Shown here: positions 1 through 64,000 of the stretch, piece by piece | How positions within the stretch are numbered: the first letter of the stretch is position 1 | How the letters are laid out: each line of letters begins with the position of its first letter | DNA from: an uncultured virus (IMG/VR IMGVR_UViG_3300038825_001787) | Taxonomy: Duplodnaviria > Heunggongvirae > Uroviricota > Caudoviricetes | Length of the DNA: 64,000 nt | Strand: one strand, 5' to 3' | Virus record (IMG/VR): IMGVR_UViG_3300038825_001787 | Made by a program: the position numbers and the translations under genes | Notes under the pieces: model-generated | What the model saw: the letters and a program-made list of their open reading frames with translations, nothing else | Database searches by the model: none | Told to the model about the DNA's origin: nothing

Positions 1-699
1 TTAAGTAAATATTTCGTCATAGAGTTCCTGTGGATTTTCTACACCATTGAAATGATACATACCGCGCATCTTATCTAACTTATACAACTGGACTTCTGAA
101 TCATCCATATTCACTGCAGTCTTCAAAAGTTTCTTGACACTTGCAGGCATTTCGTATTCGTCCGGTATAATGCCCTTCTTCCTAAGACTATAATTCATCA
201 CTGCAGTGTGTTCACTCAAGTATGTTTTCAAGTCGTCAATGATTTTGATGACAATGTCTTCATCAGTCATGCCCTCGTAAGACTCCTTGTTCTTATTACG
301 CTCAGGGACTGGTGCAGTGAATCCATCATTAACGATAATCATCTCTTCTGCAATCACTAGTGAGTCGTCTTCATCAATTGAATCTTCGACGGGTCTACTG
401 GGTGCCTCTATATTCAAATCGTCTAAGGATAGAAACGACGTGACAGACTTATCGTCGTAGTTACCAGAGGCCATTCTTCTATAATCCGTCAGGAAATTAC
501 TGTTCATGACACTTACTTCACTTCTTAGTTCACCAATTACTTTGTGAATATCAATAATTGCATTTAGAATATCTGTTTGTTGTTTAGAAAGAAATTGTAT
601 CCGTTCGCTTATTTTTACCAAGTGAGAACTACCGCCACCGAGGTTCGACCATGAGAAAGTATCGTCTGTCATATTACATCGTGACATTACAATACACAT
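1..699 (-). CDS. Hypothetical protein (coiled-coil N-terminal part, acidic linker)
   Basis: 232-aa ORF with stop at 1-3, divergent from the 733 gene; no recognisable motif; true start could be the later ATG (MTDDTF). Confidence 0.7.
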   Translation of the reverse strand: MCIVMSRCNMTDDTFSWSNLGGGSSHLVKISERIQFLSKQQTDILNAIIDIHKVIGELRSEVSVMNSNFLTDYRRMASGNYDDKSVTSFLSLDDLNIEAPSRPVEDSIDEDDSLVIAEEMIIVNDGFTAPVPERNKNKESYEGMTDEDIVIKIIDDLKTYLSEHTAVMNYSLRKKGIIPDEYEMPASVKKLLKTAVNMDDSEVQLYKLDKMRGMYHFNGVENPQELYDEIFT

Positions 700-732
700 A
701 AAAGTTAATGCTGTAACCCACCTCGGACAAGT

Positions 733-960
733 GTGTTGCCGTTACTAGTAGGTGTGGAAGATTCAGTATCTACTGCCAAAACAATACAATTGCTAGCAGA
801 CGCTGGTGTTAGGTATCGGTATCAAGATATGTTGAATACAGATTCTGTCTATGCTGATATGTTGCTAGCAATATCTGGTTCAGTAGAAGTACCGCAATTA
901 TTTGTTGGAGGTGATGTTTATATCGGCAACGACAAGATTTCCAGATATATTAGGAACTGA
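733..960 (+). CDS. Glutaredoxin-fold protein lacking the CxxC active site
   Basis: SGSVEVPQLFVGGDVYIG matches the glutaredoxin cis-Pro motif (TVPQIFxxGxxIG); 75 aa; no cysteines; TTAATG 28 nt upstream of the GTG start. Confidence 0.65.
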   Translation: MLPLLVGVEDSVSTAKTIQLLADAGVRYRYQDMLNTDSVYADMLLAISGSVEVPQLFVGGDVYIGNDKISRYIRN

Positions 961-1783
961 TTGGCAGTGTAAAGCAGAACCACCTTTCGGTGTCAAAGAA
1001 TGTCCAAATTACGACTATCCCGGTCCAGAGTTGGATAATTCAACAGGTGAATGGATTTGTAGAAAGTGTTTTAGAGTAATTGGTAATCAAAACTCTACCG
1101 ACGATGAAATACATAGTGATGATGCAATAGACGATGAAAACGCCGAAGAAGTGGAAATAGCATACGTAAGTGAAGGCGAAAAGAACATCGATCAGACACC
1201 TAGGCAAAAGCAAGAAATAAGAATTAGACGAGTGATTGAGGGAGTAATAGTACAAATAGATCCAGTAGATCAAGACTTTGCGGTATCCTTAACCAAGAAC
1301 CAATTTGAAATAATAAACATGATTCTTAGTCTGGCGGATGATGACATACCGCTTTTCAAAGGTGGTAAGAATTACAAACCAAGGGTGATTGCAGTAAATT
1401 CTTACTTTATCAGAAGATTACCAAATACAAAGGCAATGCTTGCCATGAAGATAAAACCCAAACAAGTAATTTCTAGAAAAACTATACTAGACAATATGTA
1501 TAGAACAGATGTAGATAATCCTATACATAGAAGTATAGACGATATAGGTAAACAATTAGGTATTCTTAGTACTATAATTGCACTTGCTATAGAAGAACAC
1601 GGTAGACTGAAACCTACCAACAAAGAACCTAAACCATTAGCACAAGCAGCCGCTTGGCTTTACATACAATGTAAAAAGAGCAAATATAAGATAACTAAGA
1701 AAGAATTCTATAAAATACCTAATCTTTCCAGAGATGCTATGAATAGAGCAATTGAATCTTACAGAGATCTTCCGCAATCTTAA
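902..1783 (+). CDS. tfb: TFB/TFIIB-like transcription initiation factor (divergent)
   Basis: Zn-ribbon-like CPNY...DNSTGEWICRKCFRVIG, acidic linker, two cyclin-like repeats (KPRVIAV; PLAQAAAWLYIQCK...ITKKEF...LSRDAMNRAI); start codon uncertain. Confidence 0.7.
   Translation: MLEVMFISATTRFPDILGTDWQCKAEPPFGVKECPNYDYPGPELDNSTGEWICRKCFRVIGNQNSTDDEIHSDDAIDDENAEEVEIAYVSEGEKNIDQTPRQKQEIRIRRVIEGVIVQIDPVDQDFAVSLTKNQFEIINMILSLADDDIPLFKGGKNYKPRVIAVNSYFIRRLPNTKAMLAMKIKPKQVISRKTILDNMYRTDVDNPIHRSIDDIGKQLGILSTIIALAIEEHGRLKPTNKEPKPLAQAAAWLYIQCKKSKYKITKKEFYKIPNLSRDAMNRAIESYRDLPQS
1482..1595. other. TpA-rich island inside CDS
   Basis: Dense TAG/CTA/TATA (actatactag...ctatacatagaagtatagacgatatagg); boundaries by eye. 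Confidence 0.55.
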
Positions 1784-1821
1784 AGACTCTTAGAAAGTAC
1801 CGTAGGTCTGAGGAAGTCAAT

Positions 1822-2442
1822 ATGGTAGACAAGGTTGCTTGGGCAGAATTTAGAAAAATACACAGTGGAATTAGTAGAGAGATTAAGTCAATGGCTTGGA
1901 ATGCTTACAAAACAGATGACTTCAAAGAGTATCTAAGTCTTTGTGAAGAAGCGAACTTTACTACACCACTAGATGTAGGTGTTACCGAGAATGCGGAAGA
2001 AACACCTGATGCGGTTCCAGAAGATAATATATTTGTAGAATATGCTAAGTTAAGCAGAAGGCTAAACCGATTCGGTATCAGTATGACAGTCGAAGAAAAA
2101 AGAACAATAGAAAAAAGACTAGGAGAAATAGCAAGAGAAACAATTCCAGATAACTATCATTGTACACCAACTGATGGTTGGCAGATTTGGTTCGGACCAA
2201 CACAACAGTGTTTGCTAATCAACACAACTAGGAAACTAGCATTTACGTGCTCACGTTCTTGGTGGCAAAAAAGATATCTAAACGCAATGTATGTACAACG
2301 CGAGTTAGTCAATGACGAAAAACAAATAGCAAGAATGCGTTCTAGTTATGAAATGAGAAAGAAATTAGTCAAGAGGGCACCATTGCCAGACGTAGAAATC
2401 ATGCTACCAACATCCGCAGCAGAATACCGAATGCGAGGTTGA
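1822..2442 (+). CDS. Hypothetical protein
   Basis: 206-aa ORF with genome-typical codon usage. Confidence 0.75.
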   Translation: MVDKVAWAEFRKIHSGISREIKSMAWNAYKTDDFKEYLSLCEEANFTTPLDVGVTENAEETPDAVPEDNIFVEYAKLSRRLNRFGISMTVEEKRTIEKRLGEIARETIPDNYHCTPTDGWQIWFGPTQQCLLINTTRKLAFTCSRSWWQKRYLNAMYVQRELVNDEKQIARMRSSYEMRKKLVKRAPLPDVEIMLPTSAAEYRMRG

Positions 2443-2461
2443 TACCATCTCTGATGACAAT

Positions 2462-2908
2462 TTGGTTTCTGAATTAGCCGCGCTCAAAGCACAAATGGCT
2501 ATGTTGATGAGTAGTAATACAGAATTAGCACCAAGTGTTTCTTCCATATGGGTTGTTTACGATGCATCTAAGATATCAGTGTGGTGTAGTAAAACAGATT
2601 GCCCACTATTGGGAAGAGAAGTAACATATGATGTAGTCAAAGAAGAAAAAGGCGATGACGGCGAATTAGAGTCAATCATTAAAACAGGACTCTCAGAAGA
2701 AGAATCAAACAGTGGAGATTATGATGCTAGAGTAATGCGATTAAGTTCTCCGAAGATAAAACACCATGATTTAGGTGTAATAGCATCTTTCACTTCCAAA
2801 AAGAAAGCAACTACTTTCATAGAAGACTACTTTCGGATGAATAGAGCAACTCTCAGTGGTAAAGATGCACCAGAAATTGGTTTATCAGAAATAGTCATTA
2901 CTGCATGA
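2462..2908 (+). CDS. Hypothetical protein
   Basis: 148-aa ORF directly following the previous gene; start uncertain. Confidence 0.7.
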   Translation: MVSELAALKAQMAMLMSSNTELAPSVSSIWVVYDASKISVWCSKTDCPLLGREVTYDVVKEEKGDDGELESIIKTGLSEEESNSGDYDARVMRLSSPKIKHHDLGVIASFTSKKKATTFIEDYFRMNRATLSGKDAPEIGLSEIVITA

Positions 2909-3013
2909 GTTTTGGAAAGTTAATTCTTTCCACAGTATACTTTAAGGACCTAACCTACGTCGTCAAACTTACCCACTAAATGTTTAGTCACATTTGTGGT
3001 AGGAATGACATAG

Positions 3014-4948
3014 ATGACACCTGACAGAAGCATACTTAGCGACATAACAGTACACATGAAATACGCCAGATTTTTACCCGACAAACAACGTAGGGAAACG
3101 TGGTCAGAAATAGTTGAAAGGAACAAAGCGATGCATGTTTCCAAATTCAATCTACTGTATAATAATAATATAGAATTCAAAAGTATGTTGGATAATACTT
3201 ACAAACTAATCGAACAGAAAAAAGTTTTACCATCCATGAGGTCAATGCAGTTTGGTGGTAAAGCAATAGAAGTATCCAACAACAGAGTTTACAACTGTGC
3301 ATTCATGCCAGTAGAATCAATAAACTCTTTTTCGGAAGCAATGTTCTTGCTACTAGGTGGAACAGGTGTTGGATATTCGGTACAATATGATAACGTCAAC
3401 AAACTACCATCAAAACAAGCGATGCAAGATATGATACCGATAAAACACGAAATTGCCGACAGTATTGAGGGTTGGGCAGATTCAGTAAAGATGGTGGTTC
3501 TAAGTCAACTTTATGGATTCCCAATAGAATTCGACTATGGTCAAATACGCCCAAAGGGAGCAATTTTAAAGACATCTGGGGGTAGAGCGCCAGGTCACGA
3601 ACCACTAAAACTATGCCTAGAAAAAATAGAAAGCGTTTTACAAAGTGTCGAAGTTGGAGAAAAAATGTCATCACTAAATGCGCACGACATCATGTGTTAC
3701 CTAGCAGATGCTGTTTTGTCAGGCGGCATTAGGAGAGCAGCGATGATTAGTTTGTTCGACAAAGGTGACGAAGAAATGTTACTATCAAAGTGGTCCGATG
3801 GTGAGGACGGATTTTGGACAGAAAATCCACAGCGCATGAGAGCAAATAATTCAGTAGTCCTAGACAGAGCAACAGTAACCAAAGAAGATTTTGAAAAGGT
3901 TTGGGCCGTTGCACGCGATAATAATTCTGGAGAACCAGGGTTTTATTTTACTAATGATACAACATGGGGTACTAATCCTTGTGTGGAAATTGGATTGAAA
4001 AAATATCAGTTCTGCAATTTGTCAGAGATTAATGTTAGTGACGTAGAAGATAAAATAGATTTAGCAGAAAGAGTAACTGCTGCAACTTTCTTAGGTACAC
4101 TACAAGCATCTTATACAGACTTCCATTATCTTAGAGAAATATGGAAAACAACTACAGAAGAAGATGCGTTGATAGGAGTCAGTATGACTGGTATTGCCTC
4201 TGGTAAAATACTCAATCACGACTTAGAAGAAATGTCAGAACTAGTAAAAGAAGTAAATAAGAAGTGTGCAGATATGATAGGAATAAACGCAGCAGCAAGA
4301 ACAACTTGTGTTAAACCCGCAGGAACAACAAGTCTGACACTAGGTACTTCTTCGGGCATTCACGCATGGCACAATGATTACTATATCAGAAGAATGAGAG
4401 TTAAGAAGAACGAACCAATCTACAATCATCTCTACATGAATCATCCTGAGTTAATAGAAGACGATTTGTACGATACCAATGGTGCCGTAATATCTGTTCC
4501 ACAGCGAGCACCACCTGGCTCTATCTTAAGGACAGAATCATCTTTGGATTTACTAAATAGAGTAAAGAAGTTTAGTTCTGAGTGGATTAAACCTGGTCAC
4601 GTTGGTGGAATTAATTCACATAATGTTTCTGCTACCGTATCAGTAAGACCCGATGAATGGGATGAAGTAAGTGAATGGATGTGGGAGAACAGAGATGTCT
4701 ACAATGGTATCGCTGTGTTACCATATGACGGTGGTGGTTACGAACAAGCACCGTTTGAAGATTGTGACGAAGATAAGTATCATGAGATGTATAAGACACT
4801 TAGCACAATAGACCTTACACAAATATGGGAAGCAGAGGACCAAACATCTCTACAAGGAGAAATCGCTTGTGCAGGTGGAGTATGTGAGATAGATATGGTT
4901 TACGAAGAAGACACTAAAATTCAAGATCTTCATCCATTAGACCACTGA
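3014..4948 (+). CDS. nrdJ: Class II (adenosylcobalamin-dependent) ribonucleotide reductase, monomeric RTPR-like
   Basis: VYNCAF, GGIRRAAMI, TNPCVEI (thiyl Cys), FCNLSEIN, CVKPAGTTS, C-terminal CAGGVCE redox pair; no NrdB gene nearby. Confidence 0.93.
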   Translation: MTPDRSILSDITVHMKYARFLPDKQRRETWSEIVERNKAMHVSKFNLLYNNNIEFKSMLDNTYKLIEQKKVLPSMRSMQFGGKAIEVSNNRVYNCAFMPVESINSFSEAMFLLLGGTGVGYSVQYDNVNKLPSKQAMQDMIPIKHEIADSIEGWADSVKMVVLSQLYGFPIEFDYGQIRPKGAILKTSGGRAPGHEPLKLCLEKIESVLQSVEVGEKMSSLNAHDIMCYLADAVLSGGIRRAAMISLFDKGDEEMLLSKWSDGEDGFWTENPQRMRANNSVVLDRATVTKEDFEKVWAVARDNNSGEPGFYFTNDTTWGTNPCVEIGLKKYQFCNLSEINVSDVEDKIDLAERVTAATFLGTLQASYTDFHYLREIWKTTTEEDALIGVSMTGIASGKILNHDLEEMSELVKEVNKKCADMIGINAAARTTCVKPAGTTSLTLGTSSGIHAWHNDYYIRRMRVKKNEPIYNHLYMNHPELIEDDLYDTNGAVISVPQRAPPGSILRTESSLDLLNRVKKFSSEWIKPGHVGGINSHNVSATVSVRPDEWDEVSEWMWENRDVYNGIAVLPYDGGGYEQAPFEDCDEDKYHEMYKTLSTIDLTQIWEAEDQTSLQGEIACAGGVCEIDMVYEEDTKIQDLHPLDH

Positions 4949-5543
4949 AATCGAATTCAGAATCATCTTCGTAATCGTAGGCTTTGTCAAACTCTGCTGC
5001 GCGTTGTACAGAGTTGGTCATTCTTTTCATACCTATCTTGTGTAGGTCAACGGAAAGATAAGAACGCATAGCCCTGCTCATGTATGGGTCTAAACCCATT
5101 AGGTAAAGACGCATTACCTCTAAAGACATTCTTACCAAAGCAGTCGTCGTCCATGGTCTTGCTTTAGGGTCGTTACTAAACGCCGCATCTTTATCGAATG
5201 GTAAATTATACGCACCTGTTCGTAAGAATGATTCGCGTACCGACAAAGGCAAGTATCTGAAAGCACCGAGTTTATACATTGCTTGCATATCTGCTACCGT
5301 ATCTAACATAGTCTGATCTAATTGCACACCTACTTTGTTACCTTCAAGGTGTGCGGTGCGCTCCCGAAGCCATAACTTCTTTGGAGAAGTAACAACCTTG
5401 CTTCCCATCAATACATCCTTTATTTGCATTTCACGTGCTAATCTTCTTTTGTCATTGGCAGGCCATGTATCTGGGTCAAAAGGATCTATCTTATTCTTAT
5501 CCCCAACCGGCCTACCACTGCCCTTTCCGCCCATGTTTGGCAC
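4914..5543 (-). CDS. Hypothetical protein, possibly DNA-binding
   Basis: 209-aa ORF, N-terminal GGKGSGRP (AT-hook-like); AGGAG upstream on the minus strand. Confidence 0.65.
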   Translation of the reverse strand: MPNMGGKGSGRPVGDKNKIDPFDPDTWPANDKRRLAREMQIKDVLMGSKVVTSPKKLWLRERTAHLEGNKVGVQLDQTMLDTVADMQAMYKLGAFRYLPLSVRESFLRTGAYNLPFDKDAAFSNDPKARPWTTTALVRMSLEVMRLYLMGLDPYMSRAMRSYLSVDLHKIGMKRMTNSVQRAAEFDKAYDYEDDSEFDFSGLMDEDLEF

Positions 5544-5651
5544 TTGACTACTCCTTAACCAAATACCTTACGCAAAATCACTTGTACTCAATAAGAAGTT
5601 TTAGTTTAAATCTCCGCATCACTTAATACTAATTGCAAATCATCTTGTCTT

Positions 5652-6029
5652 ATGCAACAGAAGGCTAACGAGATACACTTGCTATTGAATAATGAAGTTT
5701 TGTTACTCAAAGACGTAAAGATAATCGAGACCGAAGACGGTCTTTACGTTGAAGACTCTTTCAAACTAGGAACCGACGACGATGGTAAAGATATCATTCA
5801 AAGACGATTGACATACTATAGGAGAGAGACAATCCTAAAGATAGTCTGGACAGAAAATTCTTTAGTTGATTCGATTAAAGAAAATGTTTTGGCAGAAATA
5901 ATTCAAGACAAGTTTGAACATCTTATGGATACTTACGAAGATTACGAGGAAGAAGAAATGGTTGGTACACCTAAAGCAGATAGGAGAGACGACCCAGAGT
6001 TCAACCCATATGGTAAGAAGGATGAGTGA
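5652..6029 (+). CDS. Hypothetical acidic protein
   Basis: 125-aa ORF, TTAATA 29 nt upstream, first gene of a tight operon. Confidence 0.75.
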   Translation: MQQKANEIHLLLNNEVLLLKDVKIIETEDGLYVEDSFKLGTDDDGKDIIQRRLTYYRRETILKIVWTENSLVDSIKENVLAEIIQDKFEHLMDTYEDYEEEEMVGTPKADRRDDPEFNPYGKKDE

Positions 6030-6033
6030 TTAG

Positions 6034-6534
6034 ATGTCAGACCCAGTAGAAGAAGCATATAGAAAGTCCCAAGAGAATAGGACAGAATACGTTGAAGTAG
6101 AATCAGAAGGTATCGTTGACAAACAATTGATATCCGATTTGAAAGAAATCAAAGGCGAGATTAACTTAGTGTATTCAAAGTTAATAGCGAATCCTTACAT
6201 GGCACCAGACCTTGTAGATGATGCAAGAAGTTCCCTAGTTAGAACTGTTGGTTTGCTAATGGAATATAATATTCCACTACAACACGAAGGCAAGAAGAGG
6301 ACAGCAGATGATATTATCAGAGAGTCTTTAGCCGAATTAGGTGGTTTACTTGGTGCGAAGGGTGCAATAGCGGCTCTTAGAGCAAAAAGAAGTTTCCAAC
6401 AGACTTGGGAAGATTACCGTAATAGCGATGACTTCGAAGTGTATCACGATCCAGAAACAGATGATTACTACTTTATCGACCCCGATACAGGTGATGAGAT
6501 AGATTGTGATGTTAATGGAAACCCATTGGAGTGA
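6034..6534 (+). CDS. Hypothetical protein with acidic aromatic C-terminal motif
   Basis: 166 aa, 4-nt gap; ends YHDPETDDYYFIDPDTGDEIDCD. Confidence 0.75.
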   Translation: MSDPVEEAYRKSQENRTEYVEVESEGIVDKQLISDLKEIKGEINLVYSKLIANPYMAPDLVDDARSSLVRTVGLLMEYNIPLQHEGKKRTADDIIRESLAELGGLLGAKGAIAALRAKRSFQQTWEDYRNSDDFEVYHDPETDDYYFIDPDTGDEIDCDVNGNPLE

Positions 6535-6539
6535 TTTGA

Positions 6540-8111
6540 ATGGAAGAGTACGACGAATACGATAATTTTGACGACGAACAAAAAGAAGATAAGACCAACC
6601 CACAGTGGAGAACACTTTCACCAAAAGAAAGAAAACTATTGATGAAAAATGTTTTTGGGAATCCAGATTGGTACGACGAATCACATGGTTCGCCAGTCTT
6701 TGAGGGTGGTCAAGCAAACCCAATGTTCGAAGAGATTTCTGAAAAAGCAGGTGCACCTGTTAGAGAAGTAAAAAGATATTATGCGGCATGGTTAAAGAGT
6801 CAAGGTTTTAGTCCAGCAGAGGCATTGAAGTCAAATGACAATATACAACAAAGCCACACACCAGCATCTTACTCAACAGCAACTTCACCACCACCAATGA
6901 GTTCACCACAGCCACAAGCAGTACAATTACCGACTTTACAACCACCCCCGTCGACAGATGGTGGCGGCAATGAAATGTGGGCTATGATGCAGTTCCTTAC
7001 ACAACAACAAGCAATGCAGATGCAACAACAACAGTTTCAAATGCAGATGATGATGGAACAACGCAGACTCGACCAACAGAAAGAAGGTGACACACGAAGA
7101 GAAGCGATGGCTCGTGACCAACAATTTATGAACCAACAAATGGCTTTTATGCGTGATATCACAAAGAGGGCAGGAGATGGAGACGGGTTCTTTGATTCTG
7201 AGTTCAAAGGCATTTTCAAAGAAAAAGTACTAGATAGTTTCATGGGTGAAAAAGACGACTCTTGGAAAGACTCAATCAAAGACGTGCTTGGTAGTGACAC
7301 GATGAAAGCAGCAGTTGGCGGTCTTGGTACGGCATTGGCGACAAGAGGTGGACCTCAGATACCAGCAGGTTACGATAATCCCGACTACAATCCATATGCA
7401 CAAACTGCAATGATTCAGCAACCGATTGCCGAAGCACAACCTGTACCACAAGCAATCCCACAACCTGTACCACAAGCAATCCCACAACCTGTACCACAAC
7501 CGGAAACACAGTTGGACGGTGTTTTCTTCGGTGACGAAGCACCCGTAGCAGAGCAACTACAAGCAACTCCAGAACCAGTTGTTCAACCACCACCACAGTT
7601 CAACGATGATGAATATAGAAAAATTCTATTCTCAGCGTTTGTAGAAGCAATGGGTCCCGTAGCACAAGACCAACAAGTTTTGGTTGCATTACAGCAACAA
7701 GTAGACGTAGCAGTTGATAATACTTTAAGAGAAATGCCACAAGCATTACCACAAATAAAACTACAAGCAATGAACGAAAAACTATTGTTAATTAGGAATC
7801 TAAGAGACATTGGAATGGGAATGATGGATTTGAGAGAAAGAACCCCAGCGGGTGAAGCACCATCTACTTTAGTAACCGCAGCAGTGATTGGCGAATTAAG
7901 AAAGAATCCTGAATTTTACAAGATATTTGCAGAAAACACATATGATGAGTTGATGGCAAAGATTGAACCATTCAAGCATACTGGTGCAGTAGAACAAGAC
8001 TACAGTTATCTACTACAACCACAAGTACAAGAGGTTTGCAGACCTCTATTGGCTGCAGTAACAAACGATGCAAAAATAAACGGTATGCCTAGCGTACCTA
8101 CTCTAGCGTAG
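6540..8111 (+). CDS. Gln/Met/Pro-rich low-complexity protein
   Basis: 523 aa; MMQFLTQQQAMQMQQQQFQMQMMMEQ tract and QPVPQAIP repeats. Confidence 0.85.
   Translation: MEEYDEYDNFDDEQKEDKTNPQWRTLSPKERKLLMKNVFGNPDWYDESHGSPVFEGGQANPMFEEISEKAGAPVREVKRYYAAWLKSQGFSPAEALKSNDNIQQSHTPASYSTATSPPPMSSPQPQAVQLPTLQPPPSTDGGGNEMWAMMQFLTQQQAMQMQQQQFQMQMMMEQRRLDQQKEGDTRREAMARDQQFMNQQMAFMRDITKRAGDGDGFFDSEFKGIFKEKVLDSFMGEKDDSWKDSIKDVLGSDTMKAAVGGLGTALATRGGPQIPAGYDNPDYNPYAQTAMIQQPIAEAQPVPQAIPQPVPQAIPQPVPQPETQLDGVFFGDEAPVAEQLQATPEPVVQPPPQFNDDEYRKILFSAFVEAMGPVAQDQQVLVALQQQVDVAVDNTLREMPQALPQIKLQAMNEKLLLIRNLRDIGMGMMDLRERTPAGEAPSTLVTAAVIGELRKNPEFYKIFAENTYDELMAKIEPFKHTGAVEQDYSYLLQPQVQEVCRPLLAAVTNDAKINGMPSVPTLA
7437..7499 (+). 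repeat. 24-bp in-frame tandem repeat (2.6 copies)
   Basis: CAACCTGTACCACAAGCAATCCCA x2 plus a 15-nt partial copy; encodes QPVPQAIP. Confidence 0.95.
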
Positions 8112-8120
8112 GTGAATTAA

Positions 8121-8270
8121 ATGATGCTAGAAGATGATCATATAGAAGATAAGTATAGTAATGATAGATATAATATAGATAGGTTAGTAATACCTACATG
8201 GGGATTTATATTATTATTCTTAGGGCCTTCTATACTTACTCTAGGTTATCTATCGTATAGTACAACATTG
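8121..8270. other. TpA-rich island inside CDS
   Basis: tatagaagataagtatagtaatgatagatataatatagataggttagtaatacctac...ctaggttatctatcgtatagtac. Confidence 0.65.
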
Positions 8271-8891
8271 GATACCACCGCTACGGCCATCATTGCTCTA
8301 GCAGTAATGAATGGTTCAATTAATTCGGTTATTGCTTGGATGACAATTAGACTGGATGGGCACTCTAATGACGCCATTGAACACATGGATGAAATAATGT
8401 TGGGCATGGAAAATCTAGATGATACAATGGAAGCAGCGAGTGAAATGGTCACTAATTTTAACACAGACTTAGAAGAAGCAAAAGCAGTTTTCGCAAAAGT
8501 AGGTGTTGACTTAACAGAATTAGATTTAGATCCACTAGCAGAAGTTGTGGAGAAACTAAAGGAAAACAAAGACGGTTTCACAGAAATACTTGATAACCTA
8601 AAAGAAATAGATGTTACACATTACATCAACCAAGCAAAGAGAATTGATTGGCAAGCAATGTTGGACTCAGCAGAAGAAATCATGGGATTCATACAAGCAA
8701 GAAATGATGGCACTCTGAACGTACCAAAACCAGCAGTCTCTTCTATAAACTTACCAGACATTGGTATAAATTTTGAAGCAGAGGATGACGACGATGATTT
8801 CTTTAGTAGCGGTCCCGAGACCCCAGCATTGACATTAACACCACCAAGTACTAGGTCATTAAACCTAACACCACCTAGAAGAAGAAACTAA
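8121..8891 (+). CDS. Membrane protein (2 TM) with coiled-coil cytoplasmic domain
   Basis: Two hydrophobic segments then an acidic heptad-like region; GGTGA SD upstream. Confidence 0.8.
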   Translation: MMLEDDHIEDKYSNDRYNIDRLVIPTWGFILLFLGPSILTLGYLSYSTTLDTTATAIIALAVMNGSINSVIAWMTIRLDGHSNDAIEHMDEIMLGMENLDDTMEAASEMVTNFNTDLEEAKAVFAKVGVDLTELDLDPLAEVVEKLKENKDGFTEILDNLKEIDVTHYINQAKRIDWQAMLDSAEEIMGFIQARNDGTLNVPKPAVSSINLPDIGINFEAEDDDDDFFSSGPETPALTLTPPSTRSLNLTPPRRRN

Positions 8892-9328
8892 TTTATTTCT
8901 TCTAACTCAAAGAATCTGACTTTGGTAAACGGTGCTTCTCCTTGTGCGCATTGTATTTTTTCTGCTGACATCTTGACAATTTGATTATCATCTAAGAATA
9001 CAATACCTGAACAAGCATCTTTTACTAGTTTAATCATGTTGTCTAAGTCTGGTTTTTTAATTCGCCATTTTCTAGGAACAGGTGTTCTCTTACGTTCTTG
9101 GCTTTTTGGTAATTTAATTCCGAACTGTATTTGCATTCCTATTGGTCCAATCAACACTCCTATGCCAGCATCTAACATTGCTGCATCTGCAAAATACTTT
9201 ACAGATTGTTTACCTTCTCTACTTTTCTTAGGATCGTACGCTCTAGCGAAACCACCGTGCGTACTAAAGCGAGGTCTACCTTGAGACACCGGTTCACCCG
9301 GGATTACTATCGTGAGTTCTTTCTTCAT
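8888..9328 (-). CDS. rusA: RusA-family Holliday junction resolvase
   Basis: IPGEPVSQGRPRF, KPDLDNMIKLVKDACSG, FLDDNQIV. Confidence 0.92.
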   Translation of the reverse strand: MKKELTIVIPGEPVSQGRPRFSTHGGFARAYDPKKSREGKQSVKYFADAAMLDAGIGVLIGPIGMQIQFGIKLPKSQERKRTPVPRKWRIKKPDLDNMIKLVKDACSGIVFLDDNQIVKMSAEKIQCAQGEAPFTKVRFFELEEIN

Positions 9329-9399
9329 GTCACTAACTACAACTACTTAGTATTCAAGGTTGTGAAAGGCGTTAAAGTATTGTACCCTCTCCGAGCACT

Positions 9400-10095
9400 A
9401 TGGAAGAGGGTCAGGTGTATCACATCAAGTATGGGGCAAATGTCCCTATACAGAAGAGATTTGAGAGCATCGTTAGAATTATAGTCGATATGATAGAAGA
9501 TGGTATGCGTGACCAAGCAGTAAGACAAAAAGCAATACAGATTGTGCAAGCAGCAAATGTTAGAGGACATGATGAAGTCGGAGAAATAAGAGCAATTGTA
9601 AAGTGGGTACAGACACACATGGTCTATCGCAAAGAACCAATTGGCGTGGAGTACTTTCACACGGCAAGAAGGCTACTACGTGACATAGACAATGGGATGT
9701 CTGCCGGTGATTGTGATGATTTCGTTATATTAGGTGGTTCATTATTGGGTTCTCTAGGTTATCCAGTTGGTGCATTAATTGTTGATTCATCTGGCGACGG
9801 TGTTTTCAATCATGTAATGTTAGTTACAAAGACATTCTCACCAAACAGAGAGTTTGGAGACAATTGGATTCCTTGTGAGTTAATTTATCCAGAATTCAAG
9901 TTAGGACAAAGTGTACCTATATCAAAAGTGTACCCATTGATGGCAGATGCAAAAACAATACGGTCACCAATTACACGTAACACAATTAGTGGACTCGGCA
10001 GTGCTAATGTTGTTAGAACACTAAAACCACAAGGAAATAAATTTGGAGATATGCTTGCAAAGCATCCACTAGTCAAACTATTTAATAGGAAGTAA
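9400..10095 (+). CDS. Transglutaminase-like cysteine protease, candidate virion maturation protease
   Basis: WVQTHMVYRKEP.GVE, GDCDDF (catalytic Cys), FNHV (His), WIPCE (acidic residue); first gene of the structural block. Confidence 0.8.
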   Translation: MEEGQVYHIKYGANVPIQKRFESIVRIIVDMIEDGMRDQAVRQKAIQIVQAANVRGHDEVGEIRAIVKWVQTHMVYRKEPIGVEYFHTARRLLRDIDNGMSAGDCDDFVILGGSLLGSLGYPVGALIVDSSGDGVFNHVMLVTKTFSPNREFGDNWIPCELIYPEFKLGQSVPISKVYPLMADAKTIRSPITRNTISGLGSANVVRTLKPQGNKFGDMLAKHPLVKLFNRK

Positions 10096-10099
10096 TTTT

Positions 10100-10282
10100 A
10101 TGCCAATACCCAAAAACGACTCTGCTTACAGGATACTACAAGCACCTCGTTATAATAGAATAAGTGGTTATTCTAACGTCGGTGACATAAGTTGGTCAAG
10201 CAACGAATTTTGGGGAACCCTATTAAGCGGTGCCATAGTGGGAGTAATGGCAGTGACCCTGTTTAACCGATACTACAAATGA
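10100..10282 (+). CDS. Small protein with C-terminal TM helix
   Basis: 60 aa; FWGTLLSGAIVGVMAVTLF followed by basic tail. Confidence 0.7.
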   Translation: MPIPKNDSAYRILQAPRYNRISGYSNVGDISWSSNEFWGTLLSGAIVGVMAVTLFNRYYK

Positions 10283-10293
10283 GATGATTAAGA

Positions 10294-10722
10294 ATGCCAG
10301 CAATGAATATATCCCTACAACGAAGAATAGGAAAACTACCTAAAAGCCCAGACTATTTAGATAATATTAGGCCATCAATATTTGAAAATAGCCATGCAGG
10401 TTATGGTTCGAGAGTACCAACGCCTACACAAAAAGGGTTTTTTGGAATAGGTAAAGCACACAAGACACAGCATTTGGGTAACGAACACGGTGACGGCAAG
10501 ATGACTGCTATATATGGTAATGATGGAACAAGGTCTTTACCAGCACCAGGAATATATGGAATCGGTTCAGCACCAGGTGAAGAAACAATGATGACATCAT
10601 CTATGGACAACAAACCTGCACACTGGAACACACCAGGATTATTCGGTGCTAAGGCATTCGTTTCTCAGAATATCATACCAATAGCACTTGTTGGTGGTAT
10701 GCTTTACTATCTGAGAAAGTGA
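10294..10722 (+). CDS. Gly-rich protein with C-terminal TM anchor (putative virion membrane protein)
   Basis: FFGIG, IYGIG, LFGA motifs; ends IIPIALVGGMLYYLRK. Confidence 0.75.
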   Translation: MPAMNISLQRRIGKLPKSPDYLDNIRPSIFENSHAGYGSRVPTPTQKGFFGIGKAHKTQHLGNEHGDGKMTAIYGNDGTRSLPAPGIYGIGSAPGEETMMTSSMDNKPAHWNTPGLFGAKAFVSQNIIPIALVGGMLYYLRK

Positions 10723-10728
10723 TATGGA

Positions 10729-10812
10729 ATGTTAAACAATAAAAATAGTTGGTTCTTGGTTGGTCTTATTGGGTCAATCTTTGCGCTATCTATAATTGGG
10801 AGAGTGGAATAA
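10729..10812 (+). CDS. 27-aa single-TM microprotein (not in ORF track)
   Basis: MLNNKNSWFLVGLIGSIFALSIIGRVE; its stop overlaps the next ATG (TAATG). Confidence 0.6.
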   Translation: MLNNKNSWFLVGLIGSIFALSIIGRVE

Positions 10813-11678
10813 TGGCTAAAAAAAACTACGGGCCTTACATGGCAGGTGGATTATTACTTGGTGGCCTATATCTTTTAACAAAAAATAATAACTCACTTGG
10901 ACCAACTAATGCAGCAAGACAGTCTGTAGCACAAGACCCATCTTACGCAGGGGTTACACCAGGTTTATTCCATTACATTTCAGAATCAACAGAATGGAAT
11001 GATTACCAAATTGTCCAAACAGCACTATCTCCAGATGTGCCAACAATAATAATTCCCTACACATACAATTCAACAGTTACACACTTGATGGCTCGCGGTA
11101 TGCCACAGAACGTATCAGAAAGCGAAGCAACCAAAATAAGAAACCAAGGATACCCTAGTGTAGTAAATAGATTAGAGAACCTATATAATAGTAGGAATAT
11201 GACTGTAGGAGATAGAAGAGAAATATATGCACATCTATTACCTATCTATAATGTAATGCAAATACCTAACGAACAACGTGTGCCACTACCAGGAGCGACT
11301 GTTTCGACAACCACACCAACAGCAGAGTCAGTGCAAGGCATGGCAATACGCCAAAACATTGCAGGTCATTACGACCCAGGAGTTGGAATAAATGGTAGAC
11401 AATCGACTAACCTTGCAGGTAACAGAAGAACTCGTACAATAAGTGGCATGAAAGCGTGGAGTAAAAATGCAGCAAAACAAATTTACGACCAACGGCAACT
11501 ATCTGCAACAAGGGAAATGACATTAAGAAATATGAAAAGTGGTATGGACATTAACCTCTACGAACCAGTAGACACTTTAGACATCATGTCAGAAACACCT
11601 AAACCAACTATGAATCAGGTAGAAAACGTAGGAAGCGCATTCGTTAAAACGAGAGGCGCTATGCGAAGGCTACTGTGA
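10812..11678 (+). CDS. Putative virion membrane protein with N-terminal TM anchor
   Basis: Start reassigned to ATG 10812 (MAKKNYGPYMAGGLLLGGLYLL) because of the TAATG coupling. Confidence 0.75.
   Translation: MAKKNYGPYMAGGLLLGGLYLLTKNNNSLGPTNAARQSVAQDPSYAGVTPGLFHYISESTEWNDYQIVQTALSPDVPTIIIPYTYNSTVTHLMARGMPQNVSESEATKIRNQGYPSVVNRLENLYNSRNMTVGDRREIYAHLLPIYNVMQIPNEQRVPLPGATVSTTTPTAESVQGMAIRQNIAGHYDPGVGINGRQSTNLAGNRRTRTISGMKAWSKNAAKQIYDQRQLSATREMTLRNMKSGMDINLYEPVDTLDIMSETPKPTMNQVENVGSAFVKTRGAMRRLL
11151..11270. other. TpA-rich island inside CDS
   Basis: taccctagtgtagtaaatagattagagaacctatataatagtagg...ctattacctatctataatg. Confidence 0.6.
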
Positions 11679-11682
11679 TTGA

Positions 11683-14600
11683 ATGACAATGCGACAGCGT
11701 CACCAAAGAACTCGAGATGTATTCGATACGGGTCCATTTGGTGGTTACCGTTCTTTAGGTAATACAGAAGGTATGACACCTTACAATGGGTACTATTACA
11801 CATATGCTGTAAGCACTTGGTCAGTATATGATTCAGAAGGTACGCTTTTGCAAACAGGCGGCGGTCCAAATACAACCAGAAATAGACAAAAAGCCATACA
11901 GTGGATAGATTCTGGAGAACCCCCAACTTACCCGGATAAAGAATTTAATGAGATAGAAAATTATGAACAGAATACTACAACAACGCTACCAAAAGAAGAC
12001 ATTGTTTATGAATCGTTTAGAGATGTATATTATGCTCAAGTGGTAATGGAAGTCATCACTCCAGACGAAGGATATAGTTTAGCATATGAAATGCTTGGGC
12101 ATCGGGCCATGCAGCACGCAAGTTGGCCTACGGCTTACAGACAAGGCATGTCTGATTACGACCCTACTAATTTCTTAGAACAGTTCGAAGCATACGAAAG
12201 AGCAGAAGAACTAGACGCCGCATATAACCCAGGAAAGGCACCAAATCCGTATACAGCCGGAGAGTATCTTGTTCCAAATGTAGGGCAGGCTTTGCTTCCC
12301 GATGAAAAGGTACCAGGAAGTAGTTATCACTACTGGGACGGTAATTTAGATACACACAATTGGGCTTGGCACGGTATTAGTACAAGTATCACAGTAGGTA
12401 AAACTGGAGATACTTCAGACAATACTGAGCCGTACCCCACACCAATATGTGATGCAATCGGTGGTTACGCAATGAGTATCACTCATTACATTGCATCTTA
12501 CAATGAAGAAGGTGGTTTCAATGGATACAGAGTGCTAGCCCAATCAGAATTAGATGGCGGTATACCAGCAGGAATACCCATAGCAACAGTGATGCAGATG
12601 TTCACAAAACCAGCAAAAACTAGAAATGGTAAAGACTTCGGCAAATTTTCATTGGGTGGAGCCCATTTTTATTATGACACAGAGAAGAATCCAATATGGA
12701 GGAAATCTATTGGTATGCCGATGAGTCCGTCATCTTTCTTTTTACTAGAACCAGAACTAGCCACCAAGAACAAGATTAAAAAAATAACTAACACTTTAAT
12801 GAATTCGGACCTTCTCCAAGGAACACACTACATATCTGCAAACGATGCAGAATCAACCAAATCATCTGGCCATAATAGTGTAAAGGGTATATTTACCAAA
12901 GGTCAACTAAGTCGCCAAGATACATTAAACAGAGATTTCGGTGGTCTAGGTTTTGGTTCATATAGAGTAGCAGAAAAGTCCAAACTACCATTTGCCGCCA
13001 GGGTAGAATGGTTGGGAGAAGGTGGTGAGTTTGGTACATATTCAAAACACCCAACAAGCATACCAGATTGTAACGGAGAAGGTAAAACAATGGTAGTTTA
13101 CCGTTTCCCAAGACAACTAGACCCTGTTGCCGATAGAGTAGAACTAGAAAATAATAATAAGAATCAGATGCCAAATTATGACGTGACAACCGCAACAAAA
13201 TATTGTTATCCATACCCTGGAAAAAGCGCAGACAAGAACAGTTACGCATTAATGGGAAGGCTGTTACCAAAGGGGTCATCTGACGATATAGGTTCTGACA
13301 AATTTACCACAGAAATAAACGGTGAAGTATTTGGTGGAAGAAGGTCAATTAAATTCATACCAATGGTAACCCCTTCACTACCACCGTCGAGTAGCCATCG
13401 ACCATATCACGTAGGCGCGGTAGGTTTGGATCAAATAGCGGCTAGTGCCGGTAACACTGCCCAACGAATGTTATTTGACAAAGTAGATCGTTTTTGTTTT
13501 GATACCGCTTCCATGAAAGGTGCAACGATTGCAGTTGCAGACCCGTTAAAGACTGCGTATTTCAATAACTCAATGATTACAAATGCCTACTTTATAGACA
13601 GAGACTTTGATGTTGGAAGCACCGCTTTCGTAATCGGTCAATGTATGTTGTCGTATGAAATGGATTCCGCATCAATAGATACTAAGTTAGGTTTAGTTGA
13701 TGCATCTGAAAGAATGATATTGACAACACGATATAGTAATGCGTTTGGTGGACCAATAAATAGTGGGGACGTTGGACAGCGTTCTGATAAGTTACAACCA
13801 AGAAGCCCAAGAGATGGGACTAACGCTGGTAAGTTTACCGATGATTATTTAATTCCAACCATGACTATGACAACAGAAGACATGGTTAGAAACGAAGAAC
13901 CAATGGGTGCATTAGCAGTTAGAGAGACATTCAAGAAAATATTTGGTTACGAGTTGACACCAGAATGGTTTGGTACATTGAGATTACCTAACCAAGACCC
14001 TAATGATCCTACTAGATATATAGTAGATACTGACTATGGTAAGTTTAGTTATCCCTATAGTATAGTAGGGTTTACTATACCTGGTTATTATAACGGACCT
14101 GTACTAAGATATGGAGAAGATGGAGAGCCACTCGGTGCAACAGATACACACCCAGGTTTTATCGGTAAGAGAAAAGCCTATGTCAATTATCAAAGCCCAT
14201 TTGGTACATTACATCGCCACACTATTAATTTCTCAGAAGAGATAGAAATACAGAACGAAATCATTGATACAGGTGGTTCGGTAACGGACGTATATGAAAA
14301 CCAAACAGATTCAGATAGTGGTGCATTTGGAGAAAAAATAGAAGATGTCACACAGTTAAAAGCAGAAACAATACAATTCGAAGAATGGTTAAGAGGTAGG
14401 TTAATGAACGACTACGGTGATGTGAGATTCACCGATAACGAATATAAGGCTTACTTTAGATTTTGGAATAAAGATTATGTTACAGGGAGAATGTTACTCG
14501 AAGCAGGTTATACAATACCTAATATCAACATGACAGCGTATGAAAACGAAGCAAGAAATCTTGGAATACCAGTTAGTGCTGCAGAACTCGAAGAATCAGA

Positions 14601-15021
14601 ACCAACACAAGTGGGACTTGGGGCATTTACCGACGCATCCGGATTTACAATAACAGACGTTACCGCTAAGTGGGGTGCAATAGGTTCTGCAAGTCCTCGT
14701 TACACAGGAGATGTCGGGATGTCCATGGTACCATACGACGCAGACGTTGTTGGTGAAGAAATGGGTTACATGGCAATGAGTAACTTAGATGGACTAGGAT
14801 ATCCAGGGGAAGGTATAGTTGATTCTGCCTTAAATACTAGCAAAGACTTAGCGATGGAAGGTGCTAAATGGAGTGCTATAGCAGTAGGTGCCCCAATTGG
14901 TATAAGCGCAGGATTGTCAGTAATTATGTTAGCAGGAACAGTATGTGTTGCGATAGGCTCAGCAGCAGCAATAGATCAGTTAACAAAAGTCGTTAGTAAG
15001 AAAAAACAACCTCTAAGTTAA
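11683..15021 (+). CDS. Large putative virion protein with C-terminal TM anchor
   Basis: 1112 aa, Gly/Tyr/Pro-rich; FGGLG, VGLG, LDGLG motifs; hydrophobic C-terminus then KKK. Confidence 0.8.
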   Translation: MTMRQRHQRTRDVFDTGPFGGYRSLGNTEGMTPYNGYYYTYAVSTWSVYDSEGTLLQTGGGPNTTRNRQKAIQWIDSGEPPTYPDKEFNEIENYEQNTTTTLPKEDIVYESFRDVYYAQVVMEVITPDEGYSLAYEMLGHRAMQHASWPTAYRQGMSDYDPTNFLEQFEAYERAEELDAAYNPGKAPNPYTAGEYLVPNVGQALLPDEKVPGSSYHYWDGNLDTHNWAWHGISTSITVGKTGDTSDNTEPYPTPICDAIGGYAMSITHYIASYNEEGGFNGYRVLAQSELDGGIPAGIPIATVMQMFTKPAKTRNGKDFGKFSLGGAHFYYDTEKNPIWRKSIGMPMSPSSFFLLEPELATKNKIKKITNTLMNSDLLQGTHYISANDAESTKSSGHNSVKGIFTKGQLSRQDTLNRDFGGLGFGSYRVAEKSKLPFAARVEWLGEGGEFGTYSKHPTSIPDCNGEGKTMVVYRFPRQLDPVADRVELENNNKNQMPNYDVTTATKYCYPYPGKSADKNSYALMGRLLPKGSSDDIGSDKFTTEINGEVFGGRRSIKFIPMVTPSLPPSSSHRPYHVGAVGLDQIAASAGNTAQRMLFDKVDRFCFDTASMKGATIAVADPLKTAYFNNSMITNAYFIDRDFDVGSTAFVIGQCMLSYEMDSASIDTKLGLVDASERMILTTRYSNAFGGPINSGDVGQRSDKLQPRSPRDGTNAGKFTDDYLIPTMTMTTEDMVRNEEPMGALAVRETFKKIFGYELTPEWFGTLRLPNQDPNDPTRYIVDTDYGKFSYPYSIVGFTIPGYYNGPVLRYGEDGEPLGATDTHPGFIGKRKAYVNYQSPFGTLHRHTINFSEEIEIQNEIIDTGGSVTDVYENQTDSDSGAFGEKIEDVTQLKAETIQFEEWLRGRLMNDYGDVRFTDNEYKAYFRFWNKDYVTGRMLLEAGYTIPNINMTAYENEARNLGIPVSAAELEESEPTQVGLGAFTDASGFTITDVTAKWGAIGSASPRYTGDVGMSMVPYDADVVGEEMGYMAMSNLDGLGYPGEGIVDSALNTSKDLAMEGAKWSAIAVGAPIGISAGLSVIMLAGTVCVAIGSAAAIDQLTKVVSKKKQPLS
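14008..14115. other. TpA-rich island inside CDS
   Basis: cctactagatatatagtagatactgactatgg...ccctatagtatagtagggtttactatacc. Confidence 0.65.
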
Positions 15022-15060
15022 GCAACACACTCTTAACAAACCACCTAGTGCGGATAGACG

Positions 15061-16329
15061 ATGGTAGTCAGTCCCGACTTTGCTGATGGAGTTATTTATG
15101 ACTTCAAGGAGAAGTCTAAAGAAATTATCGATGCATATTCACTAAGTCACTTAAGAGGAACAGCCGCAATGGATCCGGTGTCTAGGCTAGGTGAAGAATT
15201 CATAAAATTAGCACAAGGTAGCACAACAAGCCAAACAATGACTGAATCAATGTTAGAGTCAGAAAAAAGATTGTACTTGAGAACAATTGAGCAAAAAGTG
15301 CTGGAAGTGTCCAGAAACCAAAGTGCTACCTTAAACGGAATTGCATCAGCACACGCTAAACAAGCACCAATTAAAGATGCTAATTGGGATAGGACAATCA
15401 CATCTGTTGCTAGGGAAGTAGACAGAATAGCAATGAAAAATGCCGACTTGGTAAATATGTTACCCAAAGAACAACAGCAAGTTATGGATGGTATGTTTTC
15501 AACCGTTGTTGACCAAGTTAGATTCAAACACAGCAGAGACCCATCTGCAGAAAGTTCTATGCTAGCAGAAAAGGCAGCATTGAAAGAATTACGCAAAGTA
15601 GAGTCACACTTGGAAAAAGTTAGCAAAAACACATTAAAAGCAAAGCAAGATATGATTTACAATGATTTTAATGAGCAACTAAGACGTTACATGGCATCTT
15701 TTGCACAACTTCGCAAAGCAATGAAGCCCCAAGAAGTAAAGGCAACAAATGCACACATCTCTTCAATCAAAGCAATGATAAGAGAAATCAAAACCAACAG
15801 AAGATTGGTTAGTGACGAAGAGTTGCTGAAAGCACATATTGGTGCATTACAAGATCAGTTTAGAATACTAAATGATATGGAAGGTAGTGTTAGTGAAACA
15901 GTTTCTGCTGTTGCAGGCATATTTGGTTCAACACATAGAAGAACCAACAAAACACATTTTGCATTAGATGGTTTTGGTGCAATGGTCTCAGCCCAGGAGA
16001 TTGCCAACAAACACCCAGAAAGAACAAATCCAGCACACATTCGTTCAATGCAGTATTTTATGAATCAAGGGCAAACATTTGAAGAAGCACACGAGTCAGC
16101 AATAGCATATGGGTTCGAACCCGATGGTGGAGTAATGGCAATGGATTTAGACCGCAGAGTAAATTATCTCGGACAAGTACCAGTCACCGATGCAACAGCA
16201 GCATCTCATACAATTAAAGAAAACTCTGATTTTGTTAAGGGATTGACGTCTGGTGGCACGCTTTTGGGTTTAGGAACTGTCCTTGCTATAGGAAGTGTAG
16301 TCGGATTAGTAGTAATATCAAGTAGGTGA
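15061..16329 (+). CDS. Coiled-coil protein with C-terminal TM anchor
   Basis: 422 aa, helical/charged; LDGFG and YLG motifs; hydrophobic C-terminus; TTAACA 28 nt upstream. Confidence 0.8.
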   Translation: MVVSPDFADGVIYDFKEKSKEIIDAYSLSHLRGTAAMDPVSRLGEEFIKLAQGSTTSQTMTESMLESEKRLYLRTIEQKVLEVSRNQSATLNGIASAHAKQAPIKDANWDRTITSVAREVDRIAMKNADLVNMLPKEQQQVMDGMFSTVVDQVRFKHSRDPSAESSMLAEKAALKELRKVESHLEKVSKNTLKAKQDMIYNDFNEQLRRYMASFAQLRKAMKPQEVKATNAHISSIKAMIREIKTNRRLVSDEELLKAHIGALQDQFRILNDMEGSVSETVSAVAGIFGSTHRRTNKTHFALDGFGAMVSAQEIANKHPERTNPAHIRSMQYFMNQGQTFEEAHESAIAYGFEPDGGVMAMDLDRRVNYLGQVPVTDATAASHTIKENSDFVKGLTSGGTLLGLGTVLAIGSVVGLVVISSR

Positions 16330-18332
16330 ACAAAATGAATTTTATAAGAAATAATGGTGAAGTAGTAGAAGTTAATGACAGAGATGTCCAAACTCTTGAA
16401 AAGGGAAACGGCTACACACTTTATGGGGCAAGACACAATCCAAGTGGTGAACAGATGGTAGGCGTAGTATATGACGGTAGCAATATAGCAAAACAAGAAG
16501 CAGAATATGCTGACAACGATATAGGTGAAGCATACGACCCAAATGACACCATAACGGCAAATCCACCAAAAACCAAAGTAATAAGTTGGAAAAATCTTAG
16601 ACTCCAAAGTGCAATATCCGGTGAGAAAGCAGTCAGAAAGGGTGTAACTGGTATAGACATTGGAGGCAGTACGGCATCACTAGCAAGAAAACTAGGAAGT
16701 TTCATTGCGTCAGGACAAGTTTCTACAGGGGTTTCAATCAGAGACGATCCGTTATTGTTTGTTACTACCGCAGAAAATTGGTATAGTTACATTAAAAATA
16801 TGAATACAGTTGATATTGGCGCAGAGTTTGCTGCCGGTGTTTCGCACGCACAAAGATCTTCAAATGCATTATTCGCTCACGAGTGGGAAAGTGACCCAGG
16901 TCATCACAACTTGATGAGTCGTTTACTACCAGGAGTTGATACACAAGATGCAATTGCAAAGGGGCAAATTGCTTACGATATATTGACAAGAGGTCGAGAA
17001 ATACTTTCACAACAAGGATACGGTGCTACACAACAAGAAGTTATGCACAGACTTGTTTTCGACATACTGCGCTCAATGCCAGTAAAGCAATACAACTATT
17101 ACACACTCTATCAACTACATCCAGATGAAGGAAACGAAGTGTACGCAGAATTCAAAAGCAGATACATTCCTTTGGAAACAGCAGAAGTAGAAATGGTTTT
17201 AGAAATGCAGAGAGCGTTAGAATCAGAAGGTGATGCATATGCTTTTAGAACCACAACAAACGAACAAACCGGAATACTTTCTTCCAAGTTGATGAGAGCA
17301 GCAGTTGCTGATTACTCAGTGGGTGACACAGTGAATGTTAGAACCTTGTTGATGACACTACAAGCACCACCATATAACTACAGACCAAGAGCAGTCGATA
17401 TAGCAATGGCATCAGGTCAAAGTGGTGCAGCAGTGGCTAGTGGTACAACGTTTTTGGAATTTAATGTACAAAACAAATCAGCAGTTGACCTAGTTGTAAA
17501 TGCTGGTTCTGGTAGAAAATTAAGTAATGAAAAAATCGGCGCCTATGCACTAAATATAGATCCTCAGCATTTAGATAGGAATAATAATTTAAGAATAAGT
17601 AAAGCCCATGCTGATAATTACGAAACCATATTAATCGCTACAAGTCAATACAATACCGCACCAAAGTTCGTCGCAGTGAGAGTTGGTGGTGGCGGTAATA
17701 ATAATAAAGGTGGTAAATTCAAGATAATTGCGTACAATGAAGAGTATCTAAGACTTGGTGGTAACGACAGACCAGACCAAAGAGCAAGAGGAATTAGAAG
17801 AGGTCTTGGCAAACAAAATCCTGCCAAGAAAGCAAAGAAGAATCCAAGCGGTAAAGGCAGAGGAAACTTTCACTTTGTTCAACTATGGCCAACAACACAA
17901 TTAGATATTAAGAAAAGAGAACCAGTCGGTGGAATGGCAGGTGGTACTAGACATGGCACAGGCAAGTCAAAGAAAGGCCAAGGATATTGGACCAGAGGTC
18001 TAAACAAAGCAACCAAAGATATGCAAAACAAACAACTACTGATGATGGGAACACACAAGAAAACAGGCGAAGAAGCACCTTACAGAATTAAATTCCCAGT
18101 CTCTTTGTTCAAAATTGTTAACCATCCAACAGCAGGATACAAAACACTAATGCCCAAGAAAGATTTACAAAACAAGAAATTCATCGCAGCATACCAAGAT
18201 TTCATAAATCATTATGGATTACCAAAACACGCACCTTCGAAAGATACTTATAACCGATTTATTATACCGAAGTCAGAAAGAGCAAAGAGTCCTTACTACA
18301 TAGATATGCGTAAAAAAAGCGGTAAAAAGTGA
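16326..18332 (+). CDS. Multidomain hypothetical protein with Asn-Pro delimiters and basic C-terminal domain
   Basis: 668 aa; RHNPS, TANPP, KQNPAKKAKKNPSG. Confidence 0.8.
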   Translation: MNKMNFIRNNGEVVEVNDRDVQTLEKGNGYTLYGARHNPSGEQMVGVVYDGSNIAKQEAEYADNDIGEAYDPNDTITANPPKTKVISWKNLRLQSAISGEKAVRKGVTGIDIGGSTASLARKLGSFIASGQVSTGVSIRDDPLLFVTTAENWYSYIKNMNTVDIGAEFAAGVSHAQRSSNALFAHEWESDPGHHNLMSRLLPGVDTQDAIAKGQIAYDILTRGREILSQQGYGATQQEVMHRLVFDILRSMPVKQYNYYTLYQLHPDEGNEVYAEFKSRYIPLETAEVEMVLEMQRALESEGDAYAFRTTTNEQTGILSSKLMRAAVADYSVGDTVNVRTLLMTLQAPPYNYRPRAVDIAMASGQSGAAVASGTTFLEFNVQNKSAVDLVVNAGSGRKLSNEKIGAYALNIDPQHLDRNNNLRISKAHADNYETILIATSQYNTAPKFVAVRVGGGGNNNKGGKFKIIAYNEEYLRLGGNDRPDQRARGIRRGLGKQNPAKKAKKNPSGKGRGNFHFVQLWPTTQLDIKKREPVGGMAGGTRHGTGKSKKGQGYWTRGLNKATKDMQNKQLLMMGTHKKTGEEAPYRIKFPVSLFKIVNHPTAGYKTLMPKKDLQNKKFIAAYQDFINHYGLPKHAPSKDTYNRFIIPKSERAKSPYYIDMRKKSGKK

Positions 18333-20464
18333 TTAAAATGAGAGTAAAGGTACCAAGAGATTTGGCTGGTGGCTCGCTACTTAAAGCACACCAGTGGGCT
18401 AAATCCCAAACTGTCAGTTCTAACCCAGGTCATTCATCTAACGATTATAAGATACAAGGCGTAGATGGTACACCATTAACTCTTAGCGATTTGACAAGTA
18501 GAACATTTGATGAAGTATTGATAATATCCGGTGCAAAAAACAACCCACCAAGTGGGTATCCTTTGGAACCAACATATGGATATCCTTCCTTCAAGAAAAA
18601 TAGACTCGGTAACAAACCAACTGTATTGTTGGCTAAAGATGTAGACCCCTCAATGGTAGAAAGACTCGCCATGCAGAACGGTATGTTTAGCGCATTGAAT
18701 ACTGTAACCAAATTATTATACGCAGAAGAAAACATGGAGTCTGGTACAGACCCAAAAATAGCGGCATTATTGCAAACATATGCAAATGCTACCATGAAAG
18801 TTAAACATAACCCGGGTGGTAGGGCTTTCTTTGCAACAGATATCAACGATAGGTTTGCCGGAGTTGTTTCTCCCCAAGAGGCAGTTCGTTCATTCATTTC
18901 ATCTCAATATGGAATAGACCCAGACCCCGGCCGGTTTTCCCCAGACGGCAACACAGCAACTGGATATATGATTGAGAAAGCAAGAATATTAGATATGTAC
19001 AACCTAAATGACTCGTCAATTTTAGACGAATTTCAAGATAATGTACTGACACCTTTCTTGGTTTCATCAATTGCAAACGCTAAGTTGTTGAAAGCAATGC
19101 AGCATCAAGATTACATAGATATAACAAATACACAGTTGAAGATGCCAGCATCTGGAGAAACGTGGAAAAAATTCAATTTGCTATTACCAACCCAAGCAGA
19201 GGATTACTACGATGGTAGAGATTATGCTTTGATTGCGCATCCTTTGTTTATGCGGGATTCAATAGGGTTGGCAGTGATGAGCGAAAAACTTGTTAAACAT
19301 ATATCAAAAATAGTTAAGGAGTATCCTAGAAACACATCAAAAGCAAAGAATAGTAGAACTATGAAGCACCAACGAACAATAATTGACTCATTCAGAGGAG
19401 CCATAGAGACAGATTTAGTATTTAACATGGCGATTAGCCAAGCCGATGTAATGAGAGATGGTACAACACCAGAAGAAGTTTTAGAGGCATTGAATAGCAT
19501 ATTCTCATCAACAACCAGAGATACGGATCTAATTCGATTTACACAAAACCTAAAGCCGGATTTTCTTGTTTCTTACCAAAGAGATGTCGCAGGATTTAGA
19601 CCAACTGCACCTCCGTATTGGCCTAAACCAGTTGTCTTGGCTTTAATGGACGCCATTAGAAATAACATACAACCTATAATTAAAAAAGAATTAGATCTTT
19701 CTACAGCATTTGCTCCATACATATCAAAACCTTCTGAAATGACCGAAGATCAGATTAAACTAGCCGAGGCATACAGAACCAAAATATTAGAAGAAAAAAA
19801 TATTGATATAGCAATAAGTAACCTAAATGCAGGACCTAATTCTACCCTCTATAAACTTTGGAAAAAGGATTCGAAGAAATTCAAAAGCAATGAAATAACA
19901 ACTGATAACCGGAAAGAAGCAATTCAAGAAATACAAGCGTTATTGGCAACAAAACCTAAAGTAGAGAGAGTAGACTCAGAAACTATACATATACTAAGTA
20001 TATTTATGGAGATAGAAGATACTTGTAGAGGTAAGTATAGATATACTATGACAGAGAATGATAGAGCCTTTGCCCTATATCTATTAGACGATGTAATAAG
20101 AAGAATCACAAAGAAAACTGGTGCCAGTGAGGAACCAGCCGACCCAGACGACTCAGAAGTAAATAATAGGGTAATGAGAATATTGGAAGGATATAGAGAT
20201 GACACTGGTGGTAGCGATGCTAAACAACTTGCTAACAGAATTGGTTTTGAAGCAAAGTTAGATGCCATAGTAGCACAAGCAAGGCGAGAAATACTCGCGG
20301 CAGATGATGACAAAAAAGCCGATGTGGTACGTCGTTATAGAGATAGATTGTTTAAACTGTCTAATAAGAAGGGGTTGCCAATGTGGGCTGTGGAAAAAAT
20401 TAGGGGTTTAAGGGTTGACGAATCGTATAACTTTATGGCAACTGATTTTGGTTTGAGGGAATGA
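18329..20464 (+). CDS. Multidomain hypothetical protein with Asn-Pro delimiters
   Basis: 711 aa, GTGA overlap with previous gene; SSNPG, KNNPP, KHNPG. Confidence 0.8.
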   Translation: MIKMRVKVPRDLAGGSLLKAHQWAKSQTVSSNPGHSSNDYKIQGVDGTPLTLSDLTSRTFDEVLIISGAKNNPPSGYPLEPTYGYPSFKKNRLGNKPTVLLAKDVDPSMVERLAMQNGMFSALNTVTKLLYAEENMESGTDPKIAALLQTYANATMKVKHNPGGRAFFATDINDRFAGVVSPQEAVRSFISSQYGIDPDPGRFSPDGNTATGYMIEKARILDMYNLNDSSILDEFQDNVLTPFLVSSIANAKLLKAMQHQDYIDITNTQLKMPASGETWKKFNLLLPTQAEDYYDGRDYALIAHPLFMRDSIGLAVMSEKLVKHISKIVKEYPRNTSKAKNSRTMKHQRTIIDSFRGAIETDLVFNMAISQADVMRDGTTPEEVLEALNSIFSSTTRDTDLIRFTQNLKPDFLVSYQRDVAGFRPTAPPYWPKPVVLALMDAIRNNIQPIIKKELDLSTAFAPYISKPSEMTEDQIKLAEAYRTKILEEKNIDIAISNLNAGPNSTLYKLWKKDSKKFKSNEITTDNRKEAIQEIQALLATKPKVERVDSETIHILSIFMEIEDTCRGKYRYTMTENDRAFALYLLDDVIRRITKKTGASEEPADPDDSEVNNRVMRILEGYRDDTGGSDAKQLANRIGFEAKLDAIVAQARREILAADDDKKADVVRRYRDRLFKLSNKKGLPMWAVEKIRGLRVDESYNFMATDFGLRE
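19960..20100. other. TpA-rich island inside CDS
   Basis: aactatacatatactaagtatatttatggagatagaagatacttgtagaggtaagtatagatatactatg. Confidence 0.65.
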
Positions 20465-20470
20465 TGTAAT

Positions 20471-21574
20471 ATGTCAGAATTAGAAGCAATGGGCGACTTA
20501 GAAAACTTCCTTAATGGCTTAGACTTAGAAGCCGGTGATTTAGGGCAACCAATGTATTTAGATGCAGATGTGCTGGAATTAAAGAAAAACATAAACTTAA
20601 TTGAGCAAAGGCAACCAGCGTTGAAAGAAATAGCAAACATTGTAGATGAGCATACAAAAGAAGTTTTACAAAAACTAAGTAACGGTGCAAAAAGTATACA
20701 AAAAGAAGCAGATGATGTTTGGGCATCATTTGATGATTTTGTACAAAATGGTCCGGTAGAGATAAAAAATATACGAGCCCCAGACGCTGAAATTAAAGAA
20801 AAGTTTTTAGAAAAACAAGCAGACTATGCACAGACCATTATTACTTTAACAAAACAAGCAATTTTGTTTGGCACAATAGAGCACCAGTTTGAATCAGCAA
20901 AGAATACACTAGAACTACAAACAAGGTTGGCTGGACAAGATGATTTATTTTCTAGTGATAGGAAACCATATTCCATTCAAAGTATGTTAAAGCAGACCAA
21001 GAAACTAACAAAGGAGATTAAATCTTTGAGAGACAGAATTGATAAAACTGTGTCATTGATTAGAGAGTTTGGTAATTATGACACAAAAGCAGGTGATACA
21101 TTGTATTTCAAAATACTAGTTGCCTATCTAGACTATATAAATGCAGTTTACAAACTAGAGTATAGGGCTAGAGAAATAGAAGCAACGATTGTGCAGATGA
21201 ATGCACCACCAGTAAACAAAGTGTTGGAAGAAAGCAGTATCGAGCGAGCCAGGAAGATTGTTGGCGAAAAAGCAAAGAGTTTCGGTAAAGAAGCGGTAAA
21301 AATAGGGCAGAAGTATGGGCCGATGTTGCTTAACGAATTCCAGAGAGGACCTATGGAACCAGTTGAAAGGATAATTGAAAAGTATAGAAAAGACATGGTG
21401 GCAACAGACAAAAAGATTTTCAAATCTTACAAAAAAATAGACTCTCAAGCAACGTCTGCTTCAAAGGATTATAAACCTGTTAAAGCACTAAACCAAGTCA
21501 AACTTAGCACCAATAAAGGTCTTTTACAAAGTACAAATAGAGCACTCAGATCAGCGTTGCAAGATGCCTTCTAG
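20471..21574 (+). CDS. Alpha-helical/coiled-coil hypothetical protein
   Basis: 367 aa, K/E/L/A-rich. Confidence 0.8.
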   Translation: MSELEAMGDLENFLNGLDLEAGDLGQPMYLDADVLELKKNINLIEQRQPALKEIANIVDEHTKEVLQKLSNGAKSIQKEADDVWASFDDFVQNGPVEIKNIRAPDAEIKEKFLEKQADYAQTIITLTKQAILFGTIEHQFESAKNTLELQTRLAGQDDLFSSDRKPYSIQSMLKQTKKLTKEIKSLRDRIDKTVSLIREFGNYDTKAGDTLYFKILVAYLDYINAVYKLEYRAREIEATIVQMNAPPVNKVLEESSIERARKIVGEKAKSFGKEAVKIGQKYGPMLLNEFQRGPMEPVERIIEKYRKDMVATDKKIFKSYKKIDSQATSASKDYKPVKALNQVKLSTNKGLLQSTNRALRSALQDAF

Positions 21575-21613
21575 AAACACTACCTGTATAAGTAGCGACC
21601 CTGTCCGACAAGC

Positions 21614-23059
21614 ATGACTAGCGCAGTCTATTGTGACAATTGCGGTATAAAGAATAACCCAAGTCATATGCACTGTAAAATGTGTGCTAGCGAATTACCC
21701 ACCCCTGTAAGACAAAATCCCTTGTATTCTAAGTTAACAAGAGACCGACCCAAAGCAGTCGTTTTTGACTTAGACATGACTTTGTTTGACAATTCACAAA
21801 GATTCACAGACGCACGACGCGCAGGTCTTGTCGATAAAGAAGGCAAGGCAATTGTTAAGAGATTGACAAGCAAAGAAAAAGCAATGAAGAAAAGAAATAA
21901 GTTTCTTTATTCACAAAAAGAATTGTCAAAAGATGTCGTGATTCCGGGCGCAACCCAGTTGGTAAGTGATTTGAAAAACGATGGTTACACTGTGATTTAT
22001 CTTACTGCAAGACCAGACAAGTATCAAGAGCAAACAATTAAACAACTGGAAAGTAAAGGCTTTCCATTATTTAGAGACATGGATGGAAACCCATTGGTCT
22101 TTTCTAAACCGGCAAGCAGGACACAAGTTCCTGCCTTTAAGGGAAACAAAGTTAGAGAACTACTTGGTAACTATAAGATAGAAATGGTCTTCGATGACAG
22201 TAAGAACAATCTAGAAGAAATTGCTAAGTTAAAAATACCAGGACTATACGCTAGTATTTCAGACCACGTTAAACACAATCCAGATCGTAGCGAGTTTGCT
22301 TATGTAGCAGAAGATGGAGCAAAAGGCCCGTTTGTAACTAGTGACCTTAGTGAACCCGACATTGACAAAGCGTACGAAGTTATGCCCGAACGTGACGGCG
22401 ATCCTAACAACAGAGATTCTACCGTTGAAGATACGGCACATTTAGAAGAAGAACGTATGAAACAAATGACACTGGACGACTTCTCACTAATAAACCCAAT
22501 AGGACCAAGAGCATTACCAAACCCACTACCAAAACCAAAGAAAAAGAAACTTTCAAACGGTAAGTATCGCAAAGAACCAAGGAAAGTTTACATCACTAGA
22601 ATGATGGATAAGAACAAGAAGATGAAAACCGACTTCCCAGATAGAAAGCAAAGATATGCAGTTACTATGACACTTGTGGAAAAGTTCTATGGTAAAACAA
22701 AAGCAAACCCAGTCAAAACAAACCCAGCACATCCAAGTAAAGTAGAGAAGGCTAAAAAACTTTACAAACATATGAATGGTAAAGAACCAGCAAAGATCGA
22801 GAAAAAGAAACTTGACTTAGGTGATGTATGGTATCAAGTTGGTGAAGGTGGATGTTGGCAAATTGGTTACATATCTGGTAAAGATAACGGCAGAGATGAC
22901 CAAAAGTACACCCATGTTTTCAATGAAGAGAGCAAAGACGGCAACTTCCCTAAGTTGTACGCAACAATGCCAGAAAACGGCAAACCAATGCTAGTCATTA
23001 CTGGTGGTTCATGGAAGATTAAAACAGATAGCGAAGGAGTCGCTTGGATATACGATTGA
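21614..23059 (+). CDS. Multidomain protein: Zn ribbon + HAD phosphatase (PNKP 3'-phosphatase-like) + small phage-type domains, Asn-Pro delimited
   Basis: CDNC/CKMC; HAD motifs VVFDLDMTLFD, YLTARP, K, VFDD; KTDFPDRKQRYAV domain; C-terminal KLYKHMNGKEP...YTHVF...PKLY...ITGG domain; 7 delimiter-like NP motifs. Confidence 0.8.
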   Translation: MTSAVYCDNCGIKNNPSHMHCKMCASELPTPVRQNPLYSKLTRDRPKAVVFDLDMTLFDNSQRFTDARRAGLVDKEGKAIVKRLTSKEKAMKKRNKFLYSQKELSKDVVIPGATQLVSDLKNDGYTVIYLTARPDKYQEQTIKQLESKGFPLFRDMDGNPLVFSKPASRTQVPAFKGNKVRELLGNYKIEMVFDDSKNNLEEIAKLKIPGLYASISDHVKHNPDRSEFAYVAEDGAKGPFVTSDLSEPDIDKAYEVMPERDGDPNNRDSTVEDTAHLEEERMKQMTLDDFSLINPIGPRALPNPLPKPKKKKLSNGKYRKEPRKVYITRMMDKNKKMKTDFPDRKQRYAVTMTLVEKFYGKTKANPVKTNPAHPSKVEKAKKLYKHMNGKEPAKIEKKKLDLGDVWYQVGEGGCWQIGYISGKDNGRDDQKYTHVFNEESKDGNFPKLYATMPENGKPMLVITGGSWKIKTDSEGVAWIYD

Positions 23060-23068
23060 GGTGATTAA

Positions 23069-23371
23069 GTGGATTACAAATTAGGCATATCTGAAAAGAC
23101 ATGGACATACATTGGTGTAGCATCCGGTACACTACTTTTGATTAGTTCTTTGCGCACAGCAGCCAATGTTATTGGCAGCGATGGTATCTTTGGTTACGGG
23201 AAGAGTCAAAAACTTGCAACCTATGGCAAGGGTAAGGAGAAGACGTGGTCATCGATACAAGCACTTTCATTAGGACTGGTTGCATTAACAATGGTAGAGA
23301 ACAGTCACGACAATTTAGTCAAACTAGCAGAAATAAGAGAACAAGGAAAAGAAGTAATACAATTTTGGTGA
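23069..23371 (+). CDS. Small membrane protein (2 hydrophobic segments)
   Basis: 100 aa; GAGGTGA SD before GTG. Confidence 0.75.
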   Translation: MDYKLGISEKTWTYIGVASGTLLLISSLRTAANVIGSDGIFGYGKSQKLATYGKGKEKTWSSIQALSLGLVALTMVENSHDNLVKLAEIREQGKEVIQFW

Positions 23372-23375
23372 TATA

Positions 23376-23582
23376 ATGGCAGAAATATGGAATCCCTTTG
23401 ACGCGAAAAACCCCGTCTATAAACAACTAGCAAAGAAAACAGCGATAAATAACAAAACGTGGAGAATTGTTGGTAGTGTTGCAGTTGTGATGATTTTAGC
23501 AGACTACGCTGGTAAGAAGGGGTACAAAATACCAGGATTAAACGGGGTCAAAAATAACCCATATGGAATAATCCGCAAGTGA
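23376..23582 (+). CDS. Small single-TM protein with three NP motifs
   Basis: 68 aa; GGTGA SD; WNPF, KNPV, NNPY. Confidence 0.7.
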   Translation: MAEIWNPFDAKNPVYKQLAKKTAINNKTWRIVGSVAVVMILADYAGKKGYKIPGLNGVKNNPYGIIRK

Positions 23583-23591
23583 GGCGGAGGT

Positions 23592-26500
23592 ATGAGTAAG
23601 TATGCTTTTTCTGAATCATTCGGTGAACTAACCGACAAAGATACAGAAAACGCAGTATTAAGTTACAAACCACACGTAGTTGACCACATTTTACAACACT
23701 ATGAAATACACGTCAATAGCCACGATCGTGAAAAATTAACTTCTCCGCAACTACTGTACTATCATGTCTACGGCGACTATCGTTTAGTATTAGACGACAA
23801 AAAGCCTAAGTTCGTTTACAAAACCACACCAGTCACCGACGATGAAGCAATACTAAACAACATAATCGTAAGTAATCGATACTACTTGAACCGATTTTTA
23901 CAAGGAGAGCAGGAAGGCATCATCAACGGCATATATGATGAAGTACAAAATGACGGTGCATTGGTTCACCGAATTGAGGCAGTAGACTGGATGAACACAG
24001 AACTGAAAGAAAAAGGTGCAGGCACTAAATTCACACTTCCAAGCATTGGTACAGAGATTGTGAAAATGCACGCATATGGAAACGCTTCCGATGGTATCAA
24101 AAAAGGACTCGCAGACGAAATGTATGTCCTTAGTGAGTTTTTAGATTCAGACTACGAGAATCATGAGTATCCAGTAATTTATCAAGAAGATTCAAATGTT
24201 ATAGTTAATCGCATATTAGGTAGCGCAGATAGAATTGCTATGGACGACTTCAATGGAGAGGTATCAAAGTCGATTGCAATATTTATTGAAGCATTTTTGT
24301 CAAATATCGAGTTTGTAGAATTGAACAATAGGTACGCAAGTGACCTTCCAGATATAAGCGGCACCAATAATAGCATACATACGGCGCTAAGAGAAGTGTA
24401 TCTTTCGTCAAATGATTATGACACAGAAAGAGCGATTAAAAGAATAACATCTGCTTTGTTTGGAAAATCCACGCAAAGATTTGATATTGGAGACAGAGTG
24501 ATGTTGTCAGAAAATTTGGCAAATGAGAAGCGTTCAGAAATAGCGACTTTAATTGGTGCCGACGAAGACGATGTTATGGGAGCAGAGTATGTGGTTTATG
24601 GATTTAATGAAGTATCAGGGTACATCCTACAAACCGTGGATTTAGTTGGTGGTGCGCCATTTACTGTAGATTTGTCGAATGCACCGATAGATATAACATT
24701 AGACGATAATGATTTGATTAAAACAGCAGTTCCAACATTTGACTACGAAAACGATTCAGGAGATGTCACCACTACTGGCGGTAAGAAAAAGAAAAAGGGT
24801 GGTTCGGTAGTTTTAAACCCAATTCAAATTGCCTTCCAAAGAATACTTCTTGACACATTTGCTTCGATTCAAATACTATGCCATATAAATGAGTGGGCAA
24901 AGCAAAGAGGTGACAACGCAAATGCTAAGACAGAAGCAAAGATGCGATTTCTTTCTAGAGGAGTCAATGTTTATACTCCGACCAAAGATAACAACCAGAA
25001 GAAAAAACAAGGCGATAACAGCGACAAGACCAAATTAAAACCACATCAAGTTTACAATTCGTTTCCTAACGTTGCACACTTTGACGCAACACGTATAGTT
25101 GGTATACCACCGAGCACTAGCAGTAAAACAACGTTAGCAAAACGTGGACTATTAGACGAAATGGCAGATTGGAGAGCATACTACACCTTGTCTATACTAA
25201 GCAAAATACGAAAGAAAACACTAGACAGACAAACAATGGATAACTTTTACAAATCTAATATAATGATAAAAGAAATCGCTTGGATGGCAACTGCACTAAG
25301 TGATGGCGCTAAAGTACTTTCTAAGAAAGAAGACATGAGAGAAAGAGACCTGATGGCTCAAATTCAATATAGATCAGTGGCAAGGACAGACGGTAGTATC
25401 TCTCAAACAGCCGTTGCACCAAAGGAAACTGTTTTCTACGAAGTTGATGTACCATTATTGAAAGAAGTAATAATGACTTACACAGAGGTGTACAATAAGT
25501 CCGTTATCTATCGTGCGTACAATACAGCAGTCGATAGGCCGGAAAGTACTACCTTTACAGCAAACAGCAACGTAGAACAATTAGTTAGAGATGCATACAA
25601 GGCAAACAAAGAAGATAATAAAGACTTGAAAAATCAACTACTAGGTCAAGCAATGGCATTACAACCAGACGCGTTCAAAGTAGATCAACCGTATGGCTGG
25701 GATTCCGAGACTAAGAAAGCAAAAACAAGAGACGACGCATCACCATATCCTGGGATTACTTATATCCCAAGAAACTTTACTTACCACGTAGAAAAATCAA
25801 GAATCCCTAGAAATATAGATGGTGCAGATAAAATCCTAGGCTACCCCGATGCATTAGCACCCGATGCCACTGGTGACCCGTTGGGAGTGAAAACCACAAA
25901 GGAAAAGAAAAAACCAGTTAGAGAGGCAGACCTAGCAAAGCAAATATGGACGTCTGTTAGAACAAGAACAACTGGGTTATTTGACTTAGAAGGTGCAAGA
26001 CCACACGAATTTATGCTTCAACTGTTTAACCAAATGGACGACACACTATCACGCTCTAAATTGATTAAATCTCCATATCCTGATTCTTGGTTGGGAACGA
26101 ATATAATTGACAAATTGACAACCGACCCTATGCAATTAGGAGAGTCTGTCGAAACAAGATTCTACGAAGAAAAACTAGCAGAATACATTACTGCGCTAGA
26201 AAAAAGATACATTAGCAATTATTTAGTTCCATCAGTCTTATTGACACAAACACAAATGGGTCGAATCAAATACAGTAAGAATCCAGAGAAATTGAAAATG
26301 GCTTTTATGGAAAGACTTGCAAAAGATGCAGCAAAGCCAAGATTGGTGACTACCAATTATATTCTCAGACCATATGCAATAACAGTATCAATCATGCGCG
26401 CTATACTACAAATACCTAAATTAGAACAATCGAATTACGTTGCGAAAGAAATAGACGAAGATATGCGCACGGAGATACGCAAACACATGTACCACAATGA

Positions 26501-26801
26501 CATTAGACCATTGCTACCTAAGGAACACCCATTGTGGCAACCAAGAGATGACATTCCAACACCAGCAGTAGCAACAGGAACAGCAGCAGGAGCAGCAGTG
26601 GGAACACCAGCAGCAACACCGGCAGAAATACCGGCAGCAACACCGGCAGAAATACCGGCAGCAACACCAGAACGAAGAGAACGACCACTTCCATCACCAG
26701 AACCTAGAAGAGTACGAGTCCCAGAACTACCAACTACACCAGACCTATCGCTATTTGATGAGTTTGACGAGGCTCTAGAAGACTTTGGAGGTGAGATGTA
26801 A
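23592..26801 (+). CDS. Large hypothetical protein with Pro/Ala-rich C-terminal tail
   Basis: 1069 aa; Lys-run linkers; PAATPAEI repeats. Confidence 0.85.
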   Translation: MSKYAFSESFGELTDKDTENAVLSYKPHVVDHILQHYEIHVNSHDREKLTSPQLLYYHVYGDYRLVLDDKKPKFVYKTTPVTDDEAILNNIIVSNRYYLNRFLQGEQEGIINGIYDEVQNDGALVHRIEAVDWMNTELKEKGAGTKFTLPSIGTEIVKMHAYGNASDGIKKGLADEMYVLSEFLDSDYENHEYPVIYQEDSNVIVNRILGSADRIAMDDFNGEVSKSIAIFIEAFLSNIEFVELNNRYASDLPDISGTNNSIHTALREVYLSSNDYDTERAIKRITSALFGKSTQRFDIGDRVMLSENLANEKRSEIATLIGADEDDVMGAEYVVYGFNEVSGYILQTVDLVGGAPFTVDLSNAPIDITLDDNDLIKTAVPTFDYENDSGDVTTTGGKKKKKGGSVVLNPIQIAFQRILLDTFASIQILCHINEWAKQRGDNANAKTEAKMRFLSRGVNVYTPTKDNNQKKKQGDNSDKTKLKPHQVYNSFPNVAHFDATRIVGIPPSTSSKTTLAKRGLLDEMADWRAYYTLSILSKIRKKTLDRQTMDNFYKSNIMIKEIAWMATALSDGAKVLSKKEDMRERDLMAQIQYRSVARTDGSISQTAVAPKETVFYEVDVPLLKEVIMTYTEVYNKSVIYRAYNTAVDRPESTTFTANSNVEQLVRDAYKANKEDNKDLKNQLLGQAMALQPDAFKVDQPYGWDSETKKAKTRDDASPYPGITYIPRNFTYHVEKSRIPRNIDGADKILGYPDALAPDATGDPLGVKTTKEKKKPVREADLAKQIWTSVRTRTTGLFDLEGARPHEFMLQLFNQMDDTLSRSKLIKSPYPDSWLGTNIIDKLTTDPMQLGESVETRFYEEKLAEYITALEKRYISNYLVPSVLLTQTQMGRIKYSKNPEKLKMAFMERLAKDAAKPRLVTTNYILRPYAITVSIMRAILQIPKLEQSNYVAKEIDEDMRTEIRKHMYHNDIRPLLPKEHPLWQPRDDIPTPAVATGTAAGAAVGTPAATPAEIPAATPAEIPAATPERRERPLPSPEPRRVRVPELPTTPDLSLFDEFDEALEDFGGEM
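26607..26669 (+). repeat. 24-bp in-frame tandem repeat (2.6 copies)
   Basis: CC(A/G)GCAGCAACACCGGCAGAAATA x2 plus partial; encodes PAATPAEI. Confidence 0.95.
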
Positions 26802-27412
26802 TGATAATCCCATTTTACACAAGTAGTGGTCAGGCAGGAAAACGCGATGCGGAGGGTATCTTATTCGGAGTTGGCGAGTTCTTTCCGTTCTGGGGTTATG
26901 GCCCTGATTGGTTTAATAAAACTAATTACACTTGGAAGGGCCATCCCGAAGAAACAGCCATAGCAAACGATGACCGATCCAAATACTATGGTTCCACTAA
27001 ACTCCGAAGAATAGCAAATGAGTTAGATGCTTTGCTTCCAGATTTCAAGACAATGGTAAACCAGATGGAGAATCAGATACCTAGTGAAAATATCAACTTC
27101 CTGACGAGAAGTAACTTGATTAACAAATTAGCAAGCAGGGAGTTCGGAGCCAAAGACGAAGAGTTCAATCAGGGGTTAATTGCTAACGGCATAGTTCCCA
27201 CTGATCACGCAGGAAGCAAAGGTGGAAAAGTTGATGAGAATATTAGAAAGGCAAAGAAGATCATCGGTGTTGATGGGCCAATAACTTACAAGTTGGTTCC
27301 TTTCCAAAACGGACATAACTTTGCGTATCAGCCTGTTACCGATACAAACAGCGGCAGATTTTTTGTTCTAGTCGATATCAACCCTGCGAGTGAGAGGGAG
27401 GAACTAAAATGA
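26801..27412 (+). CDS. Hypothetical protein
   Basis: 203 aa; GGAGGTGA SD; TAATG and ATGA overlaps on both sides. Confidence 0.8.
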   Translation: MIIPFYTSSGQAGKRDAEGILFGVGEFFPFWGYGPDWFNKTNYTWKGHPEETAIANDDRSKYYGSTKLRRIANELDALLPDFKTMVNQMENQIPSENINFLTRSNLINKLASREFGAKDEEFNQGLIANGIVPTDHAGSKGGKVDENIRKAKKIIGVDGPITYKLVPFQNGHNFAYQPVTDTNSGRFFVLVDINPASEREELK

Positions 27413-30400
27413 GTGACAACGCATTACTATTCCGTGAGTTCGACAAGTTCGCTCAGTTAGAAACTGTTGACAAAGAAACTTTGACAGAAGACGACATCAC
27501 CTTCTTTTTAGACAACTTCCTTTCACCCAATGTGTTCTTTTGGCATAAAGGCCAAAGCATACTTTGTGCAAATGCAGAAGATAGAGAAACCGGACAAAAA
27601 CCATTTGATATGTCGGGTAAATCATTTACAGAAGCAGTTAACGAACTAAAGCCACTATTAACTAAGAAAATAAAAGACAGTTATGGTAGTGTCTCACAAG
27701 AAGCAAATGCGTTTGGATACGACCCTGCACCAAAGACCGTAAAACAACTAGCGGAAGCACTTGCTTACGATGCAGGAATGAATACGGAAAAATGGAAAGG
27801 TATGTCGGAAATAGAAAGATTACAACACCCTGTAACAACAAATGCGCAGGTAAGAGCCAATGCAATCAAAAGTAGATTAGCACAATACCACGAAAGAGTC
27901 TTACCTTTCATGCTAAGAAAAACAATGCATCACCCAATTTCATTCATTAGATACAGTCAAACTAGAGGACACATACCAACTCCATTGAGAGACACCAAAG
28001 ACGTAATGGAGGTAACATTACGCTCAGAAGACGATTTACAAGAAATATTGAGTAGTAAAAGATACAAAGATACAGACTTCCCTGGCGCACTGGATGAAGA
28101 AATAAGAGGAATGGTTTGGGATCCAGCACCAACTAGAAAAAACCTAAAAATGGCTGTAATAGATATCGATAACCCTGCAAAGTTGAAAAAAGAAAAACTC
28201 AGAGACGTCACTTACAAGGCAGCAACTAGGATTGTGGATGCAGGACATCCATACATCATAATGTATACTGGAAAGAATTTTCAAATATGGATGGGAGCAA
28301 ATGCAGAACAACCATTGGGTGACGCACCAGATGTTATCGATTATCTTAGAGGACTGTTAAACGGACTAGGGAACTTTGAGGGTAAAAATCAAGCAATCGC
28401 TGCAAATGAGATATGGTTTGATGAAGGTGTATTGGCAAATAGAATGGAACCAACTAGAATGTTCTTTAGTCTACACTATCCTTTGAGAGACTTACAAAAA
28501 ACTTACAGTGGGCTGGCTGCAGTTCCAGTTAGTATTGATGAAATTAAAACATTTGACCCGTTAATGCACGCACACCCAGAAACTGTTTTATTAAACTTTG
28601 ATACATATGCAAGTGTAATATCTGCGTTCTATGATGCTGTCAAGATAGGACAAGATTATGGAATGGATACAGAAACAGATCCAGAGTGTATTAGATTAGA
28701 AGAAAAATATCCAGATCACCAATCAATATCTCTAATAGATAATAGTAGTAATAGTATAGGTGTTAAGTTAGAAGATATATCTAGTAAAGTAGCAGATGAA
28801 GAGTCAGCATTTGTTTATGCTAAAGCAAGAGGAATAGACGCAGTAATAACATATAACGAAAGAGGTGGCATTCGATTTGGTGGGAATACCCTATCAGCAA
28901 CAAAGATATCAGGAACGGGTGTTTCAAAGATAGAAAGTAGAGAAAACACACTATCGACACTGATTACCAGAACTGGTATTGTTATACATCAAGATTACAT
29001 TACTAGAGACTTGCAGAGATTTTGCCAGTCTAAAAAGATATCAGAAATAACACTGGTCGGCCAGTTAGTTAGCACAGATTATGTTGGTGCTCAATTAGAA
29101 GAAAAAGAAATACGTGGTGTGATAGCACGGAAAGGGGAGATACTACCAGAAGAGTTTAAGCGACTTAGATTTGTAGCAAATAAAATAGTGTCTTATAACA
29201 ACGATGAAGTTCCATTAGAAGTTATGAGCAAGGAACTAGGTAAGATAAACACAGGGAGAATATCACCTTCTCCTAATGCATATTACACGCAACCAATTGG
29301 AACCAAAGTCAAGAAGTTGTATCAACAGATTAGGAATCAAAGAACCGGTAGAGAGTTAGTCGTATTGGGTGAAGAAAAATATATTATTACATCTAGACAG
29401 ACAATGAATATGGTAGTCTTAGGAATGGATCCTAAAACAACGTCATACCAACAAAATTCTAGAGAAATAGGCAATGTGTATGTTGGTGTCATAAAGACTG
29501 ATAGGAATAGAGGACCAATATATTATGTTCTAGGGAAAGCAGAAATTGCGTTAAAGAAAGAAGATAGAATCAAATTAAAACAACTAGTAGTCGGCGAAAA
29601 CAACGAAAACATTGTTCCCATTAATCTTAGAAATGACGATTTCGTCAAAGATATCGTCTTGACAGAACCATCGATAGTAGTAGAAGTAGCATACGAAGAT
29701 ATAGGAAAAAGAATGACGGAAGGTCTGCCCTCTCACTTTTTACCAGGAACACAGGCAGGAAGACCCTCGATATACAGGATAGTACCAGTAAAAAGATATG
29801 TTACCAAAATGCTTGGAGCAAGAATAATAGGAATAAAAGAAGATCTGAATCCACTAAGAGAAACAGATGTGTCTTACAAGCAAGATAATTTGATTAAAAT
29901 ACAAGGTACAGCACCAAAAGGTGGTTTCTCTATTGTACAGTCTTTGCCTAATCCGATTAAAAGACACAACTTGCATTTCCCTTACGACAGGTATTTAGGT
30001 GAAGAAATAGATACCAAAGTTCCCTGGAAAATGTCAGAAAAGGCATTTGACAAACTGAGTAGATTAACTAAGAACAAGTCACTTATCGGATATGTTGATG
30101 GTAAAAGAATTTATTATGACGAGGCCGACTATTGGGTAATGCATGGTAGTAACGAAGACTTTTTCTGGGCATCTATGACGTTCAGGTCTATACAATCTCC
30201 ATTCAAATTACGAGGCATTGACATAATGACCTCAGCAAAGATGTGTGCGGAGTATGGAATAAACTGGCATTTGGTTATAGCAGAAGGAACTTTCTATTGG
30301 TTATATTGTAACATAGAAAACGACGAGATTCGTAAAAAACACGCTAAATACATCAAAGATGAAGACCACAAAGGCAATATCGAAGAAATACTATCTGACT

Positions 30401-31560
30401 TATTACATACAGTAAACTCCACATACTCTCCCAAAGAAAAGGTAAATGATGCAAAAGTTCCAGGCTTTGTGTTTGACGTAGTTGTAGTTGAAAAGATAAA
30501 AACCAATCCCGCGTTCTTTGGTGTCCCTAAGAAACTAAATTCATGGATGGATGTTTATGTGGACTCACAACCATTGGGTCTCGATGATGACGGCAATCAA
30601 AAATATAAAGACGTAATAGTACAAGGAACATTAGTTAGAATGCCAGTGTATGGTGGTAGAAAAGCAGACGTTCCTTTGTTGAGTAAAGGTTGGGAGTCTG
30701 AGAGCGTTGAAAAGCGTATACCGGGAGAATTTGACAAAGCAGCAAGAAGACACTTGCGTGGAGAGTCCGGATACTCAGTTTGGCTTGACGAAAAAAGTGC
30801 AAACAGTATTAGCAAAGTAACACCACATTATACACAAACTAGTTTACCACTTTCTTATTCGACTGCAGTTGACGACGCATTTGGTTATGGTAAAGATGGT
30901 AACAGAGTCTTATTTGGTAAAGAACCGAACAAAATAACTCAAATAACTGATAGGTACAACACCAAGTCGTATAAGACACAAGTAGATTTACACGACATGA
31001 CTAACAAAGAACAGGCAGAAGAAGATGCCAAAGTACTTATGAAAATGTTCAATTATGTGCCAGGTGGGAAAATATTAGACCCAAATAAAAAAGAAGTAGA
31101 AGTGAGACCTGGTAGTGGACTTAGTTTAGAATATCAAGAAGCATTCGAGGCAGACAACGAACGCTTGCGTAAAGCACTAAAACCAACAGAGTTTGCACAC
31201 TTTGGTGCAAGAATTAATCCACCAATTAAACAACAAGCATGGTCTGCATACGTCGATAAATATGTAAAGACCCACGCTAAATGGGAGTCTGAACCAGAAC
31301 CTAAAGAAAGTTGGGAAAGATACAGTGTAGGAGAATTTCCAATCCACTTTGTAGATATGTTAGAAAAGGAAAGATTATTGTTGAAAGCCCAGTCCGAACA
31401 TTCGTTAACAGAAGATGAGTTGCGAATAGTCAACGAAACTTTTAGTGCTGAACCAACAAGCGACTTATTAGAAAGTCCACTTGATGACTTATTTGAAACG
31501 GAAGAAGAGGAGGAGGCAGTCGAATATGAACCAAGTGACGAAGACTACGACGTCGAGTGA
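27409..31560 (+). CDS. LigD-like fusion: AEP primase-polymerase + degenerate ATP-dependent ligase core + ligase OB domain, followed by NP-delimited unknown domains
   Basis: AEP: MAVIDID, MYTGKNFQIW, IWFD, FFSLH, AVPVSIDEI; ligase-like YAKARGID, TLVGQL; OB: MVVLG, IGNVYVGV, YVLGKA, TEPSIVVEVAYED. Confidence 0.7.
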   Translation: MSDNALLFREFDKFAQLETVDKETLTEDDITFFLDNFLSPNVFFWHKGQSILCANAEDRETGQKPFDMSGKSFTEAVNELKPLLTKKIKDSYGSVSQEANAFGYDPAPKTVKQLAEALAYDAGMNTEKWKGMSEIERLQHPVTTNAQVRANAIKSRLAQYHERVLPFMLRKTMHHPISFIRYSQTRGHIPTPLRDTKDVMEVTLRSEDDLQEILSSKRYKDTDFPGALDEEIRGMVWDPAPTRKNLKMAVIDIDNPAKLKKEKLRDVTYKAATRIVDAGHPYIIMYTGKNFQIWMGANAEQPLGDAPDVIDYLRGLLNGLGNFEGKNQAIAANEIWFDEGVLANRMEPTRMFFSLHYPLRDLQKTYSGLAAVPVSIDEIKTFDPLMHAHPETVLLNFDTYASVISAFYDAVKIGQDYGMDTETDPECIRLEEKYPDHQSISLIDNSSNSIGVKLEDISSKVADEESAFVYAKARGIDAVITYNERGGIRFGGNTLSATKISGTGVSKIESRENTLSTLITRTGIVIHQDYITRDLQRFCQSKKISEITLVGQLVSTDYVGAQLEEKEIRGVIARKGEILPEEFKRLRFVANKIVSYNNDEVPLEVMSKELGKINTGRISPSPNAYYTQPIGTKVKKLYQQIRNQRTGRELVVLGEEKYIITSRQTMNMVVLGMDPKTTSYQQNSREIGNVYVGVIKTDRNRGPIYYVLGKAEIALKKEDRIKLKQLVVGENNENIVPINLRNDDFVKDIVLTEPSIVVEVAYEDIGKRMTEGLPSHFLPGTQAGRPSIYRIVPVKRYVTKMLGARIIGIKEDLNPLRETDVSYKQDNLIKIQGTAPKGGFSIVQSLPNPIKRHNLHFPYDRYLGEEIDTKVPWKMSEKAFDKLSRLTKNKSLIGYVDGKRIYYDEADYWVMHGSNEDFFWASMTFRSIQSPFKLRGIDIMTSAKMCAEYGINWHLVIAEGTFYWLYCNIENDEIRKKHAKYIKDEDHKGNIEEILSDLLHTVNSTYSPKEKVNDAKVPGFVFDVVVVEKIKTNPAFFGVPKKLNSWMDVYVDSQPLGLDDDGNQKYKDVIVQGTLVRMPVYGGRKADVPLLSKGWESESVEKRIPGEFDKAARRHLRGESGYSVWLDEKSANSISKVTPHYTQTSLPLSYSTAVDDAFGYGKDGNRVLFGKEPNKITQITDRYNTKSYKTQVDLHDMTNKEQAEEDAKVLMKMFNYVPGGKILDPNKKEVEVRPGSGLSLEYQEAFEADNERLRKALKPTEFAHFGARINPPIKQQAWSAYVDKYVKTHAKWESEPEPKESWERYSVGEFPIHFVDMLEKERLLLKAQSEHSLTEDELRIVNETFSAEPTSDLLESPLDDLFETEEEEEAVEYEPSDEDYDVE
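28685..28800. other. TpA-rich island inside CDS
   Basis: tctaatagataatagtagtaatagtataggtgttaagttagaagatatatctagtaaagtagc. Confidence 0.6.
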
Positions 31561-34500
31561 TGTTGCTTCTATTCTGAGTTTTCCAGAAAGGGGAGAAATA
31601 CTTTCTGGGAACAAAATTTTGGACACAGAAACCAAGTACCAAAATGGTGTATTCAAATATAGAATCAACTTTACAAGAGATGTAAGAAGAAGTGATGTAC
31701 CAAATATTTTAAGAGCGTTTTTCAATAACGGAATGGTATCAATAAATGGAGTAGACCACATAGTAGAGAACCATGATTACCAAACAAGAACTACTAGAAA
31801 GAACACAGTGGTTATTGGCTCTATGCAAATTACCCCGTTAAGTATGGCTAATCCTGTGCAAAAGAAACTAACTGCTTTGCAAGACTTTGACAATGAATAC
31901 GAAAAGATGGTGTTGACATCACCAGAAACTTATTTCCGAGCATTTTCATACAGAGGTTTTGACGGTCCAGCATTTAGGTCAAAGTTGTTTTCTTTTGTAT
32001 CTAACATGGGTGAAAACTACGGCTATTGTGACGATAAAACAATTTACCATCGTAGAGCATCGTTAGTGATGCCCAAAATTAAAATCACAAAGGCACCAGA
32101 AAATGCAAAGATGTTTTATCACACTCACCCAAAAAGAGACGAACCCTCACTTAGTTCTGCTGACGACTATCTTATTTATTTTGATATGAGTCACAAACCA
32201 AGAAACATTAGGCACTTCTACACAGTTATGGCAGACAGAATGGATTACTTTCACATAGTCCCAAAGCATTCTAAGAAGAAAGATTATGTCAAGATAAATG
32301 AAGACAAATTTTTGGAAGAAGTAGACAATCAAATTGACGAAGCAGGTAAAAGATTAGATGAAGTAATGTCCAATGAGACCTACCAGGACGACTTGGTATA
32401 TTGTGAAAAAGTAACTAGAGAAGTAGTCAAGTGGCTAAATAAAAAGTACGAAAAATATTTTACAATAACTTACAAATGCCATTACAAGGTAAAAAAGAAT
32501 CCAGAAGAACCGAGCAGCGATGACTTGCACTTGGGTGATGAGTTCATCGGTAAAGCACTAAACGATTTGAAAACAGGTGAAGCATCGTGGCCTGAATTCA
32601 AACCAAAAGATAGACCACAAGAAAAATATGCGTATTGGCACTCAAAATACTTTGCGATGAATAAAGATGCAAAAGGACTTGGATACATGGGTTTGATGCC
32701 AGGAGACGATAGAAGGTTTGCTCATTTCCTACATTCCCCCTATAGAGGTAGTAACTATACTTACGATGATATACTAAGTATACTATGTATAAGTAATGAT
32801 ATAAAGATTAGAGATGCTAAGATAAGAGATGGTAAAGAGATTGCCAGTAGAATAGAGGATATCTTAGATTACCTAGAGATAGATAACGAAGAGATCAGAG
32901 GAGATATTATTCTCTATGATGCAGTAGTAGCAGTAGATGCTTATGGTGACTTAGCGCAAGGAATTGGTGAAGAACATAATTTTATTTTACCCATAGCAGA
33001 TTTTTCAATAAAAAGTGTAGAAGCAATGAATGACGTTGATAGCGGTAAGAAAGATTTGGAACGGGCAAAACACGACATAATGTTCGTTCTAAAAGAAAAG
33101 ATGGCCAAGACCGTTACAAAGGCATTGGGAAAAAAGAATAAGCAATTAGAAGTTATGCGAGAGCCGGTGCCAGTCTATGGACAAGACGGACCAGCAGTAT
33201 CCAAAGTAGGAATCAATCCTCCCGTTCAAAGAAGCAAGAGAGAGTACCAGATGACGCTACCGTCTAAGATATTTGACAATCCGGAACTGTTATCCGAAAT
33301 CTTAGAGCCTTTCAAAAAAAATGAACAATTAAGAAACGCTAAAAATGCTTACACGGTTATCATACCAGTAGATAATTCTGCAACCACCTTTGTCATACAA
33401 AGTACAGGAACGGTGCAAGTAATCAGTCCGTCAAAAGGATACCCAAGAGCAGACGACCCAGATGAGGCAACATTGCAAGCAGTAAGAAAATTGGTTGACA
33501 AGTTAAACGAGTTTGGTTTTGAAATGAACACAGATGACATAGCATTTGGTACAACAGAACCGATGCGTAACCCGCGTTCTGGAGTTATCATCGCAGTAAC
33601 TGGACCAATCCGTTCAACTAAAAACAAGTTTATAGATTCATTGTCAAAGAGAATCAATGCCAATGTAGTTACAACATTTACTACAAAGACTTTGAAAGAG
33701 TACGAAAAAAGGTCAGACATCGTAGAAGTCACGGATGAAATATTTGACAGAATGGAAATCAACGGAGAATTAGTCGTAGTAACAAAGTCTTACGATGGCC
33801 ATAGAAGAGGGTTTAGCAAGAAAGACATGAAAGAAAAAGACTTCATGTTAGTTAATGCAAGAATAAAAGATTTACATTTTTTAATCAGCGCAAGTCCGTC
33901 TGTAATCAGTTTCTACCTGCACCCGACTAACACAGAGGCTGTAATAGAATCGTATCTTTCGGATAGCGTATCACCACAAGAAGCAAGACGTGTCGCAGGT
34001 ATGATTGACGACACGTTAGACGCAGCAGAAGGTGAAGTAGAGCATATCATTGAATATGATATTGAAAGACCTGCTGCCGCGATTGAAGAAGTTTACAATA
34101 CAATCCCAAAACCAAATCCAATGCCCAAACCAATTGGTTCTATAATGGGTTCTTCACATGGAAACTATTATCTGCGAGTTAGAAACAATCCTTCACACAA
34201 TAGTTGTCCAGCAGTAACGCAGAACTTGGAGATGAACACTAAGAATAGAAACTCTGCAATAAAAGCAGATTACATAAAATATGGCCCACTTAATTTAGCA
34301 GATGAAGATTACTGGGTTAAAGCAGCAGAACACTGGAACACAACACCAGAAGTTGCTAAGGAATCAAAGTGTGGTAACTGTGTTGCATTTGACATATCAC
34401 CAAGAATGTTAGATTGTATGCCAGGATCTGTACAAGATGACGGGCAATTAGGAATGTGTTGGATGCACAATTTCAAGTGCCATTCTGCTAGGACTTGTTA

Positions 34501-37500
34501 CACTTGGGCAGCAGGTGGGCCAATAACAGAGGATTCTGTTTCTTACGATTGGCAAGAAAGGTCAGCAAAATCCAACCCTCAAAAAAAAATTTCAATTAGA
34601 ATAGATGAAAGCACAAACCCAGAAAAGAAGTTGATGGCTGTATTTACCAAACCAAATGGTAGAACAAAGACTGTCCACTTCGGTGCTAGAGGAATGAGTG
34701 ATTATACTCAACACAAAGATAAAGACCGAATGAAGAACTACCTTGCACGTCACGGTGGAATGGGAGAAGATTGGAATGACCCAATGACAGCAGGTGCGTT
34801 GTCAAGATGGATTCTATGGGGCAAACCAAGTCTCAGAGAATCGTTTAACGACTTCAAGAAGAGATTCAACTTGGAAGGAGTCATGGCTGTGACTAACACA
34901 AAGATGAATCCAAGAATTCCAAAGAAGTATGAAGGGCAAGACCCAAGCGAGCATTCTGACCTTTACACAGACGAAGACCCAGAAGGAACAATCCAAGGCT
35001 TGGGGTTTAAAGACAAAACAACAGCAAAGAAATCAATTCAATTGATTAAGAAGTCAGGAAAAACCCACGCACATAAGATACAAGCAGCAATGGCTATGGA
35101 ACAAAGAGCAAGATTCCATCCACACGCAACAAAGGGAATCAAAGAGGCTCAGAAGATATATGCAGAGTTCATCGAAGAAATGAAAGAGAAGACAAAGAGC
35201 AATCCAGCATTTATCGTAGGGCAAGGAGGCAATACATTCGATGTAAGAGTAGTAGCGCCCACCCGTGACCCTATTATGATTGAGTCATTGAGAGCAGCAA
35301 CCGATAAGTCGTTCAAACATCACAAGTGGTATGTTAAGCACCATCTTGATTACGTCATGGCAATCATGAAAAGAATGCCAAAAGTAATGGGCAATTGGGA
35401 TAAACAAATGGTTGATATGGTTTGGATGCACGACTATCCGAAAATGATGGGCAAGGGCCAAGATTTGTCAGTTGTTAACGATTTACTAACAACTCATCGG
35501 GGAGAAGACTATGCACATCAAGTCGTTCATCAACTTCACTTAATGGAGAGACTCAAGAAGTCTGATTGGAACCCGCTCACAGAATATTCTATGGTAGCCG
35601 CCAATCTTTCTACCGCAGACGCCTTATCACATTACTATGGCCCATTCTTCCAAATATACATTGACGAGAACCCTGATATGTCGATGGAAGAAATAAAGAA
35701 AAGCAATCGCCAAAAGTTAGCGAAAGACAAACTCAAACTACGAGCAGGGCCAATGAAAGATGGATTGGATTCAATTAGGTTCCAATACAAAGGACGTAAA
35801 GTCAAGATAGTTGGTAATGAACACATCAAGGCATTAATTGAAAAGAAGAACCCAAGCAAAACTCCCGAAGGCAGAAAAATTCCAAAGAAGTATCTCAAGG
35901 GATTAAACAAGGAAGAGATGGCGATAGCCGCTAAGGAAATCGACAAGGGATACAAGTATGACATAGACGATCCAAAAGCATACGAGTATTGGAAGTCAGA
36001 TATTCAAGCAACCGCAAGAGGATACAAGACCGTACCAAGTAAGTACAAAAAGAAGTTTATACAAATGTACGGCCCACTTCCCGAAGAAGGAAAGTTCCTA
36101 GATAAGATGGCAAAGGCCACCAAGATAAAGAAGTCAATTCTGGAAAAGGTCTACGACAAGGGACTAGCAGCATGGAGAGGTGGACACAGACCTGGCGTTC
36201 AACAACATCAATGGGCTGCAGGTAGAGTTTATTCTTTCGTCACACTTGGTAACACGGTGAAGAAAGGAAACAAGAAGATGCCAGATTACTCTTTGGCAAT
36301 AGAGGCTGGAATAATTAAAGACAACCCACCATCATTTATTGCCGCTAGAGACCCTAAAAAATGGGCAAAGAGATATGATAGAATAATTAAAATGAGTGGT
36401 AAAGAACTCATGGAAGAGGCTAACGAACAAGCAGCAGAAAGGGGATTAACGATTCAATTAACCATAACCGAACCAAATATGAAAGAAATGATGAAAGGGC
36501 GTAAGAACTTCCCACTACAACCAAAGTACGAAAAACTGTATAAAGCGTATCTTGCATCCAACAAGACCGCCATGATTTCGATTGCCAAAGGAGGAACAAT
36601 TATTGAGAGTCTTGAGTTTACATTAGTCGAAGAATCAGCAAAGGAATTAATAGATTACCTTGAGTCTCGTCAAAGGTGGCCTAAGAAAAAAGCAGTTTTG
36701 CCGCTCATAGGAAAGATTGTTGTTGAAGACGGGCACGCATTTTTTGAAACAGATATTTTCCCTAAATTAGAAAGTTTACAGAGAAAAAGCAGATTCCCAA
36801 TAGCAATTGGTGGTTTGGGTGGGTATGAAATGTCAGAAGGACAACAAGGAAAGGGATACTATGGAATCATTAAGATGTATCAAGCAGGTTTCTTAGAAGA
36901 CAATGGGATTGAAGCATTTGGCTCAGGCGAAAGCCCAATGCGCTCAGACTTGTACCAGTCATACGGCTGGCTTACACCGTACTCGTACAAAGAAAACTAT
37001 CCCTATCCATCAACTGCAGCAGAGTATTATTTGAATCTGAATAAGAAAGACAAGTTACCAAACAAATCCGCCTATTACGACAGTATCTACCGGCCAGTTT
37101 ACTCAGGAACAAAATCAAATCCAAATCCATATTACAATGCACACCTTTATGCAAGTGGTAGCACAGACCCATTTTTCCCAGGAGACGTACCTGTAGCCCC
37201 ACCAGCATTGTTAAAGAATCCACCAAGTAAAGTAATCATCGTAAGTGGCCCATCTGGTTCTGGAAAATCAACCATATCCAAAGCAATAGCAAAAGAACTT
37301 GGCGGCACTCTTGTACCAACTGTTACAACAAGACCCAGAAGGCCAAAAGAGAAAGAAGGAGAAGATAGAATCTTCGTTTCTAAAGATGAATTCAAAGAAA
37401 TGATAAACAACAACGAGTTTGTTGAATACAAGCAACACAAAGATGGAGTCTTTTACGGCAGAAGGAAAGTAGATATGGACGACATATCAATTGTAGAAGT

Positions 37501-37837
37501 TAGCCTAAAAGGAATGAAAGAATATAAAAAACTTTATCCAGATTCGTTTGCAGTGTTCTTAGAACCAGACAAGTCTCCGAGAGAGATAGAACAAAGATTA
37601 TTGTCAAGAGGCGGAATGTCGGAAGCAAACGCAAAAGCCAGAGCAAGCATAATTCCTAAGCAAGTTGCAGCAGCGAAAACAATGCCATATGATTTATTCA
37701 CTAAATCAAGAACAGGTAAGTATTCAGAAGTAGCAAAAGAAATCATCAGTCAAATACCAATGGCTAATCCAGGTTGGCGACACGGAGAAGCGATGGATGA
37801 AGAAGACGACCCATTTGCAGATCAGTTTGAAGCATAG
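31526..37837 (+). CDS. Giant polyvalent/polyprotein: JAB-like, two guanylate-kinase-like, Cys-rich, DUF5754-like, HD-like, DUF5824-like and GNAT-like domains
   Basis: About 2100 aa; start moved to ATG 31526 after GAGGAGG; FYHTHP..SLSSADD; SGPSGSGKST..TTRPRRPKEKEGED; CGNC/CWMH/CHSARTC; VHFGARGMSDYTQH; H..MHD..AD; GLAAWRGGHRPG; QGKGY. Confidence 0.85.
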   Translation: MNQVTKTTTSSDVASILSFPERGEILSGNKILDTETKYQNGVFKYRINFTRDVRRSDVPNILRAFFNNGMVSINGVDHIVENHDYQTRTTRKNTVVIGSMQITPLSMANPVQKKLTALQDFDNEYEKMVLTSPETYFRAFSYRGFDGPAFRSKLFSFVSNMGENYGYCDDKTIYHRRASLVMPKIKITKAPENAKMFYHTHPKRDEPSLSSADDYLIYFDMSHKPRNIRHFYTVMADRMDYFHIVPKHSKKKDYVKINEDKFLEEVDNQIDEAGKRLDEVMSNETYQDDLVYCEKVTREVVKWLNKKYEKYFTITYKCHYKVKKNPEEPSSDDLHLGDEFIGKALNDLKTGEASWPEFKPKDRPQEKYAYWHSKYFAMNKDAKGLGYMGLMPGDDRRFAHFLHSPYRGSNYTYDDILSILCISNDIKIRDAKIRDGKEIASRIEDILDYLEIDNEEIRGDIILYDAVVAVDAYGDLAQGIGEEHNFILPIADFSIKSVEAMNDVDSGKKDLERAKHDIMFVLKEKMAKTVTKALGKKNKQLEVMREPVPVYGQDGPAVSKVGINPPVQRSKREYQMTLPSKIFDNPELLSEILEPFKKNEQLRNAKNAYTVIIPVDNSATTFVIQSTGTVQVISPSKGYPRADDPDEATLQAVRKLVDKLNEFGFEMNTDDIAFGTTEPMRNPRSGVIIAVTGPIRSTKNKFIDSLSKRINANVVTTFTTKTLKEYEKRSDIVEVTDEIFDRMEINGELVVVTKSYDGHRRGFSKKDMKEKDFMLVNARIKDLHFLISASPSVISFYLHPTNTEAVIESYLSDSVSPQEARRVAGMIDDTLDAAEGEVEHIIEYDIERPAAAIEEVYNTIPKPNPMPKPIGSIMGSSHGNYYLRVRNNPSHNSCPAVTQNLEMNTKNRNSAIKADYIKYGPLNLADEDYWVKAAEHWNTTPEVAKESKCGNCVAFDISPRMLDCMPGSVQDDGQLGMCWMHNFKCHSARTCYTWAAGGPITEDSVSYDWQERSAKSNPQKKISIRIDESTNPEKKLMAVFTKPNGRTKTVHFGARGMSDYTQHKDKDRMKNYLARHGGMGEDWNDPMTAGALSRWILWGKPSLRESFNDFKKRFNLEGVMAVTNTKMNPRIPKKYEGQDPSEHSDLYTDEDPEGTIQGLGFKDKTTAKKSIQLIKKSGKTHAHKIQAAMAMEQRARFHPHATKGIKEAQKIYAEFIEEMKEKTKSNPAFIVGQGGNTFDVRVVAPTRDPIMIESLRAATDKSFKHHKWYVKHHLDYVMAIMKRMPKVMGNWDKQMVDMVWMHDYPKMMGKGQDLSVVNDLLTTHRGEDYAHQVVHQLHLMERLKKSDWNPLTEYSMVAANLSTADALSHYYGPFFQIYIDENPDMSMEEIKKSNRQKLAKDKLKLRAGPMKDGLDSIRFQYKGRKVKIVGNEHIKALIEKKNPSKTPEGRKIPKKYLKGLNKEEMAIAAKEIDKGYKYDIDDPKAYEYWKSDIQATARGYKTVPSKYKKKFIQMYGPLPEEGKFLDKMAKATKIKKSILEKVYDKGLAAWRGGHRPGVQQHQWAAGRVYSFVTLGNTVKKGNKKMPDYSLAIEAGIIKDNPPSFIAARDPKKWAKRYDRIIKMSGKELMEEANEQAAERGLTIQLTITEPNMKEMMKGRKNFPLQPKYEKLYKAYLASNKTAMISIAKGGTIIESLEFTLVEESAKELIDYLESRQRWPKKKAVLPLIGKIVVEDGHAFFETDIFPKLESLQRKSRFPIAIGGLGGYEMSEGQQGKGYYGIIKMYQAGFLEDNGIEAFGSGESPMRSDLYQSYGWLTPYSYKENYPYPSTAAEYYLNLNKKDKLPNKSAYYDSIYRPVYSGTKSNPNPYYNAHLYASGSTDPFFPGDVPVAPPALLKNPPSKVIIVSGPSGSGKSTISKAIAKELGGTLVPTVTTRPRRPKEKEGEDRIFVSKDEFKEMINNNEFVEYKQHKDGVFYGRRKVDMDDISIVEVSLKGMKEYKKLYPDSFAVFLEPDKSPREIEQRLLSRGGMSEANAKARASIIPKQVAAAKTMPYDLFTKSRTGKYSEVAKEIISQIPMANPGWRHGEAMDEEDDPFADQFEA
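32740..32940. other. TpA-rich island inside CDS
   Basis: ctatagaggtagtaactatacttacgatgatatactaagtatactatgtataagt...cttagattacctagagatagata. Confidence 0.7.
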
Positions 37838-37877
37838 AGTCAAAACAATGATATAGAGGCGGTGTAGTTTTTACACC

Positions 37878-37964
37878 ATGACAAAAACAACAGCAGATAG
37901 ACGACACCATAATGGCGAGTGCAAGTTCTTCAAAGACTTCATGAAATCGGCATTTGACGAGTAA
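37878..37964 (+). CDS. Possible 28-aa microprotein
   Basis: MTKTTADRRHHNGECKFFKDFMKSAFDE; GATATA about 28 nt upstream; small inverted repeat GGTGTA-N5-TACACC abuts the ATG. Confidence 0.35.
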   Translation: MTKTTADRRHHNGECKFFKDFMKSAFDE

Positions 37965-38010
37965 ATTACAACAACAAGTTAAAATCAATTAGGTAATCAT
38001 TGATGTATAT

Positions 38011-38715
38011 ATGCGTCTGACAGGAAGGTTCATTGAATCATTCAAACACAGGCATGGTGTTGTACTAGGTATTACTAGAAGTGGTAAGACTTTCTTGGCC
38101 GCAAAGGTCTTACAACGAATACAAGAAACAGGTGGTCACACATTGTTTATTGACCCGAAGCATGATGACGGATATTCCCATCTTGGTACAATTTGTCATT
38201 CACCAATAGAAGTTTACGAGCAACTTTTATTGAAGAATCCAGCAATTATTTTTAGAACACCCGGAACATCAGAAGAAAGAATAGAAGCATTAGATAGAGT
38301 AGTAGAGTTAATGTTTACATTACAAAGGACAGCAGGATTCAAAAGAATCCGACGTGTTATTGCAATTGACGAAATACAGTTATTCGTTAAGAAAGGTAAC
38401 TCTCGTGCAGTAGAAATGATTTGGACAATTGGAGCAGGTATTGGAATCGTAGGTATGGCATTGACACAAAGAATCCAATTGCTTAACGAAACTGCATGGT
38501 CACAATCAGACAATAAAGTAATTTTCAGAATAGAAGATAGACCAGAGTATCTTAGAAGTAGAAACTTGGAACACTATGTTGAGCAATTAGATTTCTTTAC
38601 CGACCCAATGAATAAATATTGGTTTTACTATACACAAGGCGGAGGAAAGTGGAAGAAGCATGAACCAGTTCCGTTGGTTGACAAGACCAAATCACTAAAT
38701 CTAAGTCGTTTTTAA
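38011..38715 (+). CDS. A32/FtsK-HerA-superfamily genome packaging ATPase
   Basis: Walker A GITRSGKT, LFIDPK, Walker B IAIDEIQ, ALTQR, SQSD; 234 aa, as in tailless icosahedral viruses. Confidence 0.82.
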   Translation: MRLTGRFIESFKHRHGVVLGITRSGKTFLAAKVLQRIQETGGHTLFIDPKHDDGYSHLGTICHSPIEVYEQLLLKNPAIIFRTPGTSEERIEALDRVVELMFTLQRTAGFKRIRRVIAIDEIQLFVKKGNSRAVEMIWTIGAGIGIVGMALTQRIQLLNETAWSQSDNKVIFRIEDRPEYLRSRNLEHYVEQLDFFTDPMNKYWFYYTQGGGKWKKHEPVPLVDKTKSLNLSRF

Positions 38716-38755
38716 TTGAAAGGCATAATAAGAACCAACCCCTCACGAGGCTTAG

Positions 38756-39292
38756 ATGGCCATCACTATTAGCACACCCCACTTCAAAGAATCAGTAGAT
38801 GACCCTAATATCAAAACATTTCTTACCCAACTAGAATCTTTTTTAGACGCAAAGAATATGCCCTACTATAGTGTAAGAGGTCAGTCTTTGAAAACAATGT
38901 TGGATTTATCCACATCTGAAGCAAGAGGTACTACTTACAATAACGAACTCGCAGCAGCACTAACTGTTAGTGATATACACATTGAATTAAGAGCGTATGA
39001 TTTCGATACACATGAAGATTGGTCTGACTCCGATTTTGTTTTTGGTAAATTAATAGGATATACTGATGAAGAGTTATTGAAGAACTTCGAAGATACTATT
39101 GGTTCTAGAGCATCATATGAAACAAACATAATAACACCGATTGGTCATTATTCTAGCGCATTGAGTGAGTTTGTTTATCAAATACCTAGTATAGTAATAT
39201 ATGTTAATGTAGATAGTAGTAATCTATACCCTACTATAACAGAAAGTATAACAGATATTATTTTGGATTACGAGGAGCGTAGAACTTCATAG
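38756..39292 (+). CDS. Hypothetical acidic protein
   Basis: 178-aa ORF with alpha/beta pattern; no confident family. Confidence 0.7.
   Translation: MAITISTPHFKESVDDPNIKTFLTQLESFLDAKNMPYYSVRGQSLKTMLDLSTSEARGTTYNNELAAALTVSDIHIELRAYDFDTHEDWSDSDFVFGKLIGYTDEELLKNFEDTIGSRASYETNIITPIGHYSSALSEFVYQIPSIVIYVNVDSSNLYPTITESITDIILDYEERRTS
39180..39260. other. TpA-rich island inside CDS
   Basis: tacctagtatagtaatatatgttaatgtagatagtagtaatctataccctactataac. Confidence 0.65.
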
Positions 39293-39467
39293 GTTCGTTC
39301 TTGATAGTCCATCGCAAGAAATCTACAGCAGCGTTGATAGCGTGTGACCTATCTTTGAATATTTTTTGGTCAATCATATCGTCAACCATATCGTAGAGTT
39401 CTTTGTTCATCGTGAATGAAACAGGAACTTTACGACTGAAATCTCTTTCAGTCTGGCGTCGAGACAC
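39258..39467 (-). CDS. Ribbon-helix-helix (CopG-like) transcription regulator
   Basis: VPVSFTMNKELYDMVDDMI...FKDRSHAINAAV. Confidence 0.85.
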   Translation of the reverse strand: MSRRQTERDFSRKVPVSFTMNKELYDMVDDMIDQKIFKDRSHAINAAVDFLRWTIKNEPMKFYAPRNPK

Positions 39468-39540
39468 ATGTTTCCCAACCTACACATACTTATCACAGTT
39501 TTTGAAGCGGTTATAATACCACATCGTAATCTATAGATAT

Positions 39541-40674
39541 ATGACACGAGCATATACCAATACACGTCCCTTATATCCTACCCCACTGTCGGGTAGTTTA
39601 GATCGCATGCCACTAGCCGAAGTAGTAATACTCAATCCGCGAAGACCTGCAGCAAAGCGCAAGTCTTCAAAGAGGAAGAAAAGTGTGCGTTCGAAAAACA
39701 AAGGAATGAATAAAATGGCAAGAAGAAAATCTGCAAAAAGAGTAAAGTCAACCAGAAGGAAGACTACTACTCGTCGACGCGCTTCTCCGAAGCGTAAAGC
39801 AACAACTCGCCGCCGAAAAGTAACCCGTAGGAAGGCTGCTCCAAAGAGAAGAAAGACTACACGTAGAAAGACTGCACGTCGAAAGACTGCTCGCAGAAAG
39901 ACTACACGTAGGAAGGCTGCTCCAAAGAGAAGGAAGACTACACGTAGAAAAAAGACTACAAGAAGGAAGGCTGCTCCAAAGAGACGCCGAACTACACGTA
40001 GAAAAAAGACTACAAGAAGGAAGTCATCTCCAAAGAGAAAGACTACTAGAAGGCGTAGAGTTAAGAGACGTGCTGCACCTAAGAGAAGAAAATCAACTCG
40101 AAGGAAAACTGCACGTAGGAAGACTGCAAGAAGAAAGAGCACAACTCGTGTTCGTCGAAGCCGTTCATCAAAGAAGATGAGTTTCAAGGGATACACATCA
40201 TTCGTAAAGGACCACATGGACCTACGCGGATTAGGTGTAGTAGTTCTTGGTCTATCTCTACCTTCAATGGCAGGTTACCTCGCATCAACTACTGTTGGTA
40301 TGAGAGCAATGTCCTACGTGGATATGGTACCTGGTATGACAACAAACGTCGGAAAAGCAGCACTTGCTGTTGGTCTGACTGCTGCTGTATCATACGGAAT
40401 GATGGGCTTAGGTGTCATTAACGCTAAGGAAGCATTGTCAGCAAACATGATCGCTCTAGGTCTTGTAACTGTTGGTGCATTGCAAACTATGAATCTACCA
40501 TACGGTAACAGCATGGTTTCATCTCTACCAAGTGCTGGCGGTCTCGCTGGTCTAGGTAGTGCTTCCTACGGATACATTGGGAACTACCACGATACAGGTA
40601 TGGGTGTAGGAGCAGAAATGCTTCCAGCACCACAGTCCCAACAGTTATTCGGCGTTAGGGCTAACATATTCTAA
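39541..40674 (+). CDS. Putative core protein: protamine/histone-H1-like basic region + multi-TM domain
   Basis: About 180 aa of R/K/T/A repeats (TTRRKAAPKRRK), then 3 hydrophobic segments and LAGLG; start may be 39607. Confidence 0.85.
   Translation: MTRAYTNTRPLYPTPLSGSLDRMPLAEVVILNPRRPAAKRKSSKRKKSVRSKNKGMNKMARRKSAKRVKSTRRKTTTRRRASPKRKATTRRRKVTRRKAAPKRRKTTRRKTARRKTARRKTTRRKAAPKRRKTTRRKKTTRRKAAPKRRRTTRRKKTTRRKSSPKRKTTRRRRVKRRAAPKRRKSTRRKTARRKTARRKSTTRVRRSRSSKKMSFKGYTSFVKDHMDLRGLGVVVLGLSLPSMAGYLASTTVGMRAMSYVDMVPGMTTNVGKAALAVGLTAAVSYGMMGLGVINAKEALSANMIALGLVTVGALQTMNLPYGNSMVSSLPSAGGLAGLGSASYGYIGNYHDTGMGVGAEMLPAPQSQQLFGVRANIF
39826..40140 (+). repeat. Degenerate in-frame repeats encoding the basic tract
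   Basis: Repeated AGGAAGGCTGCTCCAAAGAGA and ACTACACGTAGAAAAAAGACTACAAGAAGGAAG blocks. Confidence 0.85.
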
Positions 40675-40712
40675 TTACGTAAAAAATAATTAAGAGTCTT
40701 TACGAAAGCATC

Positions 40713-40737
40713 CTGGGGGGTCATCGCGACCTCCCAG
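40713..40737. terminator. GC-rich hairpin between convergent genes
   Basis: CTGGGGGGTC-atcgc-GACCTCCCAG, 10-bp stem with one G-U pair; no adjacent U tract. Confidence 0.55.
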
Positions 40738-40755
40738 CGATGTACTAATATAAAA

Positions 40756-40986
40756 TTAAAAAGTCCCTCTCTCATCGAGAGTCTTCATAGTTATGTTTCT
40801 TCTAACATATTCATCTTCTGTAATCTTCTTTTCAACCAAGTCACCTGCTAATCGCATCAGTGCGCACGAACGAATATATGCAGACACTGTTATCTTGGTT
40901 CGGTTTGCTTCTCGTAGTATTTCTTGGTACTCTGCTTGAGTGAACCTTAGTGTAACCACTTTTGATGTACTAGTCTTATTGCCCAC
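40756..40986 (-). CDS. Ribbon-helix-helix (MobC-like) DNA-binding protein
   Basis: KVVTLRFTQAEYQEILREANRTKITVSAYIRSCAL. Confidence 0.85.
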   Translation of the reverse strand: MGNKTSTSKVVTLRFTQAEYQEILREANRTKITVSAYIRSCALMRLAGDLVEKKITEDEYVRRNITMKTLDERGTF

Positions 40987-41163
40987 GCACTATCCAGCAT
41001 GCATTCAGTAATAACCTTGTTGTAGCATTTTGTATGACAAACGAATACAACGTAATCAAACTCCTTATACACAAGAGGTGAGTGGCTCGTAATAACTCGA
41101 ACGTTGACAGCGTAGTGACAGTGAACTACTAACGAATTAATAAAACATGGAAGTGAAAAAAAT

Positions 41164-41778
41164 ATGGAACTAAGACCTTACTATGACCGACCTACTGGTC
41201 AAATTAAGAATTATCTAAGCCTTATTGAGCAAAAAATTGCAAGCAACTTTCCACACTGGGGTCGAGGATCTCAGGGTGTCTGGCCGAAAGGCGACTACGG
41301 TAAGGGAATCCTACGTGCTGATCAATTCAGTATATTAGGAACTTACGGGCAATGGTTAATCCCATCATCCGGTTCATCCGGAAACCCGTCCTCTGCATCT
41401 GTAGACTCCTTTGGTTGGTCATCTAAGACCTTGAACTTTAAGTCACTAGAAGAATTTTTCTACTTGACTATGGGTATTCAATATCCGGTTACGCCGCTTT
41501 TGATAACAGAACATCAATGGCAAATTTCCGGGATCGAAACACCCGTGATCGATCAGCAAATCTTCGAAGTACTTGAGGAACCTTTCGTGTGGTATGAATC
41601 ACCTATTGTTATTGAACCTGAGAAGAACATCGTCTGCAACCACCGTGTGGTTGGAGGGGCTGCTAATTTCGGTAACTCTACAATAAGTGGCGCAGAAAAG
41701 TGGCGTGTAATTGGATCTGTTGTGGGACAACACCACGAATTGATCCAACTCACACAGAACATCGGAGAATTGAGTTAA
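41164..41778 (+). CDS. Candidate single-jelly-roll major capsid protein, small (sphaerolipovirus VP7-like)
   Basis: 204 aa, beta-rich; YLTMGI...ITEHQWQISG...WYESPIVIEP...WRVIGSVVG resembles the small SJR MCP pattern from memory; close to the packaging ATPase. Confidence 0.55.
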   Translation: MELRPYYDRPTGQIKNYLSLIEQKIASNFPHWGRGSQGVWPKGDYGKGILRADQFSILGTYGQWLIPSSGSSGNPSSASVDSFGWSSKTLNFKSLEEFFYLTMGIQYPVTPLLITEHQWQISGIETPVIDQQIFEVLEEPFVWYESPIVIEPEKNIVCNHRVVGGAANFGNSTISGAEKWRVIGSVVGQHHELIQLTQNIGELS

Positions 41779-41809
41779 TCCTTTTGGATTGGCATTGGAG
41801 TGAACAAAT

Positions 41810-42652
41810 ATGACATCAATAGGTGGATTAGACGTTGCTTTCGGTGCTAGGATGCAAGTCGTTCGTACGAACGTCATGTGCCTCGCTCTAGCAAGTACTG
41901 GTCTGGCAAATGCAACCACTGTACCTAAGTTCATCCTTAACACATATAAGGAAGCACTAAAAGGTACTGTGATTGAGCCTGACTTCTTGTATATCTATGA
42001 AGTAGCAGACCTAGATGGTAGCGGTTACACAACTGCTGCTGTTGCTAATGGTCTGTTTAATCAGGATAACTCCGGCGATGGTACAGCCGACACCACTGCT
42101 TTGGAAGTTAATGGAATCCTTAGGGATATCCAACAATGCCCTCTAGCAGTTAACAGTGCGTTCGCAGACACTACAGCAACTAACGCTGCTGAGGGTGAAG
42201 CACACACACTGCACACGTATGATAACATACATGGTAACCTGGCTCTCGAATCTGTTCTAAGCCTTTCTGCTATGGGACTCGCAGACACAGCCGCAGACTT
42301 AACTGCTGGTGTGTTCTCAGATGCTGCTGATGCTGACGTTGACGCTGAATCTGGTTTATTCCCACAGCAAATTCAGGCTTTGGCTTTTAAAGAAGTATAT
42401 GACAACGCAACAGCGTCAACTGGTGGAAACCTAGACGCTGGTAGCAAATACACTGGTATGCACAAAGGACCGTTTACGGTCAACCTATTACCGGCTCTAA
42501 CTCAGTTAGAAACAGGTGCAGGTATTGCTAATGGTGCTGCTGCTGCAACTGTTGACGCATATACTGCTTCGACTACCTTTGGCACAATGGCTGCTGACCT
42601 ATCTAGCGACGCTGGAATAATCAGTTTGACATCTTTTGCTAAAGTAGTCTGA
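41810..42652 (+). CDS. Ala/Thr/Asp-rich putative abundant capsid-associated protein
   Basis: 280 aa, co-transcribed with the candidate MCP, GCT/GGT-biased codons, followed by a strong terminator. Confidence 0.7.
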   Translation: MTSIGGLDVAFGARMQVVRTNVMCLALASTGLANATTVPKFILNTYKEALKGTVIEPDFLYIYEVADLDGSGYTTAAVANGLFNQDNSGDGTADTTALEVNGILRDIQQCPLAVNSAFADTTATNAAEGEAHTLHTYDNIHGNLALESVLSLSAMGLADTAADLTAGVFSDAADADVDAESGLFPQQIQALAFKEVYDNATASTGGNLDAGSKYTGMHKGPFTVNLLPALTQLETGAGIANGAAAATVDAYTASTTFGTMAADLSSDAGIISLTSFAKVV

Positions 42653-42673
42653 GACTTAAAACTCTCAACAATC

Positions 42674-42709
42674 GGCGTTGGCCCCAATTCTGGGGTCAGC
42701 GCCTTTTTT
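42674..42709 (+). terminator. Intrinsic terminator (hairpin + T6)
   Basis: GGCGTTGGCCCCA-attc-TGGGGTCAGCGCC, 13-bp stem with two G-U pairs, followed by TTTTTT. Confidence 0.85.
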
Positions 42710-42768
42710 CTATTTTAAAATCAGAAAATATAGCGCATCTTATAATGGTGGGGTTTTTGTTATAGATT

Positions 42769-42897
42769 ATGTTATGTTGCTACAACTGCAAACTGCCTAT
42801 ACTAGAACTAGAACACATCGTGATAAAAGACCTATACGAAAAGCCCGTAGACTTTTGTGCTACGTGTGAATTAGAGTTAGAAATAGCATGGCTTTAA
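42769..42897 (+). CDS. 42-aa zinc-finger microprotein (not in ORF track)
   Basis: MLCCYNCKLPILELEHIVIKDLYEKPVDFCATCELELEIAWL: two CxxC pairs; TTATAA 29 nt upstream. Confidence 0.65.
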   Translation: MLCCYNCKLPILELEHIVIKDLYEKPVDFCATCELELEIAWL

Positions 42898-42969
42898 TCG
42901 ACTGACTTATAATCAAGCACTATCTCGCATAGACTGGTCCCAGACCAACCAGACAAAGAAGTGGTATAA

Positions 42970-43959
42970 ATGGCAAACCTAAATCAAGGATATAGAAGTG
43001 GAAACGCCTTCGGGCGACTAGCAAATGTAAGTTACGATAACAACTACGGCGAAGACATAGCGTTGAAGCCTGGTTACTTACTAAGAATACGCGACACATA
43101 CGCGTTAGTAACAGGTGTAGAAGCAATGAGCGTCGACCTGTGGTTTACAGATACAGTCAATGTTGGTATTACTGCAGTAACTAGCGATGTAGCAACTGAC
43201 TTTGATGGTACACATGGTGAAGCACTAGAACAATACGGTCTAGCATCAATCAGTGCTTACTATGACCTAGGAAAAACAACTGTCGCAGAAACAGACAAGA
43301 CTGGTAACATTCTTGCACCTGACTACGATTCCGGTTTTATTACCTTCAAGGCTCTTGAGCCATATGCAGGTAACTTATACCACTTATGTCCTACACTACC
43401 TCTACAACCAAAGTTCATGAATGCTGAGACAGGCGACTGGCACTCAAGAAGTGCATTCCCACCTAACACTACAGCAGCAACCGATGGTGGAATACCTATC
43501 GGATTCAAGGGTGACGGAACAGCAGAGCACCTAAAACAAGTTGGTAGCGTATCTGCAAAATTGTACTTAAAACAGCCTAGCGGTGTGGCCAAGCATACAC
43601 TGGATGAAGCAAGCGATGGTGAATCTGCAAGGTCAACTGCAAGCGAAACAGCAATCGAAGGTATCTCTGGTTTCTTAGATGGAGAAATGTCTCCTCTAGC
43701 AAATCCAAACTGGGCTTACGGAATGATTGTTGAACACGGTGAAGCATCATTACCTGCATTTAGAGTAGTCAACGATTCTGACGAATATATTCTAGATGGC
43801 CGCGTAAGATTGGTTGGATGGAAATACAAAATCTTAGAACTGTCACAAGAGCAACTTGCTACATTAAAGGCAAAGGCTGGTGGCAGACTTCGATTCATGT
43901 ACTACAACCCAGTTACTTACCAGTCGTCTGGATTCCTTAGCGATTACCTCGCTATGTAA
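42970..43959 (+). CDS. Candidate single-jelly-roll major capsid protein, large (sphaerolipovirus VP4-like)
   Basis: 329 aa; C-terminal PAFRVVNDSDEYILDGRVRLVGWKYKI resembles large SJR MCP endings from memory; own TTATAA box at 42908. Confidence 0.5.
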   Translation: MANLNQGYRSGNAFGRLANVSYDNNYGEDIALKPGYLLRIRDTYALVTGVEAMSVDLWFTDTVNVGITAVTSDVATDFDGTHGEALEQYGLASISAYYDLGKTTVAETDKTGNILAPDYDSGFITFKALEPYAGNLYHLCPTLPLQPKFMNAETGDWHSRSAFPPNTTAATDGGIPIGFKGDGTAEHLKQVGSVSAKLYLKQPSGVAKHTLDEASDGESARSTASETAIEGISGFLDGEMSPLANPNWAYGMIVEHGEASLPAFRVVNDSDEYILDGRVRLVGWKYKILELSQEQLATLKAKAGGRLRFMYYNPVTYQSSGFLSDYLAM

Positions 43960-43980
43960 TTAAGACGGTGGGAAAAATAA

Positions 43981-45606
43981 ATGGCATTATTTGATTATGA
44001 CAGAGACGAACTTAAGCCGTCTATAATTTCGGCTCATGGTTTGAAGCAAGAAGTCCTAAGTGGCGCTTCGCGTAAATTAAACCAAAAAAGCAAGAACGCA
44101 CAGGTTTTGCAAAATGTGGCCTCTAACATATACAAGTATGGTTCAGGCGGTAATGCTAATACTCCAGACATTGAGTTAAGAACAGATAAGTTCACTAATC
44201 TAAATATAGACAGTGGTGAAACATTAGAAATACTTTCTAAGAAAGGTGCAGGTCTACTACATACCTTAGAAGTAGTATTAGATAATCCCTATGGAGCAGT
44301 ATATCTAGAGGTAGACGGATATAAGAATACCGCAGATGGTATAGGTGAGACCCCAGCGGAGTTATTATTGAATAATAGAACTACTAGAGTAGATGGGCAG
44401 TTTTGGGTAAAGACTGTTGCAACAGACGGTACTTTCACAATGATGTACACACCTCAGAAACCAGAACCTTACACAGAACAACTGAAAGTAATGGTCTCTA
44501 ACAGAATCAAACCATCACGAGATGTTTTCGGACACAGTCTAAACTACACTAGTCGAGGCGGAATACCTACACCGATTAAAACAGATTTTATGGGTGGCGG
44601 CTTTTATTCGCACACTGGTTTGAAAGAAGCAAGTTTATCCACCATAGAAAAAGCAATAGCCAAACCTGTTGGTTCTTCTGTTTATTCTGTTGACGATACT
44701 TACAACCAGTCAGTCTTTGATTCAAACAACCGACTACTAGGTACGGGTCATCCGTATCAAGGTCAAGCAGGTAAACCAACGCTAACTAAAAACTCCGAGT
44801 TCGATGTGACAACAGGAACAATAGAATTTGCAACAGTTGCAAATGTTGGTGCAGATGCCAACGCAGTAGCGGGTCCAACGTTGGCTGGCTCAGCAAATTT
44901 CCCAGGAACTCCCGCTACACCATCGTATCAAAATATATTCATCTACAAAGACACATCAAAAGACGTAACAGAAGTTGCGACACTTAATTTCGATGAGGCT
45001 ACGGGTGTTTTGCTTAACGAGACTAGTATTAGCGCAGATGCTCAAACAACACTGACAGTTGATACAGTAGATCCAACTACCAAGTTCACTGTCGGAGATG
45101 TTTTATTAGACGACACAGGACAAAGAGTTGGAATTATTCAAAATATAAATTCAAACTACGATGCAAATGGAGACTTTACTACAGGTGTGATCACACTAAC
45201 AGCAAACAACATTGTAGCGGTTGCAGAAAACGAAAACCTACGAAGAAAAACACCAACCATACCAAAGATTGGAGACAGAATGTTCCTTAGAAATAAGGGT
45301 TCAGTTTACTTCCCAGGGATTGTACAAAATGTTTTCCGATACAGTCGTACCGCCGATTCCGGCGGAGCAGGAGCAAATGCTTGGGTAGATGAAACCAACG
45401 CAAAGTATGGAGGCGCAACCGGAGCACATTGTTTCCAAGTATACCCAGGATTGAGGGCATCTGCATCAGTATTTAGTAAAACAAGTGATAGTAGCGACGA
45501 CACTATTTCAATAGGGACAGTAACCACTAATGCAGACAGCAATCCCAAGATATACGTAAAATCATTGTTCATTAAGCGACAAATAGTTGTTGGTTCGGAG
45601 AGTTAA
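43981..45606 (+). CDS. Putative vertex/spike structural protein
   Basis: 541 aa, Thr/Gly/Asn-rich beta pattern, directly after the candidate MCP. Confidence 0.65.
   Translation: MALFDYDRDELKPSIISAHGLKQEVLSGASRKLNQKSKNAQVLQNVASNIYKYGSGGNANTPDIELRTDKFTNLNIDSGETLEILSKKGAGLLHTLEVVLDNPYGAVYLEVDGYKNTADGIGETPAELLLNNRTTRVDGQFWVKTVATDGTFTMMYTPQKPEPYTEQLKVMVSNRIKPSRDVFGHSLNYTSRGGIPTPIKTDFMGGGFYSHTGLKEASLSTIEKAIAKPVGSSVYSVDDTYNQSVFDSNNRLLGTGHPYQGQAGKPTLTKNSEFDVTTGTIEFATVANVGADANAVAGPTLAGSANFPGTPATPSYQNIFIYKDTSKDVTEVATLNFDEATGVLLNETSISADAQTTLTVDTVDPTTKFTVGDVLLDDTGQRVGIIQNINSNYDANGDFTTGVITLTANNIVAVAENENLRRKTPTIPKIGDRMFLRNKGSVYFPGIVQNVFRYSRTADSGGAGANAWVDETNAKYGGATGAHCFQVYPGLRASASVFSKTSDSSDDTISIGTVTTNADSNPKIYVKSLFIKRQIVVGSES
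44200..44400. other. TpA-rich island inside CDS
   Basis: ctactacataccttagaagtagtattagataatccctatggagcagtatatctagaggtagacggatataag. Confidence 0.6.
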
Positions 45607-45608
45607 AT

Positions 45609-46013
45609 ATGAAACTAGGAAAGAAAGTTATGAAATTCGCAGACGATTACCCACTAGCAGTGCTAGCATTAGGTACGGTTGGAATAATGTATGCTTTCGA
45701 GAATGTCGGACAGATGAACGGTCTAGGTCAAGCAAAATTCAAGACTGGTGGCAGCAACATGGATGATTTGTTTAGAAAAACCGGACACACAGGAAGCGCA
45801 GCACCAGGAACAGGAAGATGGGATACAGTAATGCCTTCTCCATCTGGACCACAAGTGCGCTACGATGCAGACTATCACACTCAACCACTTATGATGGATC
45901 CACAACTAGAAAAGATGTTACAGGAAAGAGGCAAGAGACCTCTTGTGCAAAGCGCATCTATTAGACACGGGTATGAACCAGTCATCTTTGCAGGATTAAG
46001 ACAAACACTGTGA
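45609..46013 (+). CDS. Small virion membrane protein, N-terminal TM
   Basis: KFADDYPLAVLALG..., MNGLG motif. Confidence 0.75.
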   Translation: MKLGKKVMKFADDYPLAVLALGTVGIMYAFENVGQMNGLGQAKFKTGGSNMDDLFRKTGHTGSAAPGTGRWDTVMPSPSGPQVRYDADYHTQPLMMDPQLEKMLQERGKRPLVQSASIRHGYEPVIFAGLRQTL

Positions 46014-46023
46014 GGATAAAGAT

Positions 46024-46401
46024 ATGAATTGGGAATCAGCAAAAAAGCAACTAAAAGCGGCTGGACCATTTGCTGTAACAGGCGCATTTGTTGGTAGTAC
46101 TGGCTTTATCTTAGTAGAGTACTTAGATGGTAGCGACATGTCATTGTCTTCTTTATTATTAGGTGCTGGCGTAGGTGCATTAGTTGGTGGCGGTATGGGT
46201 ATGTTAGTTAACGCTGCAAGGGACCAAAGAATTGAAAATTATACGGTTGTAGCACCTGTTATAGCAACAGGACTTACAATGGGTGCACTCAAAGCATACC
46301 CACGCACACGCGGTATGTCAAACAAATCACTTATATCCGCTGGCCTAGTCGGTGGTACAGTCGGTTTGACACTAGGTGGAAGTATCGATTATTTAACATG
46401 A
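46024..46401 (+). CDS. Gly-zipper multi-TM membrane protein
   Basis: Four GxxxG-rich hydrophobic segments. Confidence 0.8.
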   Translation: MNWESAKKQLKAAGPFAVTGAFVGSTGFILVEYLDGSDMSLSSLLLGAGVGALVGGGMGMLVNAARDQRIENYTVVAPVIATGLTMGALKAYPRTRGMSNKSLISAGLVGGTVGLTLGGSIDYLT

Positions 46402-46410
46402 GGAATTACA

Positions 46411-46677
46411 ATGAAGTTAACAAAAAAAGTAAAAGGTTTCTATAAAAGAAATACCGCATTATCTATAGGCATTATGGGCGCTGCGGCGTACATGTATATG
46501 AAAAGAAATGGAATGACAACAAGCCTTGCACCAGCACCTGTCAAATCAGCGACAAGTAGCGCACCGGTAGCAAGATATGCGTATGACGCATACCCTCCAG
46601 TGAGAAATGAGCCGTACACAAATTCGTCTCACTTCTTCGGACCTGCAGACGGAGACCCCGTCTTCTACGGATTCTGA
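46411..46677 (+). CDS. Small membrane protein, N-terminal TM
   Basis: 88 aa; GAGGA SD; ends HFFG...VFYGF. Confidence 0.75.
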   Translation: MKLTKKVKGFYKRNTALSIGIMGAAAYMYMKRNGMTTSLAPAPVKSATSSAPVARYAYDAYPPVRNEPYTNSSHFFGPADGDPVFYGF

Positions 46678-46687
46678 GGTGTTTTGA

Positions 46688-47029
46688 ATGTCAGGATGGT
46701 ACGGCTCTATGGATATGGGTGGCTTAGGTCATCCACATATGAGTGATGGAGATTTCTTTAGAAGCCATAATATGAGTCAAGAACAGGCAGCAGGAATGAC
46801 TGATGCTCAATTACACCCACCGTCAACAGTGGTAACAACTAGTTCTAGTGGGTCATCTATGCGCAGTGTTGCTAAAAAAGCCGGATATGGTTTAGTAGCA
46901 GGTGCCGTTGTTGGAATGGTATTGTTAAAAGTCCCAGCATATAGTAAGATGATGAGCAAGGGCAAGTCATGGCAAGCAGCAGCAATTGGTGCAGCAGTGG
47001 CCGTTCCTTTAGCAACAATGTACGCGTGA
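46688..47029 (+). CDS. Small membrane protein, 2 C-terminal TM
   Basis: MGGLG motif, Ser/Thr linker, GAGGTG SD. Confidence 0.75.
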   Translation: MSGWYGSMDMGGLGHPHMSDGDFFRSHNMSQEQAAGMTDAQLHPPSTVVTTSSSGSSMRSVAKKAGYGLVAGAVVGMVLLKVPAYSKMMSKGKSWQAAAIGAAVAVPLATMYA

Positions 47030-47040
47030 GGTGAAAAAAT

Positions 47041-47277
47041 ATGTATCCAGATCATTTAGGAGAAGTTACCGCACCAAAAGTGGCGGCTAGTACTTTAATA
47101 ATCGGTGGCGCAGTAGTTGCATTCGCTGTAGGCGGTGTAATGCAAGCATTTGCTGACGGTTATTTCTTAGGTCGAGCACAAAAGAAAGGTGTTACTTACA
47201 AAACTATAGCAAAGAGAAATGCTGCACTCGGTGGAGCAATAGGTGCGATAGCAGCAGCAGGAATTCTATCGGCGTGA
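47041..47277 (+). CDS. Small membrane protein, 2 TM
   Basis: 78 aa; GAGGTGA SD; begins MYPDHLG. Confidence 0.75.
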   Translation: MYPDHLGEVTAPKVAASTLIIGGAVVAFAVGGVMQAFADGYFLGRAQKKGVTYKTIAKRNAALGGAIGAIAAAGILSA

Positions 47278-47283
47278 TTACAC

Positions 47284-47451
47284 ATGGGAATACAGAAGGA
47301 TGTTAAAACGGCTTGGAAAGATTCTAAGAAGTTTGCAAACAAGCATCCACTTGTATCTTTAGTAGTCGGTGGTGCAGCAGCATACACTGCATTAAATATT
47401 TATTTCACTAGTTATGTAATGACTAAAGCATTTGAAAAGGGGAATCAATAA
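47284..47451 (+). CDS. 55-aa single-TM protein (not in ORF track)
   Basis: MGIQKDVKTAWKDSKKFANKHPLVSLVVGGAAAYTALNIYFTSYVMTKAFEKGNQ; TAATG overlap with next gene. Confidence 0.7.
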   Translation: MGIQKDVKTAWKDSKKFANKHPLVSLVVGGAAAYTALNIYFTSYVMTKAFEKGNQ

Positions 47452-48104
47452 TGGCTAGAAAGAAAGGTGTAATTAAGCAAATCAGCAATTACGGTGAGAA
47501 ACACCCGTACGTTACTCTAGCACTTGCCGGAACTTTTGGTTATTATTTATATGATATGATTAAGGTACAACCAGTAGCCCCACTTACCGAAAGACAAAAA
47601 GTGCGACAGGAAGTTTTGGCAAATGATGGCTATGTTGATCACATACAGCGAGAGCGAATGAAAATGGCTGGACTAGGTGCAACAACTTCAACTTCAACCA
47701 CATCATCATCTTCACACAGGATGCCGGGACCAGGCGATGGCGAGACGTCCATGTATATCGATCCTACAAAATCAGGAATGTTTGGAATAGGTGCTGCAAG
47801 GAACCCTCCAGCGCATTTGATGTTTGATAAATCACAAGGACTTGGAGCCTGTCATAAATGTGGAACAAGAAGCAACCCTCACTGTCATTGTGGTGGTTCC
47901 CATGGAATGAACGGCTTTTCACCTTCTGCTCGTAGAAGAGTAGGTCATGCTGGAATCGGTATGGCAACTGAATCTTACGAAGCAACACTTGATACTCAGT
48001 TTTCCAACCAGGAAGCAATGATCGCTGGAGATCTAAAGAAACACCAAGACATTCTCGGCTTCTCAGGGCTAGCACCCTTAGCAGGCGGAGACTGGTACGA
48101 ATGA
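47451..48104 (+). CDS. Membrane protein with multiple Gly-motif sites and a small Cys/His cluster
   Basis: N-terminal TM; MAGLG, MFGIG, SQGLG, HAGIG; CHKC...HCHC. Confidence 0.8.
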   Translation: MARKKGVIKQISNYGEKHPYVTLALAGTFGYYLYDMIKVQPVAPLTERQKVRQEVLANDGYVDHIQRERMKMAGLGATTSTSTTSSSSHRMPGPGDGETSMYIDPTKSGMFGIGAARNPPAHLMFDKSQGLGACHKCGTRSNPHCHCGGSHGMNGFSPSARRRVGHAGIGMATESYEATLDTQFSNQEAMIAGDLKKHQDILGFSGLAPLAGGDWYE

Positions 48105-48538
48105 TGCATAAGCACGCTCGTAAAGTCCCACGATATCATCCTGATTTAGAATGGGAAAGACGTACGTTAAGTAATGATTTTATTGACATCAATCGCATGG
48201 CTTTGGATGATAGTTTTAGTGGAAAGAATGCAGCACCACTAAGTAAGCGTAGAAATGGTGTAGGATTCACAGATAATAAGACACCAGGATTGTTTGGCTT
48301 AGGTGCAGCCGACAAGCCTAATATGAATTTTACAGACCCTAAAATGACTTTCTTGCTAGGAAGTTTGGTTGCAGTAGGGGCTTATACTACAGTTGATTGG
48401 ATTTTGCATAAACCTAATTTATCTAGACTTGATAGAATGTTAGGAAGAACGCCAGCCTCCCTTCTAGTGGGAGGCATAGCATTCGTATTATTTTCAACGA
48501 GTACTAGGGATCTTATAGACGGTGCTCAGTACCAATAG
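48101..48538 (+). CDS. Membrane protein, 2 C-terminal TM
   Basis: TPGLFGLG precedes the TM part. Confidence 0.75.
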   Translation: MMHKHARKVPRYHPDLEWERRTLSNDFIDINRMALDDSFSGKNAAPLSKRRNGVGFTDNKTPGLFGLGAADKPNMNFTDPKMTFLLGSLVAVGAYTTVDWILHKPNLSRLDRMLGRTPASLLVGGIAFVLFSTSTRDLIDGAQYQ

Positions 48539-48551
48539 ACCCTTTATTTAT

Positions 48552-48707
48552 TTACTCGTTTAGGTTAGATTCTAAAAGAATCGCAGAGTTTAGAAGTGCG
48601 GCTACGCCTTCTTCTAATTCGTGATTGCTTACTGCTTGAGCAAGTTTCACTTCTTTGCCTATTAGTTCTACCTTAATTGTTACCATTGTTGTCTTATCTT
48701 CACGCAT
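48552..48707 (-). CDS. 51-aa hypothetical protein (not in ORF track)
   Basis: MREDKTTMVTIKVELIGKEVKLAQAVSNHELEEGVAALLNSAILLESNLNE; AGGTGA SD and TATAAG box upstream on the minus strand. Confidence 0.55.
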   Translation of the reverse strand: MREDKTTMVTIKVELIGKEVKLAQAVSNHELEEGVAALLNSAILLESNLNE

Positions 48708-48757
48708 CTGTGTCACCTTCCGGTAATCTATAGATTACTTGCACTTATACTTATAGG

Positions 48758-49345
48758 TTATGATTCTGGTGCATCTCTGAACTTGGGTAATTTTTTCTCT
48801 TCTTTAGTCGGAATCCACTCTAGTTTCCCCTGACCTTCCGTTCTTTCCTTGGTAATCTTACGTTCTGCACGGTGTCCTTTACCATAAAGTTCGTCTTCTT
48901 TGTTATATTTGTCCAACCCACCGCGAAGCCCCACCGCTTGCTCGTTTGACCAAGAAATAGCGTGTTCTTGATTTTCAGTCTGCTCTAGTTTTCTTTTGAA
49001 ACCAAAGACTTCATCCCAAGGTTCACCCAAACAAACATGATTTTGTACAACGTGCGACCAATTACAACTTTCACACTCGACTTTGAACAAATGATTCCAA
49101 GGTTGTGTATCACCCCTAGCACCAGTGCGCTTACTTTCGATAACTACTTTATGGAACATTTTGGTTTCTGGATAATCACACATAGGACAATGTAGTGGCT
49201 CACCTGTATTGGGATGCAACATTACTTCTCCGTCGAGATTGATTTTCTTGTCAGCAATGTCACTACAGATAGGACATTTTCTTCTAGTATCCCATTCATT
49301 CGCTGTAATCTTCTCGTCTGCCAACGTCCATCTCTCCTGCATCAT
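48758..49345 (-). CDS. Zinc-finger protein
   Basis: CPIC, CPMC, CESC pairs. Confidence 0.75.
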   Translation of the reverse strand: MMQERWTLADEKITANEWDTRRKCPICSDIADKKINLDGEVMLHPNTGEPLHCPMCDYPETKMFHKVVIESKRTGARGDTQPWNHLFKVECESCNWSHVVQNHVCLGEPWDEVFGFKRKLEQTENQEHAISWSNEQAVGLRGGLDKYNKEDELYGKGHRAERKITKERTEGQGKLEWIPTKEEKKLPKFRDAPES

Positions 49346-49538
49346 GGTCTATCGAGTCAAACATTGCATTCATCAATGCCGACATCGCAAGGAAGCATAC
49401 TCCTCTTGGGTCTCCGTCATATTGGATGGCTAATAATCCTGCCGAACTACCTGCCGCAAATATAAAATCCTCAACACCTAATTCTTTAAGTTCTAAAGCA
49501 AAAGCATTTACTTTCGCCATCACCATTTCGTCGCTCAT
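49296..49538 (-). CDS. Small hypothetical protein
   Basis: 80 aa, ATGA overlap with upstream gene. Confidence 0.6.
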   Translation of the reverse strand: MSDEMVMAKVNAFALELKELGVEDFIFAAGSSAGLLAIQYDGDPRGVCFLAMSALMNAMFDSIDHDAGEMDVGRREDYSE

Positions 49539-49948
49539 TGCTTTACTGACTCCTTCATAATAGATATCAAGTATCGCATTGCCTTGAGTTCAGTCGGGAA
49601 GTCATAAGCATGACATATTTCAGTTACCATATGTATTTTTGAAAAATATTTTTGAGGATTCTTTTCCCATTTTTGATAGTCTTTTGCCAACATTACTTTG
49701 ATTTCATCATGTCGCTTCAACCAACAACTATGACAAGCAACAACTGCTTCTGTGGCCTGTCTGATTTTTGTAACCTCTTCGGTTTCTTCCCAAGAACTAT
49801 TAGCGTAATCATCAGACCTTGCAGTTACTACTTCGGCAGTATATTCTTCATACTTTGCCTTCTCTAAAACATGACTTCTTGTGTCTCTACTGCAAGTTAC
49901 ACAGCGCCCATATTTGGTTGCTACGTCGTCTCTCTCAAACAATGCCAT
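49535..49948 (-). CDS. Zinc-finger protein
   Basis: CVTC ... CHSC; TTAAG box about 27 nt upstream on the minus strand. Confidence 0.7.
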   Translation of the reverse strand: MALFERDDVATKYGRCVTCSRDTRSHVLEKAKYEEYTAEVVTARSDDYANSSWEETEEVTKIRQATEAVVACHSCWLKRHDEIKVMLAKDYQKWEKNPQKYFSKIHMVTEICHAYDFPTELKAMRYLISIMKESVKQ

Positions 49949-50019
49949 ACACTAACGGTGCTTTCTTTTTCACTTAAGTCATGCGGAATCCTTTTGTTTA
50001 AGTGTAAGTTGGAACATAC

Positions 50020-50448
50020 GTGGCGCAGGGAGGTAACTCAGAAAGAAGCCAAGTGCACGGCACTACTGGCTCTGGTAATATTTTACCGATTTCTGCAGTT
50101 ACACAAGAAGATACCACATCTTTACTTTTTACAAAACAAGGCAGAGAAGACTTTGCCTCAACCAGCCATCCTAGAATGACTATCAGTAGTCATACTGTGA
50201 AAAAGCAACTACCTTCACTATGTGGACTACAAGAAGTAGTGGCACGAACTGGGTTTTTGATAACCGCCGATAATAGCAATACCGTTACCGTTATGATTGG
50301 TGGAAGGACAGTTAGCGCAACAGATGGCATACCGTTAGTCGCTGGACAATCTATAATGATAGATATAGTAAGACTATCTAAGATATATGCTATAGCAGCA
50401 AGCGACCCTAGTGGTGGTACCTGTAACTTATTTTGGTTAGATATGTGA
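50020..50448 (+). CDS. Candidate penton/minor jelly-roll structural protein
   Basis: ITADNSNTVTVMIGG..V...GIPLVAGQSIMIDI...KIYAI small beta-sandwich pattern; heads the spike operon. Confidence 0.55.
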   Translation: MAQGGNSERSQVHGTTGSGNILPISAVTQEDTTSLLFTKQGREDFASTSHPRMTISSHTVKKQLPSLCGLQEVVARTGFLITADNSNTVTVMIGGRTVSATDGIPLVAGQSIMIDIVRLSKIYAIAASDPSGGTCNLFWLDM

Positions 50449-50465
50449 TACTATGGGATATATGA
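50350..50465. other. TpA-rich island spanning a gene junction
   Basis: ctataatgatagatatagtaagactatctaagatatatgctatagc. Confidence 0.65.
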
Positions 50466-51499
50466 CATCACCTCCAGCATTAGCCGACATTGATGGTGAC
50501 GGTGATTTTGACGGTACACTGCGTCGAATAAAAGCCGGCACTGGTATAACAATGAGCCTTAGTAATAACATATTAACAATAAACTCAACTGCTAGTGGTG
50601 GTGGAGGAGTAAATTTTTCTGATGGCGCACCTTCTGATAGTGACGGCGATAATGGTGACATCAATATAGATTACACTAACGGCGACATATATCGTAAAAC
50701 AGGTGGTGCTTGGTCGTTAATTGACACAATCCCCTCGATAGGAAGAACACGTAGATTTGTGGCAACTTACAATGTTTCGTCTTGGGGTGCTGGGAAGTTT
50801 GGAATAAACTCAGGCAAGTATTATTTTCATAAAGCAAGTTTTCCAGGCTGCACAACAGTAGCACACGCAGAGGCTTATTTGGCAACAACTGGTTTTACAG
50901 TAGGTACAAGATTTATCTTTCAAAACATTGACAACCTAGACAGCATAGCAGTGTATAGAGTCACTGATTCAACTATACACACTAACGGTGATGCAGGTTA
51001 CGACAATGGAACGGTTGGAACAGAACATGTCGCTTTAACACTAACAAAAGAATCTGGAGATGATTTTAGTGCAGATGCAAAATACGCTATTACAACAACT
51101 ATTCCTTTAAACTTCCTTTTCGACTCTAGCGGTAATGCTACCATATCTGCCGACTTAACTATAAAAGAGTTTATACTAACTACAGCAGAAGGTGCTACTA
51201 GCAATACCAACATAACCACAATAGACTCGTGGGCTATTACTACTTACCGTAGCGCAAAATATGAATATCACATAACAGATACCGGCGCAGACCCAGATGA
51301 ATATCAAACGGGAGAAATTATGGTAATACATGACGGAAGTAACTCAAAACACAACTCATATGGGGTAATCTTTACAGGCACGGCTGCTTTAGGGACGTTC
51401 AGTACAGACGTGTCGTCAGGTAACTGTCGACTCAGATTTACTGCGGCAAACACGAACGCAATGGCGATTAAAGTAGCAAGAAAAGCAATCAAGGTGTGA
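50453..51499 (+). CDS. Spike/fibre protein
   Basis: IKAGTGITMS...LTINST, GAPSDSDGDNGD..ID...GDIYRK fibre motifs; C-terminal IDSW..YRSAKY...GEIMVIHDG domain. Confidence 0.75.
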   Translation: MGYMTSPPALADIDGDGDFDGTLRRIKAGTGITMSLSNNILTINSTASGGGGVNFSDGAPSDSDGDNGDINIDYTNGDIYRKTGGAWSLIDTIPSIGRTRRFVATYNVSSWGAGKFGINSGKYYFHKASFPGCTTVAHAEAYLATTGFTVGTRFIFQNIDNLDSIAVYRVTDSTIHTNGDAGYDNGTVGTEHVALTLTKESGDDFSADAKYAITTTIPLNFLFDSSGNATISADLTIKEFILTTAEGATSNTNITTIDSWAITTYRSAKYEYHITDTGADPDEYQTGEIMVIHDGSNSKHNSYGVIFTGTAALGTFSTDVSSGNCRLRFTAANTNAMAIKVARKAIKV

Positions 51500-51502
51500 T
51501 GA

Positions 51503-54500
51503 ATGGCAAACGAATTCCGTGTAAAAGAAGGTCTCATAGTTGATGGGGTAAGTGGCTCGGGAGTCAATCCAGTAAAAATTTCAGACGCGGTTATTTCTTC
51601 TGAATCTGCTTTAGAAGTTAGGTCAACGGCTAATGCAAATCCTGCAGTGTTAATTCACGCTAATGCTGGAACTGATGAAACAGTTAAAATTCACTCAAAT
51701 CAAGGAACAGGTACAGATTCTATTATTTTATTGTCAGACGTTGGCGGAATAGATGTTGATGCTGCCAAAGCAATATCACTCACAACAACTGGTGCTGCCG
51801 GAGATATTTCTTTAGTATCTGCTCACACAGCAGGAGTCGCTTTCCATATAGATGCCAATGCTGATGCTGCTTCTGAGGTACAGATTGATGCAGGTATTTT
51901 GGACATTGATGTGACAGCAGGTATCACAATTGATGGTACAACAATGTCAATCGACGGAACAGATGACTCTAACATTACAGTTACAGGTTCTGGTAAAGAT
52001 TTAGACATTGCAGTTGCAGGTGGAGGTACACAAGAACTAAGAATTGCTTCTGCTGGTACAGGGGCTTCTGCTCTACATTTGAATGCAAGTGCAGGTGGAA
52101 TCAACATTGATTCTGCTGACATGATTGACATTGACGCTGCTGATGAGATTACACTCACAACAACTTCTGCTGACGGACATATTTCTTTAGTATCTGCTCA
52201 CACAGCAGGAGTTGCTTTCCACCTTGATGCTGACGCTAACGCTGGATCTATTGTTGATATTGACGCAGGAATACTACAAATTGATACTGCCGGAACTATG
52301 ACTCTCGCCTCTGGTGGGGCACTCTTTATCACTTCTGGCGCCGATATGACTTTCAATGATGGTACTAATGATACCTTTTTCCAAACAAATAATTTCCTGA
52401 TAGCCCCGAAGGCAGGTGTAACGGGGCAAGATGCAGTAGTGGATTTAACTCTTGGAGATAATAGCAGTTCTAACCACGATAATGATAGAAGACTTCTATA
52501 CGCAACGAGCGAAGCCATTTTCCGTGCGGCATTGAACATGGACGGCTCTGGTAGCATGAGCGCACCAATATGGGAACTAGGAGTTGGTGGAACGCTTACT
52601 GCTAATACCACTACCGCTTTACCGACTCAAGCGCAATATACTACTGCTGCTACCGCCTTTGCCTTTGGTGCACAAGGTTCAGTTTACAGAATCGGTAGTG
52701 ACAACGCAACAAGTGGCCAAGTTCTTACTTTCGACGGAACAGAATGGCTCGCTGAAGACGTATCAGGAACAGGGGACGTATCTGCTTCAAGCAACTTCGG
52801 TACAGACAATGTTCTAATTAAATCCGATGGTACTAGCAAAGGTGTTGAGGCAAGTGGAATCACTGTTGCAGACACCACAAACAACATGAGTGGCGTGGGG
52901 TCTATTAGTTCAAAGCAAATCGCAATCGCACCGGCTAACGACGCTGGAGTAGCGGCACTTCTGATAACACCGATAGATGTAGATCAACATGGTATAGATA
53001 TAAATTCCAGCATCACTACTGCTGACGTATTAAACATTACTGCCGATGCTACTACAACAGGCCATGTTATCGACATAAGTGCTGATGGACTGACACATAC
53101 AGGTGGATTCATGAAACTGGCGAGCACCGGTCTTACTATTCAAGATACTGGTACTTCTGCTCTTGTTGACATGGTTGTAACAAACGACAGCGTTGGTTCA
53201 CAAACTGCCTACGGAATGTTAATTGATTACAACAAGTCTGGTATAACGGCCTCCGGAAAAACAACAGTACTTGCCGGTCTTGCTGTCGACGTGGATGATG
53301 CTGCAACAAATGTAGGTACTGCAACTATTTATGGAGGAATTTTTACTTCTAATTCAGCAAATGCCGGTGGAACCGTCAAAAATATTGGTATTTACGCGTC
53401 AGCAGGAGGTGGAGATACCAACTATGCGGGTGAGTTTGCTGGAGATATGCTTTTCACCTCAGACACAGCAACATTCACTTCATCAAATGCAAACGATCCA
53501 CTGGTAGTCATTGAAAATACCACGAATGATGTCAATGGTGCCACTCTACGTTTCGTCAAAGACAAAGGCGCTGCTGGTGCAGACGGGGACGACATAGGTA
53601 CCATTTCATTCTTCGGAGACAATGCTGCTCAAGAACAGACTGCTTTTGCTAGTATAGTAGCAGAAGTTGCAACAGCAGCAGATACGGACGAAGCAGGTAA
53701 ACTATCTTTATTCGTTTCAGAGAGTAACGGTACTTCTGCTCAACTAACAGCAGGTTTGGTTCTTGTAGGACAATCGACTGACGACGGCGAAGTAGACGTA
53801 ACCATTGGTGCTGGTGCAGCGTCTACGGCAACAGTCGCTGGGCATCTAAATGTTACAGGTGATTTAACTGTAACAGGGACAACGACCACTGTTCATGTTG
53901 AAACCACAACGACTTCGAGTGGTATTATTTTCGAAGGCACTACTGGAGACGGTCACGATGCAACACTCAAGTCGGTTGTTGCAGGCGGAGATGTAACCTA
54001 TACGTTGCCAAACGTTGGTGGTTTCGTTGCTTTATTCGATGCAGATCCAGGCACGACAACAATAACTTCAACCCCAGGAGAGTTAAATTTACTCGATGGA
54101 TCTACTGCAAACAGCGTAGTAAACTCTAAAGCAGTTATTTACGGCAGTAGCGGCGAAATAGCAGGAACACTATCTACTGCCGCACAAACCAACGTTACTT
54201 CCCTTGGTACTCTAACTGCTTTGACTGTTGACGATGTTGCCGTTGATGGAAAGGTCATAACAATGACTGGTTCTACAAACGACACCGTAACAATGACAGC
54301 AGCAACCAATGGTGAATTTACTATCGCGACAGTCGATACCGCTGCCGCAGCAGGCCACATGAACCTAGATGCTGATGGAAAGATTGTTCTCAACACAGCA
54401 GATAACGAACACGTTGTGTTCGAAACAGCAGGAACTTCTATGTTCAATATAGGAGTTGCAACAGAAGCAAAGGGTAATGGTGCAACTGCAATAGGAGAAG

Positions 54501-54811
54501 CAGACGGTGCAACTGCAATAGACGTTTTCGATTGCTCAGTATATCAAGCCACCAAGTATTTCATAATCGTTGAAGATACAGTCAATGATGACTTTATGAC
54601 TACAGAGATACTATTGTTAGGAGATGACTACCCAACCGATTGTGAGGCATTTATGACAATCTATGCAGTTGTTTTCAACAACGTAGAACTTGGAACATTC
54701 ACTACGAGTGTCTCCGGCAATGATGTCACATTAAATTTCGTACCCGCTGACGTAGCAGGAACAGGGTCGTTTAAGGTAAGGGCGGTGACACAAAGAATAT
54801 CAGCGATATGA
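51503..54811 (+). CDS. Long spike/fibre protein
   Basis: 1102 aa, A/T/G/D-rich beta repeats, MANEFRVK start, internal duplication. Confidence 0.8.
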   Translation: MANEFRVKEGLIVDGVSGSGVNPVKISDAVISSESALEVRSTANANPAVLIHANAGTDETVKIHSNQGTGTDSIILLSDVGGIDVDAAKAISLTTTGAAGDISLVSAHTAGVAFHIDANADAASEVQIDAGILDIDVTAGITIDGTTMSIDGTDDSNITVTGSGKDLDIAVAGGGTQELRIASAGTGASALHLNASAGGINIDSADMIDIDAADEITLTTTSADGHISLVSAHTAGVAFHLDADANAGSIVDIDAGILQIDTAGTMTLASGGALFITSGADMTFNDGTNDTFFQTNNFLIAPKAGVTGQDAVVDLTLGDNSSSNHDNDRRLLYATSEAIFRAALNMDGSGSMSAPIWELGVGGTLTANTTTALPTQAQYTTAATAFAFGAQGSVYRIGSDNATSGQVLTFDGTEWLAEDVSGTGDVSASSNFGTDNVLIKSDGTSKGVEASGITVADTTNNMSGVGSISSKQIAIAPANDAGVAALLITPIDVDQHGIDINSSITTADVLNITADATTTGHVIDISADGLTHTGGFMKLASTGLTIQDTGTSALVDMVVTNDSVGSQTAYGMLIDYNKSGITASGKTTVLAGLAVDVDDAATNVGTATIYGGIFTSNSANAGGTVKNIGIYASAGGGDTNYAGEFAGDMLFTSDTATFTSSNANDPLVVIENTTNDVNGATLRFVKDKGAAGADGDDIGTISFFGDNAAQEQTAFASIVAEVATAADTDEAGKLSLFVSESNGTSAQLTAGLVLVGQSTDDGEVDVTIGAGAASTATVAGHLNVTGDLTVTGTTTTVHVETTTTSSGIIFEGTTGDGHDATLKSVVAGGDVTYTLPNVGGFVALFDADPGTTTITSTPGELNLLDGSTANSVVNSKAVIYGSSGEIAGTLSTAAQTNVTSLGTLTALTVDDVAVDGKVITMTGSTNDTVTMTAATNGEFTIATVDTAAAAGHMNLDADGKIVLNTADNEHVVFETAGTSMFNIGVATEAKGNGATAIGEADGATAIDVFDCSVYQATKYFIIVEDTVNDDFMTTEILLLGDDYPTDCEAFMTIYAVVFNNVELGTFTTSVSGNDVTLNFVPADVAGTGSFKVRAVTQRISAI
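51804..52212 (+). repeat. Internal duplication, 375-bp period
   Basis: Identical 34-mer ATATTTCTTTAGTATCTGCTCACACAGCAGGAGT at 51804 and 52179, with similar flanks. Confidence 0.9.
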
Positions 54812-54855
54812 TATTAATGTGTTAAAACCCTTGCACTGGGGAAAGTGAACCGTGC

Positions 54856-57294
54856 ATGGCAAATGAGTTTAGAATAAAAAATGGATTAATTGTTGGTAAC
54901 ACCAAGCAGATGTCCTTCAGTGGAACCACTGGGAAACTAACCATAGGTAGCGACTTAACCACCACAATCGATGAAACTGTTCGAGATGAGGCTTTACTTC
55001 ATCTAATTACAAACAACGATGACAGCGACGGCGACGGTGTTGTTTCCTACGATATGATTATCGAGAGGCTGATGGGGGACGCAGACAGTCCCAACCAAGG
55101 TCCAGTATTAGCCCTGATGTCGTCCAATACTGACAACTCCGGCAGTGGTTCAACCGATATGATTGATGACACCGACATAGGTCAACTTCTATGGAGAGCA
55201 CATACAGATTCTAGTGAAGCCAACTTCGGTACGATAAGAGTCAATATTCAGGATGCTTCCAATGCTGCCAAAGATTCAAAGATGTTCTTCAAGGTGCAAA
55301 AAGCCAACTCCATTACCGAATTACTTACCCTAGATGGGGGTAATGACAAGGTAGTGGTACCTAACAGTGGATTCCAAATCGGTAGTGGGGCGACTGTCAC
55401 CACAATAGCCACAAGTACTAGCCTCGGCACTTCAAACACCACGTTGTCGACCACTGGTGCAATCAAATCCTACGTTGACGCAAACGCAGGTGGTTCAGTT
55501 GGTGGTAGTGATACTGAATTATTGTATAATGATGGTGGAACAGAAAATGGTATAGCATCTTTAACTTGGACTGATACGGCAGGTTCAGAACAATTATTAC
55601 TTTCAGATGCTAGTGATACATCATTATTCAAAATTATTCAAACAGGTACAGGTGATGCTTTAGAGGTTCATGACGAAGGATCAGATACAACAGTTTTCAA
55701 AGTTGACCAATCGGGTCATGTTCAGATAGGTACGACAAGTGAAACCATTGGTGCATTAAGAGTTAAAGGTTATCAAGGTGCTAGTTCAGTTAGTAGTGTC
55801 TCGACTTATAGAATATCAAGATTAGAAGATGGTGTTACAGGCAGTTTAGAAATAACAAGTTCTCAATCTGATGGTGATATGTATGTGGGTGCGGGAAGTA
55901 CGGGTGCTGACTTAATTTTTCACACTAGAAGAAGTTCACCTTCAGTAGCGAATTATGAAAATATAAGACTGACATCAAATGGGGAAATAGGTATTGAAGG
56001 TTCAAACTTCGGAAGTTCAGGTCAAGTTCTCACGTCAGGAGGCTCAGGAGCAGCCGTTTCTTGGAGCACAATTAGTGGCGGTGCTTCTGCTATTGATGAC
56101 TTATCAGATGCAATTACTACTGCTACTTCTAACATAGGATTAGGTAGCGGTGCTTTAGATTCTTTGACTGCAAGTAGTGGTAATTACAACGTAGCATTAG
56201 GTATTAATGCCGGAACAGCAATTACAACAGGAGATAGAAATATCTCTATTGGTTATGGTGCAGGTGATGGTTATGATGCAGAATCAGATAACATAGCAAT
56301 AGGTTACGATGCTTTAGGTGGTACATCAACAGCCGCAGCAAAGACAATAGCGATAGGAAATTATGCGGCAGACGCACTAACAACTGCCTCTGAAATAATA
56401 GCAATAGGATATAACGCCGCAGGTTCATTAACAACAGGCTATAGTAATACGGGTGAGTCAGTTTATATTGGTAATGAAGCAGGTGCAGCAATTACAAATG
56501 GAACTGCAAATGTAGTAGTAGGTCATAAAGCGGGCCAAAACCTAAGCACCTATACTTCGGGAACTTTGAGATGTTCCTACAATGTCCTCATCGGCTTTGA
56601 AGCGGGGCAACAGCAGACCATAGGTGGAAGAAATCTCGCCATTGGAACAAGGGCGATGTGGTTAGAACAAGAAACAGGTTATAACACCTATGTTGGTAAT
56701 TATTCGGGGCTTTATGCGAGAGGGGCTGAGAAGAATACTGCATTAGGATATGGCGCATTACAAGGTCAATCTAACTACCTAACGGGCGACTACAATACAG
56801 GTATAGGTTACAATTCACTAAGTTACATTTCATCGGGAGCAACCAATATAGCCATAGGACACGAAGCAGGAAATAACATCACTTCAGGTTCTAACAATGT
56901 CGTTATTGGTGCGGCTGATGTTTCAAGTGCAACAGGTGATGACCAACTATCAATAAGTTCCGGTGATGGTGGCGTTACTTGGATTACAGGTGATTCTGAT
57001 GGTGGTATTGCGTCTAAAGCACAAGTTGTAGCAGTAACAACAGGCACTACTGTCTTAACAGAAGCACAATCCGGTTCATACGTTTATGTAACAGGTGGTG
57101 CAGTAACATTACCTACAAGCGCAACTAAGGGAACACAATTTACTATATTCAATAACACAGGTTCAGATTTAACAGTAGGTCTTGGTACAAACAATTCTAT
57201 TGTAAGTAATTGGGCTACTAATGCAGCAGTATCAGACAATGAAGCAACATCATACATTTGCGTGTCTGCTACAAATTGGGTACAAGTAGGTTGA
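54856..57294 (+). CDS. Fibre/receptor-binding protein with YadA-head-like (NxAIG) beta-roll repeats
   Basis: MANEFRIK start; repeated NVALG/NIAIG/NTALG units; GSSGQVLTSGGSG linker. Confidence 0.82.
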   Translation: MANEFRIKNGLIVGNTKQMSFSGTTGKLTIGSDLTTTIDETVRDEALLHLITNNDDSDGDGVVSYDMIIERLMGDADSPNQGPVLALMSSNTDNSGSGSTDMIDDTDIGQLLWRAHTDSSEANFGTIRVNIQDASNAAKDSKMFFKVQKANSITELLTLDGGNDKVVVPNSGFQIGSGATVTTIATSTSLGTSNTTLSTTGAIKSYVDANAGGSVGGSDTELLYNDGGTENGIASLTWTDTAGSEQLLLSDASDTSLFKIIQTGTGDALEVHDEGSDTTVFKVDQSGHVQIGTTSETIGALRVKGYQGASSVSSVSTYRISRLEDGVTGSLEITSSQSDGDMYVGAGSTGADLIFHTRRSSPSVANYENIRLTSNGEIGIEGSNFGSSGQVLTSGGSGAAVSWSTISGGASAIDDLSDAITTATSNIGLGSGALDSLTASSGNYNVALGINAGTAITTGDRNISIGYGAGDGYDAESDNIAIGYDALGGTSTAAAKTIAIGNYAADALTTASEIIAIGYNAAGSLTTGYSNTGESVYIGNEAGAAITNGTANVVVGHKAGQNLSTYTSGTLRCSYNVLIGFEAGQQQTIGGRNLAIGTRAMWLEQETGYNTYVGNYSGLYARGAEKNTALGYGALQGQSNYLTGDYNTGIGYNSLSYISSGATNIAIGHEAGNNITSGSNNVVIGAADVSSATGDDQLSISSGDGGVTWITGDSDGGIASKAQVVAVTTGTTVLTEAQSGSYVYVTGGAVTLPTSATKGTQFTIFNNTGSDLTVGLGTNNSIVSNWATNAAVSDNEATSYICVSATNWVQVG

Positions 57295-57298
57295 TACT

Positions 57299-57931
57299 AT
57301 GAGTTTTATGGGTACAGTAGGTGTCGTAGCACAAGCGGGCCAAGCCGCAGCCGGCGGTGGTGGCGCAACAGACGTAAGCATAGCAACAACTTCCGGTACT
57401 GGCAATTATGACAATGCAGTTATTATTTCTCTTACACCAACAGGCTCTAGTGGAGAACAAGCACTTGCATCCAACGATGGTAGCGACTTCTCAAGTGGTG
57501 CGGGTACAATAGATTTGACTTACGGGGGAAATTACAACGCACAAGTTTTGGCAGGTAGTGGCAATCTTGTTTTCTTTACAAAAGCATTTTGTAGAGCAAC
57601 TGCCCCTGTCGGTGGAAGTATAGACACTTATACTTGGGATTTAGATAGTCCATCGAACAGCATATCAAATCAAGCCGGTACTTCAACCCCCGTTGCTACT
57701 CAGTCCTTTAGCGGTTCACCATTAAACGGGTCGGGCGAAGAAGGTGGTAACGATGGAACAGGAAGTACAGGAGTCGGTGAAAAAGTGGGTGTTGCCCACG
57801 CATCAGGTGGGCGAGGGTATCACCTAATGTCAGTAGGCGACCACGTTCAATGGAAGTGCCAATGTCAAGTATCTGCCGGAGGCGTTGATGTTGATGCTTC
57901 CGAAATAACAATAAAAATAGAGGTAGTTTGA
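57299..57931 (+). CDS. Gly/Ser-rich fibre-tip/accessory protein
   Basis: 210 aa; MSFMGTVGVVAQ...GGGG start, directly after the fibre gene. Confidence 0.7.
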   Translation: MSFMGTVGVVAQAGQAAAGGGGATDVSIATTSGTGNYDNAVIISLTPTGSSGEQALASNDGSDFSSGAGTIDLTYGGNYNAQVLAGSGNLVFFTKAFCRATAPVGGSIDTYTWDLDSPSNSISNQAGTSTPVATQSFSGSPLNGSGEEGGNDGTGSTGVGEKVGVAHASGGRGYHLMSVGDHVQWKCQCQVSAGGVDVDASEITIKIEVV

Positions 57932-58506
57932 TGGCTCGATGGGAAGTAACAGGAATCCCTAATGGGGAGAGTGGTGATTTCAAAATTGAGAGTTGCACAA
58001 CAACCACAGGCGAAGGTTCTTGGTTGAATTATGTAAACCATAAACAAATAACTGGCGGGCCTTACACAGTTCTGTATCAGAAAATGTATGGGCATTGGCT
58101 AAATATTATGCAAGATACAGAAGCAGAGTATACAGAACACGATTGGTTGATGTCTCGTTTGTCAGGAGATATTCTAATAGGTGGATTAGGTATAGGTATG
58201 ATACATATACCCTTACTAGCCTCTAGTGATGTAACTAGTGTAACTATAGTAGAGAAGAATCAAGATGTAATAGACCTAGTATGGGCTAACTGTGCTAAGG
58301 ATGATAGATTTACGCTAGTCTGTGATGACATTAACACATGGGATCCAGATGCTACAGATGGGCTACCTACAACAAGTTGGGATGTAGGATGGTTTGATAC
58401 TTGGTTAACTTTCGACGAGCAAATGCCAGATTATATTACACGAATAAATAATAAATACGGTTCGTATGTTTCAGAAATAGGCGGATGGGAATGGCCTGAC
58501 GAGTAG
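57928..58506 (+). CDS. Class I SAM-dependent methyltransferase / spermidine-synthase-like protein
   Basis: IMQDT..E, GDILIGGLGIG, VTIVEKNQDVI, WFDTW. Confidence 0.75.
   Translation: MMARWEVTGIPNGESGDFKIESCTTTTGEGSWLNYVNHKQITGGPYTVLYQKMYGHWLNIMQDTEAEYTEHDWLMSRLSGDILIGGLGIGMIHIPLLASSDVTSVTIVEKNQDVIDLVWANCAKDDRFTLVCDDINTWDPDATDGLPTTSWDVGWFDTWLTFDEQMPDYITRINNKYGSYVSEIGGWEWPDE
58170..58320. other. TpA-rich island inside CDS
   Basis: ttaggtataggtatgatacatatacccttactagcctctagtgatgtaactagtgtaactatagtag. Confidence 0.65.
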
Positions 58507-58526
58507 AATGATTTATATTAATACGA

Positions 58527-58850
58527 ATGGGGGCGACAATTAAGATGGCACTAAAAATTGAATACGAAACAAACTACGGGATAACTTGCGACTACGCTCA
58601 TTGTGTGATAGTTGACACTAGATGTAATAAAGAAGTAGATGAAGAAGGAAATAAAACATTCCCTGTACGATACAGTGGTAAAATATACGCATCGGATGAT
58701 GCATATGCTGATGGTGCATCTCCTATTGGTGGTTTCAATGGTAGATTTTTGATGAGTGAAGCGGGTGCTAAAACTCAATACAACATAATCAAACAATGCT
58801 ACATTGACTTAAAGACACAAGATGGCTTTACAGAAGGCGAAGATTGCTGA
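58527..58850 (+). CDS. Small fibre-associated phage-type protein
   Basis: MALKIEYETNYGI...AH; ends QCYIDLK...F..GEDC; real start probably MALK at 58545. Confidence 0.65.
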   Translation: MGATIKMALKIEYETNYGITCDYAHCVIVDTRCNKEVDEEGNKTFPVRYSGKIYASDDAYADGASPIGGFNGRFLMSEAGAKTQYNIIKQCYIDLKTQDGFTEGEDC

Positions 58851-58894
58851 TAACCTAGTAATCTTTATATCAAAAAGTAAGCCAAGTTTGCTTT

Positions 58895-59257
58895 ATGCCT
58901 GAAGATGCAGCACAAGCAGAAACACGATCAGAAAGCCCGCAGATAAATATACTGGACCCAGTATATCAAGAAGAGATTGATTTGAAACTGACGAGAGGTC
59001 AAGCACTTTTCGTTTACAACTTCTTAGAGGCAAACATCCAACCACGAGGAATGGCTATGGTAGAATTTTCTTTTGATATGATGAAGAGATTTCAGACTGC
59101 ACTAATAGTAGAAGAACCAGTCAGTGAACCACAAGTAACGGTTGAAACAGCAGAAGTAGTCGAAGAAACAAAAGAAACATTTACTTCAAAGAAGACAGCA
59201 GATGGTACAACAGTCTTTGAAAATAACGTAGCAATTAAAGAATTAATGGAGGAATAA
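58895..59257 (+). CDS. Acidic hypothetical protein upstream of chaperonin
   Basis: 120 aa; TTTATA box about 30 nt upstream. Confidence 0.75.
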   Translation: MPEDAAQAETRSESPQINILDPVYQEEIDLKLTRGQALFVYNFLEANIQPRGMAMVEFSFDMMKRFQTALIVEEPVSEPQVTVETAEVVEETKETFTSKKTADGTTVFENNVAIKELMEE

Positions 59258-59259
59258 GT

Positions 59260-60813
59260 ATGGCAACAGTAGTAGACGCAAAACAAAACGCACCAGTAGT
59301 ATCAGCACACGATATTAATATCCAAGTTGCAATACAATTGGCTAACTTAGTAAAATCAACTCTAGGACCGTATGGAATGGACAAAGAGATGGTAGACCCT
59401 GCTGGCGTAGTTGTTATGACAAATGACGGTGCAACAATTCTTAGAGAAACTAAACTACACCATCCAACCGCCAAAATAATTACAGAAGTAGCACGCACAC
59501 AAGAAGAAAACTGCTTCGACGGTACAACAAGTTCAGTTGTTATTACTGGTGAATTAATGTCTAAGGCAAAAGATTTGCTAAACATCAAGATACACCCTAC
59601 ACGTATTGCTAAAGGATACACTTTGGCTAACAAGAAAGCACAGACTCTCTTAGAAGAGATAGGCGTGGACGTCGATGACGACTTACTACTGAGTGTAGGC
59701 AAGACCGCTATGACAGGTAAGAGTGCAGAAGCAGAACAAGACCAACTAGCACAAATCGCACTAGATGTAATCAAGTCCACTACTTTAGACAATATCAATA
59801 TCGTAAAAAGACCAAATGGTAAAGTAAAGGATTCACTTGCTATTGCTGGGCTTCTTATTGACAGAGAAAAGATGGATCACAATATGCCTGACTCTGTTAA
59901 AGATGCAAAGATTGCTTTGATTAGTGTTGACGTTACATTGCCAGAGTTTGCGCAGCAGTTGCAGATTCAAGTAAACGATAACAACGCTGTAAAAGAGTTT
60001 ATCGAAAGCAGAAAGGCTCAGTTACAAGAAATTGCTGAGACCATACTTAACAGTGGAGCCAATGTTGTTCTTTGCAAGAGAGACATAGACCCATTTGTTG
60101 TGGAGATATTCGCACAGAAAGGAGTTTACGCAGCAAGAAGAGTTGCCATGAGCGACATGGAAGCGGTTGCCAAAGCAGGAAAGGGTAGAATGGTTTCTGC
60201 AATAGACGGTCTAAAAGAATCAGACCTTGCTACTGTTGGACTATTAGAAGAAGTTGCTGTTGGTGAGAAACCATTGATTAAATTAACTGAGACAGAAACT
60301 GCTGGCTCAGTTTCAGTATTACTAAGAGCACCAACCTTGCATTCTGTTGATGAAATTGGTAGAGCGTTTGATGATGCAATCGGTGTTATCAGCGTTGCTA
60401 TGGAGCATGGAAAAGTCCTTGCAGGTGGTGGTGCGCCTTACTTACACCTATCTAAAAACCTAAGAGAATTCGCTGCTACTGTTAGTGGAAGAGAGCAAAT
60501 GGCTGTTGAGGCTTATGCCCAAGCATTGGAAGTAATTCCTGCTGCTTTGGCTGAAAACAGTGGGTTAGACCCATTAGATACCCTTATCCGTCTACGCCAA
60601 CTCCATGCATCTGCAGCCGGCCACTCTCACGGAGTGGACGTGGAGAACGGAGGAGGAGTAAATATGCTAGAATTAGGTGTTATTGAACCACTAAGTGTAG
60701 TATCACAAGCACTAGACAGTGCTACTGATATTGCTTCCCAGTTACTCCGAATCGATAATATTATCGAAATGCAAAGAGGACCGGAGATTGGAGAAGATGG
60801 ATACCAATACTAA
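59260..60813 (+). CDS. ths: Group II chaperonin (thermosome subunit)
   Basis: STLGPYGMDK, TNDGATIL, DGTTS, IHPTRI, GGGA, GVIEP, LLRID; no GroES nearby. Confidence 0.95.
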   Translation: MATVVDAKQNAPVVSAHDINIQVAIQLANLVKSTLGPYGMDKEMVDPAGVVVMTNDGATILRETKLHHPTAKIITEVARTQEENCFDGTTSSVVITGELMSKAKDLLNIKIHPTRIAKGYTLANKKAQTLLEEIGVDVDDDLLLSVGKTAMTGKSAEAEQDQLAQIALDVIKSTTLDNINIVKRPNGKVKDSLAIAGLLIDREKMDHNMPDSVKDAKIALISVDVTLPEFAQQLQIQVNDNNAVKEFIESRKAQLQEIAETILNSGANVVLCKRDIDPFVVEIFAQKGVYAARRVAMSDMEAVAKAGKGRMVSAIDGLKESDLATVGLLEEVAVGEKPLIKLTETETAGSVSVLLRAPTLHSVDEIGRAFDDAIGVISVAMEHGKVLAGGGAPYLHLSKNLREFAATVSGREQMAVEAYAQALEVIPAALAENSGLDPLDTLIRLRQLHASAAGHSHGVDVENGGGVNMLELGVIEPLSVVSQALDSATDIASQLLRIDNIIEMQRGPEIGEDGYQY

Positions 60814-60943
60814 GAATAAAGTAAACGCTGCGCTAGTTGCGCTAAAGGAAACAGGCGTAAGTTATATTCTAATGGTCCAAGACGAGTCCGGTGTTGCTAT
60901 TTTTAGTAACGATAAGTCAGACCGATTATACATCATAGATTAG
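60797..60943 (+). CDS. 48-aa hypothetical protein
   Basis: MDTNTKNKVNAALVALKETGVSYILMVQ...; GGAG upstream; fills the gap after the chaperonin. Confidence 0.55.
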   Translation: MDTNTKNKVNAALVALKETGVSYILMVQDESGVAIFSNDKSDRLYIID

Positions 60944-60954
60944 GAGGAATAAAA

Positions 60955-61689
60955 ATGCCAATAGACCCAACAAGAAACCCGCTAGCAGACGCAATGTTTT
61001 CTGGAGCAAATACACAACAGTTCCAAGAAATGTCGAATGAAGATATTGTTCAATTACAGAAAGAACAAGAAAACAGACTCATCGGGTCAATGATGGTTCA
61101 GTCTATTTTTCTCGCATTAGCACTTATGCTGTATGAAAGTTGGTCATGGGGTAAATTTGACCAAGTATGGCAATCTGCTTTATTGTATGGTATGCTTGCA
61201 TTTACATTTCAAGCATCACTTTACTTACTTTACAGGTCTATGTTTGAAGACTCTACAAACTACCGCCGTCAAATTAAGCGAATGAAATCTAAGAACAAGC
61301 GTCGTATGGCTCAGATCAAGTATGAAGTAGACAAACAACGTACAGAGTGGATGTTAGACCAACAGGTACAACAGTTCCAAAATAATGCTATGATGGCACA
61401 AGCAGATGGTTTTGTCTCTCCTGCTGAACAAAATGTTTTACAACAACAGTATCAACAACTACAACAAACCGATCAGCAAGTACCTAGCGTGAATGCTAAT
61501 ATGCAATATGATTTAGCAGACTTAGCAAAGCAACTAGGACTAGACCGCCACAGAATCGGTCCAATACCAATGGGTCCATCTTTAACACCGACACCAATAA
61601 CTGTCACACAAGCCCCTTTAGGACAATTCCAGGTTCAGCAACCAGTGACTCAGAACACATTGGACCTGGATCCGACAGCGAGCAATTAA
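60955..61689 (+). CDS. Membrane protein (2 TM) + Gln-rich coiled coil
   Basis: AGGAGG SD; two hydrophobic segments then a charged helix and Q-rich tail. Confidence 0.8.
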   Translation: MPIDPTRNPLADAMFSGANTQQFQEMSNEDIVQLQKEQENRLIGSMMVQSIFLALALMLYESWSWGKFDQVWQSALLYGMLAFTFQASLYLLYRSMFEDSTNYRRQIKRMKSKNKRRMAQIKYEVDKQRTEWMLDQQVQQFQNNAMMAQADGFVSPAEQNVLQQQYQQLQQTDQQVPSVNANMQYDLADLAKQLGLDRHRIGPIPMGPSLTPTPITVTQAPLGQFQVQQPVTQNTLDLDPTASN

Positions 61690-61761
61690 TACAATGTCAA
61701 GCAATAACAGATATGGGAACACAGTGCGAGAGAATAACGAGGTCAGGATGGTGTCACCAAC

Positions 61762-61995
61762 ATGGGACTAATATTTCGTGATGAAAGAGATGACCAACAA
61801 GAAGCATTGATGCAAACAACTGCTGTTGGACTGACATGGCAATATCGCTATCTTACTATGAAGTGGATGGTTTACACTGTGCTGTCTGGAATCGGCTCAG
61901 GTTTAGGCGTAGCATTGACAGACTATGCTGTTATGAGAATGACTGACCATACTGGTCTAGTAGACTGGGCTTTGACTGCATTGATGGGGGCATAA
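61762..61995 (+). CDS. Small membrane protein
   Basis: 77 aa; hydrophobic WMVYTVLSGIGSGLGVAL. Confidence 0.7.
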   Translation: MGLIFRDERDDQQEALMQTTAVGLTWQYRYLTMKWMVYTVLSGIGSGLGVALTDYAVMRMTDHTGLVDWALTALMGA

Positions 61996-61998
61996 TAC

Positions 61999-62718
61999 AT
62001 GGGCTCAGCAGAAATCATCTTAGCACATGGTGTATGGAGAATCATGGCTGGTGTTTTGACATTAGTTCCTTATGAGATAAGTGTTATTGGCGCAAGTAAA
62101 AGTGGTAAGACGACACTTGATGGCCAACTAACCACTAGAGGAGAAATAAGAAAACTATACGAAAAAGATAGAACTCATCATAAAAAGGACTGGTTAGGTA
62201 GGTACAAGTTACCTGACGCAACTAAGAAGCGAATACGTTCAGATGGATTAGCAAGAACAGTTGTTTCTAGAGACTTGGGTGGACATATAGAGTACCATTC
62301 AACATGGTTGAGAGATATGATTAACCGTAACTGTAGTAGTGTAGTACTAGTAATAGATAATAGACACCTAATAGATACTAATAATATAGATAATCAAACT
62401 GCTCTAGGATACTTAGTAAGAGCATTAAGCGATAAGAATAACACTCCTAGAGGACTCACTTGGAGGGGATGGTGGCGAGCAAAGAAATACTATCCTAAGA
62501 GAGTCGTCGTACTTGCTAACAAAGCAGACGAGTGGATGACTGATGCTGACCACGCTACATGGGAGAAGGGTTTTATTGCCCGTCACCAAGTATTCGACGT
62601 ATTTAGAGAAGACTTTTACCGCTTGCAATCCATGAATGTTCCTGTATATATGGATGCAATCAGTGCAAAATATGGGTGGAACGTACAGGACGCTTTAATC
62701 AAGGGGTTATCAATATGA
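61999..62718 (+). CDS. Small GTPase, Arf/Ras-superfamily-like
   Basis: G1 GASKSGKTT, G2 RT, G3 DLGG, G4 NKAD, G5 SAK. Confidence 0.85.
   Translation: MGSAEIILAHGVWRIMAGVLTLVPYEISVIGASKSGKTTLDGQLTTRGEIRKLYEKDRTHHKKDWLGRYKLPDATKKRIRSDGLARTVVSRDLGGHIEYHSTWLRDMINRNCSSVVLVIDNRHLIDTNNIDNQTALGYLVRALSDKNNTPRGLTWRGWWRAKKYYPKRVVVLANKADEWMTDADHATWEKGFIARHQVFDVFREDFYRLQSMNVPVYMDAISAKYGWNVQDALIKGLSI
62330..62430. other. TpA-rich island inside CDS
   Basis: ctgtagtagtgtagtactagtaatagataatagacacctaatagatactaataatatagataat. Confidence 0.7.
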
Positions 62719-63458
62719 CAAACAGAGAAATATTAGACATGATGCAAAATCCTGCGCTCGACGCAGGTGGATATAACGACGTAGTAGCGCAAGTAGACTT
62801 TAGGATGTCGGCACATCCTGACCCCAGAAAGGCAAGAAGAGCAAACATCAAAGCAGCGATTAAGGCATTGAAGCCAAATAAGAGAAGTATGTTCTCACCA
62901 AAAAGACTTTTTAGAGGAAGGCATAGACATGTTAAACCACACGAATGTGTTTGTGACGGTATAGATTGCATAAAAGCAGACTATGGTGATTTGTTTGACC
63001 AATACTTTAGAGATCCAATCACATTAGAAATAGAAGCATTTAGACCAAATACGGGTGTGTTACCTGGAAGGGGTAGAAAAATGACTGGAACCTATTGCCC
63101 GCAACATATGATGCTGTATCATAATTTAATGGAGTGGATACAACAAGAAGAGAAAGAATCAGATCCTGGGTTCTTTGCTTCGATGGCAAAGAAAGGAATT
63201 GCATTCGTACCTATTGTCAGACAACCCGAAGAACCAGAGCATCCTTTAATCGTTAAATGGACACCTATTATACAAGAAGCAATGAAAGATGGTATACAAA
63301 TAGTGCATTATAAAAACCCAATCACAAAAGAAAACGACATTACTATGCTAGTGTTTGATAATAGGGTATTGCAGAACACTGCACCTAGACACAATACCAT
63401 GAAAACAATGGATATGGCAGAATATTACAAGGTCTTAGAAGAAATGCAGAGGCGATGA
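62715..63458 (+). CDS. Hypothetical protein with Cys/His cluster
   Basis: Start moved to ATG 62715 (ATGA overlap with the GTPase stop); CVCDG..C, YCPQH. Confidence 0.75.
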   Translation: MTNREILDMMQNPALDAGGYNDVVAQVDFRMSAHPDPRKARRANIKAAIKALKPNKRSMFSPKRLFRGRHRHVKPHECVCDGIDCIKADYGDLFDQYFRDPITLEIEAFRPNTGVLPGRGRKMTGTYCPQHMMLYHNLMEWIQQEEKESDPGFFASMAKKGIAFVPIVRQPEEPEHPLIVKWTPIIQEAMKDGIQIVHYKNPITKENDITMLVFDNRVLQNTAPRHNTMKTMDMAEYYKVLEEMQRR

Positions 63459-63500
63459 TTATGAGAAACGTTCAATACAAAGGACTAGGGTGGCTCTAAC

Positions 63501-64000
63501 ATGGGATTGTTTGGAAGAAGCAGCACGACCTCCCCTGCGGCGCTAATACCGCCAGGTGTAGGAGGTGGTATATCACAAGATCAAATGAACATGTTCGCTC
63601 AAGCAGCGAATGACTCGGGACTGACTGGATTAGGCATGGGAATGCTAGATCAGGTAACTGGTGGTGGAATAAACACAGATGAAGTAGAACTAATGTATCA
63701 TCTGATGGCTCGCCATCCTAACGAAGTAGACTTATTCTTCGTAGGAAATCCAGACTTCTTATCCGGTTTAGCAGAACTAATATCTACAATTATGAAAAGA
63801 GAATTGTATATATGGTTCAATTCGGAAGCAATAGCGGCAACAGTAAACGCTGCTACGGCAGCAGAATTAGGCTACTCAACTATTACACAAGAGAATATAG
63901 ACAATATCTTAAGCAAAATGTATTCAGCAGATGCTGGACAACAAAGAATCAACGCAGCAGATGCCGAAGCAATAAACCTAATTAATCAACACAAATATGG
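63501..64000 (+). CDS. Hypothetical protein, truncated by window end
   Basis: Open frame from ATG 63501 (MGLFGRSSTTSPAALIPPGVGGG...) to the end. Confidence 0.7.
   Translation, partial: MGLFGRSSTTSPAALIPPGVGGGISQDQMNMFAQAANDSGLTGLGMGMLDQVTGGGINTDEVELMYHLMARHPNEVDLFFVGNPDFLSGLAELISTIMKRELYIWFNSEAIAATVNAATAAELGYSTITQENIDNILSKMYSADAGQQRINAADAEAINLINQHKY

What the first reader, a model, noticed from the sequence alone, without database searches (positions are those of the whole stretch)
1482..62430. Hidden DNA layer: recurrent TpA-rich islands written into unrelated coding sequences every 3-9 kb
Seen: about 12 patches of 80-200 bp where TAG/CTA/TATA steps become dense and the usual A-runs thin out, at about 1.5, 8.2, 11.2, 14.05, 20.0, 28.75, 32.8, 39.2, 44.3, 50.4, 58.25 and 62.4 kb, with weaker ones near 17.55, 22.2 and 25.2 kb. 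They sit inside unrelated genes (TFB, LigD-like, methyltransferase, GTPase) and arise largely through codon choice (ATA, CTA, GTA, AGT, TAT, GAT). They share composition, not a fixed repeat. Established: TpA is the most flexible, least stable base step and is usually under-represented. Inference: dispersed cis-acting sites for genome condensation, histone or core-protein positioning, packaging, loop anchoring or unwinding.
Basis: partly seen in the sequence, partly recalled or inferred. Interest (0 to 1): 0.85.

Follow-up and report, generated by a model that had tools for sequence, protein, structure and literature searches.

The report
Evenly spaced TpA-saturated islands inside viral genes
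A little-known marine virus carries, about every 5.5 kb and hidden inside ordinary genes, 50-180-bp stretches where nearly every free codon choice makes the dinucleotide TA, and evolution preserves those TAs, which points to an unrecognised DNA-level signal written over protein-coding sequence.

Summary
The three "weaker" sites are marginal or not distinct.

The islands are not explained by amino-acid content. In 200 within-gene synonymous shuffles, 14 peaks of at least 20 TA were observed against a mean of 2.1. Island codon choice reaches 91% (often 100%) of the maximum TA count that synonymous recoding allows, against 43% elsewhere.

The signal is TA-specific. Third positions that cannot form a TA have background composition.

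The islands share no motif, no 10-bp phasing and no RNA structure. Their spacing is more even than chance (CV 0.33; P about 0.0003).

Relatives from independent marine metagenomes keep islands at the same gene positions. Within islands, TA-forming third positions are 91% conserved, non-TA ones 68%, and flanks 57-58%. So the TA steps themselves are under selection.

Best reading (about 0.4): these are double-stranded DNA architectural elements, nucleation or anchor sites for a protein that reads TpA-step deformability, as MvaT does. This step is inferred. Unwinding, RNA-level, promoter and rare-codon readings fit worse. I found no description of such islands.

The parts
1480..1587 (.). TA island 1, inside the + ORF 902-1783
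   Evidence: 22 TA in 108 bp, GC 0.29. z 3.1 against synonymous shuffles. In frame. No relative covering it was fetched.
8090..8267 (.). TA island 2. It spans the end of ORF 6540-8111, the 9-nt spacer and the start of ORF 8121-8891.
   Evidence: 37 TA in 178 bp. It is the highest peak, 29 TA per 120 bp, z 4.1. TA saturation is 0.95-1.0.
11154..11259 (.). TA island 3, inside ORF 10749-11678
   Evidence: 21 TA in 106 bp. z 4.9. Saturation 0.94-1.0.
14000..14098 (.). TA island 4, inside ORF 11683-15021
   Evidence: 23 TA in 99 bp. Saturation 1.0 in five successive windows. Conserved in G001 at 1473, with synonymous codon identity 30/32.
19973..20082 (.). TA island 5, inside ORF 18329-20464
   Evidence: 20 TA in 110 bp. 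Apart from a 90-bp match at 19580-19669, it is the only stretch of window 19252-21575 that blastn aligns with G001 (86% over 100 bp).
28727..28784 (.). TA island 6, inside ORF 27409-31560
   Evidence: 15 TA in 58 bp. z 4.4. G001 has an island at the homologous place, 15390.
32739..32814 (.). TA island 7, inside the 2118-aa ORF 31481-37837
   Evidence: 19 TA in 76 bp. z 5.2. Aligned and conserved in L006, L036, L024 and L011.
39179..39255 (.). TA island 8, at the 3' end of ORF 38756-39292
   Evidence: 19 TA in 77 bp. The core is nearly invariant in 10 relatives while the upstream coding sequence diverges.
44257..44350 (.). TA island 9, in the conserved 541-aa protein gene 43981-45606 (aa 92-123)
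   Evidence: 34 of 34 homologous sequences carry 13-19 TA in this 31-codon segment, against gene means of 4.5-7.5. It is the only peak of synonymous identity in the gene, 0.79-0.82 against about 0.5.
50347..50399 (.). TA island 10, at the 3' end of ORF 50020-50448
   Evidence: 12 TA in 53 bp. The core is conserved in 10 relatives. Synonymous codon identity with G001 is 17/17.
58178..58297 (.). TA island 11, inside the methyltransferase gene 57928-58506
   Evidence: 23 TA in 120 bp. The gene is absent from G001. G001 has an island of its own at 43216, in sequence with no blastn match to the window.
62326..62430 (.). TA island 12, inside ORF 61999-62718 (P-loop GTPase-like)
   Evidence: 23 TA in 105 bp. 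Conserved in G001 (51502) and in L057, whose thermosome is 68% identical.
51143..51194 (.). Marginal TA patch in ORF 50453-51499
   Evidence: 8 TA in 52 bp; 20 TA per 120 bp, z 2.2. The distant relative L031 has its stronger island at the matching place of the homologous gene.
17563..17602 (.).
   Evidence: 7 TA in 40 bp; z 2.3. G001 shows no island at the homologous place.
39541..40674 (+). Candidate reader of the islands (inferred, not shown): a protamine-like basic protein
   Evidence: 377 aa, pI 12.0, 30% K/R, with repeats of the type TTRRK-(A/S)PKRRK followed by a hydrophobic C-terminal part. A homologue is present in the distant relative L034. No Pfam family.

Best explanation
What the islands are. 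They are composition-defined cis-acting elements of the double-stranded genome. Each is a 50-180-bp array of TpA steps, poor in A- and T-runs, overlaid on coding sequence and held in place by selection on the TA dinucleotides themselves.

How they most likely work. They serve as high-affinity nucleation or anchoring sites for an architectural DNA-binding protein that reads the deformability of TpA steps by indirect readout. The bacterial silencer MvaT reads DNA this way: it prefers multiple TpA steps, is penalised by A-tracts and tolerates G/C interruptions. With one island every 3-9 kb, such a protein could coat, loop or condense the whole genome of about 140 kb. Candidate readers are the virus's own protamine-like protein (ORF 39541-40674) or a host chromatin protein.

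Shown: the TA saturation, its TA-specificity, the conservation of position and of the TA-forming bases, the even spacing, and the absence of a motif, of helical phasing and of RNA structure.

Inferred: that the level of action is duplex DNA, that a protein reads the islands, and which protein it is.
For: 1. TA saturation. In 30-codon windows centred on islands (71 windows), the observed TA count is 91% of the maximum reachable by synonymous recoding, and often 100%. It is 43% (sd 16%) in the other 3611 windows. The 511 non-island windows with equal TA potential reach only 42%.

2. TA-specificity.
- T-ending codons are chosen where the next codon starts with A.
- Third positions where no TA can be made have background composition: A .35, T .37, C .19, G .08 (n = 113) against A .41, T .31, C .17, G .11 (n = 8817).
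- ATA makes up 0.92 of Ile codons in islands against 0.44 elsewhere. GTA makes up 0.93 of Val codons against 0.37.
- Lys is AAG in 8 of 9 cases against 0.39 elsewhere.
- The T of TA falls at codon position 3 in 112 cases, position 2 in 103 and position 1 in 27.

3. Selection on the TA bases themselves. Four islands were compared across relatives, using third codon positions only.
- 54 TA-forming columns in islands: mean identity 0.91.
- 34 non-TA columns in islands: 0.68.
- 115 TA-forming columns in flanks: 0.58.
- 464 non-TA columns in flanks: 0.57.
- Mann-Whitney p = 5e-5 (island TA against island non-TA) and 1e-12 (island TA against flank TA).

4. Synonymous constraint in one gene. In the 541-aa gene (30 non-redundant sequences), pairwise synonymous identity is about 0.5 throughout. 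It has a single peak of 0.79-0.82 at the island. A more conserved protein stretch (aa 186-206) has only 0.47-0.50.

5. Positional conservation.
- 8 of the 9 window islands lying in the part covered by the 61.5-kb relative G001 have a G001 island at the homologous place.
- 34 of 34 homologues of the 541-aa gene keep the island, including those at 52-54% amino-acid identity.

6. Even spacing. Window: n = 12, CV 0.33, P(CV at most the observed) = 0.0003 against random placement. G001: n = 11, CV 0.28, P = 0.0001. The spacing carries on into minus-strand genes of G001.

7. Turnover that keeps an island per interval.
- Where gene content differs, each genome has its own island: window 58.2 kb in a methyltransferase gene that G001 lacks, and G001 43216 in sequence with no blastn match to the window.
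- In distant relatives, islands sit about 0.8 kb from the window's position.

8. A precedent for a reader of this composition. Passages of PMC4466236 state that MvaT prefers flexible sequences with multiple TpA steps, that A-tracts carry a penalty, and that G/C interruptions are tolerated.

9. A candidate reader. The virus encodes a protein of pI 12 with repeated (S/A)PKRRK-like units.
Against: - No binding, structural or expression data exist. The DNA level is inferred mainly from the spacing and from the strand symmetry of TA, and TA is equally UA in the mRNA.
- CA/TG steps are also deformable, yet the islands replace them with TA (CA 0.28x). A pure flexibility requirement does not obviously predict this.
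- There is no 10-bp phasing, so classical wrapping signals are absent.
- No H-NS or MvaT-family protein was found among the window's ORFs. The host is unknown.
- SPKK-like basic repeats are, from recall, associated with A/T-rich minor grooves in general, not with TpA in particular.
- The turnover argument rests on three cases.
- The spacing test for G001 is not independent of the window's, because 8 islands are shared.
Confidence: 0.4

Rival explanations
1. Duplex-destabilised (unwinding) elements. The islands would be the places where the helix opens first, used to start replication, recombination or transcription bubbles.
For: The TA step is the weakest stack in the nearest-neighbour values I used, which are recalled, not from a call. 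The five least stable 60-bp windows of the window are all islands, and 10 of the 25 least stable are islands. Even spacing would suit multiple initiation zones.
Against: - Selection is for TA only. Third positions that cannot form a TA are not A/T-enriched (GC3 0.27 against 0.28).
- GC-raising choices occur: CCC makes up 0.27 of Pro codons against 0.08 elsewhere.
- Non-TA third positions in islands are only weakly more conserved than flanks (0.68 against 0.57).
- G/C bases interrupt the islands every few bases, which hinders cooperative opening.
- Several AT-rich non-island windows are equally unstable. Island 11 is not among the 25 least stable, and for island 1 the listed window lies just beside it.
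Confidence: 0.13
2. RNA-level elements. The islands would be UA-dense, unstructured stretches of the long mRNAs that serve as entry sites for a UA-preferring endoribonuclease (programmed processing or decay), or as landing pads for an RNA-binding factor.
For: All 12 islands are inside transcribed ORFs, and intergenic spacers are not TA-dense (0.07-0.14 TA per base). The islands are weakly folding and have no excess structure (z from -2.1 to +1.1). Selection on UA alone would look the same as selection on TA.
Against: - Cleavage inside 12 of 53 genes has no evident benefit.
- The islands have no consistent place relative to gene starts or ends (KS p = 0.14).
- The spacing pattern continues across a switch of gene orientation in G001.
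- The RNA libraries laid were contigs only and show no ends at the islands. This is uninformative rather than negative.
Confidence: 0.15
3. Clusters of targets for a TA-specific DNA enzyme, such as a nickase, a base-modifying enzyme or a recombinase. The analogy is with clustered GATC sites read through methylation (recalled).
For: Only the TA dinucleotide is conserved, not its flanks, as expected if the unit recognised is TA itself. The virus carries a methyltransferase of unknown specificity and a RusA-type resolvase.
Against: No enzyme with TA-only specificity was identified in the window. TA is common outside the islands (7.6 per 100 bp), so clustering alone would have to give the specificity.
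Confidence: 0.1
4. Arrays of TATA-like boxes. These would be intragenic promoters or sinks for a TBP/TFB-type factor or for a virus-specific RNA polymerase.
For: TATA is 11.9-fold enriched, with 52 copies in 1160 bp. ORF 902-1783 has a faint TFIIB-repeat hit (E 0.097). Passages of PMC5434244 say that the thermosome-bearing 'group D' elements carry an RNA polymerase A gene, but membership of this virus in that group was not tested.
Against: - T-runs, which are part of archaeal TATA consensus sequences (recalled), are depleted (TT 0.50x).
- There is no orientation and no fixed distance to downstream genes.
- Sigma-70-type sites are not enriched: 34 found against 44.9 expected in 36-56 kb, none inside the three islands there.
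- Intergenic regions upstream of gene blocks do not look like islands.
Confidence: 0.08
5. Translational pause sites made of clusters of rare codons or slow codon pairs.
For: Islands are rich in ATA, CTA, AGA, AGT and GTA. No tRNA genes lie in the window.
Against: - T-ending codons are chosen only when the next codon starts with A, so the unit selected is the dinucleotide across codon borders, not the codon.
- Island 2 runs across an intergenic spacer.
- Only 12 of 53 genes have an island, at no fixed relative position (0.10-0.85 of gene length).
- Spacing follows the genome, not the genes.
Confidence: 0.04
6. No function. The islands would be local Ile/Tyr/Asp-rich protein sequence, a mutational bias (RIP-like CpA to TpA, or deamination), or patches imported from AT-rich relatives.
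For: - The amino-acid sequence alone raises the expected TA count to 12-19 per 120 bp.
- Ile is 2.1x and Tyr 1.9x enriched.
- The dinucleotide pattern resembles RIP indices (recalled): TA is up while CA and TG are down.
Against: - Observed counts exceed the shuffles at every island, z 3.0-5.2.
- 511 windows of equal TA potential are only 42% saturated.
- ATA at 0.92 of Ile codons cannot arise from transitions at the third codon position (ATC to ATT) alone, and neutral third positions are unshifted.
- TA-forming positions are conserved far above flanks in contigs from many independent metagenomes.
- Two control phage regions show 0 (T4) and 3 weaker (phiKZ) clusters against 11 in the window.
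Confidence: 0.03

Closest known systems
High-affinity nucleation sites of xenogeneic silencers (H-NS, and MvaT in particular)
   Same: The site is defined by composition and DNA shape, not by a motif. MvaT prefers multiple TpA steps, is penalised by A-tracts and tolerates G/C interruptions (PMC4466236, passages read). That is the make-up of the islands. Dispersed sites from which a protein can spread or bridge are, from recall, how these silencers work.
   Different: No H-NS or MvaT-family gene was seen in the window, and the host is unknown and possibly not bacterial. From recall, silencer targets are usually promoters or AT-rich foreign genes. They are not codon-level-saturated, evenly spaced and conserved patches inside a virus's own genes.
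Synonymous constraint elements (cis-acting elements embedded in viral ORFs)
   Same: There is a local excess of synonymous conservation inside coding sequence.
   Different: From recall, known cases are sequence- or structure-specific: RNA stem-loops, packaging signals, overlapping genes. Here only the TA dinucleotides are constrained. There is no RNA structure and no shared motif.
Baculovirus homologous regions (hrs) and similar dispersed origin/enhancer repeats of large DNA viruses (recalled)
   Same: Several cis elements are dispersed around a genome of about 130-140 kb.
   Different: From recall, hrs are intergenic, repeated and palindromic. The islands are intragenic and share no repeat.
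Scaffold/matrix attachment regions, base-unpairing regions and nucleosome-positioning sequences rich in TA steps (recalled)
   Same: These are AT/TA-rich elements defined by physical properties and spaced along the DNA.
   Different: There is no 10-bp phasing. There is no general A/T enrichment. A-tracts are depleted rather than used. The elements sit inside coding sequence.
Engineered UpA-high or codon-pair-deoptimised segments in synthetic attenuated viruses (recalled; a related paper, PMC7881332, was seen only in the listing)
   Same: Synonymous choices are pushed to maximise TA/UA, including at codon junctions.
   Different: Those are man-made and cover whole genes. These are natural, occur in contigs of many metagenomes, are 50-180 bp long and are conserved.

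Membership tests
H-NS/MvaT-type silencer nucleation site | DNA with multiple TpA steps; for MvaT, also an A-tract penalty and tolerance of G/C interruptions | tested here: met
   TA is at 2.9x, AA at 0.62x and TT at 0.50x, and island GC is 0.24-0.37 with interspersed G/C. The preference itself is as stated in PMC4466236.
H-NS/MvaT-type silencer nucleation site | A cognate H-NS or MvaT-family protein in the host or the element | tested here: not met
   No such Pfam family was found among the window's ORFs scanned. The host genome is unknown, and the rest of the roughly 138-kb contig was not available.
H-NS/MvaT-type silencer nucleation site | Demonstrated preferential binding and spreading or bridging | not testable with these tools
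   This needs EMSA, DAP-seq or ChIP.
Dispersed repeat elements (hr-like origins/enhancers, MITEs) | Copies share sequence or inverted repeats | tested here: not met
   No k-mer (k = 5-8) is present in more islands than in Markov-1 resamplings. Hairpin potential is no greater than in shuffles.
DNA unwinding element | The local minimum of helix stability is achieved by general A/T richness | tested here: inconclusive
   The five least stable 60-bp windows are islands, but other AT-rich windows match several islands. Neutral third positions are not A/T-shifted.
Nucleosome or histone rotational positioning sequence | A 10-11-bp periodicity of TA/WW steps | tested here: not met
   The autocorrelation of TA positions shows only 3-nt periodicity: lags 9, 12, 15 and 21 are high, lags 10, 11 and 20 are not.
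Promoter (bacterial sigma-70 type) | -35 and -10 hexamers with the right spacing, enriched at the sites | tested here: not met
   34 sites were found against 44.9 (sd 6.6) expected in 36-56 kb. None lies inside islands 8-10.
Promoter (archaeal TATA/BRE type) | An oriented TATA box with BRE at a fixed distance upstream of a transcription or gene start | tested here: inconclusive
   TATA is enriched 11.9x, but T-runs are depleted and there is no consistent distance to the next start codon (KS p = 0.14). No transcription-start data were available.
Rare-codon / translational pause cluster | Selection acts on codons irrespective of the neighbouring codon | tested here: not met
   Third-position T is raised only before A-starting codons. 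Neutral sites equal the background. Island 2 crosses an intergenic spacer.
Structured RNA element | Folding energy below that of shuffles, or a conserved structure | tested here: not met
   12 islands gave z from -2.10 to +1.08, and 7 of the 12 z values are 0 or below.
RIP-like or deaminase hypermutation patch | Transition-driven change that decays neutrally afterwards | tested here: not met
   The dinucleotide indices resemble RIP. However, ATA makes up 0.92 of Ile codons, neutral C and G are unchanged, and TA positions are conserved at 0.91 against 0.58 in flanks.

The most novel reading that the evidence does not exclude
The genome carries a second, mechanical code. Evenly spaced TpA-saturated 'soft spots' would be obligatory punctuation for folding the roughly 140-kb DNA. 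They would act as nucleation points where the virus's protamine-like core protein (ORF 39541-40674) starts condensing the genome in a virion whose conserved 541-aa protein is predicted to be mostly beta-strand. A spacing rule, one island per 3-9 kb, would be enforced by evolution: islands are replaced nearby when a gene is lost or diverges.
Probability: 0.2. Interest if true: 0.9.

Novelty: categorically new. Interest (0 to 1): 0.82.

Why it matters
If the reading holds, ordinary protein-coding sequence can carry a dense, selectable signal made only of one dinucleotide step. Motif searches, RNA-structure scans and GC plots all miss it. The test used here, observed TA against the synonymous maximum, detects it easily and can be applied to any genome.

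It would give a natural, sequence-encoded system for studying indirect readout of DNA deformability and genome folding in a virus. It would also be a concrete case of an evenly spaced architectural element in a prokaryote-style genome.

It matters in practice for synonymous recoding and gene synthesis, because codon 'optimisation' would erase the islands. It also matters for interpreting synonymous constraint in viral metagenomes.

Finally, it flags an unannotated marine virus lineage. That lineage has contigs of about 138-142 kb, no match in the GenBank phage collection, and unusual content: a thermosome-like chaperonin and a protamine-like protein.

Tried and rejected
- Whole genome of the window: none is held.
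- Source or relatives in annotated phages: megablast of 30-50 kb and tblastn of the 541-aa protein gave no match.
- IMG/VR: a single-protein scan and an exact 40-mer found nothing. The alignment query found one contig.
- Earlier notes of this scan: nothing by place, words or sequence.
- Shared motif: none beyond composition. No boundary motif by eye.
- Helical phasing: none.
- RNA structure: none.
- tRNA genes: none.
- Sigma-70 promoter clustering: none.
- Relation to the next start codon: 7 of 12 islands lie within 450 nt (binomial p = 0.027, threshold chosen after seeing the data; KS p = 0.14). I treat this as not significant.
- RNA evidence: 15 RNA-labelled runs hold part of the 42-51.9 kb stretch. 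The four runs laid are contigs only, with no informative starts, ends or poly(A) loose ends among the rows shown. They therefore say nothing on promoters or processing.
- Identity of the large ORFs: PDB sequence searches of three of them gave nothing below E 0.085.
- The 541-aa protein.
  - The PDB profile search gave nothing.
  - The atlas searches gave no usable hit.
  - The AlphaFold model is weak (pLDDT 62.3, pTM 0.51).
  - Its best PDB match is a chain of the Sulfolobus polyhedral virus 1 reconstruction (E 1.9e-4, TM 0.16/0.41).
  - Other beta-rich proteins, including other viral capsid proteins, follow at low TM. The fold class is left open.
- SPV1 as a control genome: the accession is not held.
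- Mosaic or recombination-boundary idea: island 5 lies in the middle of a divergent stretch, not at its edge. I did not pursue it.
- Off-frame stop ('ambush') idea: TG, and with it TGA, is depleted rather than enriched, so stop codons as such are not what is maximised.
- Literature: three full-text searches found no description of such islands (terms around TA-rich/TpA/intragenic/bacteriophage/synonymous, TpA steps/flexib/virus/packag/genome, and TA dinucleotide/coding sequence/viral genome/cis-acting). This is a limited search of open-access text only.

Full report
**What the window is.** The 64 kb are 93% coding, with 47 of 53 called genes on the + strand, GC 0.40 and overall TA observed/expected 0.88.
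- Recognisable genes include a ribonucleotide-reductase-like protein and a HAD phosphatase. A 2118-aa ORF carries DUF5754, DUF5824 and a guanylate-kinase domain.
- There is also a thermosome-type chaperonin (E 3.9e-139), a methyltransferase, a tail-spike-like beta-helix protein and a RusA resolvase.
- Most other ORFs have no family.
- No whole genome is held for the window. Nothing similar is in the GenBank phage collection.
- The 541-aa protein of 43981-45606 has 51 homologues, all from marine metagenome sources. Its own contig is 137,882 bp.
- The chaperonin is about 40% identical to archaeal thermosomes.
- Passages of the magrovirus paper PMC5434244 describe a 'group D' of thermosome- and resolvase-bearing elements without a recognised capsid gene. 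This virus may belong near them. I did not test that, and the host is unknown.

**Check of the observation.** The next peaks have 20, 20, 18 and 18.
- Thresholded islands are 53-178 bp long, carry 0.18-0.26 TA per base and have GC 0.24-0.37.
It gives on average 2.09 peaks of at least 20 TA (max 6) against 14 observed, and z of 3.0-5.2 at each island.
- The local protein sequence raises the expectation to 12-19 TA, so amino-acid content helps but does not explain the peaks.
- AA (0.62x) and TT (0.50x) are depleted. CA (0.28x) and CG (0.23x) are strongly depleted. TATA is 11.9-fold enriched.

**The islands are saturated with TA.** For every 30-codon window I computed, by dynamic programming, the largest and smallest TA count that synonymous recoding allows.
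- Windows centred on islands (71) sit at 91% of that range, and many sit at 100%. The other 3611 windows sit at 43% (sd 16%).
- 511 non-island windows with the same TA potential sit at 42%.
- All 12 islands are in frame in + strand ORFs.
- Ile is ATA in 92% of cases (44% elsewhere), Val is GTA in 93% (37%), Ser is AGT in 71% (23%), and Pro is never CCA (58% elsewhere).

**The unit selected is the dinucleotide.** It is not the codon, and it is not A/T content.
- T-ending codons are used where the next codon begins with A. The T of TA is at codon position 3 in 112 cases, position 2 in 103 and position 1 in 27.
- At third positions where no TA can be formed, island composition (A .35, T .37, C .19, G .08; n = 113) equals the background (A .41, T .31, C .17, G .11; n = 8817).
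- Lys is AAG in 8 of 9 island cases against 39% elsewhere. This fits avoidance of A-runs.

**What the islands are not.**
- They share no k-mer beyond what a first-order Markov model of the islands gives, and no boundary motif.
- TA positions show codon periodicity only, nothing at 10-11 bp.
- As RNA they fold no better than dinucleotide shuffles (z from -2.10 to +1.08).
- Sigma-70-like sites are not enriched: 34 against 44.9 expected in 36-56 kb.
- Intergenic spacers are not TA-dense (0.07-0.14 TA per base).
- The position within genes (0.10-0.85 of gene length) and the distance to the next start codon do not differ significantly from random (KS p = 0.14).
- In stacking energy the five least stable 60-bp windows are islands. 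But other AT-rich windows are as unstable as the remaining islands, so stability does not single them out (parameter values recalled).

**Spacing.**
- The 12 islands are 2.8-8.7 kb apart (mean 5.5 kb, CV 0.33). Among 20,000 random placements the CV was this low in a fraction of 0.0003.
- The relative G001 has 11 islands with CV 0.28, a fraction of 0.0001. The two tests are not independent, because 8 islands are shared.

**Relatives.**
- A profile of the 541-aa protein fetched 42 metagenome loci and one IMG/VR contig of 61.5 kb, G001, which I read in full.
- G001 is about 75-92% identical in the blocks blastn aligns. It has islands at the homologous places of 8 of the 9 window islands in the region it covers.
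- Apart from one 90-bp match, island 5 is the only stretch of a 2.3-kb divergent region that still aligns.
- The ninth island (58.2 kb) lies in a methyltransferase gene that G001 lacks. In sequence with no blastn match to the window, G001 has an island of its own at 43216.
- Two further G001 islands, beyond the window's end, lie in minus-strand genes.
- Alignments of islands 7, 8, 9, 10 and 12 show nearly invariant cores flanked by synonymous divergence.
- All 34 full-length homologues of the 541-aa gene carry 13-19 TA in the homologous 31 codons, against gene means of 4.5-7.5.
- The four most distant homologues (52-54% identity, GC about 0.5) still have a TA-saturated window at the same offset.

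**Selection.**
- Against G001, codons encoding the same amino acid are identical in 160/185 cases (0.865) in islands and in 5973/8949 (0.667) elsewhere.
- In 30 non-redundant sequences of the 541-aa gene, pairwise synonymous identity is about 0.5 everywhere. The one exception is a peak of 0.79-0.82 at aa 106-126, the island core.
- The most conserved protein stretch, aa 186-206, has only 0.47-0.50.
- The decisive split is by column, for third codon positions of four islands across relatives:
  - TA-forming columns in islands (54): mean identity 0.91, and 80% of the columns reach 0.9 or more.
  - Non-TA columns in islands (34): 0.68.
  - TA-forming columns in flanks (115): 0.58.
  - Non-TA columns in flanks (464): 0.57.
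  - Mann-Whitney p = 5e-5, 1e-12 and 0.011 for the three contrasts.
- Observed substitutions such as CTA/TTA, TAT/TAC and ATA/GTA keep the TA.
- The constraint is therefore on TA density, not on a particular sequence. The counts are not corrected for phylogeny.

**Turnover.**
- Some lineages have an extra island 2.14 kb downstream of the start of the 541-aa gene (L036, L011, L009, L010).
- In distant relatives the neighbours of island 9 sit about 0.8 kb from the window's islands 8 and 10. They lie in the adjacent gene, and intervals of 6-7 kb are kept.
- Together with the 58.2-kb / G001-43216 case, this suggests that presence per interval matters more than the host gene. It rests on three cases.

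**Controls.** With the same saturation detector, counting clusters of at least 3 windows:
- 50 kb of T4 give 0 clusters.
- 50 kb of phiKZ give 3 weak ones (15-19 TA per 100 bp).
- The window gives 11 and G001 gives 11.

**How it most likely works.**
- What is selected is the number of TpA steps in a short stretch, on a genome-wide grid and regardless of gene or strand. That points to a property of the duplex rather than of codons or of a folded RNA.
- General melting is a poor fit, because only TA is selected.
- The best documented reader of exactly this make-up is the silencer MvaT. It prefers several TpA steps, is penalised by A-tracts and tolerates G/C interruptions. H-NS shares the TpA preference (PMC4466236, abstract and passages).
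- I therefore propose that the islands are nucleation or anchoring sites for an architectural protein with this kind of indirect readout.
- One candidate reader is encoded next to island 8. ORF 39541-40674 has pI 12.0, 30% K/R, about a dozen repeats of the TTRRK-(A/S)PKRRK type and a hydrophobic C-terminal part. It is conserved in the distant relative L034.
- It lies in a block with a small P-loop ATPase that has faint HerA/FtsK-type hits.
- That block also holds the 541-aa protein. Its weak model is mostly beta-strand, and its best match is a chain of the SPV1 virion reconstruction.
- Against a simple flexibility argument, CA/TG steps, which are also deformable, are replaced by TA.

**Rivals and novelty.**
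- RNA-level UA elements, targets of a TA-specific DNA enzyme, unwinding zones and TATA-factor arrays remain possible. They are ranked under Rival explanations.
- Rare-codon pausing, amino-acid composition, mutational bias and imported patches are contradicted by the tests above.
- Three literature searches found no description of such islands. They cover open-access text only.
- The RNA libraries that hold the virus were available only as contigs and say nothing about starts or cleavage.

Noticed in passing
window 39541-40674 (+): A 377-aa ORF with pI 12.0 and 30% K/R. It has about a dozen repeats of the type TTRRK-(A/S)PKRRK, followed by a Gly/Ala-rich hydrophobic C-terminal part. It looks protamine- or H1-like. 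It has no Pfam family, and a homologue is present in the distant relative L034. A minus-strand ORF (39531-40217) overlaps it but translates to low-complexity L/F/R sequence.
   Followed up: partly
window 43981-45606 (+): A conserved 541-aa protein found only in marine metagenomes (51 homologues). Its AlphaFold model is weak (pLDDT 62.3) and mostly beta-strand. The best PDB match is a chain of the Sulfolobus polyhedral virus 1 reconstruction (E 1.9e-4, low TM). It is possibly the capsid protein, but the fold is unresolved.
   Followed up: partly
window 38011-38715 (+): A small (234 aa) P-loop ATPase with an AAA_22 hit and faint HerA (DUF87) and TraG-type hits. Its size and position would suit a packaging ATPase of the FtsK/HerA kind (that comparison is recalled).
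   Followed up: partly
window 42674-42703 (+): A strong intrinsic-terminator-like hairpin (13 pairs, 9 of them G-C) followed by TTTTTT. It lies in the 317-bp spacer upstream of the gene block that holds the 541-aa protein.
   Followed up: no
window 31481-37837 (+): A 2118-aa ORF combining DUF5754, DUF5824, a guanylate-kinase domain and a Rad17-like P-loop hit. It carries island 7 near aa 420-445.
   Followed up: no
window 59260-60813 (+): A thermosome-type (group II) chaperonin gene. It is about 40% identical to those of Thermoplasmata and Thermoproteota MAGs, 93% to that of G001 and 68% to that of the IMG/VR contig L057.
   Followed up: partly
window 42000-51900 and 36001-56000 (public runs): Three oligo-dT-primed marine RNA libraries from one study (X2, X3, X5) hold contigs of 90-95%-identical relatives over nearly the whole 20 kb. 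Three small runs labelled with a single (coded) organism hold 46-70% of the sampled words. Either could bear on the host or on polyadenylation. The contigs cannot tell RNA from carried-over DNA.
   Followed up: partly
window 54893-58773 versus G001 39507-47960: A hypervariable segment. The tail-spike-like gene (812 aa in the window, 1330 aa in G001) shares only its start between the two genomes. The genes that follow differ, and the window's methyltransferase is absent from G001.
   Followed up: partly
L036 12161, L011 11867, L009 8379, L010 2338: A lineage-specific extra TA-saturated island about 2.14 kb downstream of the start of the 541-aa gene. The window has only a weak TA peak near the homologous place (46091-46210, 17 TA per 120 bp).
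   Followed up: partly
window 8888-9328 (-): A RusA-type Holliday-junction resolvase gene (E 3.7e-26). It is one of only six minus-strand genes in the window.
   Followed up: no

Follow-up and report, generated by a model that had tools for sequence, protein, structure and literature searches.

A transglutaminase-fold enzyme and a recurrent glycine-containing motif in a group D magrovirus-type genome: a possible maturation protease

Genes and features of the locus

The window, the whole stretch of 64,000 nucleotides analysed here, is of the 'group D magrovirus' type and belongs to a genome of 130-140 kb. Group D magroviruses are uncultured virus-like elements of marine group II archaea in the ocean. 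The locus contains the gene for a transglutaminase-fold enzyme and genes for several membrane-anchored proteins that carry a short glycine-containing motif (Table 1). The enzyme gene is syntenic with those of the anchored proteins and is surrounded by genes that carry the motif. As a core gene it was detected in all three complete related genomes (G002-G004), and it is the only protease-like gene that they have in common.

Table 1. Positions in the window of the enzyme, its neighbours, the motif sites and the packaging ATPase
Feature	Position	Strand	Remarks
Transglutaminase-fold Cys-His-Glu enzyme	9400..10095	+	231 aa; domain 1-183, low-confidence tail 184-231
DCDDFV with catalytic Cys105	9709..9726	+	Cys105 codon 9712-9714
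His138 codon	9811-9813	+	triad
Glu160 codon	9877-9879	+	triad
ISGLG	9985-9999	+	tail of the ORF 9400-10095 enzyme
C-terminal basic 'KHP' helix of enzyme tail, GDMLAKHPLVKLFNRK	10045..10092	+	
Tail-anchored protein	10100..10282	+	60 aa; start = hydrophobic/Gly boundary of relatives
Anchored protein	10294..10722	+	142 aa; FFGIG, IYGIG, PGLFG
FFGIG	10438-10452	+	ORF 10294
IYGIG	10552-10566	+	ORF 10294
PGLFG	10633-10647	+	ORF 10294
Tail-anchored protein	11683..15021	+	1112 aa; FGGLG, QVGLG, LDGLG
FGGLG	12937-12951	+	ORF 11683
QVGLG	14608-14622	+	ORF 11683
LDGLG	14785-14799	+	ORF 11683
Tail-anchored protein	15061..16329	+	422 aa; coiled-coil part, LDGFG, 'KHP module' (~15979-16215), anchor
LDGFG	15964-15978	+	ORF 15061
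FtsK/HerA-type packaging ATPase	38011..38715	+	profile and phrog matches
MNGLG	45714..45728	+	directly after N-terminal hydrophobic stretch of ORF 45609-46013
Further [MILF]xG[LIF]G sites	28357, 34991, 36806, 40222, 40399, 40543, 46715, 47664, 47778, 48290		small ORFs among these mostly have one close relative each for comparison

The preliminary description of this DNA had assigned the ORF 9400-10095 product a transglutaminase-like fold and a Cys-His-acid triad, and both assignments were borne out. The AF2 model (pLDDT 74.8) was confident for the domain and fell below 50 in the tail. In VIA comparisons the model reached Z values of 13.7 to 3kd4 (2.9 A, 142 aligned) and 10.3 to 3isr, and of 11.1, 10.8 and 10.6 to FXIII, PNGase and TG2, respectively, and nearly all of the top 20 Foldseek matches had a transglutaminase-like fold. 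C105, H138 and E160 were invariant, in the order Cys-His-Glu, in all 26 aligned homologues, and an intein in one homologue (P0122) was inserted exactly at the catalytic Cys. The N-terminus, MEEGQVYHIKYG, is not hydrophobic and no signal peptide was apparent by eye. The protein is thus a predicted cytoplasmic enzyme of papain-like fold with a Cys105-His138-Glu160 triad intact in sequence and a flexible tail. The transglutaminase-like fold also covers lysins, amidases, cross-linkers and acyltransferases, and the Foldseek and VIA matches included the non-proteases PNGase, TG2/FXIII, NAT and Rad4; adenain was absent among the fold matches listed.

Sequence searches recovered 204 homologues of the enzyme, and the family profile reached 2627 proteins. 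Among 32 remote relatives sampled, 26 matched PF01841 (Transglut_core), and in 24 the match exceeded the cut-off. The window protein gave no match to PF01841 at E<=0.1 and none to Pfam Peptidase_C5; its only Pfam lead was the BTLCP family (PF06035), at E 0.062 and 13.5 bits, which is below the cut-off of 27. PDB sequence searches with the protein and its profile returned nothing useful, and tblastn searches of 'phages' with the enzyme and with the thermosome returned no match. Collagen-like extensions were present in 10 of 120 homologues among the matches listed; in those homologues, the extensions hint at a fibre or host-acting role.

The ISGLG site lies within the enzyme's own low-confidence tail. 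The motif was found 13-14 residues past YPLxA in 115 of the 116 cluster representatives that have a tail, and the homologue tails with this fixed-offset motif ranged from 18 to 205 residues in length. The fifth motif residue was Gly in 25 of these 115 tails, and K, A, D and S were common. The enzymes of G003 and G004 have neither the tail nor the motif site. The end of the tail is recurrent among homologues, with KHP or HP and a basic terminus, and helices were predicted at residues 216-229 (AF2).

Frequency, conservation and placement of the motif

The preliminary description proposed that [MILF]xG[LIF]G sites form a processing code and quoted seven peptides from the locus. Translation confirmed all seven at the positions given, one of which, QVGLG, falls outside the proposed pattern because its first residue is Q. 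Among the 67 non-overlapping ORFs of the window (20,874 aa) the pattern occurred 20 times, compared with 4.2 +/- 2.0 expected from per-protein shuffles, none of 1000 of which reached 20. The excess is directional; the reversed motif was observed 7 times vs. 4.3 expected and was not enriched. As the preliminary description had anticipated, the enrichment persisted outside hydrophobic helices (16 vs. 4.0 expected; 0/1000 shuffles), in or at which 4 of the 20 sites lie. When residues were shuffled within 20-residue blocks, which preserves Gly-rich patches, the helix-free count of 16 compared with 3.9 expected (0/1000), and the reversed motif was found 5 times vs. 3.9. In an unbiased scan that covered 90,000 similarly shaped patterns, [MILF]xG[LIF]G ranked 6th (Poisson p 4.8e-8); ranks 1-4 were variants of [ST]xR[KR]K, and 16 of the 17 matches of that pattern were in one repeat protein. 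G[LIF]G alone was somewhat enriched (36 vs. 22 expected). The relaxed motif [MILFV]xG[LIFMVY][GAS] was not specific and had no directionality, with 42 forward and 45 reverse matches vs. ~29 expected. Motif flanks were only slightly linker-like (p ~0.03), and the per-protein association of the motif with membrane proteins was not significant (Fisher p 0.11) when helices were called by a crude predictor, which overlooks several short anchors. Many of the sites were aromatic-Gly rich (GFFGIG, GIYGIG, GMFGIG, GLFGLG).

Comparison among relatives showed that conservation is centred on hydrophobic-x-Gly-hydrophobic. The Gly in fifth place, which the proposed code had included, is not the conserved part and is often substituted. 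This four-residue core was present at ISGLG in 77 of 77 homologues (the strict five-residue pattern in 35), at FFGIG in 62 of 62 (strict, 51), at IYGIG in 50 of 62 (strict, 39) and at LDGFG in 25 of 27 (strict, 8). Conservation of the core was poor at FGGLG (5/32) and LDGLG (12/32), and the G-hydrophobic-G columns of QVGLG were 0.79/0.61/0.70 conserved down to 20% identity. Overall, four of the seven quoted sites were well conserved, and the Gly column was 100% conserved at four sites with variable flanks. The motifs of ORF 10294 were conserved between variable spacers (63 sequences), and AVGGLG of ORF 6540 was kept in 62 of 66 homologues. In these alignments, hydrophobic-x-Gly-hydrophobic with a Gly or other small residue behind it is a conserved linear motif, which lies in the linkers of the neighbouring tail-anchored proteins and in the enzyme tail. 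A candidate site in ORF 39541, LRGLG, located where the basic part meets the anchor, was rejected; it is not conserved as such, and relatives have LKALG and MSALG. The peptide IQGLGFKDK is common to the window and G003.

The suggestion that the sites usually separate a soluble part from a transmembrane anchor held for some proteins only. It was correct for ORF 10294 and for LDGLG, where the anchor follows 26 residues on, and loosely so for ORF 15061, where 92 residues lie between the site and the anchor. It fails for FGGLG, and the ORF 9400 protein itself has no anchor.

Gene starts, fusions and a shared module also fell at the motif. Of 73 homologues of the ORF 10100 protein, 35 begin at M-x-IPK and another 35 have an N-terminal extension of 16-26 aa, the last residues of which are [LIM]-G in 34 of the 35. 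Two of the 73 are fused to the enzyme, with MSGLG or SLGALG preceding the junction. The KHP module of ORF 15061 is 40-43% identical to enzyme tails in eight loci, and in L011 and L014 it forms a clean indel. Two unrelated proteins, the ORF 15061 product and the tailed enzyme, have this module after the motif. In these comparisons the motif marks module boundaries, namely the start of the ORF 10100 protein and the module common to ORF 15061 and the enzyme tails.

Co-occurrence of the enzyme gene and the motif across related genomes, a check suggested in the preliminary description, was examined in G002 and G004. Both encode the enzyme; the motif excess was modest in G002 (17 vs. 9.1 expected; 9 of 500 shuffles reached the count) and absent in G004 (11 vs. 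8.3 expected; 63 of 300 shuffles). The modest excess in G002 and its absence in G004, although the enzyme is encoded in both, count against the processing mechanism considered below.

A possible processing mechanism and its alternatives

The preliminary description interpreted the enzyme as a maturation protease that trims itself and releases membrane-tethered virion proteins, by analogy with adenovirus, in an archaeal virus. This reading is plausible and unproven, and we give it a probability of about one in three. As a cysteine endopeptidase, the enzyme would first cut its own tail at the site located a fixed 13 residues past the domain and would then cut the same motif in the adjoining anchored proteins. 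Soluble domains and small peptide modules would thereby lose their tether to the membrane while particles are assembled. We infer the cutting at the motif, the position of the cut, the 9400 enzyme as its agent and its timing. The excess, direction and conservation of the motif, the fold, the invariant triad, the core-gene status, the fixed site in the enzyme tail, the module boundaries and the precedents of LapG and adenovirus speak for this mechanism. The non-proteases within the fold, the variable fifth residue, the poor conservation of FGGLG and LDGLG, the misfit of QVGLG, the weak association of the motif with membrane proteins and linker-like flanks, the relaxed motif's lack of directionality and the collagen-like extensions speak against it.

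The motif may instead remain uncut and serve in docking or assembly, joining the anchored proteins to a shell, to each other or to an AAA ATPase, and the enzyme may have a separate job, most likely as a membrane-associated enzyme directed against the host envelope when the virus enters or leaves. FxGxG 'SHP' boxes and GLFG repeats are parallels for such docking motifs. This explanation, which we regard as only slightly less probable than processing, would fit the aromatic-Gly richness of many sites, the freedom of the fifth position and the occurrence of some sites in conserved, probably folded regions (AVGGLG of ORF 6540 and IQGLGFKDK, the latter shared with G003), and it gains from the collagen-like extensions of some homologues and from archaeal-virus enzymes of this fold (PeiP, PeiW, psiM2) being wall lysins. 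However, docking leaves unexplained why the site lies at a fixed offset after the domain and is present solely when a tail exists, and why the motif coincides with gene starts and fusions; moreover, no signal peptide is visible in the enzyme by eye, and any partner protein would be hypothetical. Cutting by a different protease, whether from the host or encoded by the virus and so far unrecognised, is distinctly unlikely. Most proteins of the window and the related genomes have no family match, and therefore another protease could be hidden among them; a retropepsin-like protein of 112 aa is encoded by G002, and G004 has the enzyme without the motif excess. The retropepsin-like gene, however, was found in G002 only (one of five records searched and one of three complete genomes), and Gly as the second-last residue before the cut is unusual for retropepsins, whereas the transglutaminase-like gene is the conserved one, bears the site itself and sits among the motif-bearing genes.

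The enzyme could also be an acyl-transferase that introduces Gln-Lys cross-links into virion proteins or, like a sortase, cuts at the motif and transfers the new C-terminus to a protein or lipid amine. All transglutaminase-fold enzymes act via a thioester, the founding members of the fold are cross-linkers (FXIII and TG2, with the Z values given above), and a Gln-rich stretch is present in ORF 6540, two genes upstream of the enzyme. Neither Gln nor Lys is tied to the motif, however, no acceptor is named, and microbial members of known activity are mostly hydrolases (LapG, CPR-C4, PeiW/PeiP, PNGase), which makes acyl transfer very unlikely in our estimation. Most improbable is that the motif excess is a functionless by-product of Gly-rich composition, membrane helices or a few paralogous segments. 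The motif was picked after the sequence was read, a few sites touch helices and G[LIF]G is itself somewhat enriched; nevertheless, helix removal and block shuffling, under which the reversed pattern stays flat, the scan, whose 90,000-pattern correction the excess survives, and the conservation of the Gly columns have already largely refuted this explanation.

Comparison with known systems and virion context

Maturation by cysteine proteases at Gly-containing sites is known from the eukaryotic PRD1-adenovirus branch (adenoviruses, giant viruses and virophages), and we know of no such maturation in prokaryotic members of that lineage. The wider formula for adenain sites is (M/I/L)XGX-G. According to PMC4246237, cutting of IVGLG between L and G frees pVIc, QRGFG is also cut between F and G, and the catalytic residues of the adenovirus protease (AVP) are His54, Glu71 and Cys122. 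The preliminary description called the sites adenain-like; the window enzyme itself differs from AVP in that Cys105 precedes His138 and the fold is transglutaminase-like. The likeness is that the window enzyme is a predicted cysteine enzyme, that precursors associated with membrane or capsid, together with basic core proteins, are among its candidate substrates, and that the motif (hydrophobic, x, Gly, any/hydrophobic, Gly) is common to many candidate precursors, as the AVP site is to AVP precursors. The fifth Gly, unlike in AVP sites, is not conserved, and AVP cleavage is proven whereas proteolysis by the window enzyme is inferred.

LapG (BTLCP, MEROPS C93) shares the fold with the window enzyme (VIA Z 9.3, 3.7 A, 132 aligned; Foldseek 4fgp) and the Cys-His-acid triad. 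According to PMC3032545, LapG cuts LapA between two small residues, A108 and A109, giving the new end AGPSAAGTGG and releasing a membrane-tethered adhesin. LapG differs in being periplasmic, in having one adhesin as its substrate and in its site sequence. The pseudomurein endoisopeptidases PeiW and PeiP of methanogen viruses share the catalytic fold (Z 9.6 and 10.1; the psiM2 protein in BFVD) but are wall lysins without a link to a repeated motif in viral proteins, and to our knowledge pseudomurein does not occur in marine group II archaea. Papain-like leader proteases cut their own C-terminus, e.g., potyvirus HC-Pro between the glycines of YxVGG. As in the window enzyme, a domain is followed by a Gly-containing site at a fixed short distance, whatever comes next; in contrast, these leader proteases belong to RNA-virus polyproteins and a different fold subfamily, without homology.

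If the window enzyme does process its neighbours, it would represent a type of maturation protease new to viruses. It would also offer a first route to the functions of an element that is abundant in the ocean and for which PMC5434244, PMC10160649 and PMC11706807 report that structural genes have not been identified; the portions of the magrovirus literature available to us held no mention of a transglutaminase.

The genes around the enzyme are candidate virion genes. ORF 42970 was considered as a shell protein and rejected; its AF2 model had a pLDDT of 60.9 and a best VIA Z of 6.4, and the scores to the jelly-roll capsid proteins listed (SPV1, Z 5.8) are too low to indicate anything beyond a common arrangement. 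The model had no Foldseek match at E<=0.001, the profile matched nothing among PDB sequences, and for ORFs 42970 and 41164 the ESM Atlas held unnamed clusters only and no models. A broader proposal is that group D magroviruses, on whose particle type the three papers above are silent, are membrane-containing viruses of the STIV/PRD1 kind, with an FtsK/HerA ATPase and a jelly-roll-like shell protein, and are matured by a self-freeing transglutaminase-fold protease that cuts hydrophobic-x-Gly-hydrophobic before Gly and so detaches tail-anchored proteins and small peptide modules from the membrane. Adenovirus maturation would then have a convergent counterpart in a prokaryotic virus, based on another protease fold; we consider this combination unlikely. 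The 38011 ATPase matched phrog_2666 (E 1.8e-13), its profile matched STIV B204 over the full length (E 8.2e-5), and its sole match in 'phages' was the packaging ATPase of tectivirus GC1. Its gene lies 28 kb from the enzyme gene.

Enzyme domain, tail and module seams

The transglutaminase-like enzyme was modelled by AF2 as a confident domain (residues 1-183) and a tail (184-231) with a pLDDT below 50, which contains ISGLG. Its top fold matches were all transglutaminase-like: 3kd4, a 'putative protease' (Z 13.7), FXIII (11.1), PNGase (10.8), 3isr (10.3), PeiP (10.1), PeiW (9.6) and LapG (9.3). GDCDDF (Cys105), NH (His138) and WIPxE (Glu160) were invariant in the homologues. Both lines of evidence agree with the fold and Cys-His-acid triad assigned in the preliminary description. 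The family comprised 204 matches in the first search and 2627 proteins after profile searching, and Pfam Transglut_core was detected in 26 of 32 sampled distant members (24 above the cut-off). The protein is not filed under C93 because it falls below the C93 Pfam cut-off. LAGLIDADG-domain inteins interrupt the gene in two homologues, P0122 and P0143, and in P0122 the insertion point is exactly the catalytic Cys, which fits a site unable to change. The gene was present in all three complete related genomes (G002, G003 and G004) and was not found in three fragments of 44-76% completeness.

The motif lies 13 or 14 residues past the domain end in 115 of 116 tailed homologues; in the exception, an insertion is present and the motif lies further downstream. 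The sequence that follows is 18-205 residues long and may be a basic helix, a membrane anchor, collagen-like repeats or other domains. Ten among the 120 homologues listed have collagen-like repeats (PF01391) after the motif and others have long, unrelated C-terminal domains; therefore, the enzyme domain heads very different proteins. The G003 and G004 enzymes stop directly beyond the domain and lack the site. A site is thus found only where a removable part exists, as a self-cutting protease predicts.

Among homologues of the small protein encoded next to the enzyme (ORF 10100), 35 of 73 start as in the window (M-x-IPK), 35 carry an N-terminal extension of 16-26 residues, and two form a fusion with the enzyme in which MSGLG or SLGALG lies shortly upstream of the junction. 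In 34 of the 35 extended homologues, the extension ends in [LIM]-G next to the shared core, and Met1 of the window protein aligns with this Gly. Downstream of LDGFG, ORF 15061 has a stretch of approximately 50 residues that shares 40-43% identity with enzyme tails from eight other loci, and the whole module is a clean indel directly after LDGFG in two relatives. Taken together, the tail site, the ORF 10100 boundary and the LDGFG indel place the motif at the seam of shuffled, split and fused modules, which supports a putative processing site. The window's own enzyme ends in a short KHP helix; that the KHP module might dock to the enzyme like adenovirus pVIc is pure speculation.

Features of the window and of related genomes
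Feature	Position	Strand	Remarks
RusA resolvase gene	8888-9328	-	within + strand block, just upstream of enzyme gene
Tail-anchored protein, 60 aa	10100-10282	+	gene next to enzyme
KHP module (...EIAxKHP...H...M...F.EAH...)	15979-16215		after motif in ORF 15061
KHP module in enzyme tails	L065, L070, L076, L078, L081, L083, L085, L086 (related loci)		after motif
Giant ORF, 2118 aa	31481-37837		guanylate kinase, DUF5824, DUF5754 (Pfam/PHROGs)
P-loop ATPase, 234 aa	38011-38715		family profile compared with STIV B204
Arg/Lys/Thr repeat protein, 377 aa	39541-40674		beside ATPase
Most conserved protein of the group, 204 aa	41164-41778		near ATPase
Beta-rich protein, 329 aa	42970-43959		near ATPase
Retropepsin-like aspartyl protease, 112 aa	G002 97175-97513	-	L133; adjoins region syntenic with window left end
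Giant ORF, 2208 aa	G002 131318-137944		strung enzyme domains, Ham1 among them

Abundance and conservation of the motif

The seven peptides quoted in the preliminary description (ISGLG in the enzyme tail; FFGIG and IYGIG in ORF 10294; FGGLG, QVGLG and LDGLG in ORF 11683; LDGFG in ORF 15061) all translate where it had placed them, and QVGLG does not match the pattern proposed there, [MILF]xG[LIF]G. This pattern occurred 20 times in the 67 window ORFs (20,874 residues) compared to an expectation of 4.2 ± 2.0 from shuffling, and no shuffle of 1000 reached 20; the reversed pattern occurred 7 times compared to 4.3. The excess persisted when hydrophobic helices were left out (16 vs. 4.0 expected; 0 of 1000 shuffles). 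Shuffling within 20-residue blocks, which preserves Gly-rich patches, gave an expectation of 3.9 for these 16 (0 of 1000 shuffles; reversed pattern, 5 vs. 3.9), so the motif is commoner than Gly-rich sequence predicts, contrary to the refuting condition set in the preliminary description, and its excess in the window is real. Since the motif was chosen after the sequence had been read, the scan was widened to every pattern of this shape (90,000), among which it ranked sixth (p 4.8e-8). Ranks one to four were variants of [ST]xR[KR]K, a pattern with 16 of its 17 matches in the repeat protein ORF 39541; rank five seems to come from that repeat too.

Among 80 metagenome and 25 IMG/VR loci, the hydrophobic-x-Gly-hydrophobic core was kept at ISGLG (77/77 homologues), FFGIG (62/62), IYGIG (50/62) and LDGFG (25/27), where the Gly column was 100% conserved and the flanks 0.46-0.54. 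Conservation of the core was weak at FGGLG (5/32) and LDGLG (12/32), and at QVGLG the G-hydrophobic-G part was conserved at sequence identities as low as 20%. Three of four sites in small ORFs at 45.6-48.5 kb were kept in one close relative, the sole relative compared. The fifth residue in 115 enzyme tails was K (37), G (25), A (21), D (11) or S (11), and the sixth was Gly in 83. The final Gly of the proposed five-residue code is thus not its conserved part; the motif should rather be stated as hydrophobic-x-Gly-hydrophobic followed by small residues.

Processing site or docking motif

Reported adenovirus sites (IVGL|G, QRGF|G) resemble the motif (PMC4246237). The enzyme itself differs from adenain in both its fold and its order of catalytic residues. 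LapG, described as a transglutaminase-like cysteine protease, frees the tethered adhesin LapA by cleavage between two alanines within a Gly/Ala-rich region (PMC3032545); among the cases described in these sources it is the nearest proven one in fold and logic to the 9400 enzyme, for which we infer cutting.

A protease that trims itself and cuts the motif in its neighbours, releasing membrane-tethered virion proteins, is the best single explanation, with a probability of about one in three. Nearly as likely is the main rival, in which the motif is an uncut docking motif and the enzyme has another job. The transglutaminase-like fold also comprises amidases, cross-linkers, acyltransferases and inactive scaffolds. 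The only archaeal-virus enzymes of this fold known to us are the wall lysins PeiW and PeiP, which favors the rival and weakens the link between motif and enzyme. Against a docking role stands the joint absence of tail and site from the G003 and G004 enzymes.

The size of the excess in the gene-carrying genomes also weakens the link: it was 4.7-fold in the window, 1.9-fold in G002 (reached by 9 of 500 shuffles) and 2.2-fold in G003 (0 of 300), and G004 had none (63 of 300) although the enzyme gene is present. Counted by protein with a crude helix predictor, the motif was not significantly associated with membrane proteins (5 of 14 helix-bearing vs. 7 of 53 others, p 0.11); its density per residue was about four times higher in helix-bearing proteins (8 sites in 3495 residues vs. 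10 in 17,379). The retropepsin-like gene, whose product is another candidate protease, was detected in one of five related records, G002.

Genome type and virion

The + strand carries nearly all window genes, and the G+C content is about 40%. Few genes were named by Pfam or PHROGs, among them ribonucleotide reductase, RusA, HAD phosphatase and a thermosome subunit. HK97 capsid protein, portal, terminase nuclease and prohead protease had no match among 51 window ORFs compared with PHROGs and 52 with Pfam. G002, a complete record of 140,336 bases with terminal repeats, is syntenic with the window and encodes family B DNA polymerase, MCM, primases, RNase H, serine recombinase, thermosome and an Rpb1-like RNA polymerase subunit; an HK97 module was not recognizable in it. 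The gene content of both matches the 'group D magrovirus' type, which the literature cited still terms MCP-lacking or possibly plasmid-like, leaving its nature open (PMC10160649, PMC11706807).

The family profile of the ATPase gives a full-length match to the STIV B204 packaging ATPase (E 8.2e-5). The sole match of the ATPase in 50,697 phage records was the packaging ATPase of tectivirus GC1 (24.8% identity over 91%, E 9e-3). These two similarities point to a membrane-containing, non-tailed virion. The ATPase also matches phrog_2666. ORF 39541, which accounts for the window's most enriched five-residue patterns, has a long repeat (KRRKTTRRKTARRK...) that spans approximately residues 40-215, with two hydrophobic helices after it, and resembles a protamine-like, DNA-condensing, membrane-tied protein. 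ORFs 41164 and 42970 are candidate shell proteins. The former is 77% identical to its G002 homologue and 50% to those of G003 and G004. The model of the latter is beta-rich with disordered loops (pLDDT 60.9). Its fold matches are weak (best Z 6.4); jelly-roll capsid proteins are among them (SPV1, Z 5.8) and score below a meaningful level. The ATPase and its neighbors fit a virus of the STIV/PRD1 kind that contains a membrane, the shell protein being a candidate only, and this context raises the stakes of the maturation-protease reading. An 812-aa protein (54856-57294) is likely a surface fiber or spike, as its PHROG matches (E 7.8e-21) are to families with the annotations tail spike and virion structural protein.

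The giant ORFs of the window and G002 are strings of enzyme domains, like polyproteins. The order of these domains differs between the two genomes, and both motif sites of the window ORF (residues 1171 and 1776) lie between Pfam domains.

What the first reader, a model, noticed from the sequence alone, without database searches (positions are those of the whole stretch)
16326..31560. The NP code extends across a whole 15-kb block of adjacent genes
Seen: the same motif punctuates neighbouring ORFs. 16326: RHNP, TANPP, KQNP, KKNP. 18329: SSNP, KNNPP, KHNP. 21614: KNNP, RQNP, KHNP, LINP, LPNP, KANP, KTNP. 23376: three in 68 aa. 27409: LPNP (29950), KTNP (30505), RINPP (31216). In 21614, RQNP and KHNP bracket the HAD domain. 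The chaperonin and methyltransferase have no NP, and the fibres have very few. Inference: a genomic district of internal (core/ejection) proteins sharing one processing or sorting signal.
Basis: partly seen in the sequence, partly recalled or inferred. Interest (0 to 1): 0.8.

Follow-up and report, generated by a model that had tools for sequence, protein, structure and literature searches.

The report
Shared Asn-Pro seams across viral genes
In an uncultured virus-like element of marine archaea, several neighbouring genes encode proteins built of modules joined at the same short Asn-Pro mark, and modules move between these genes at that mark, which looks like a common cut-here signal, although no cutting has been shown.

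Summary
The motif is real but covers only part of the block. NP is 26 against 13.4 expected in the nine ORFs; against the window's other genes plain NP is not significant (P=0.06), [K/R]xNP is (P=0.003). In syntenic relatives NP seams are conserved in 16326, 18329, 21614 and 27409; 20471, 23069, 23592 and 26801 carry no conserved NP at the window's positions, and 23376 is ambiguous. The code extends beyond the block to polyprotein 31481 and the protamine-like protein 39541. It is a protein-level signal (codons free, one frame only), consensus [V/I/A/P]-[K/R/L]-x-N-P. NP-bounded modules are traded between different genes, and one protein is a separate gene in some relatives and an NP-started tail in others. 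Best reading (0.6): a processing site read by an element-encoded protease. Two candidates occur in all three complete relatives: a transglutaminase-fold Cys-His-Glu enzyme (9400) and a JAB-like module inside 31481. The element fits magrovirus group D. 'Core/ejection proteins' is not shown. This scan reported NP seams before on other DNA; I found no paper on them.

The parts
16326..18332 (+). 668-aa protein; conserved seams N79 (nt 16560) and N498/N506 (nt 17817/17841) set off an acidic leader, a 419-aa core and a basic 162-aa tail. RHNP (N38) is probably a turn, not a seam (DP in several relatives)
   Evidence: N79 15 of 17, N498 16 of 19, N38 10 of 17; both seams also seen in the distant complete genomes
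18329..20464 (+). 711-aa protein; fixed seams N32 (nt 18422), N72 (18542), N161 (18809); no cassette swapping at them. N32 is absent in more distant genomes
   Evidence: 25 of 25, 26 of 26, 26 of 27; indel ends not enriched at NP, 8 of 136 vs 12.2
20471..21574 (+). 367-aa fast-evolving protein without the code
   Evidence: 0 NP here; 11 vs 18.1 expected in 28 sequence or positional orthologs
21614..23059 (+). 481-aa cassette protein: Cys-rich leader | HAD phosphatase (seam N35, nt 21716) | acidic module (N222, nt 22277) | basic module (N303, nt 22520) | conserved 112-aa terminal module (N370, nt 22721). N365-N370 is a site that holds extra modules in relatives; N159 is incidental
   Evidence: N370 51 of 51, N159 1 of 45; indel ends near NP 76 of 200 vs 35
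23069..23371 (+). 100-aa protein without the code
   Evidence: 2 vs 2.0 expected in 32 orthologs
23376..23582 (+). 68-aa protein; two conserved NP (WNPF, xNPVY) in a non-basic context; membership of the code uncertain; third NP is NQ in most relatives
   Evidence: 26 of 34, 33 of 34, 10 of 32
23592..26801 (+). 1069-aa protein; its two NP are not conserved; three relatives carry an NP-started C-terminal module that is a separate gene elsewhere
   Evidence: 4 of 44 and 5 of 40; family 107 vs 118.5 expected
26801..27412 (+). optional 203-aa gene in a variable slot; no evidence for the code
   Evidence: an extra gene of any kind lies here in 11 of 39 loci
27409..31560 (+). 1383-aa protein: LigD-like primase-polymerase/ligase part (1-847, weak hit plus recalled motifs) | optional 185-aa cassette (nt 29950-30504) | 237-aa module | acidic tail. 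Seams N848, N1033, N1270; DIDNP (N255) sits in the putative catalytic DxD motif; N814 incidental
   Evidence: 24 of 24, 22 of 24, 24 of 24; N814 5 of 24; cassette present in 14, replaced by a 9-12-residue spacer in 10 of 24, one event on the tree; TIGR02776 E=3e-4, far below cut-off
31481..37837 (+).
31850..32497 (+). NP-bounded JAB/JAMM-like module (E, HTHP, S, D invariant): candidate metalloprotease; family name rests on a recalled motif
   Evidence: invariant in 25 of 25; found in all four other long genomes; not named by Pfam or PDB sequence search
34187..34573 (+). 129-aa NP-bounded module that lies inside the 21614 ortholog in other relatives
   Evidence: 89% protein identity; 92% DNA identity over 387 nt to L030; 8 copies in 21614-family and 3 in 31481-family proteins
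39607..40674 (+). protamine-like Arg/Lys-rich protein (ORF called from 39541); 9-residue leader ending in NP (nt 39634) directly before the basic tract
   Evidence: NP kept in 10 of 10 loci with an intact N-terminus, not dereplicated, and in five long genomes
9400..10095 (+). transglutaminase-fold enzyme with invariant Cys105, His138, Glu160: candidate cysteine protease
   Evidence: 40 of 40; model pLDDT 76; best match 3kd4 putative protease Z 13.7, rmsd 3.0, 146 aligned; present in G002, G003, G006, G007
38011..38715 (+). FtsK/HerA-type ATPase, candidate packaging enzyme (context)
41164..41778 (+). highly conserved beta-rich protein, candidate capsid protein (context; fold unconfirmed)

Best explanation
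[V/I/A/P]-[K/R/L]-x-Asn-Pro is a protein-level processing mark shared by a set of late proteins of a magrovirus-group-D-like element. An element-encoded protease (the transglutaminase-fold enzyme 9400, or the JAB-like module within 31481) would cut at or next to NP and release separate proteins: it trims leaders from fixed-architecture proteins (16326, 18329, protamine-like 39541) and resolves cassette polyproteins (21614, 27409, 31481) into modules. Because any domain that brings its own NP is released regardless of which precursor carries it, modules can be gained, lost and moved between genes of the district. Shown: conservation, protein-level constraint, module exchange at NP, fused versus separate forms, intact candidate enzymes. 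Inferred: cleavage itself, the bond cut, the enzyme, and packaging into a virion.
For: Seams invariant in divergent flanks. Codon use at NP equals background and AAYCC is enriched in frame 0 only, 841 vs 294; six to eight of the eight possible codon pairs occur at most seams. Specificity lies mainly upstream of NP (-3 aliphatic, -2 basic), as in protease sites. Insertions end at NP in 21614 and 27409. 8 of 432 segment clusters span two gene families. A protein that is a separate gene in L055, L075 and L063 is an NP-started tail of the 23592 ortholog in L026, L072 and L060; the G006 27409 ortholog carries polyprotein modules and the G007 18329 ortholog carries 21614 modules. Fixed seams persist where nothing swaps (18329, 39541). 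Both candidate enzymes keep their putative catalytic residues in all three complete relatives and in G002. Precedents: polyvalent proteins with embedded peptidases (PMC5512222, passages).
Against: No cleavage product was observed; there is no proteomic data. Seams differ in context (VKxNP, xLPNP, VILNP), more than expected for one strict enzyme. Neither candidate is tied to NP: both are simply always present, and transglutaminase folds also serve as transamidases or cell-wall hydrolases. The JAB call is by motif only. Four of nine block ORFs lack the mark, and in the two most distant genomes plain NP in the district is not significant against the rest (P=0.10, 0.24). Some conserved NP are plainly structural (27409 N255, 21614 N15). 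Relatives share ancestry, so counts overstate independent evidence; the 27409 cassette is one event.
Confidence: 0.6

Rival explanations
1. NP is a docking or sorting motif: a scaffold or membrane protein binds each x-x-x-N-P and so recruits modules into the particle; nothing is cut.
For: Short repeated seams with nothing between them (NPxxxNP) would add avidity; the single NP in the 9-residue leader of 39541 and in the stand-alone G007 module with a 75-residue leader could be an address.
Against: One address per protein would suffice, yet nearly every module has its own at its edge; separate-gene forms of the L055/L075 protein do not begin with NP.
Confidence: 0.15
2. Self-cleavage of the Asn-Pro bond, as in FlhB (NPTH), without a protease.
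For: Asn-Pro autocleavage is documented for FlhB N269-P270 (PMC3708937, passages); N and P are the only invariant residues.
Against: No TH or other conserved downstream residues; FlhB cleavage depends on a folded domain (recalled), whereas these seams join unrelated, interchangeable modules; the upstream basic preference is unexplained.
Confidence: 0.1
3. NP is only a favoured linker or turn cap, and its short DNA similarity seeds recombination; no processing or binding.
For: NP is 1.2-1.4-fold high in all other genes; some conserved NP are structural; seams do give 12-15 nt of microhomology.
Against: DP, which forms the same turn (recalled), is not tolerated at seams; invariance at sites with no swapping; conserved -3/-2 pattern.
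Confidence: 0.08
4. The transglutaminase-fold enzyme uses the seam Asn side chain for deamidation or cross-linking (to lysine or a lipid amine), fixing modules in the core.
For: 9400 matches transglutaminases and PNGase (Z 10-11); Asn invariant; neighbours are Lys-rich.
Against: Known transglutaminases act on Gln (recalled); cross-linking does not explain fused versus separate forms.
Confidence: 0.05
5. The signal acts on DNA or RNA (integron-like cassette sites, splicing, excision).
For: Modules move as precise units.
Against: No codon bias, no out-of-frame or reverse-strand excess of AAYCC; no listed joint falls on a seam in two DNA and two RNA contig sets, and contigs run across seams (contigs drop rare forms).
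Confidence: 0.02

Closest known systems
Polyvalent proteins of phages and conjugative elements (Iyer et al. 2017, PMC5512222; passages read)
   Same: Large proteins combining unrelated domains, proposed to be packaged or transferred and processed into units by embedded peptidases; a JAB-family (RadC) domain occurs among their domains.
   Different: No zincin MPTase, ArdC or LPD domain was found by Pfam here; the words 'linker' and 'Asn' do not occur in that paper, so no junction motif is described; here one motif is shared by several genes that trade modules.
Maturation proteolysis of core proteins in adenovirus, African swine fever virus and poxviruses (recalled; PMC11161782 passages for Ulp1- and OTU-type proteases of jelly-roll viruses)
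   Same: One short motif in many internal proteins, including a leader on the basic DNA-binding protein, read by one viral protease.
   Different: Those motifs are Gly-based (recalled) and the enzymes are Ulp1/C5-type; none was detected here. Host is probably archaeal; cassette exchange between substrates is not a feature recalled for those viruses.
Magrovirus group D (PMC5434244, PMC10160649, PMC11706807; passages read)
   Same: PolB, RNA polymerase subunit A, thermosome and resolvase, no head-tail module: thermosome and RusA in the window, PolB and RNAP A in complete relative G003.
   Different: The passages read report no morphogenetic block for this group and mention no NP-punctuated proteins; no phylogenetic placement was run here.
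FlhB/HrcU NPTH autocleavage (PMC3708937, passages)
   Same: Conserved Asn-Pro as the site of chain scission.
   Different: Single site within one fold with conserved TH; here many sites at domain edges with upstream specificity.

Membership tests
Polyvalent proteins | Large protein with many biochemically unrelated domains in a mobile element | tested here: met
   31481, 21614 and 27409 and their orthologs
Polyvalent proteins | Hallmark domains (MPTase, ArdC-N, LPD families) | tested here: inconclusive
   no such Pfam, PHROGs or NCBIfam hit in the proteins and modules scanned; many modules have no hit at all
Polyvalent proteins | Packaged or transferred with the DNA | not testable with these tools
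   needs virion proteomics
Viral maturation-protease systems (adenovirus, ASFV, poxvirus type) | One short motif conserved in several internal proteins | tested here: met
   'internal' is inferred
Viral maturation-protease systems (adenovirus, ASFV, poxvirus type) | Gly-based cleavage motif (recalled) | tested here: not met
   logo is [VIAP][KRL]xNP
Viral maturation-protease systems (adenovirus, ASFV, poxvirus type) | Ulp1/C5-type protease | tested here: inconclusive
   none among 52 window proteins; the rest of this genome is not held; 9400 has a transglutaminase fold instead
Viral maturation-protease systems (adenovirus, ASFV, poxvirus type) | Jelly-roll capsid and FtsK/HerA packaging ATPase | tested here: inconclusive
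   ATPase hit weak but consistent; capsid candidate model pLDDT 41, best Z 3.9
Transglutaminase-like cysteine enzymes (9400) | Fold and Cys-His-acid triad | tested here: met
   Z 13.7, rmsd 3.0, 146 aligned to 3kd4; C105, H138, E160 invariant in 40 of 40
JAB/JAMM metallopeptidases (31850-32497) | E...HxH-x7-S-x2-D motif (recalled) | tested here: inconclusive
   E, HTH, S, D invariant, but spacing is x8 and no Pfam or PDB sequence hit; fold not predicted
FlhB-type autocleavage | NPTH motif | tested here: not met
   no conserved TH after NP
Magrovirus group D | PolB, thermosome, resolvase, RNAP A, no head-tail block | tested here: met
   PolB and RNAP A seen in relative G003, not in this window
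Magrovirus group D | Placement in the group D PolB clade | not tested
   no reference sequences fetched

The most novel reading that the evidence does not exclude
These elements run a genome-district-wide, open cassette system at the protein level: a viral enzyme reads one Asn-Pro code in many virion precursors, so any captured domain flanked by the code is loaded and released irrespective of its carrier gene.
Probability: 0.3. Interest if true: 0.85.

Novelty: new variant of a known kind. Interest (0 to 1): 0.66.

Why it matters
It gives a sharp, testable prediction for an abundant but enigmatic marine archaeal element: which proteins are precursors, where they are cut, and two named enzymes to test. 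It explains how unrelated enzymes can be shuffled between genes without breaking them, and, if confirmed, extends polyprotein maturation of the adenovirus/ASFV kind to an archaeal virus with a different motif and protease class. An Asn-Pro-specific protease would also be an unusual reagent.

Tried and rejected
No whole genome is held for the window, and the metagenome contigs behind the loci could not be opened, so genome-wide tests used IMG/VR relatives. 6540 (6 NP vs 1.8, outside the block) rejected as part of the code: 6 vs 6.0 in four orthologs. 11683 and 15061 have mild family excess (75 vs 48; 33 vs 13) but the window's sites are not conserved. Idea that 18329 residues 1-72 are ubiquitin-like: no Pfam or PDB support; left open. 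Capsid fold of 41164: model too poor (pLDDT 41); jelly-roll capsids appear among the rows but at Z 3.9 or less, not evidence. Atlas: no usable hit for the 112-aa module, only unnamed clusters for 41164. PDB sequence searches for 9400 and 27409 found nothing useful. Three distant transglutaminase-bearing loci show no NP polyprotein nearby (L091 14 vs 7.6, L092 14 vs 11.5, L093 10 vs 8.2), so this fold does not imply the code. Presence of the two protease candidates cannot separate them: both occur in every long genome. No Rfam match in the window. RNA-library contigs cover the block, but DNA carry-over is not excluded, so transcription is not claimed. Literature searches returned no paper on NP-punctuated viral proteins; subscription journals are largely missing from the library and no supplements were read, so group D annotations in supplements may bear on the novelty claim.
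Full report
Observation. The nine ORFs between 16326 and 31560 hold 26 NP against 13.4 expected from each protein's composition (P=0.0015; the top dipeptide of 400, not significant after correcting for 400). The excess comes from 21614 (8 vs 1.7), 23376 (3 vs 0.4) and, for the basic form, 16326. The other 44 ORFs run 1.3-fold high, so block against rest gives P=0.062 for NP, 0.0034 for [KR]xNP (13 vs 1.8 against 4 vs 2.6) and 0.0008 for [VAIP][KRL]xNP, a pattern chosen after seeing the logo. On counts in the window alone the claim is therefore marginal.

Relatives. A metagenome scan kept the best 80 of 156 loci; the 32 longest show the same gene order. I left out L001-L003, L007 and L008 as copies of the G001 contig (L008 by assumption) and dereplicated each family at 90%. 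Observed against expected NP: 16326 86/29, 18329 148/78, 21614 357/77, 23376 70/8, 27409 140/71, 31481 110/37; but 20471 11/18, 23069 2/2, 23592 107/119. Site by site: 16326 N79 15 of 17 and N498 16 of 19; 18329 N32 25 of 25, N72 26 of 26, N161 26 of 27; 27409 N848 24 of 24, N1033 22 of 24, N1270 24 of 24; 21614 N35 43 of 45, N222 37 of 47, N303 31 of 50, N370 51 of 51. Not conserved: both NP of 23592, 27409 N814, 21614 N159. Conserved but probably structural: 27409 N255 (after a DxD read from memory as a primase motif), 21614 N15 (between Cys pairs), 16326 N38 (DP in several relatives). As a control, 11 of 17 NP sites are at least 75% conserved against 19 of 186 other xP, 2 of 212 other Nx and 2 of 17 DP. 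These are related sequences, so the counts are not independent events.

Extent. In four long IMG/VR genomes (G003, G006, G007 complete; G002 79%) the polyprotein holds 17-22 NP against 5.5-7.6, and genes outside the district run 1.2-1.4-fold. District against rest: [KR]xNP P=0.039, 1.6e-7, 0.019, 0.0018; plain NP P=0.008, 0.005, 0.10, 0.24. So the code is densest in the polyprotein and thins to a few fixed seams in the other genes of distant genomes. Of 98 hits to the terminal 112-aa module of 21614 I examined 50 of the more distant; 43 of the 48 with upstream sequence have NP within about eight residues of the module start (one of the 48 is a likely false hit).

Level of the signal. Asn and Pro codon use at 841 NP sites matches background, and AAYCC is enriched only in the coding frame (841 vs 294; other frames and reverse strand at expectation). 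Most seams use six to eight of the eight possible codon pairs. No listed joint in two DNA and two RNA contig sets falls on a seam. The logo is V/A/I/P at -3, R/K/L at -2, S/K at -1, and nothing specific after Pro; subtypes are VKxNP, xLPNP and VILNP.

Module traffic. In 120 homologs of 21614, extra domains (Nudix, YbjQ-like, glutaredoxin and others by Pfam accession) lie between NP pairs; ends of large indels fall within 8 residues of NP in 76 of 200 cases against 35 expected; for 27409 4 of 12 against 0.7; no enrichment for 18329, 23592 or 11683. The 185-aa segment of 27409 between LPNP and KTNP is present in 14 and replaced by a 9-12-residue spacer in 10 of 24 relatives, a single event on the tree. 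Of 432 clusters from 1917 NP-delimited segments, 8 span two gene families: five 21614/31481, two 27409/31481, one 18329/21614 (the Nudix pair may be independent captures). The module at 34187-34573 is 92% identical in DNA to a copy inside the 21614 ortholog of L030, with similarity ending at the NP codons. A protein encoded separately in L055, L075 and L063 is an NP-started tail of the 23592 ortholog in L026, L072 and L060. This is the best evidence that the district shares one code and that an NP junction is equivalent to being a separate protein.

Candidate readers. ORF 9400 has invariant Cys105, His138 and Glu160 in 40 of 40 aligned homologs (40 chosen from 120 listed), and its model (pLDDT 76) matches transglutaminase-fold proteins, best 3kd4 at Z 13.7, rmsd 3.0, 146 aligned. 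The second module of 31481 has invariant E, HTHP, S and D residues in 25 of 25, which I read from memory as a JAB/JAMM site with one extra residue of spacing; Pfam and PDB do not name it. It is the only window module found in the 31481 ortholog of all five other long genomes, near the N-terminus in some and at the C-terminus in G006 and G007; the guanylate-kinase module is also always in the district. Both candidates occur in G002, G003, G006 and G007, so presence does not choose between them and does not link either to NP.

Mechanism. Most likely NP marks processing sites (0.6): fixed seams trim or split structural precursors, and cassette proteins are resolved into modules, which lets domains move among carrier genes. 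Cleavage, the enzyme and packaging are inferred. Rivals: docking motif (0.15), FlhB-like self-cleavage (0.1; PMC3708937 passages), plain linker with microhomology (0.08), Asn modification by 9400 (0.05), nucleic-acid-level signal (0.02).

Identity and comparison. Thermosome and RusA in the window and PolB and RNA polymerase A in G003 match the description of magrovirus group D, for which the passages read report no morphogenetic block (PMC5434244, PMC10160649, PMC11706807). That lead came from earlier notes of this scan. A tailless virion is suggested by the FtsK/HerA ATPase and the absence of head-tail hits, but my capsid model was too poor to confirm it, so 'core/ejection proteins' stays unproven. 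The system works like polyvalent proteins (PMC5512222 passages) and like maturation proteolysis in eukaryotic jelly-roll viruses (recalled; PMC11161782 passages) but meets neither the motif nor, so far, the protease criteria of those. Searches found no paper on NP seams.

Verdict. Real, protein-level, shared by four of nine ORFs plus two genes outside the range; new variant of a known kind; interest 0.66.

Noticed in passing
window 27409-29949: LigD-like primase-polymerase followed by ligase-like and OB-like segments whose putative ligase motif reads KARG (the Lys is not invariant in A7); activity unclear. The complete relative G003 has a separate primase gene.
   Followed up: partly
window 18329-18541: 71-residue conserved domain (invariant HxW, LSD) that looks ubiquitin-like by eye and ends at seam N72; no database support.
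   Followed up: partly
window 26801-27412 and L042, L055, L063, L069, L075, L083 at the same slot: Hypervariable gene slot between 23592 and 27409 holding at least three unrelated protein families; one has a YKxHI motif recalling LanKC/OspF-type lyase domains (recalled).
   Followed up: partly
L010 6217-9924, L038, L024, L028, L062, G003 116084: The 18329 and 20471-position genes are fused in several relatives, with an NP near the junction in some (L062, L075, L068, G003) but not clearly in others.
   Followed up: partly
window 3014-4948: Class II ribonucleotide reductase present here but not detected in the complete genomes G003, G006, G007 by BLAST against window proteins.
   Followed up: no
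window 33569-34114 and 37217-37765: Two guanylate-kinase-like modules in one polyprotein; the first has a degenerate Walker A (GPIRSTK).
   Followed up: no
window 33884-35215: Contig depth rises about two- to four-fold over these modules in both DNA runs, from other organisms' homologs: the modules seem widespread in other viruses.
   Followed up: no
window 61999-62718 with 60955-63458: Small GTPase-like gene in a conserved membrane-protein cluster next to the thermosome, kept in all long genomes.
   Followed up: no
L067 4425-6671, L086 3394-5616: 16326 orthologs whose leader is expanded by repeated NP-bounded Cys/His-rich mini-modules.
   Followed up: no
L136 (PCAW01000059.1): A 45-kb contig with the 9400 homolog is binned in an archaeal MAG, in line with an archaeal host or with mis-binning.
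   Followed up: no
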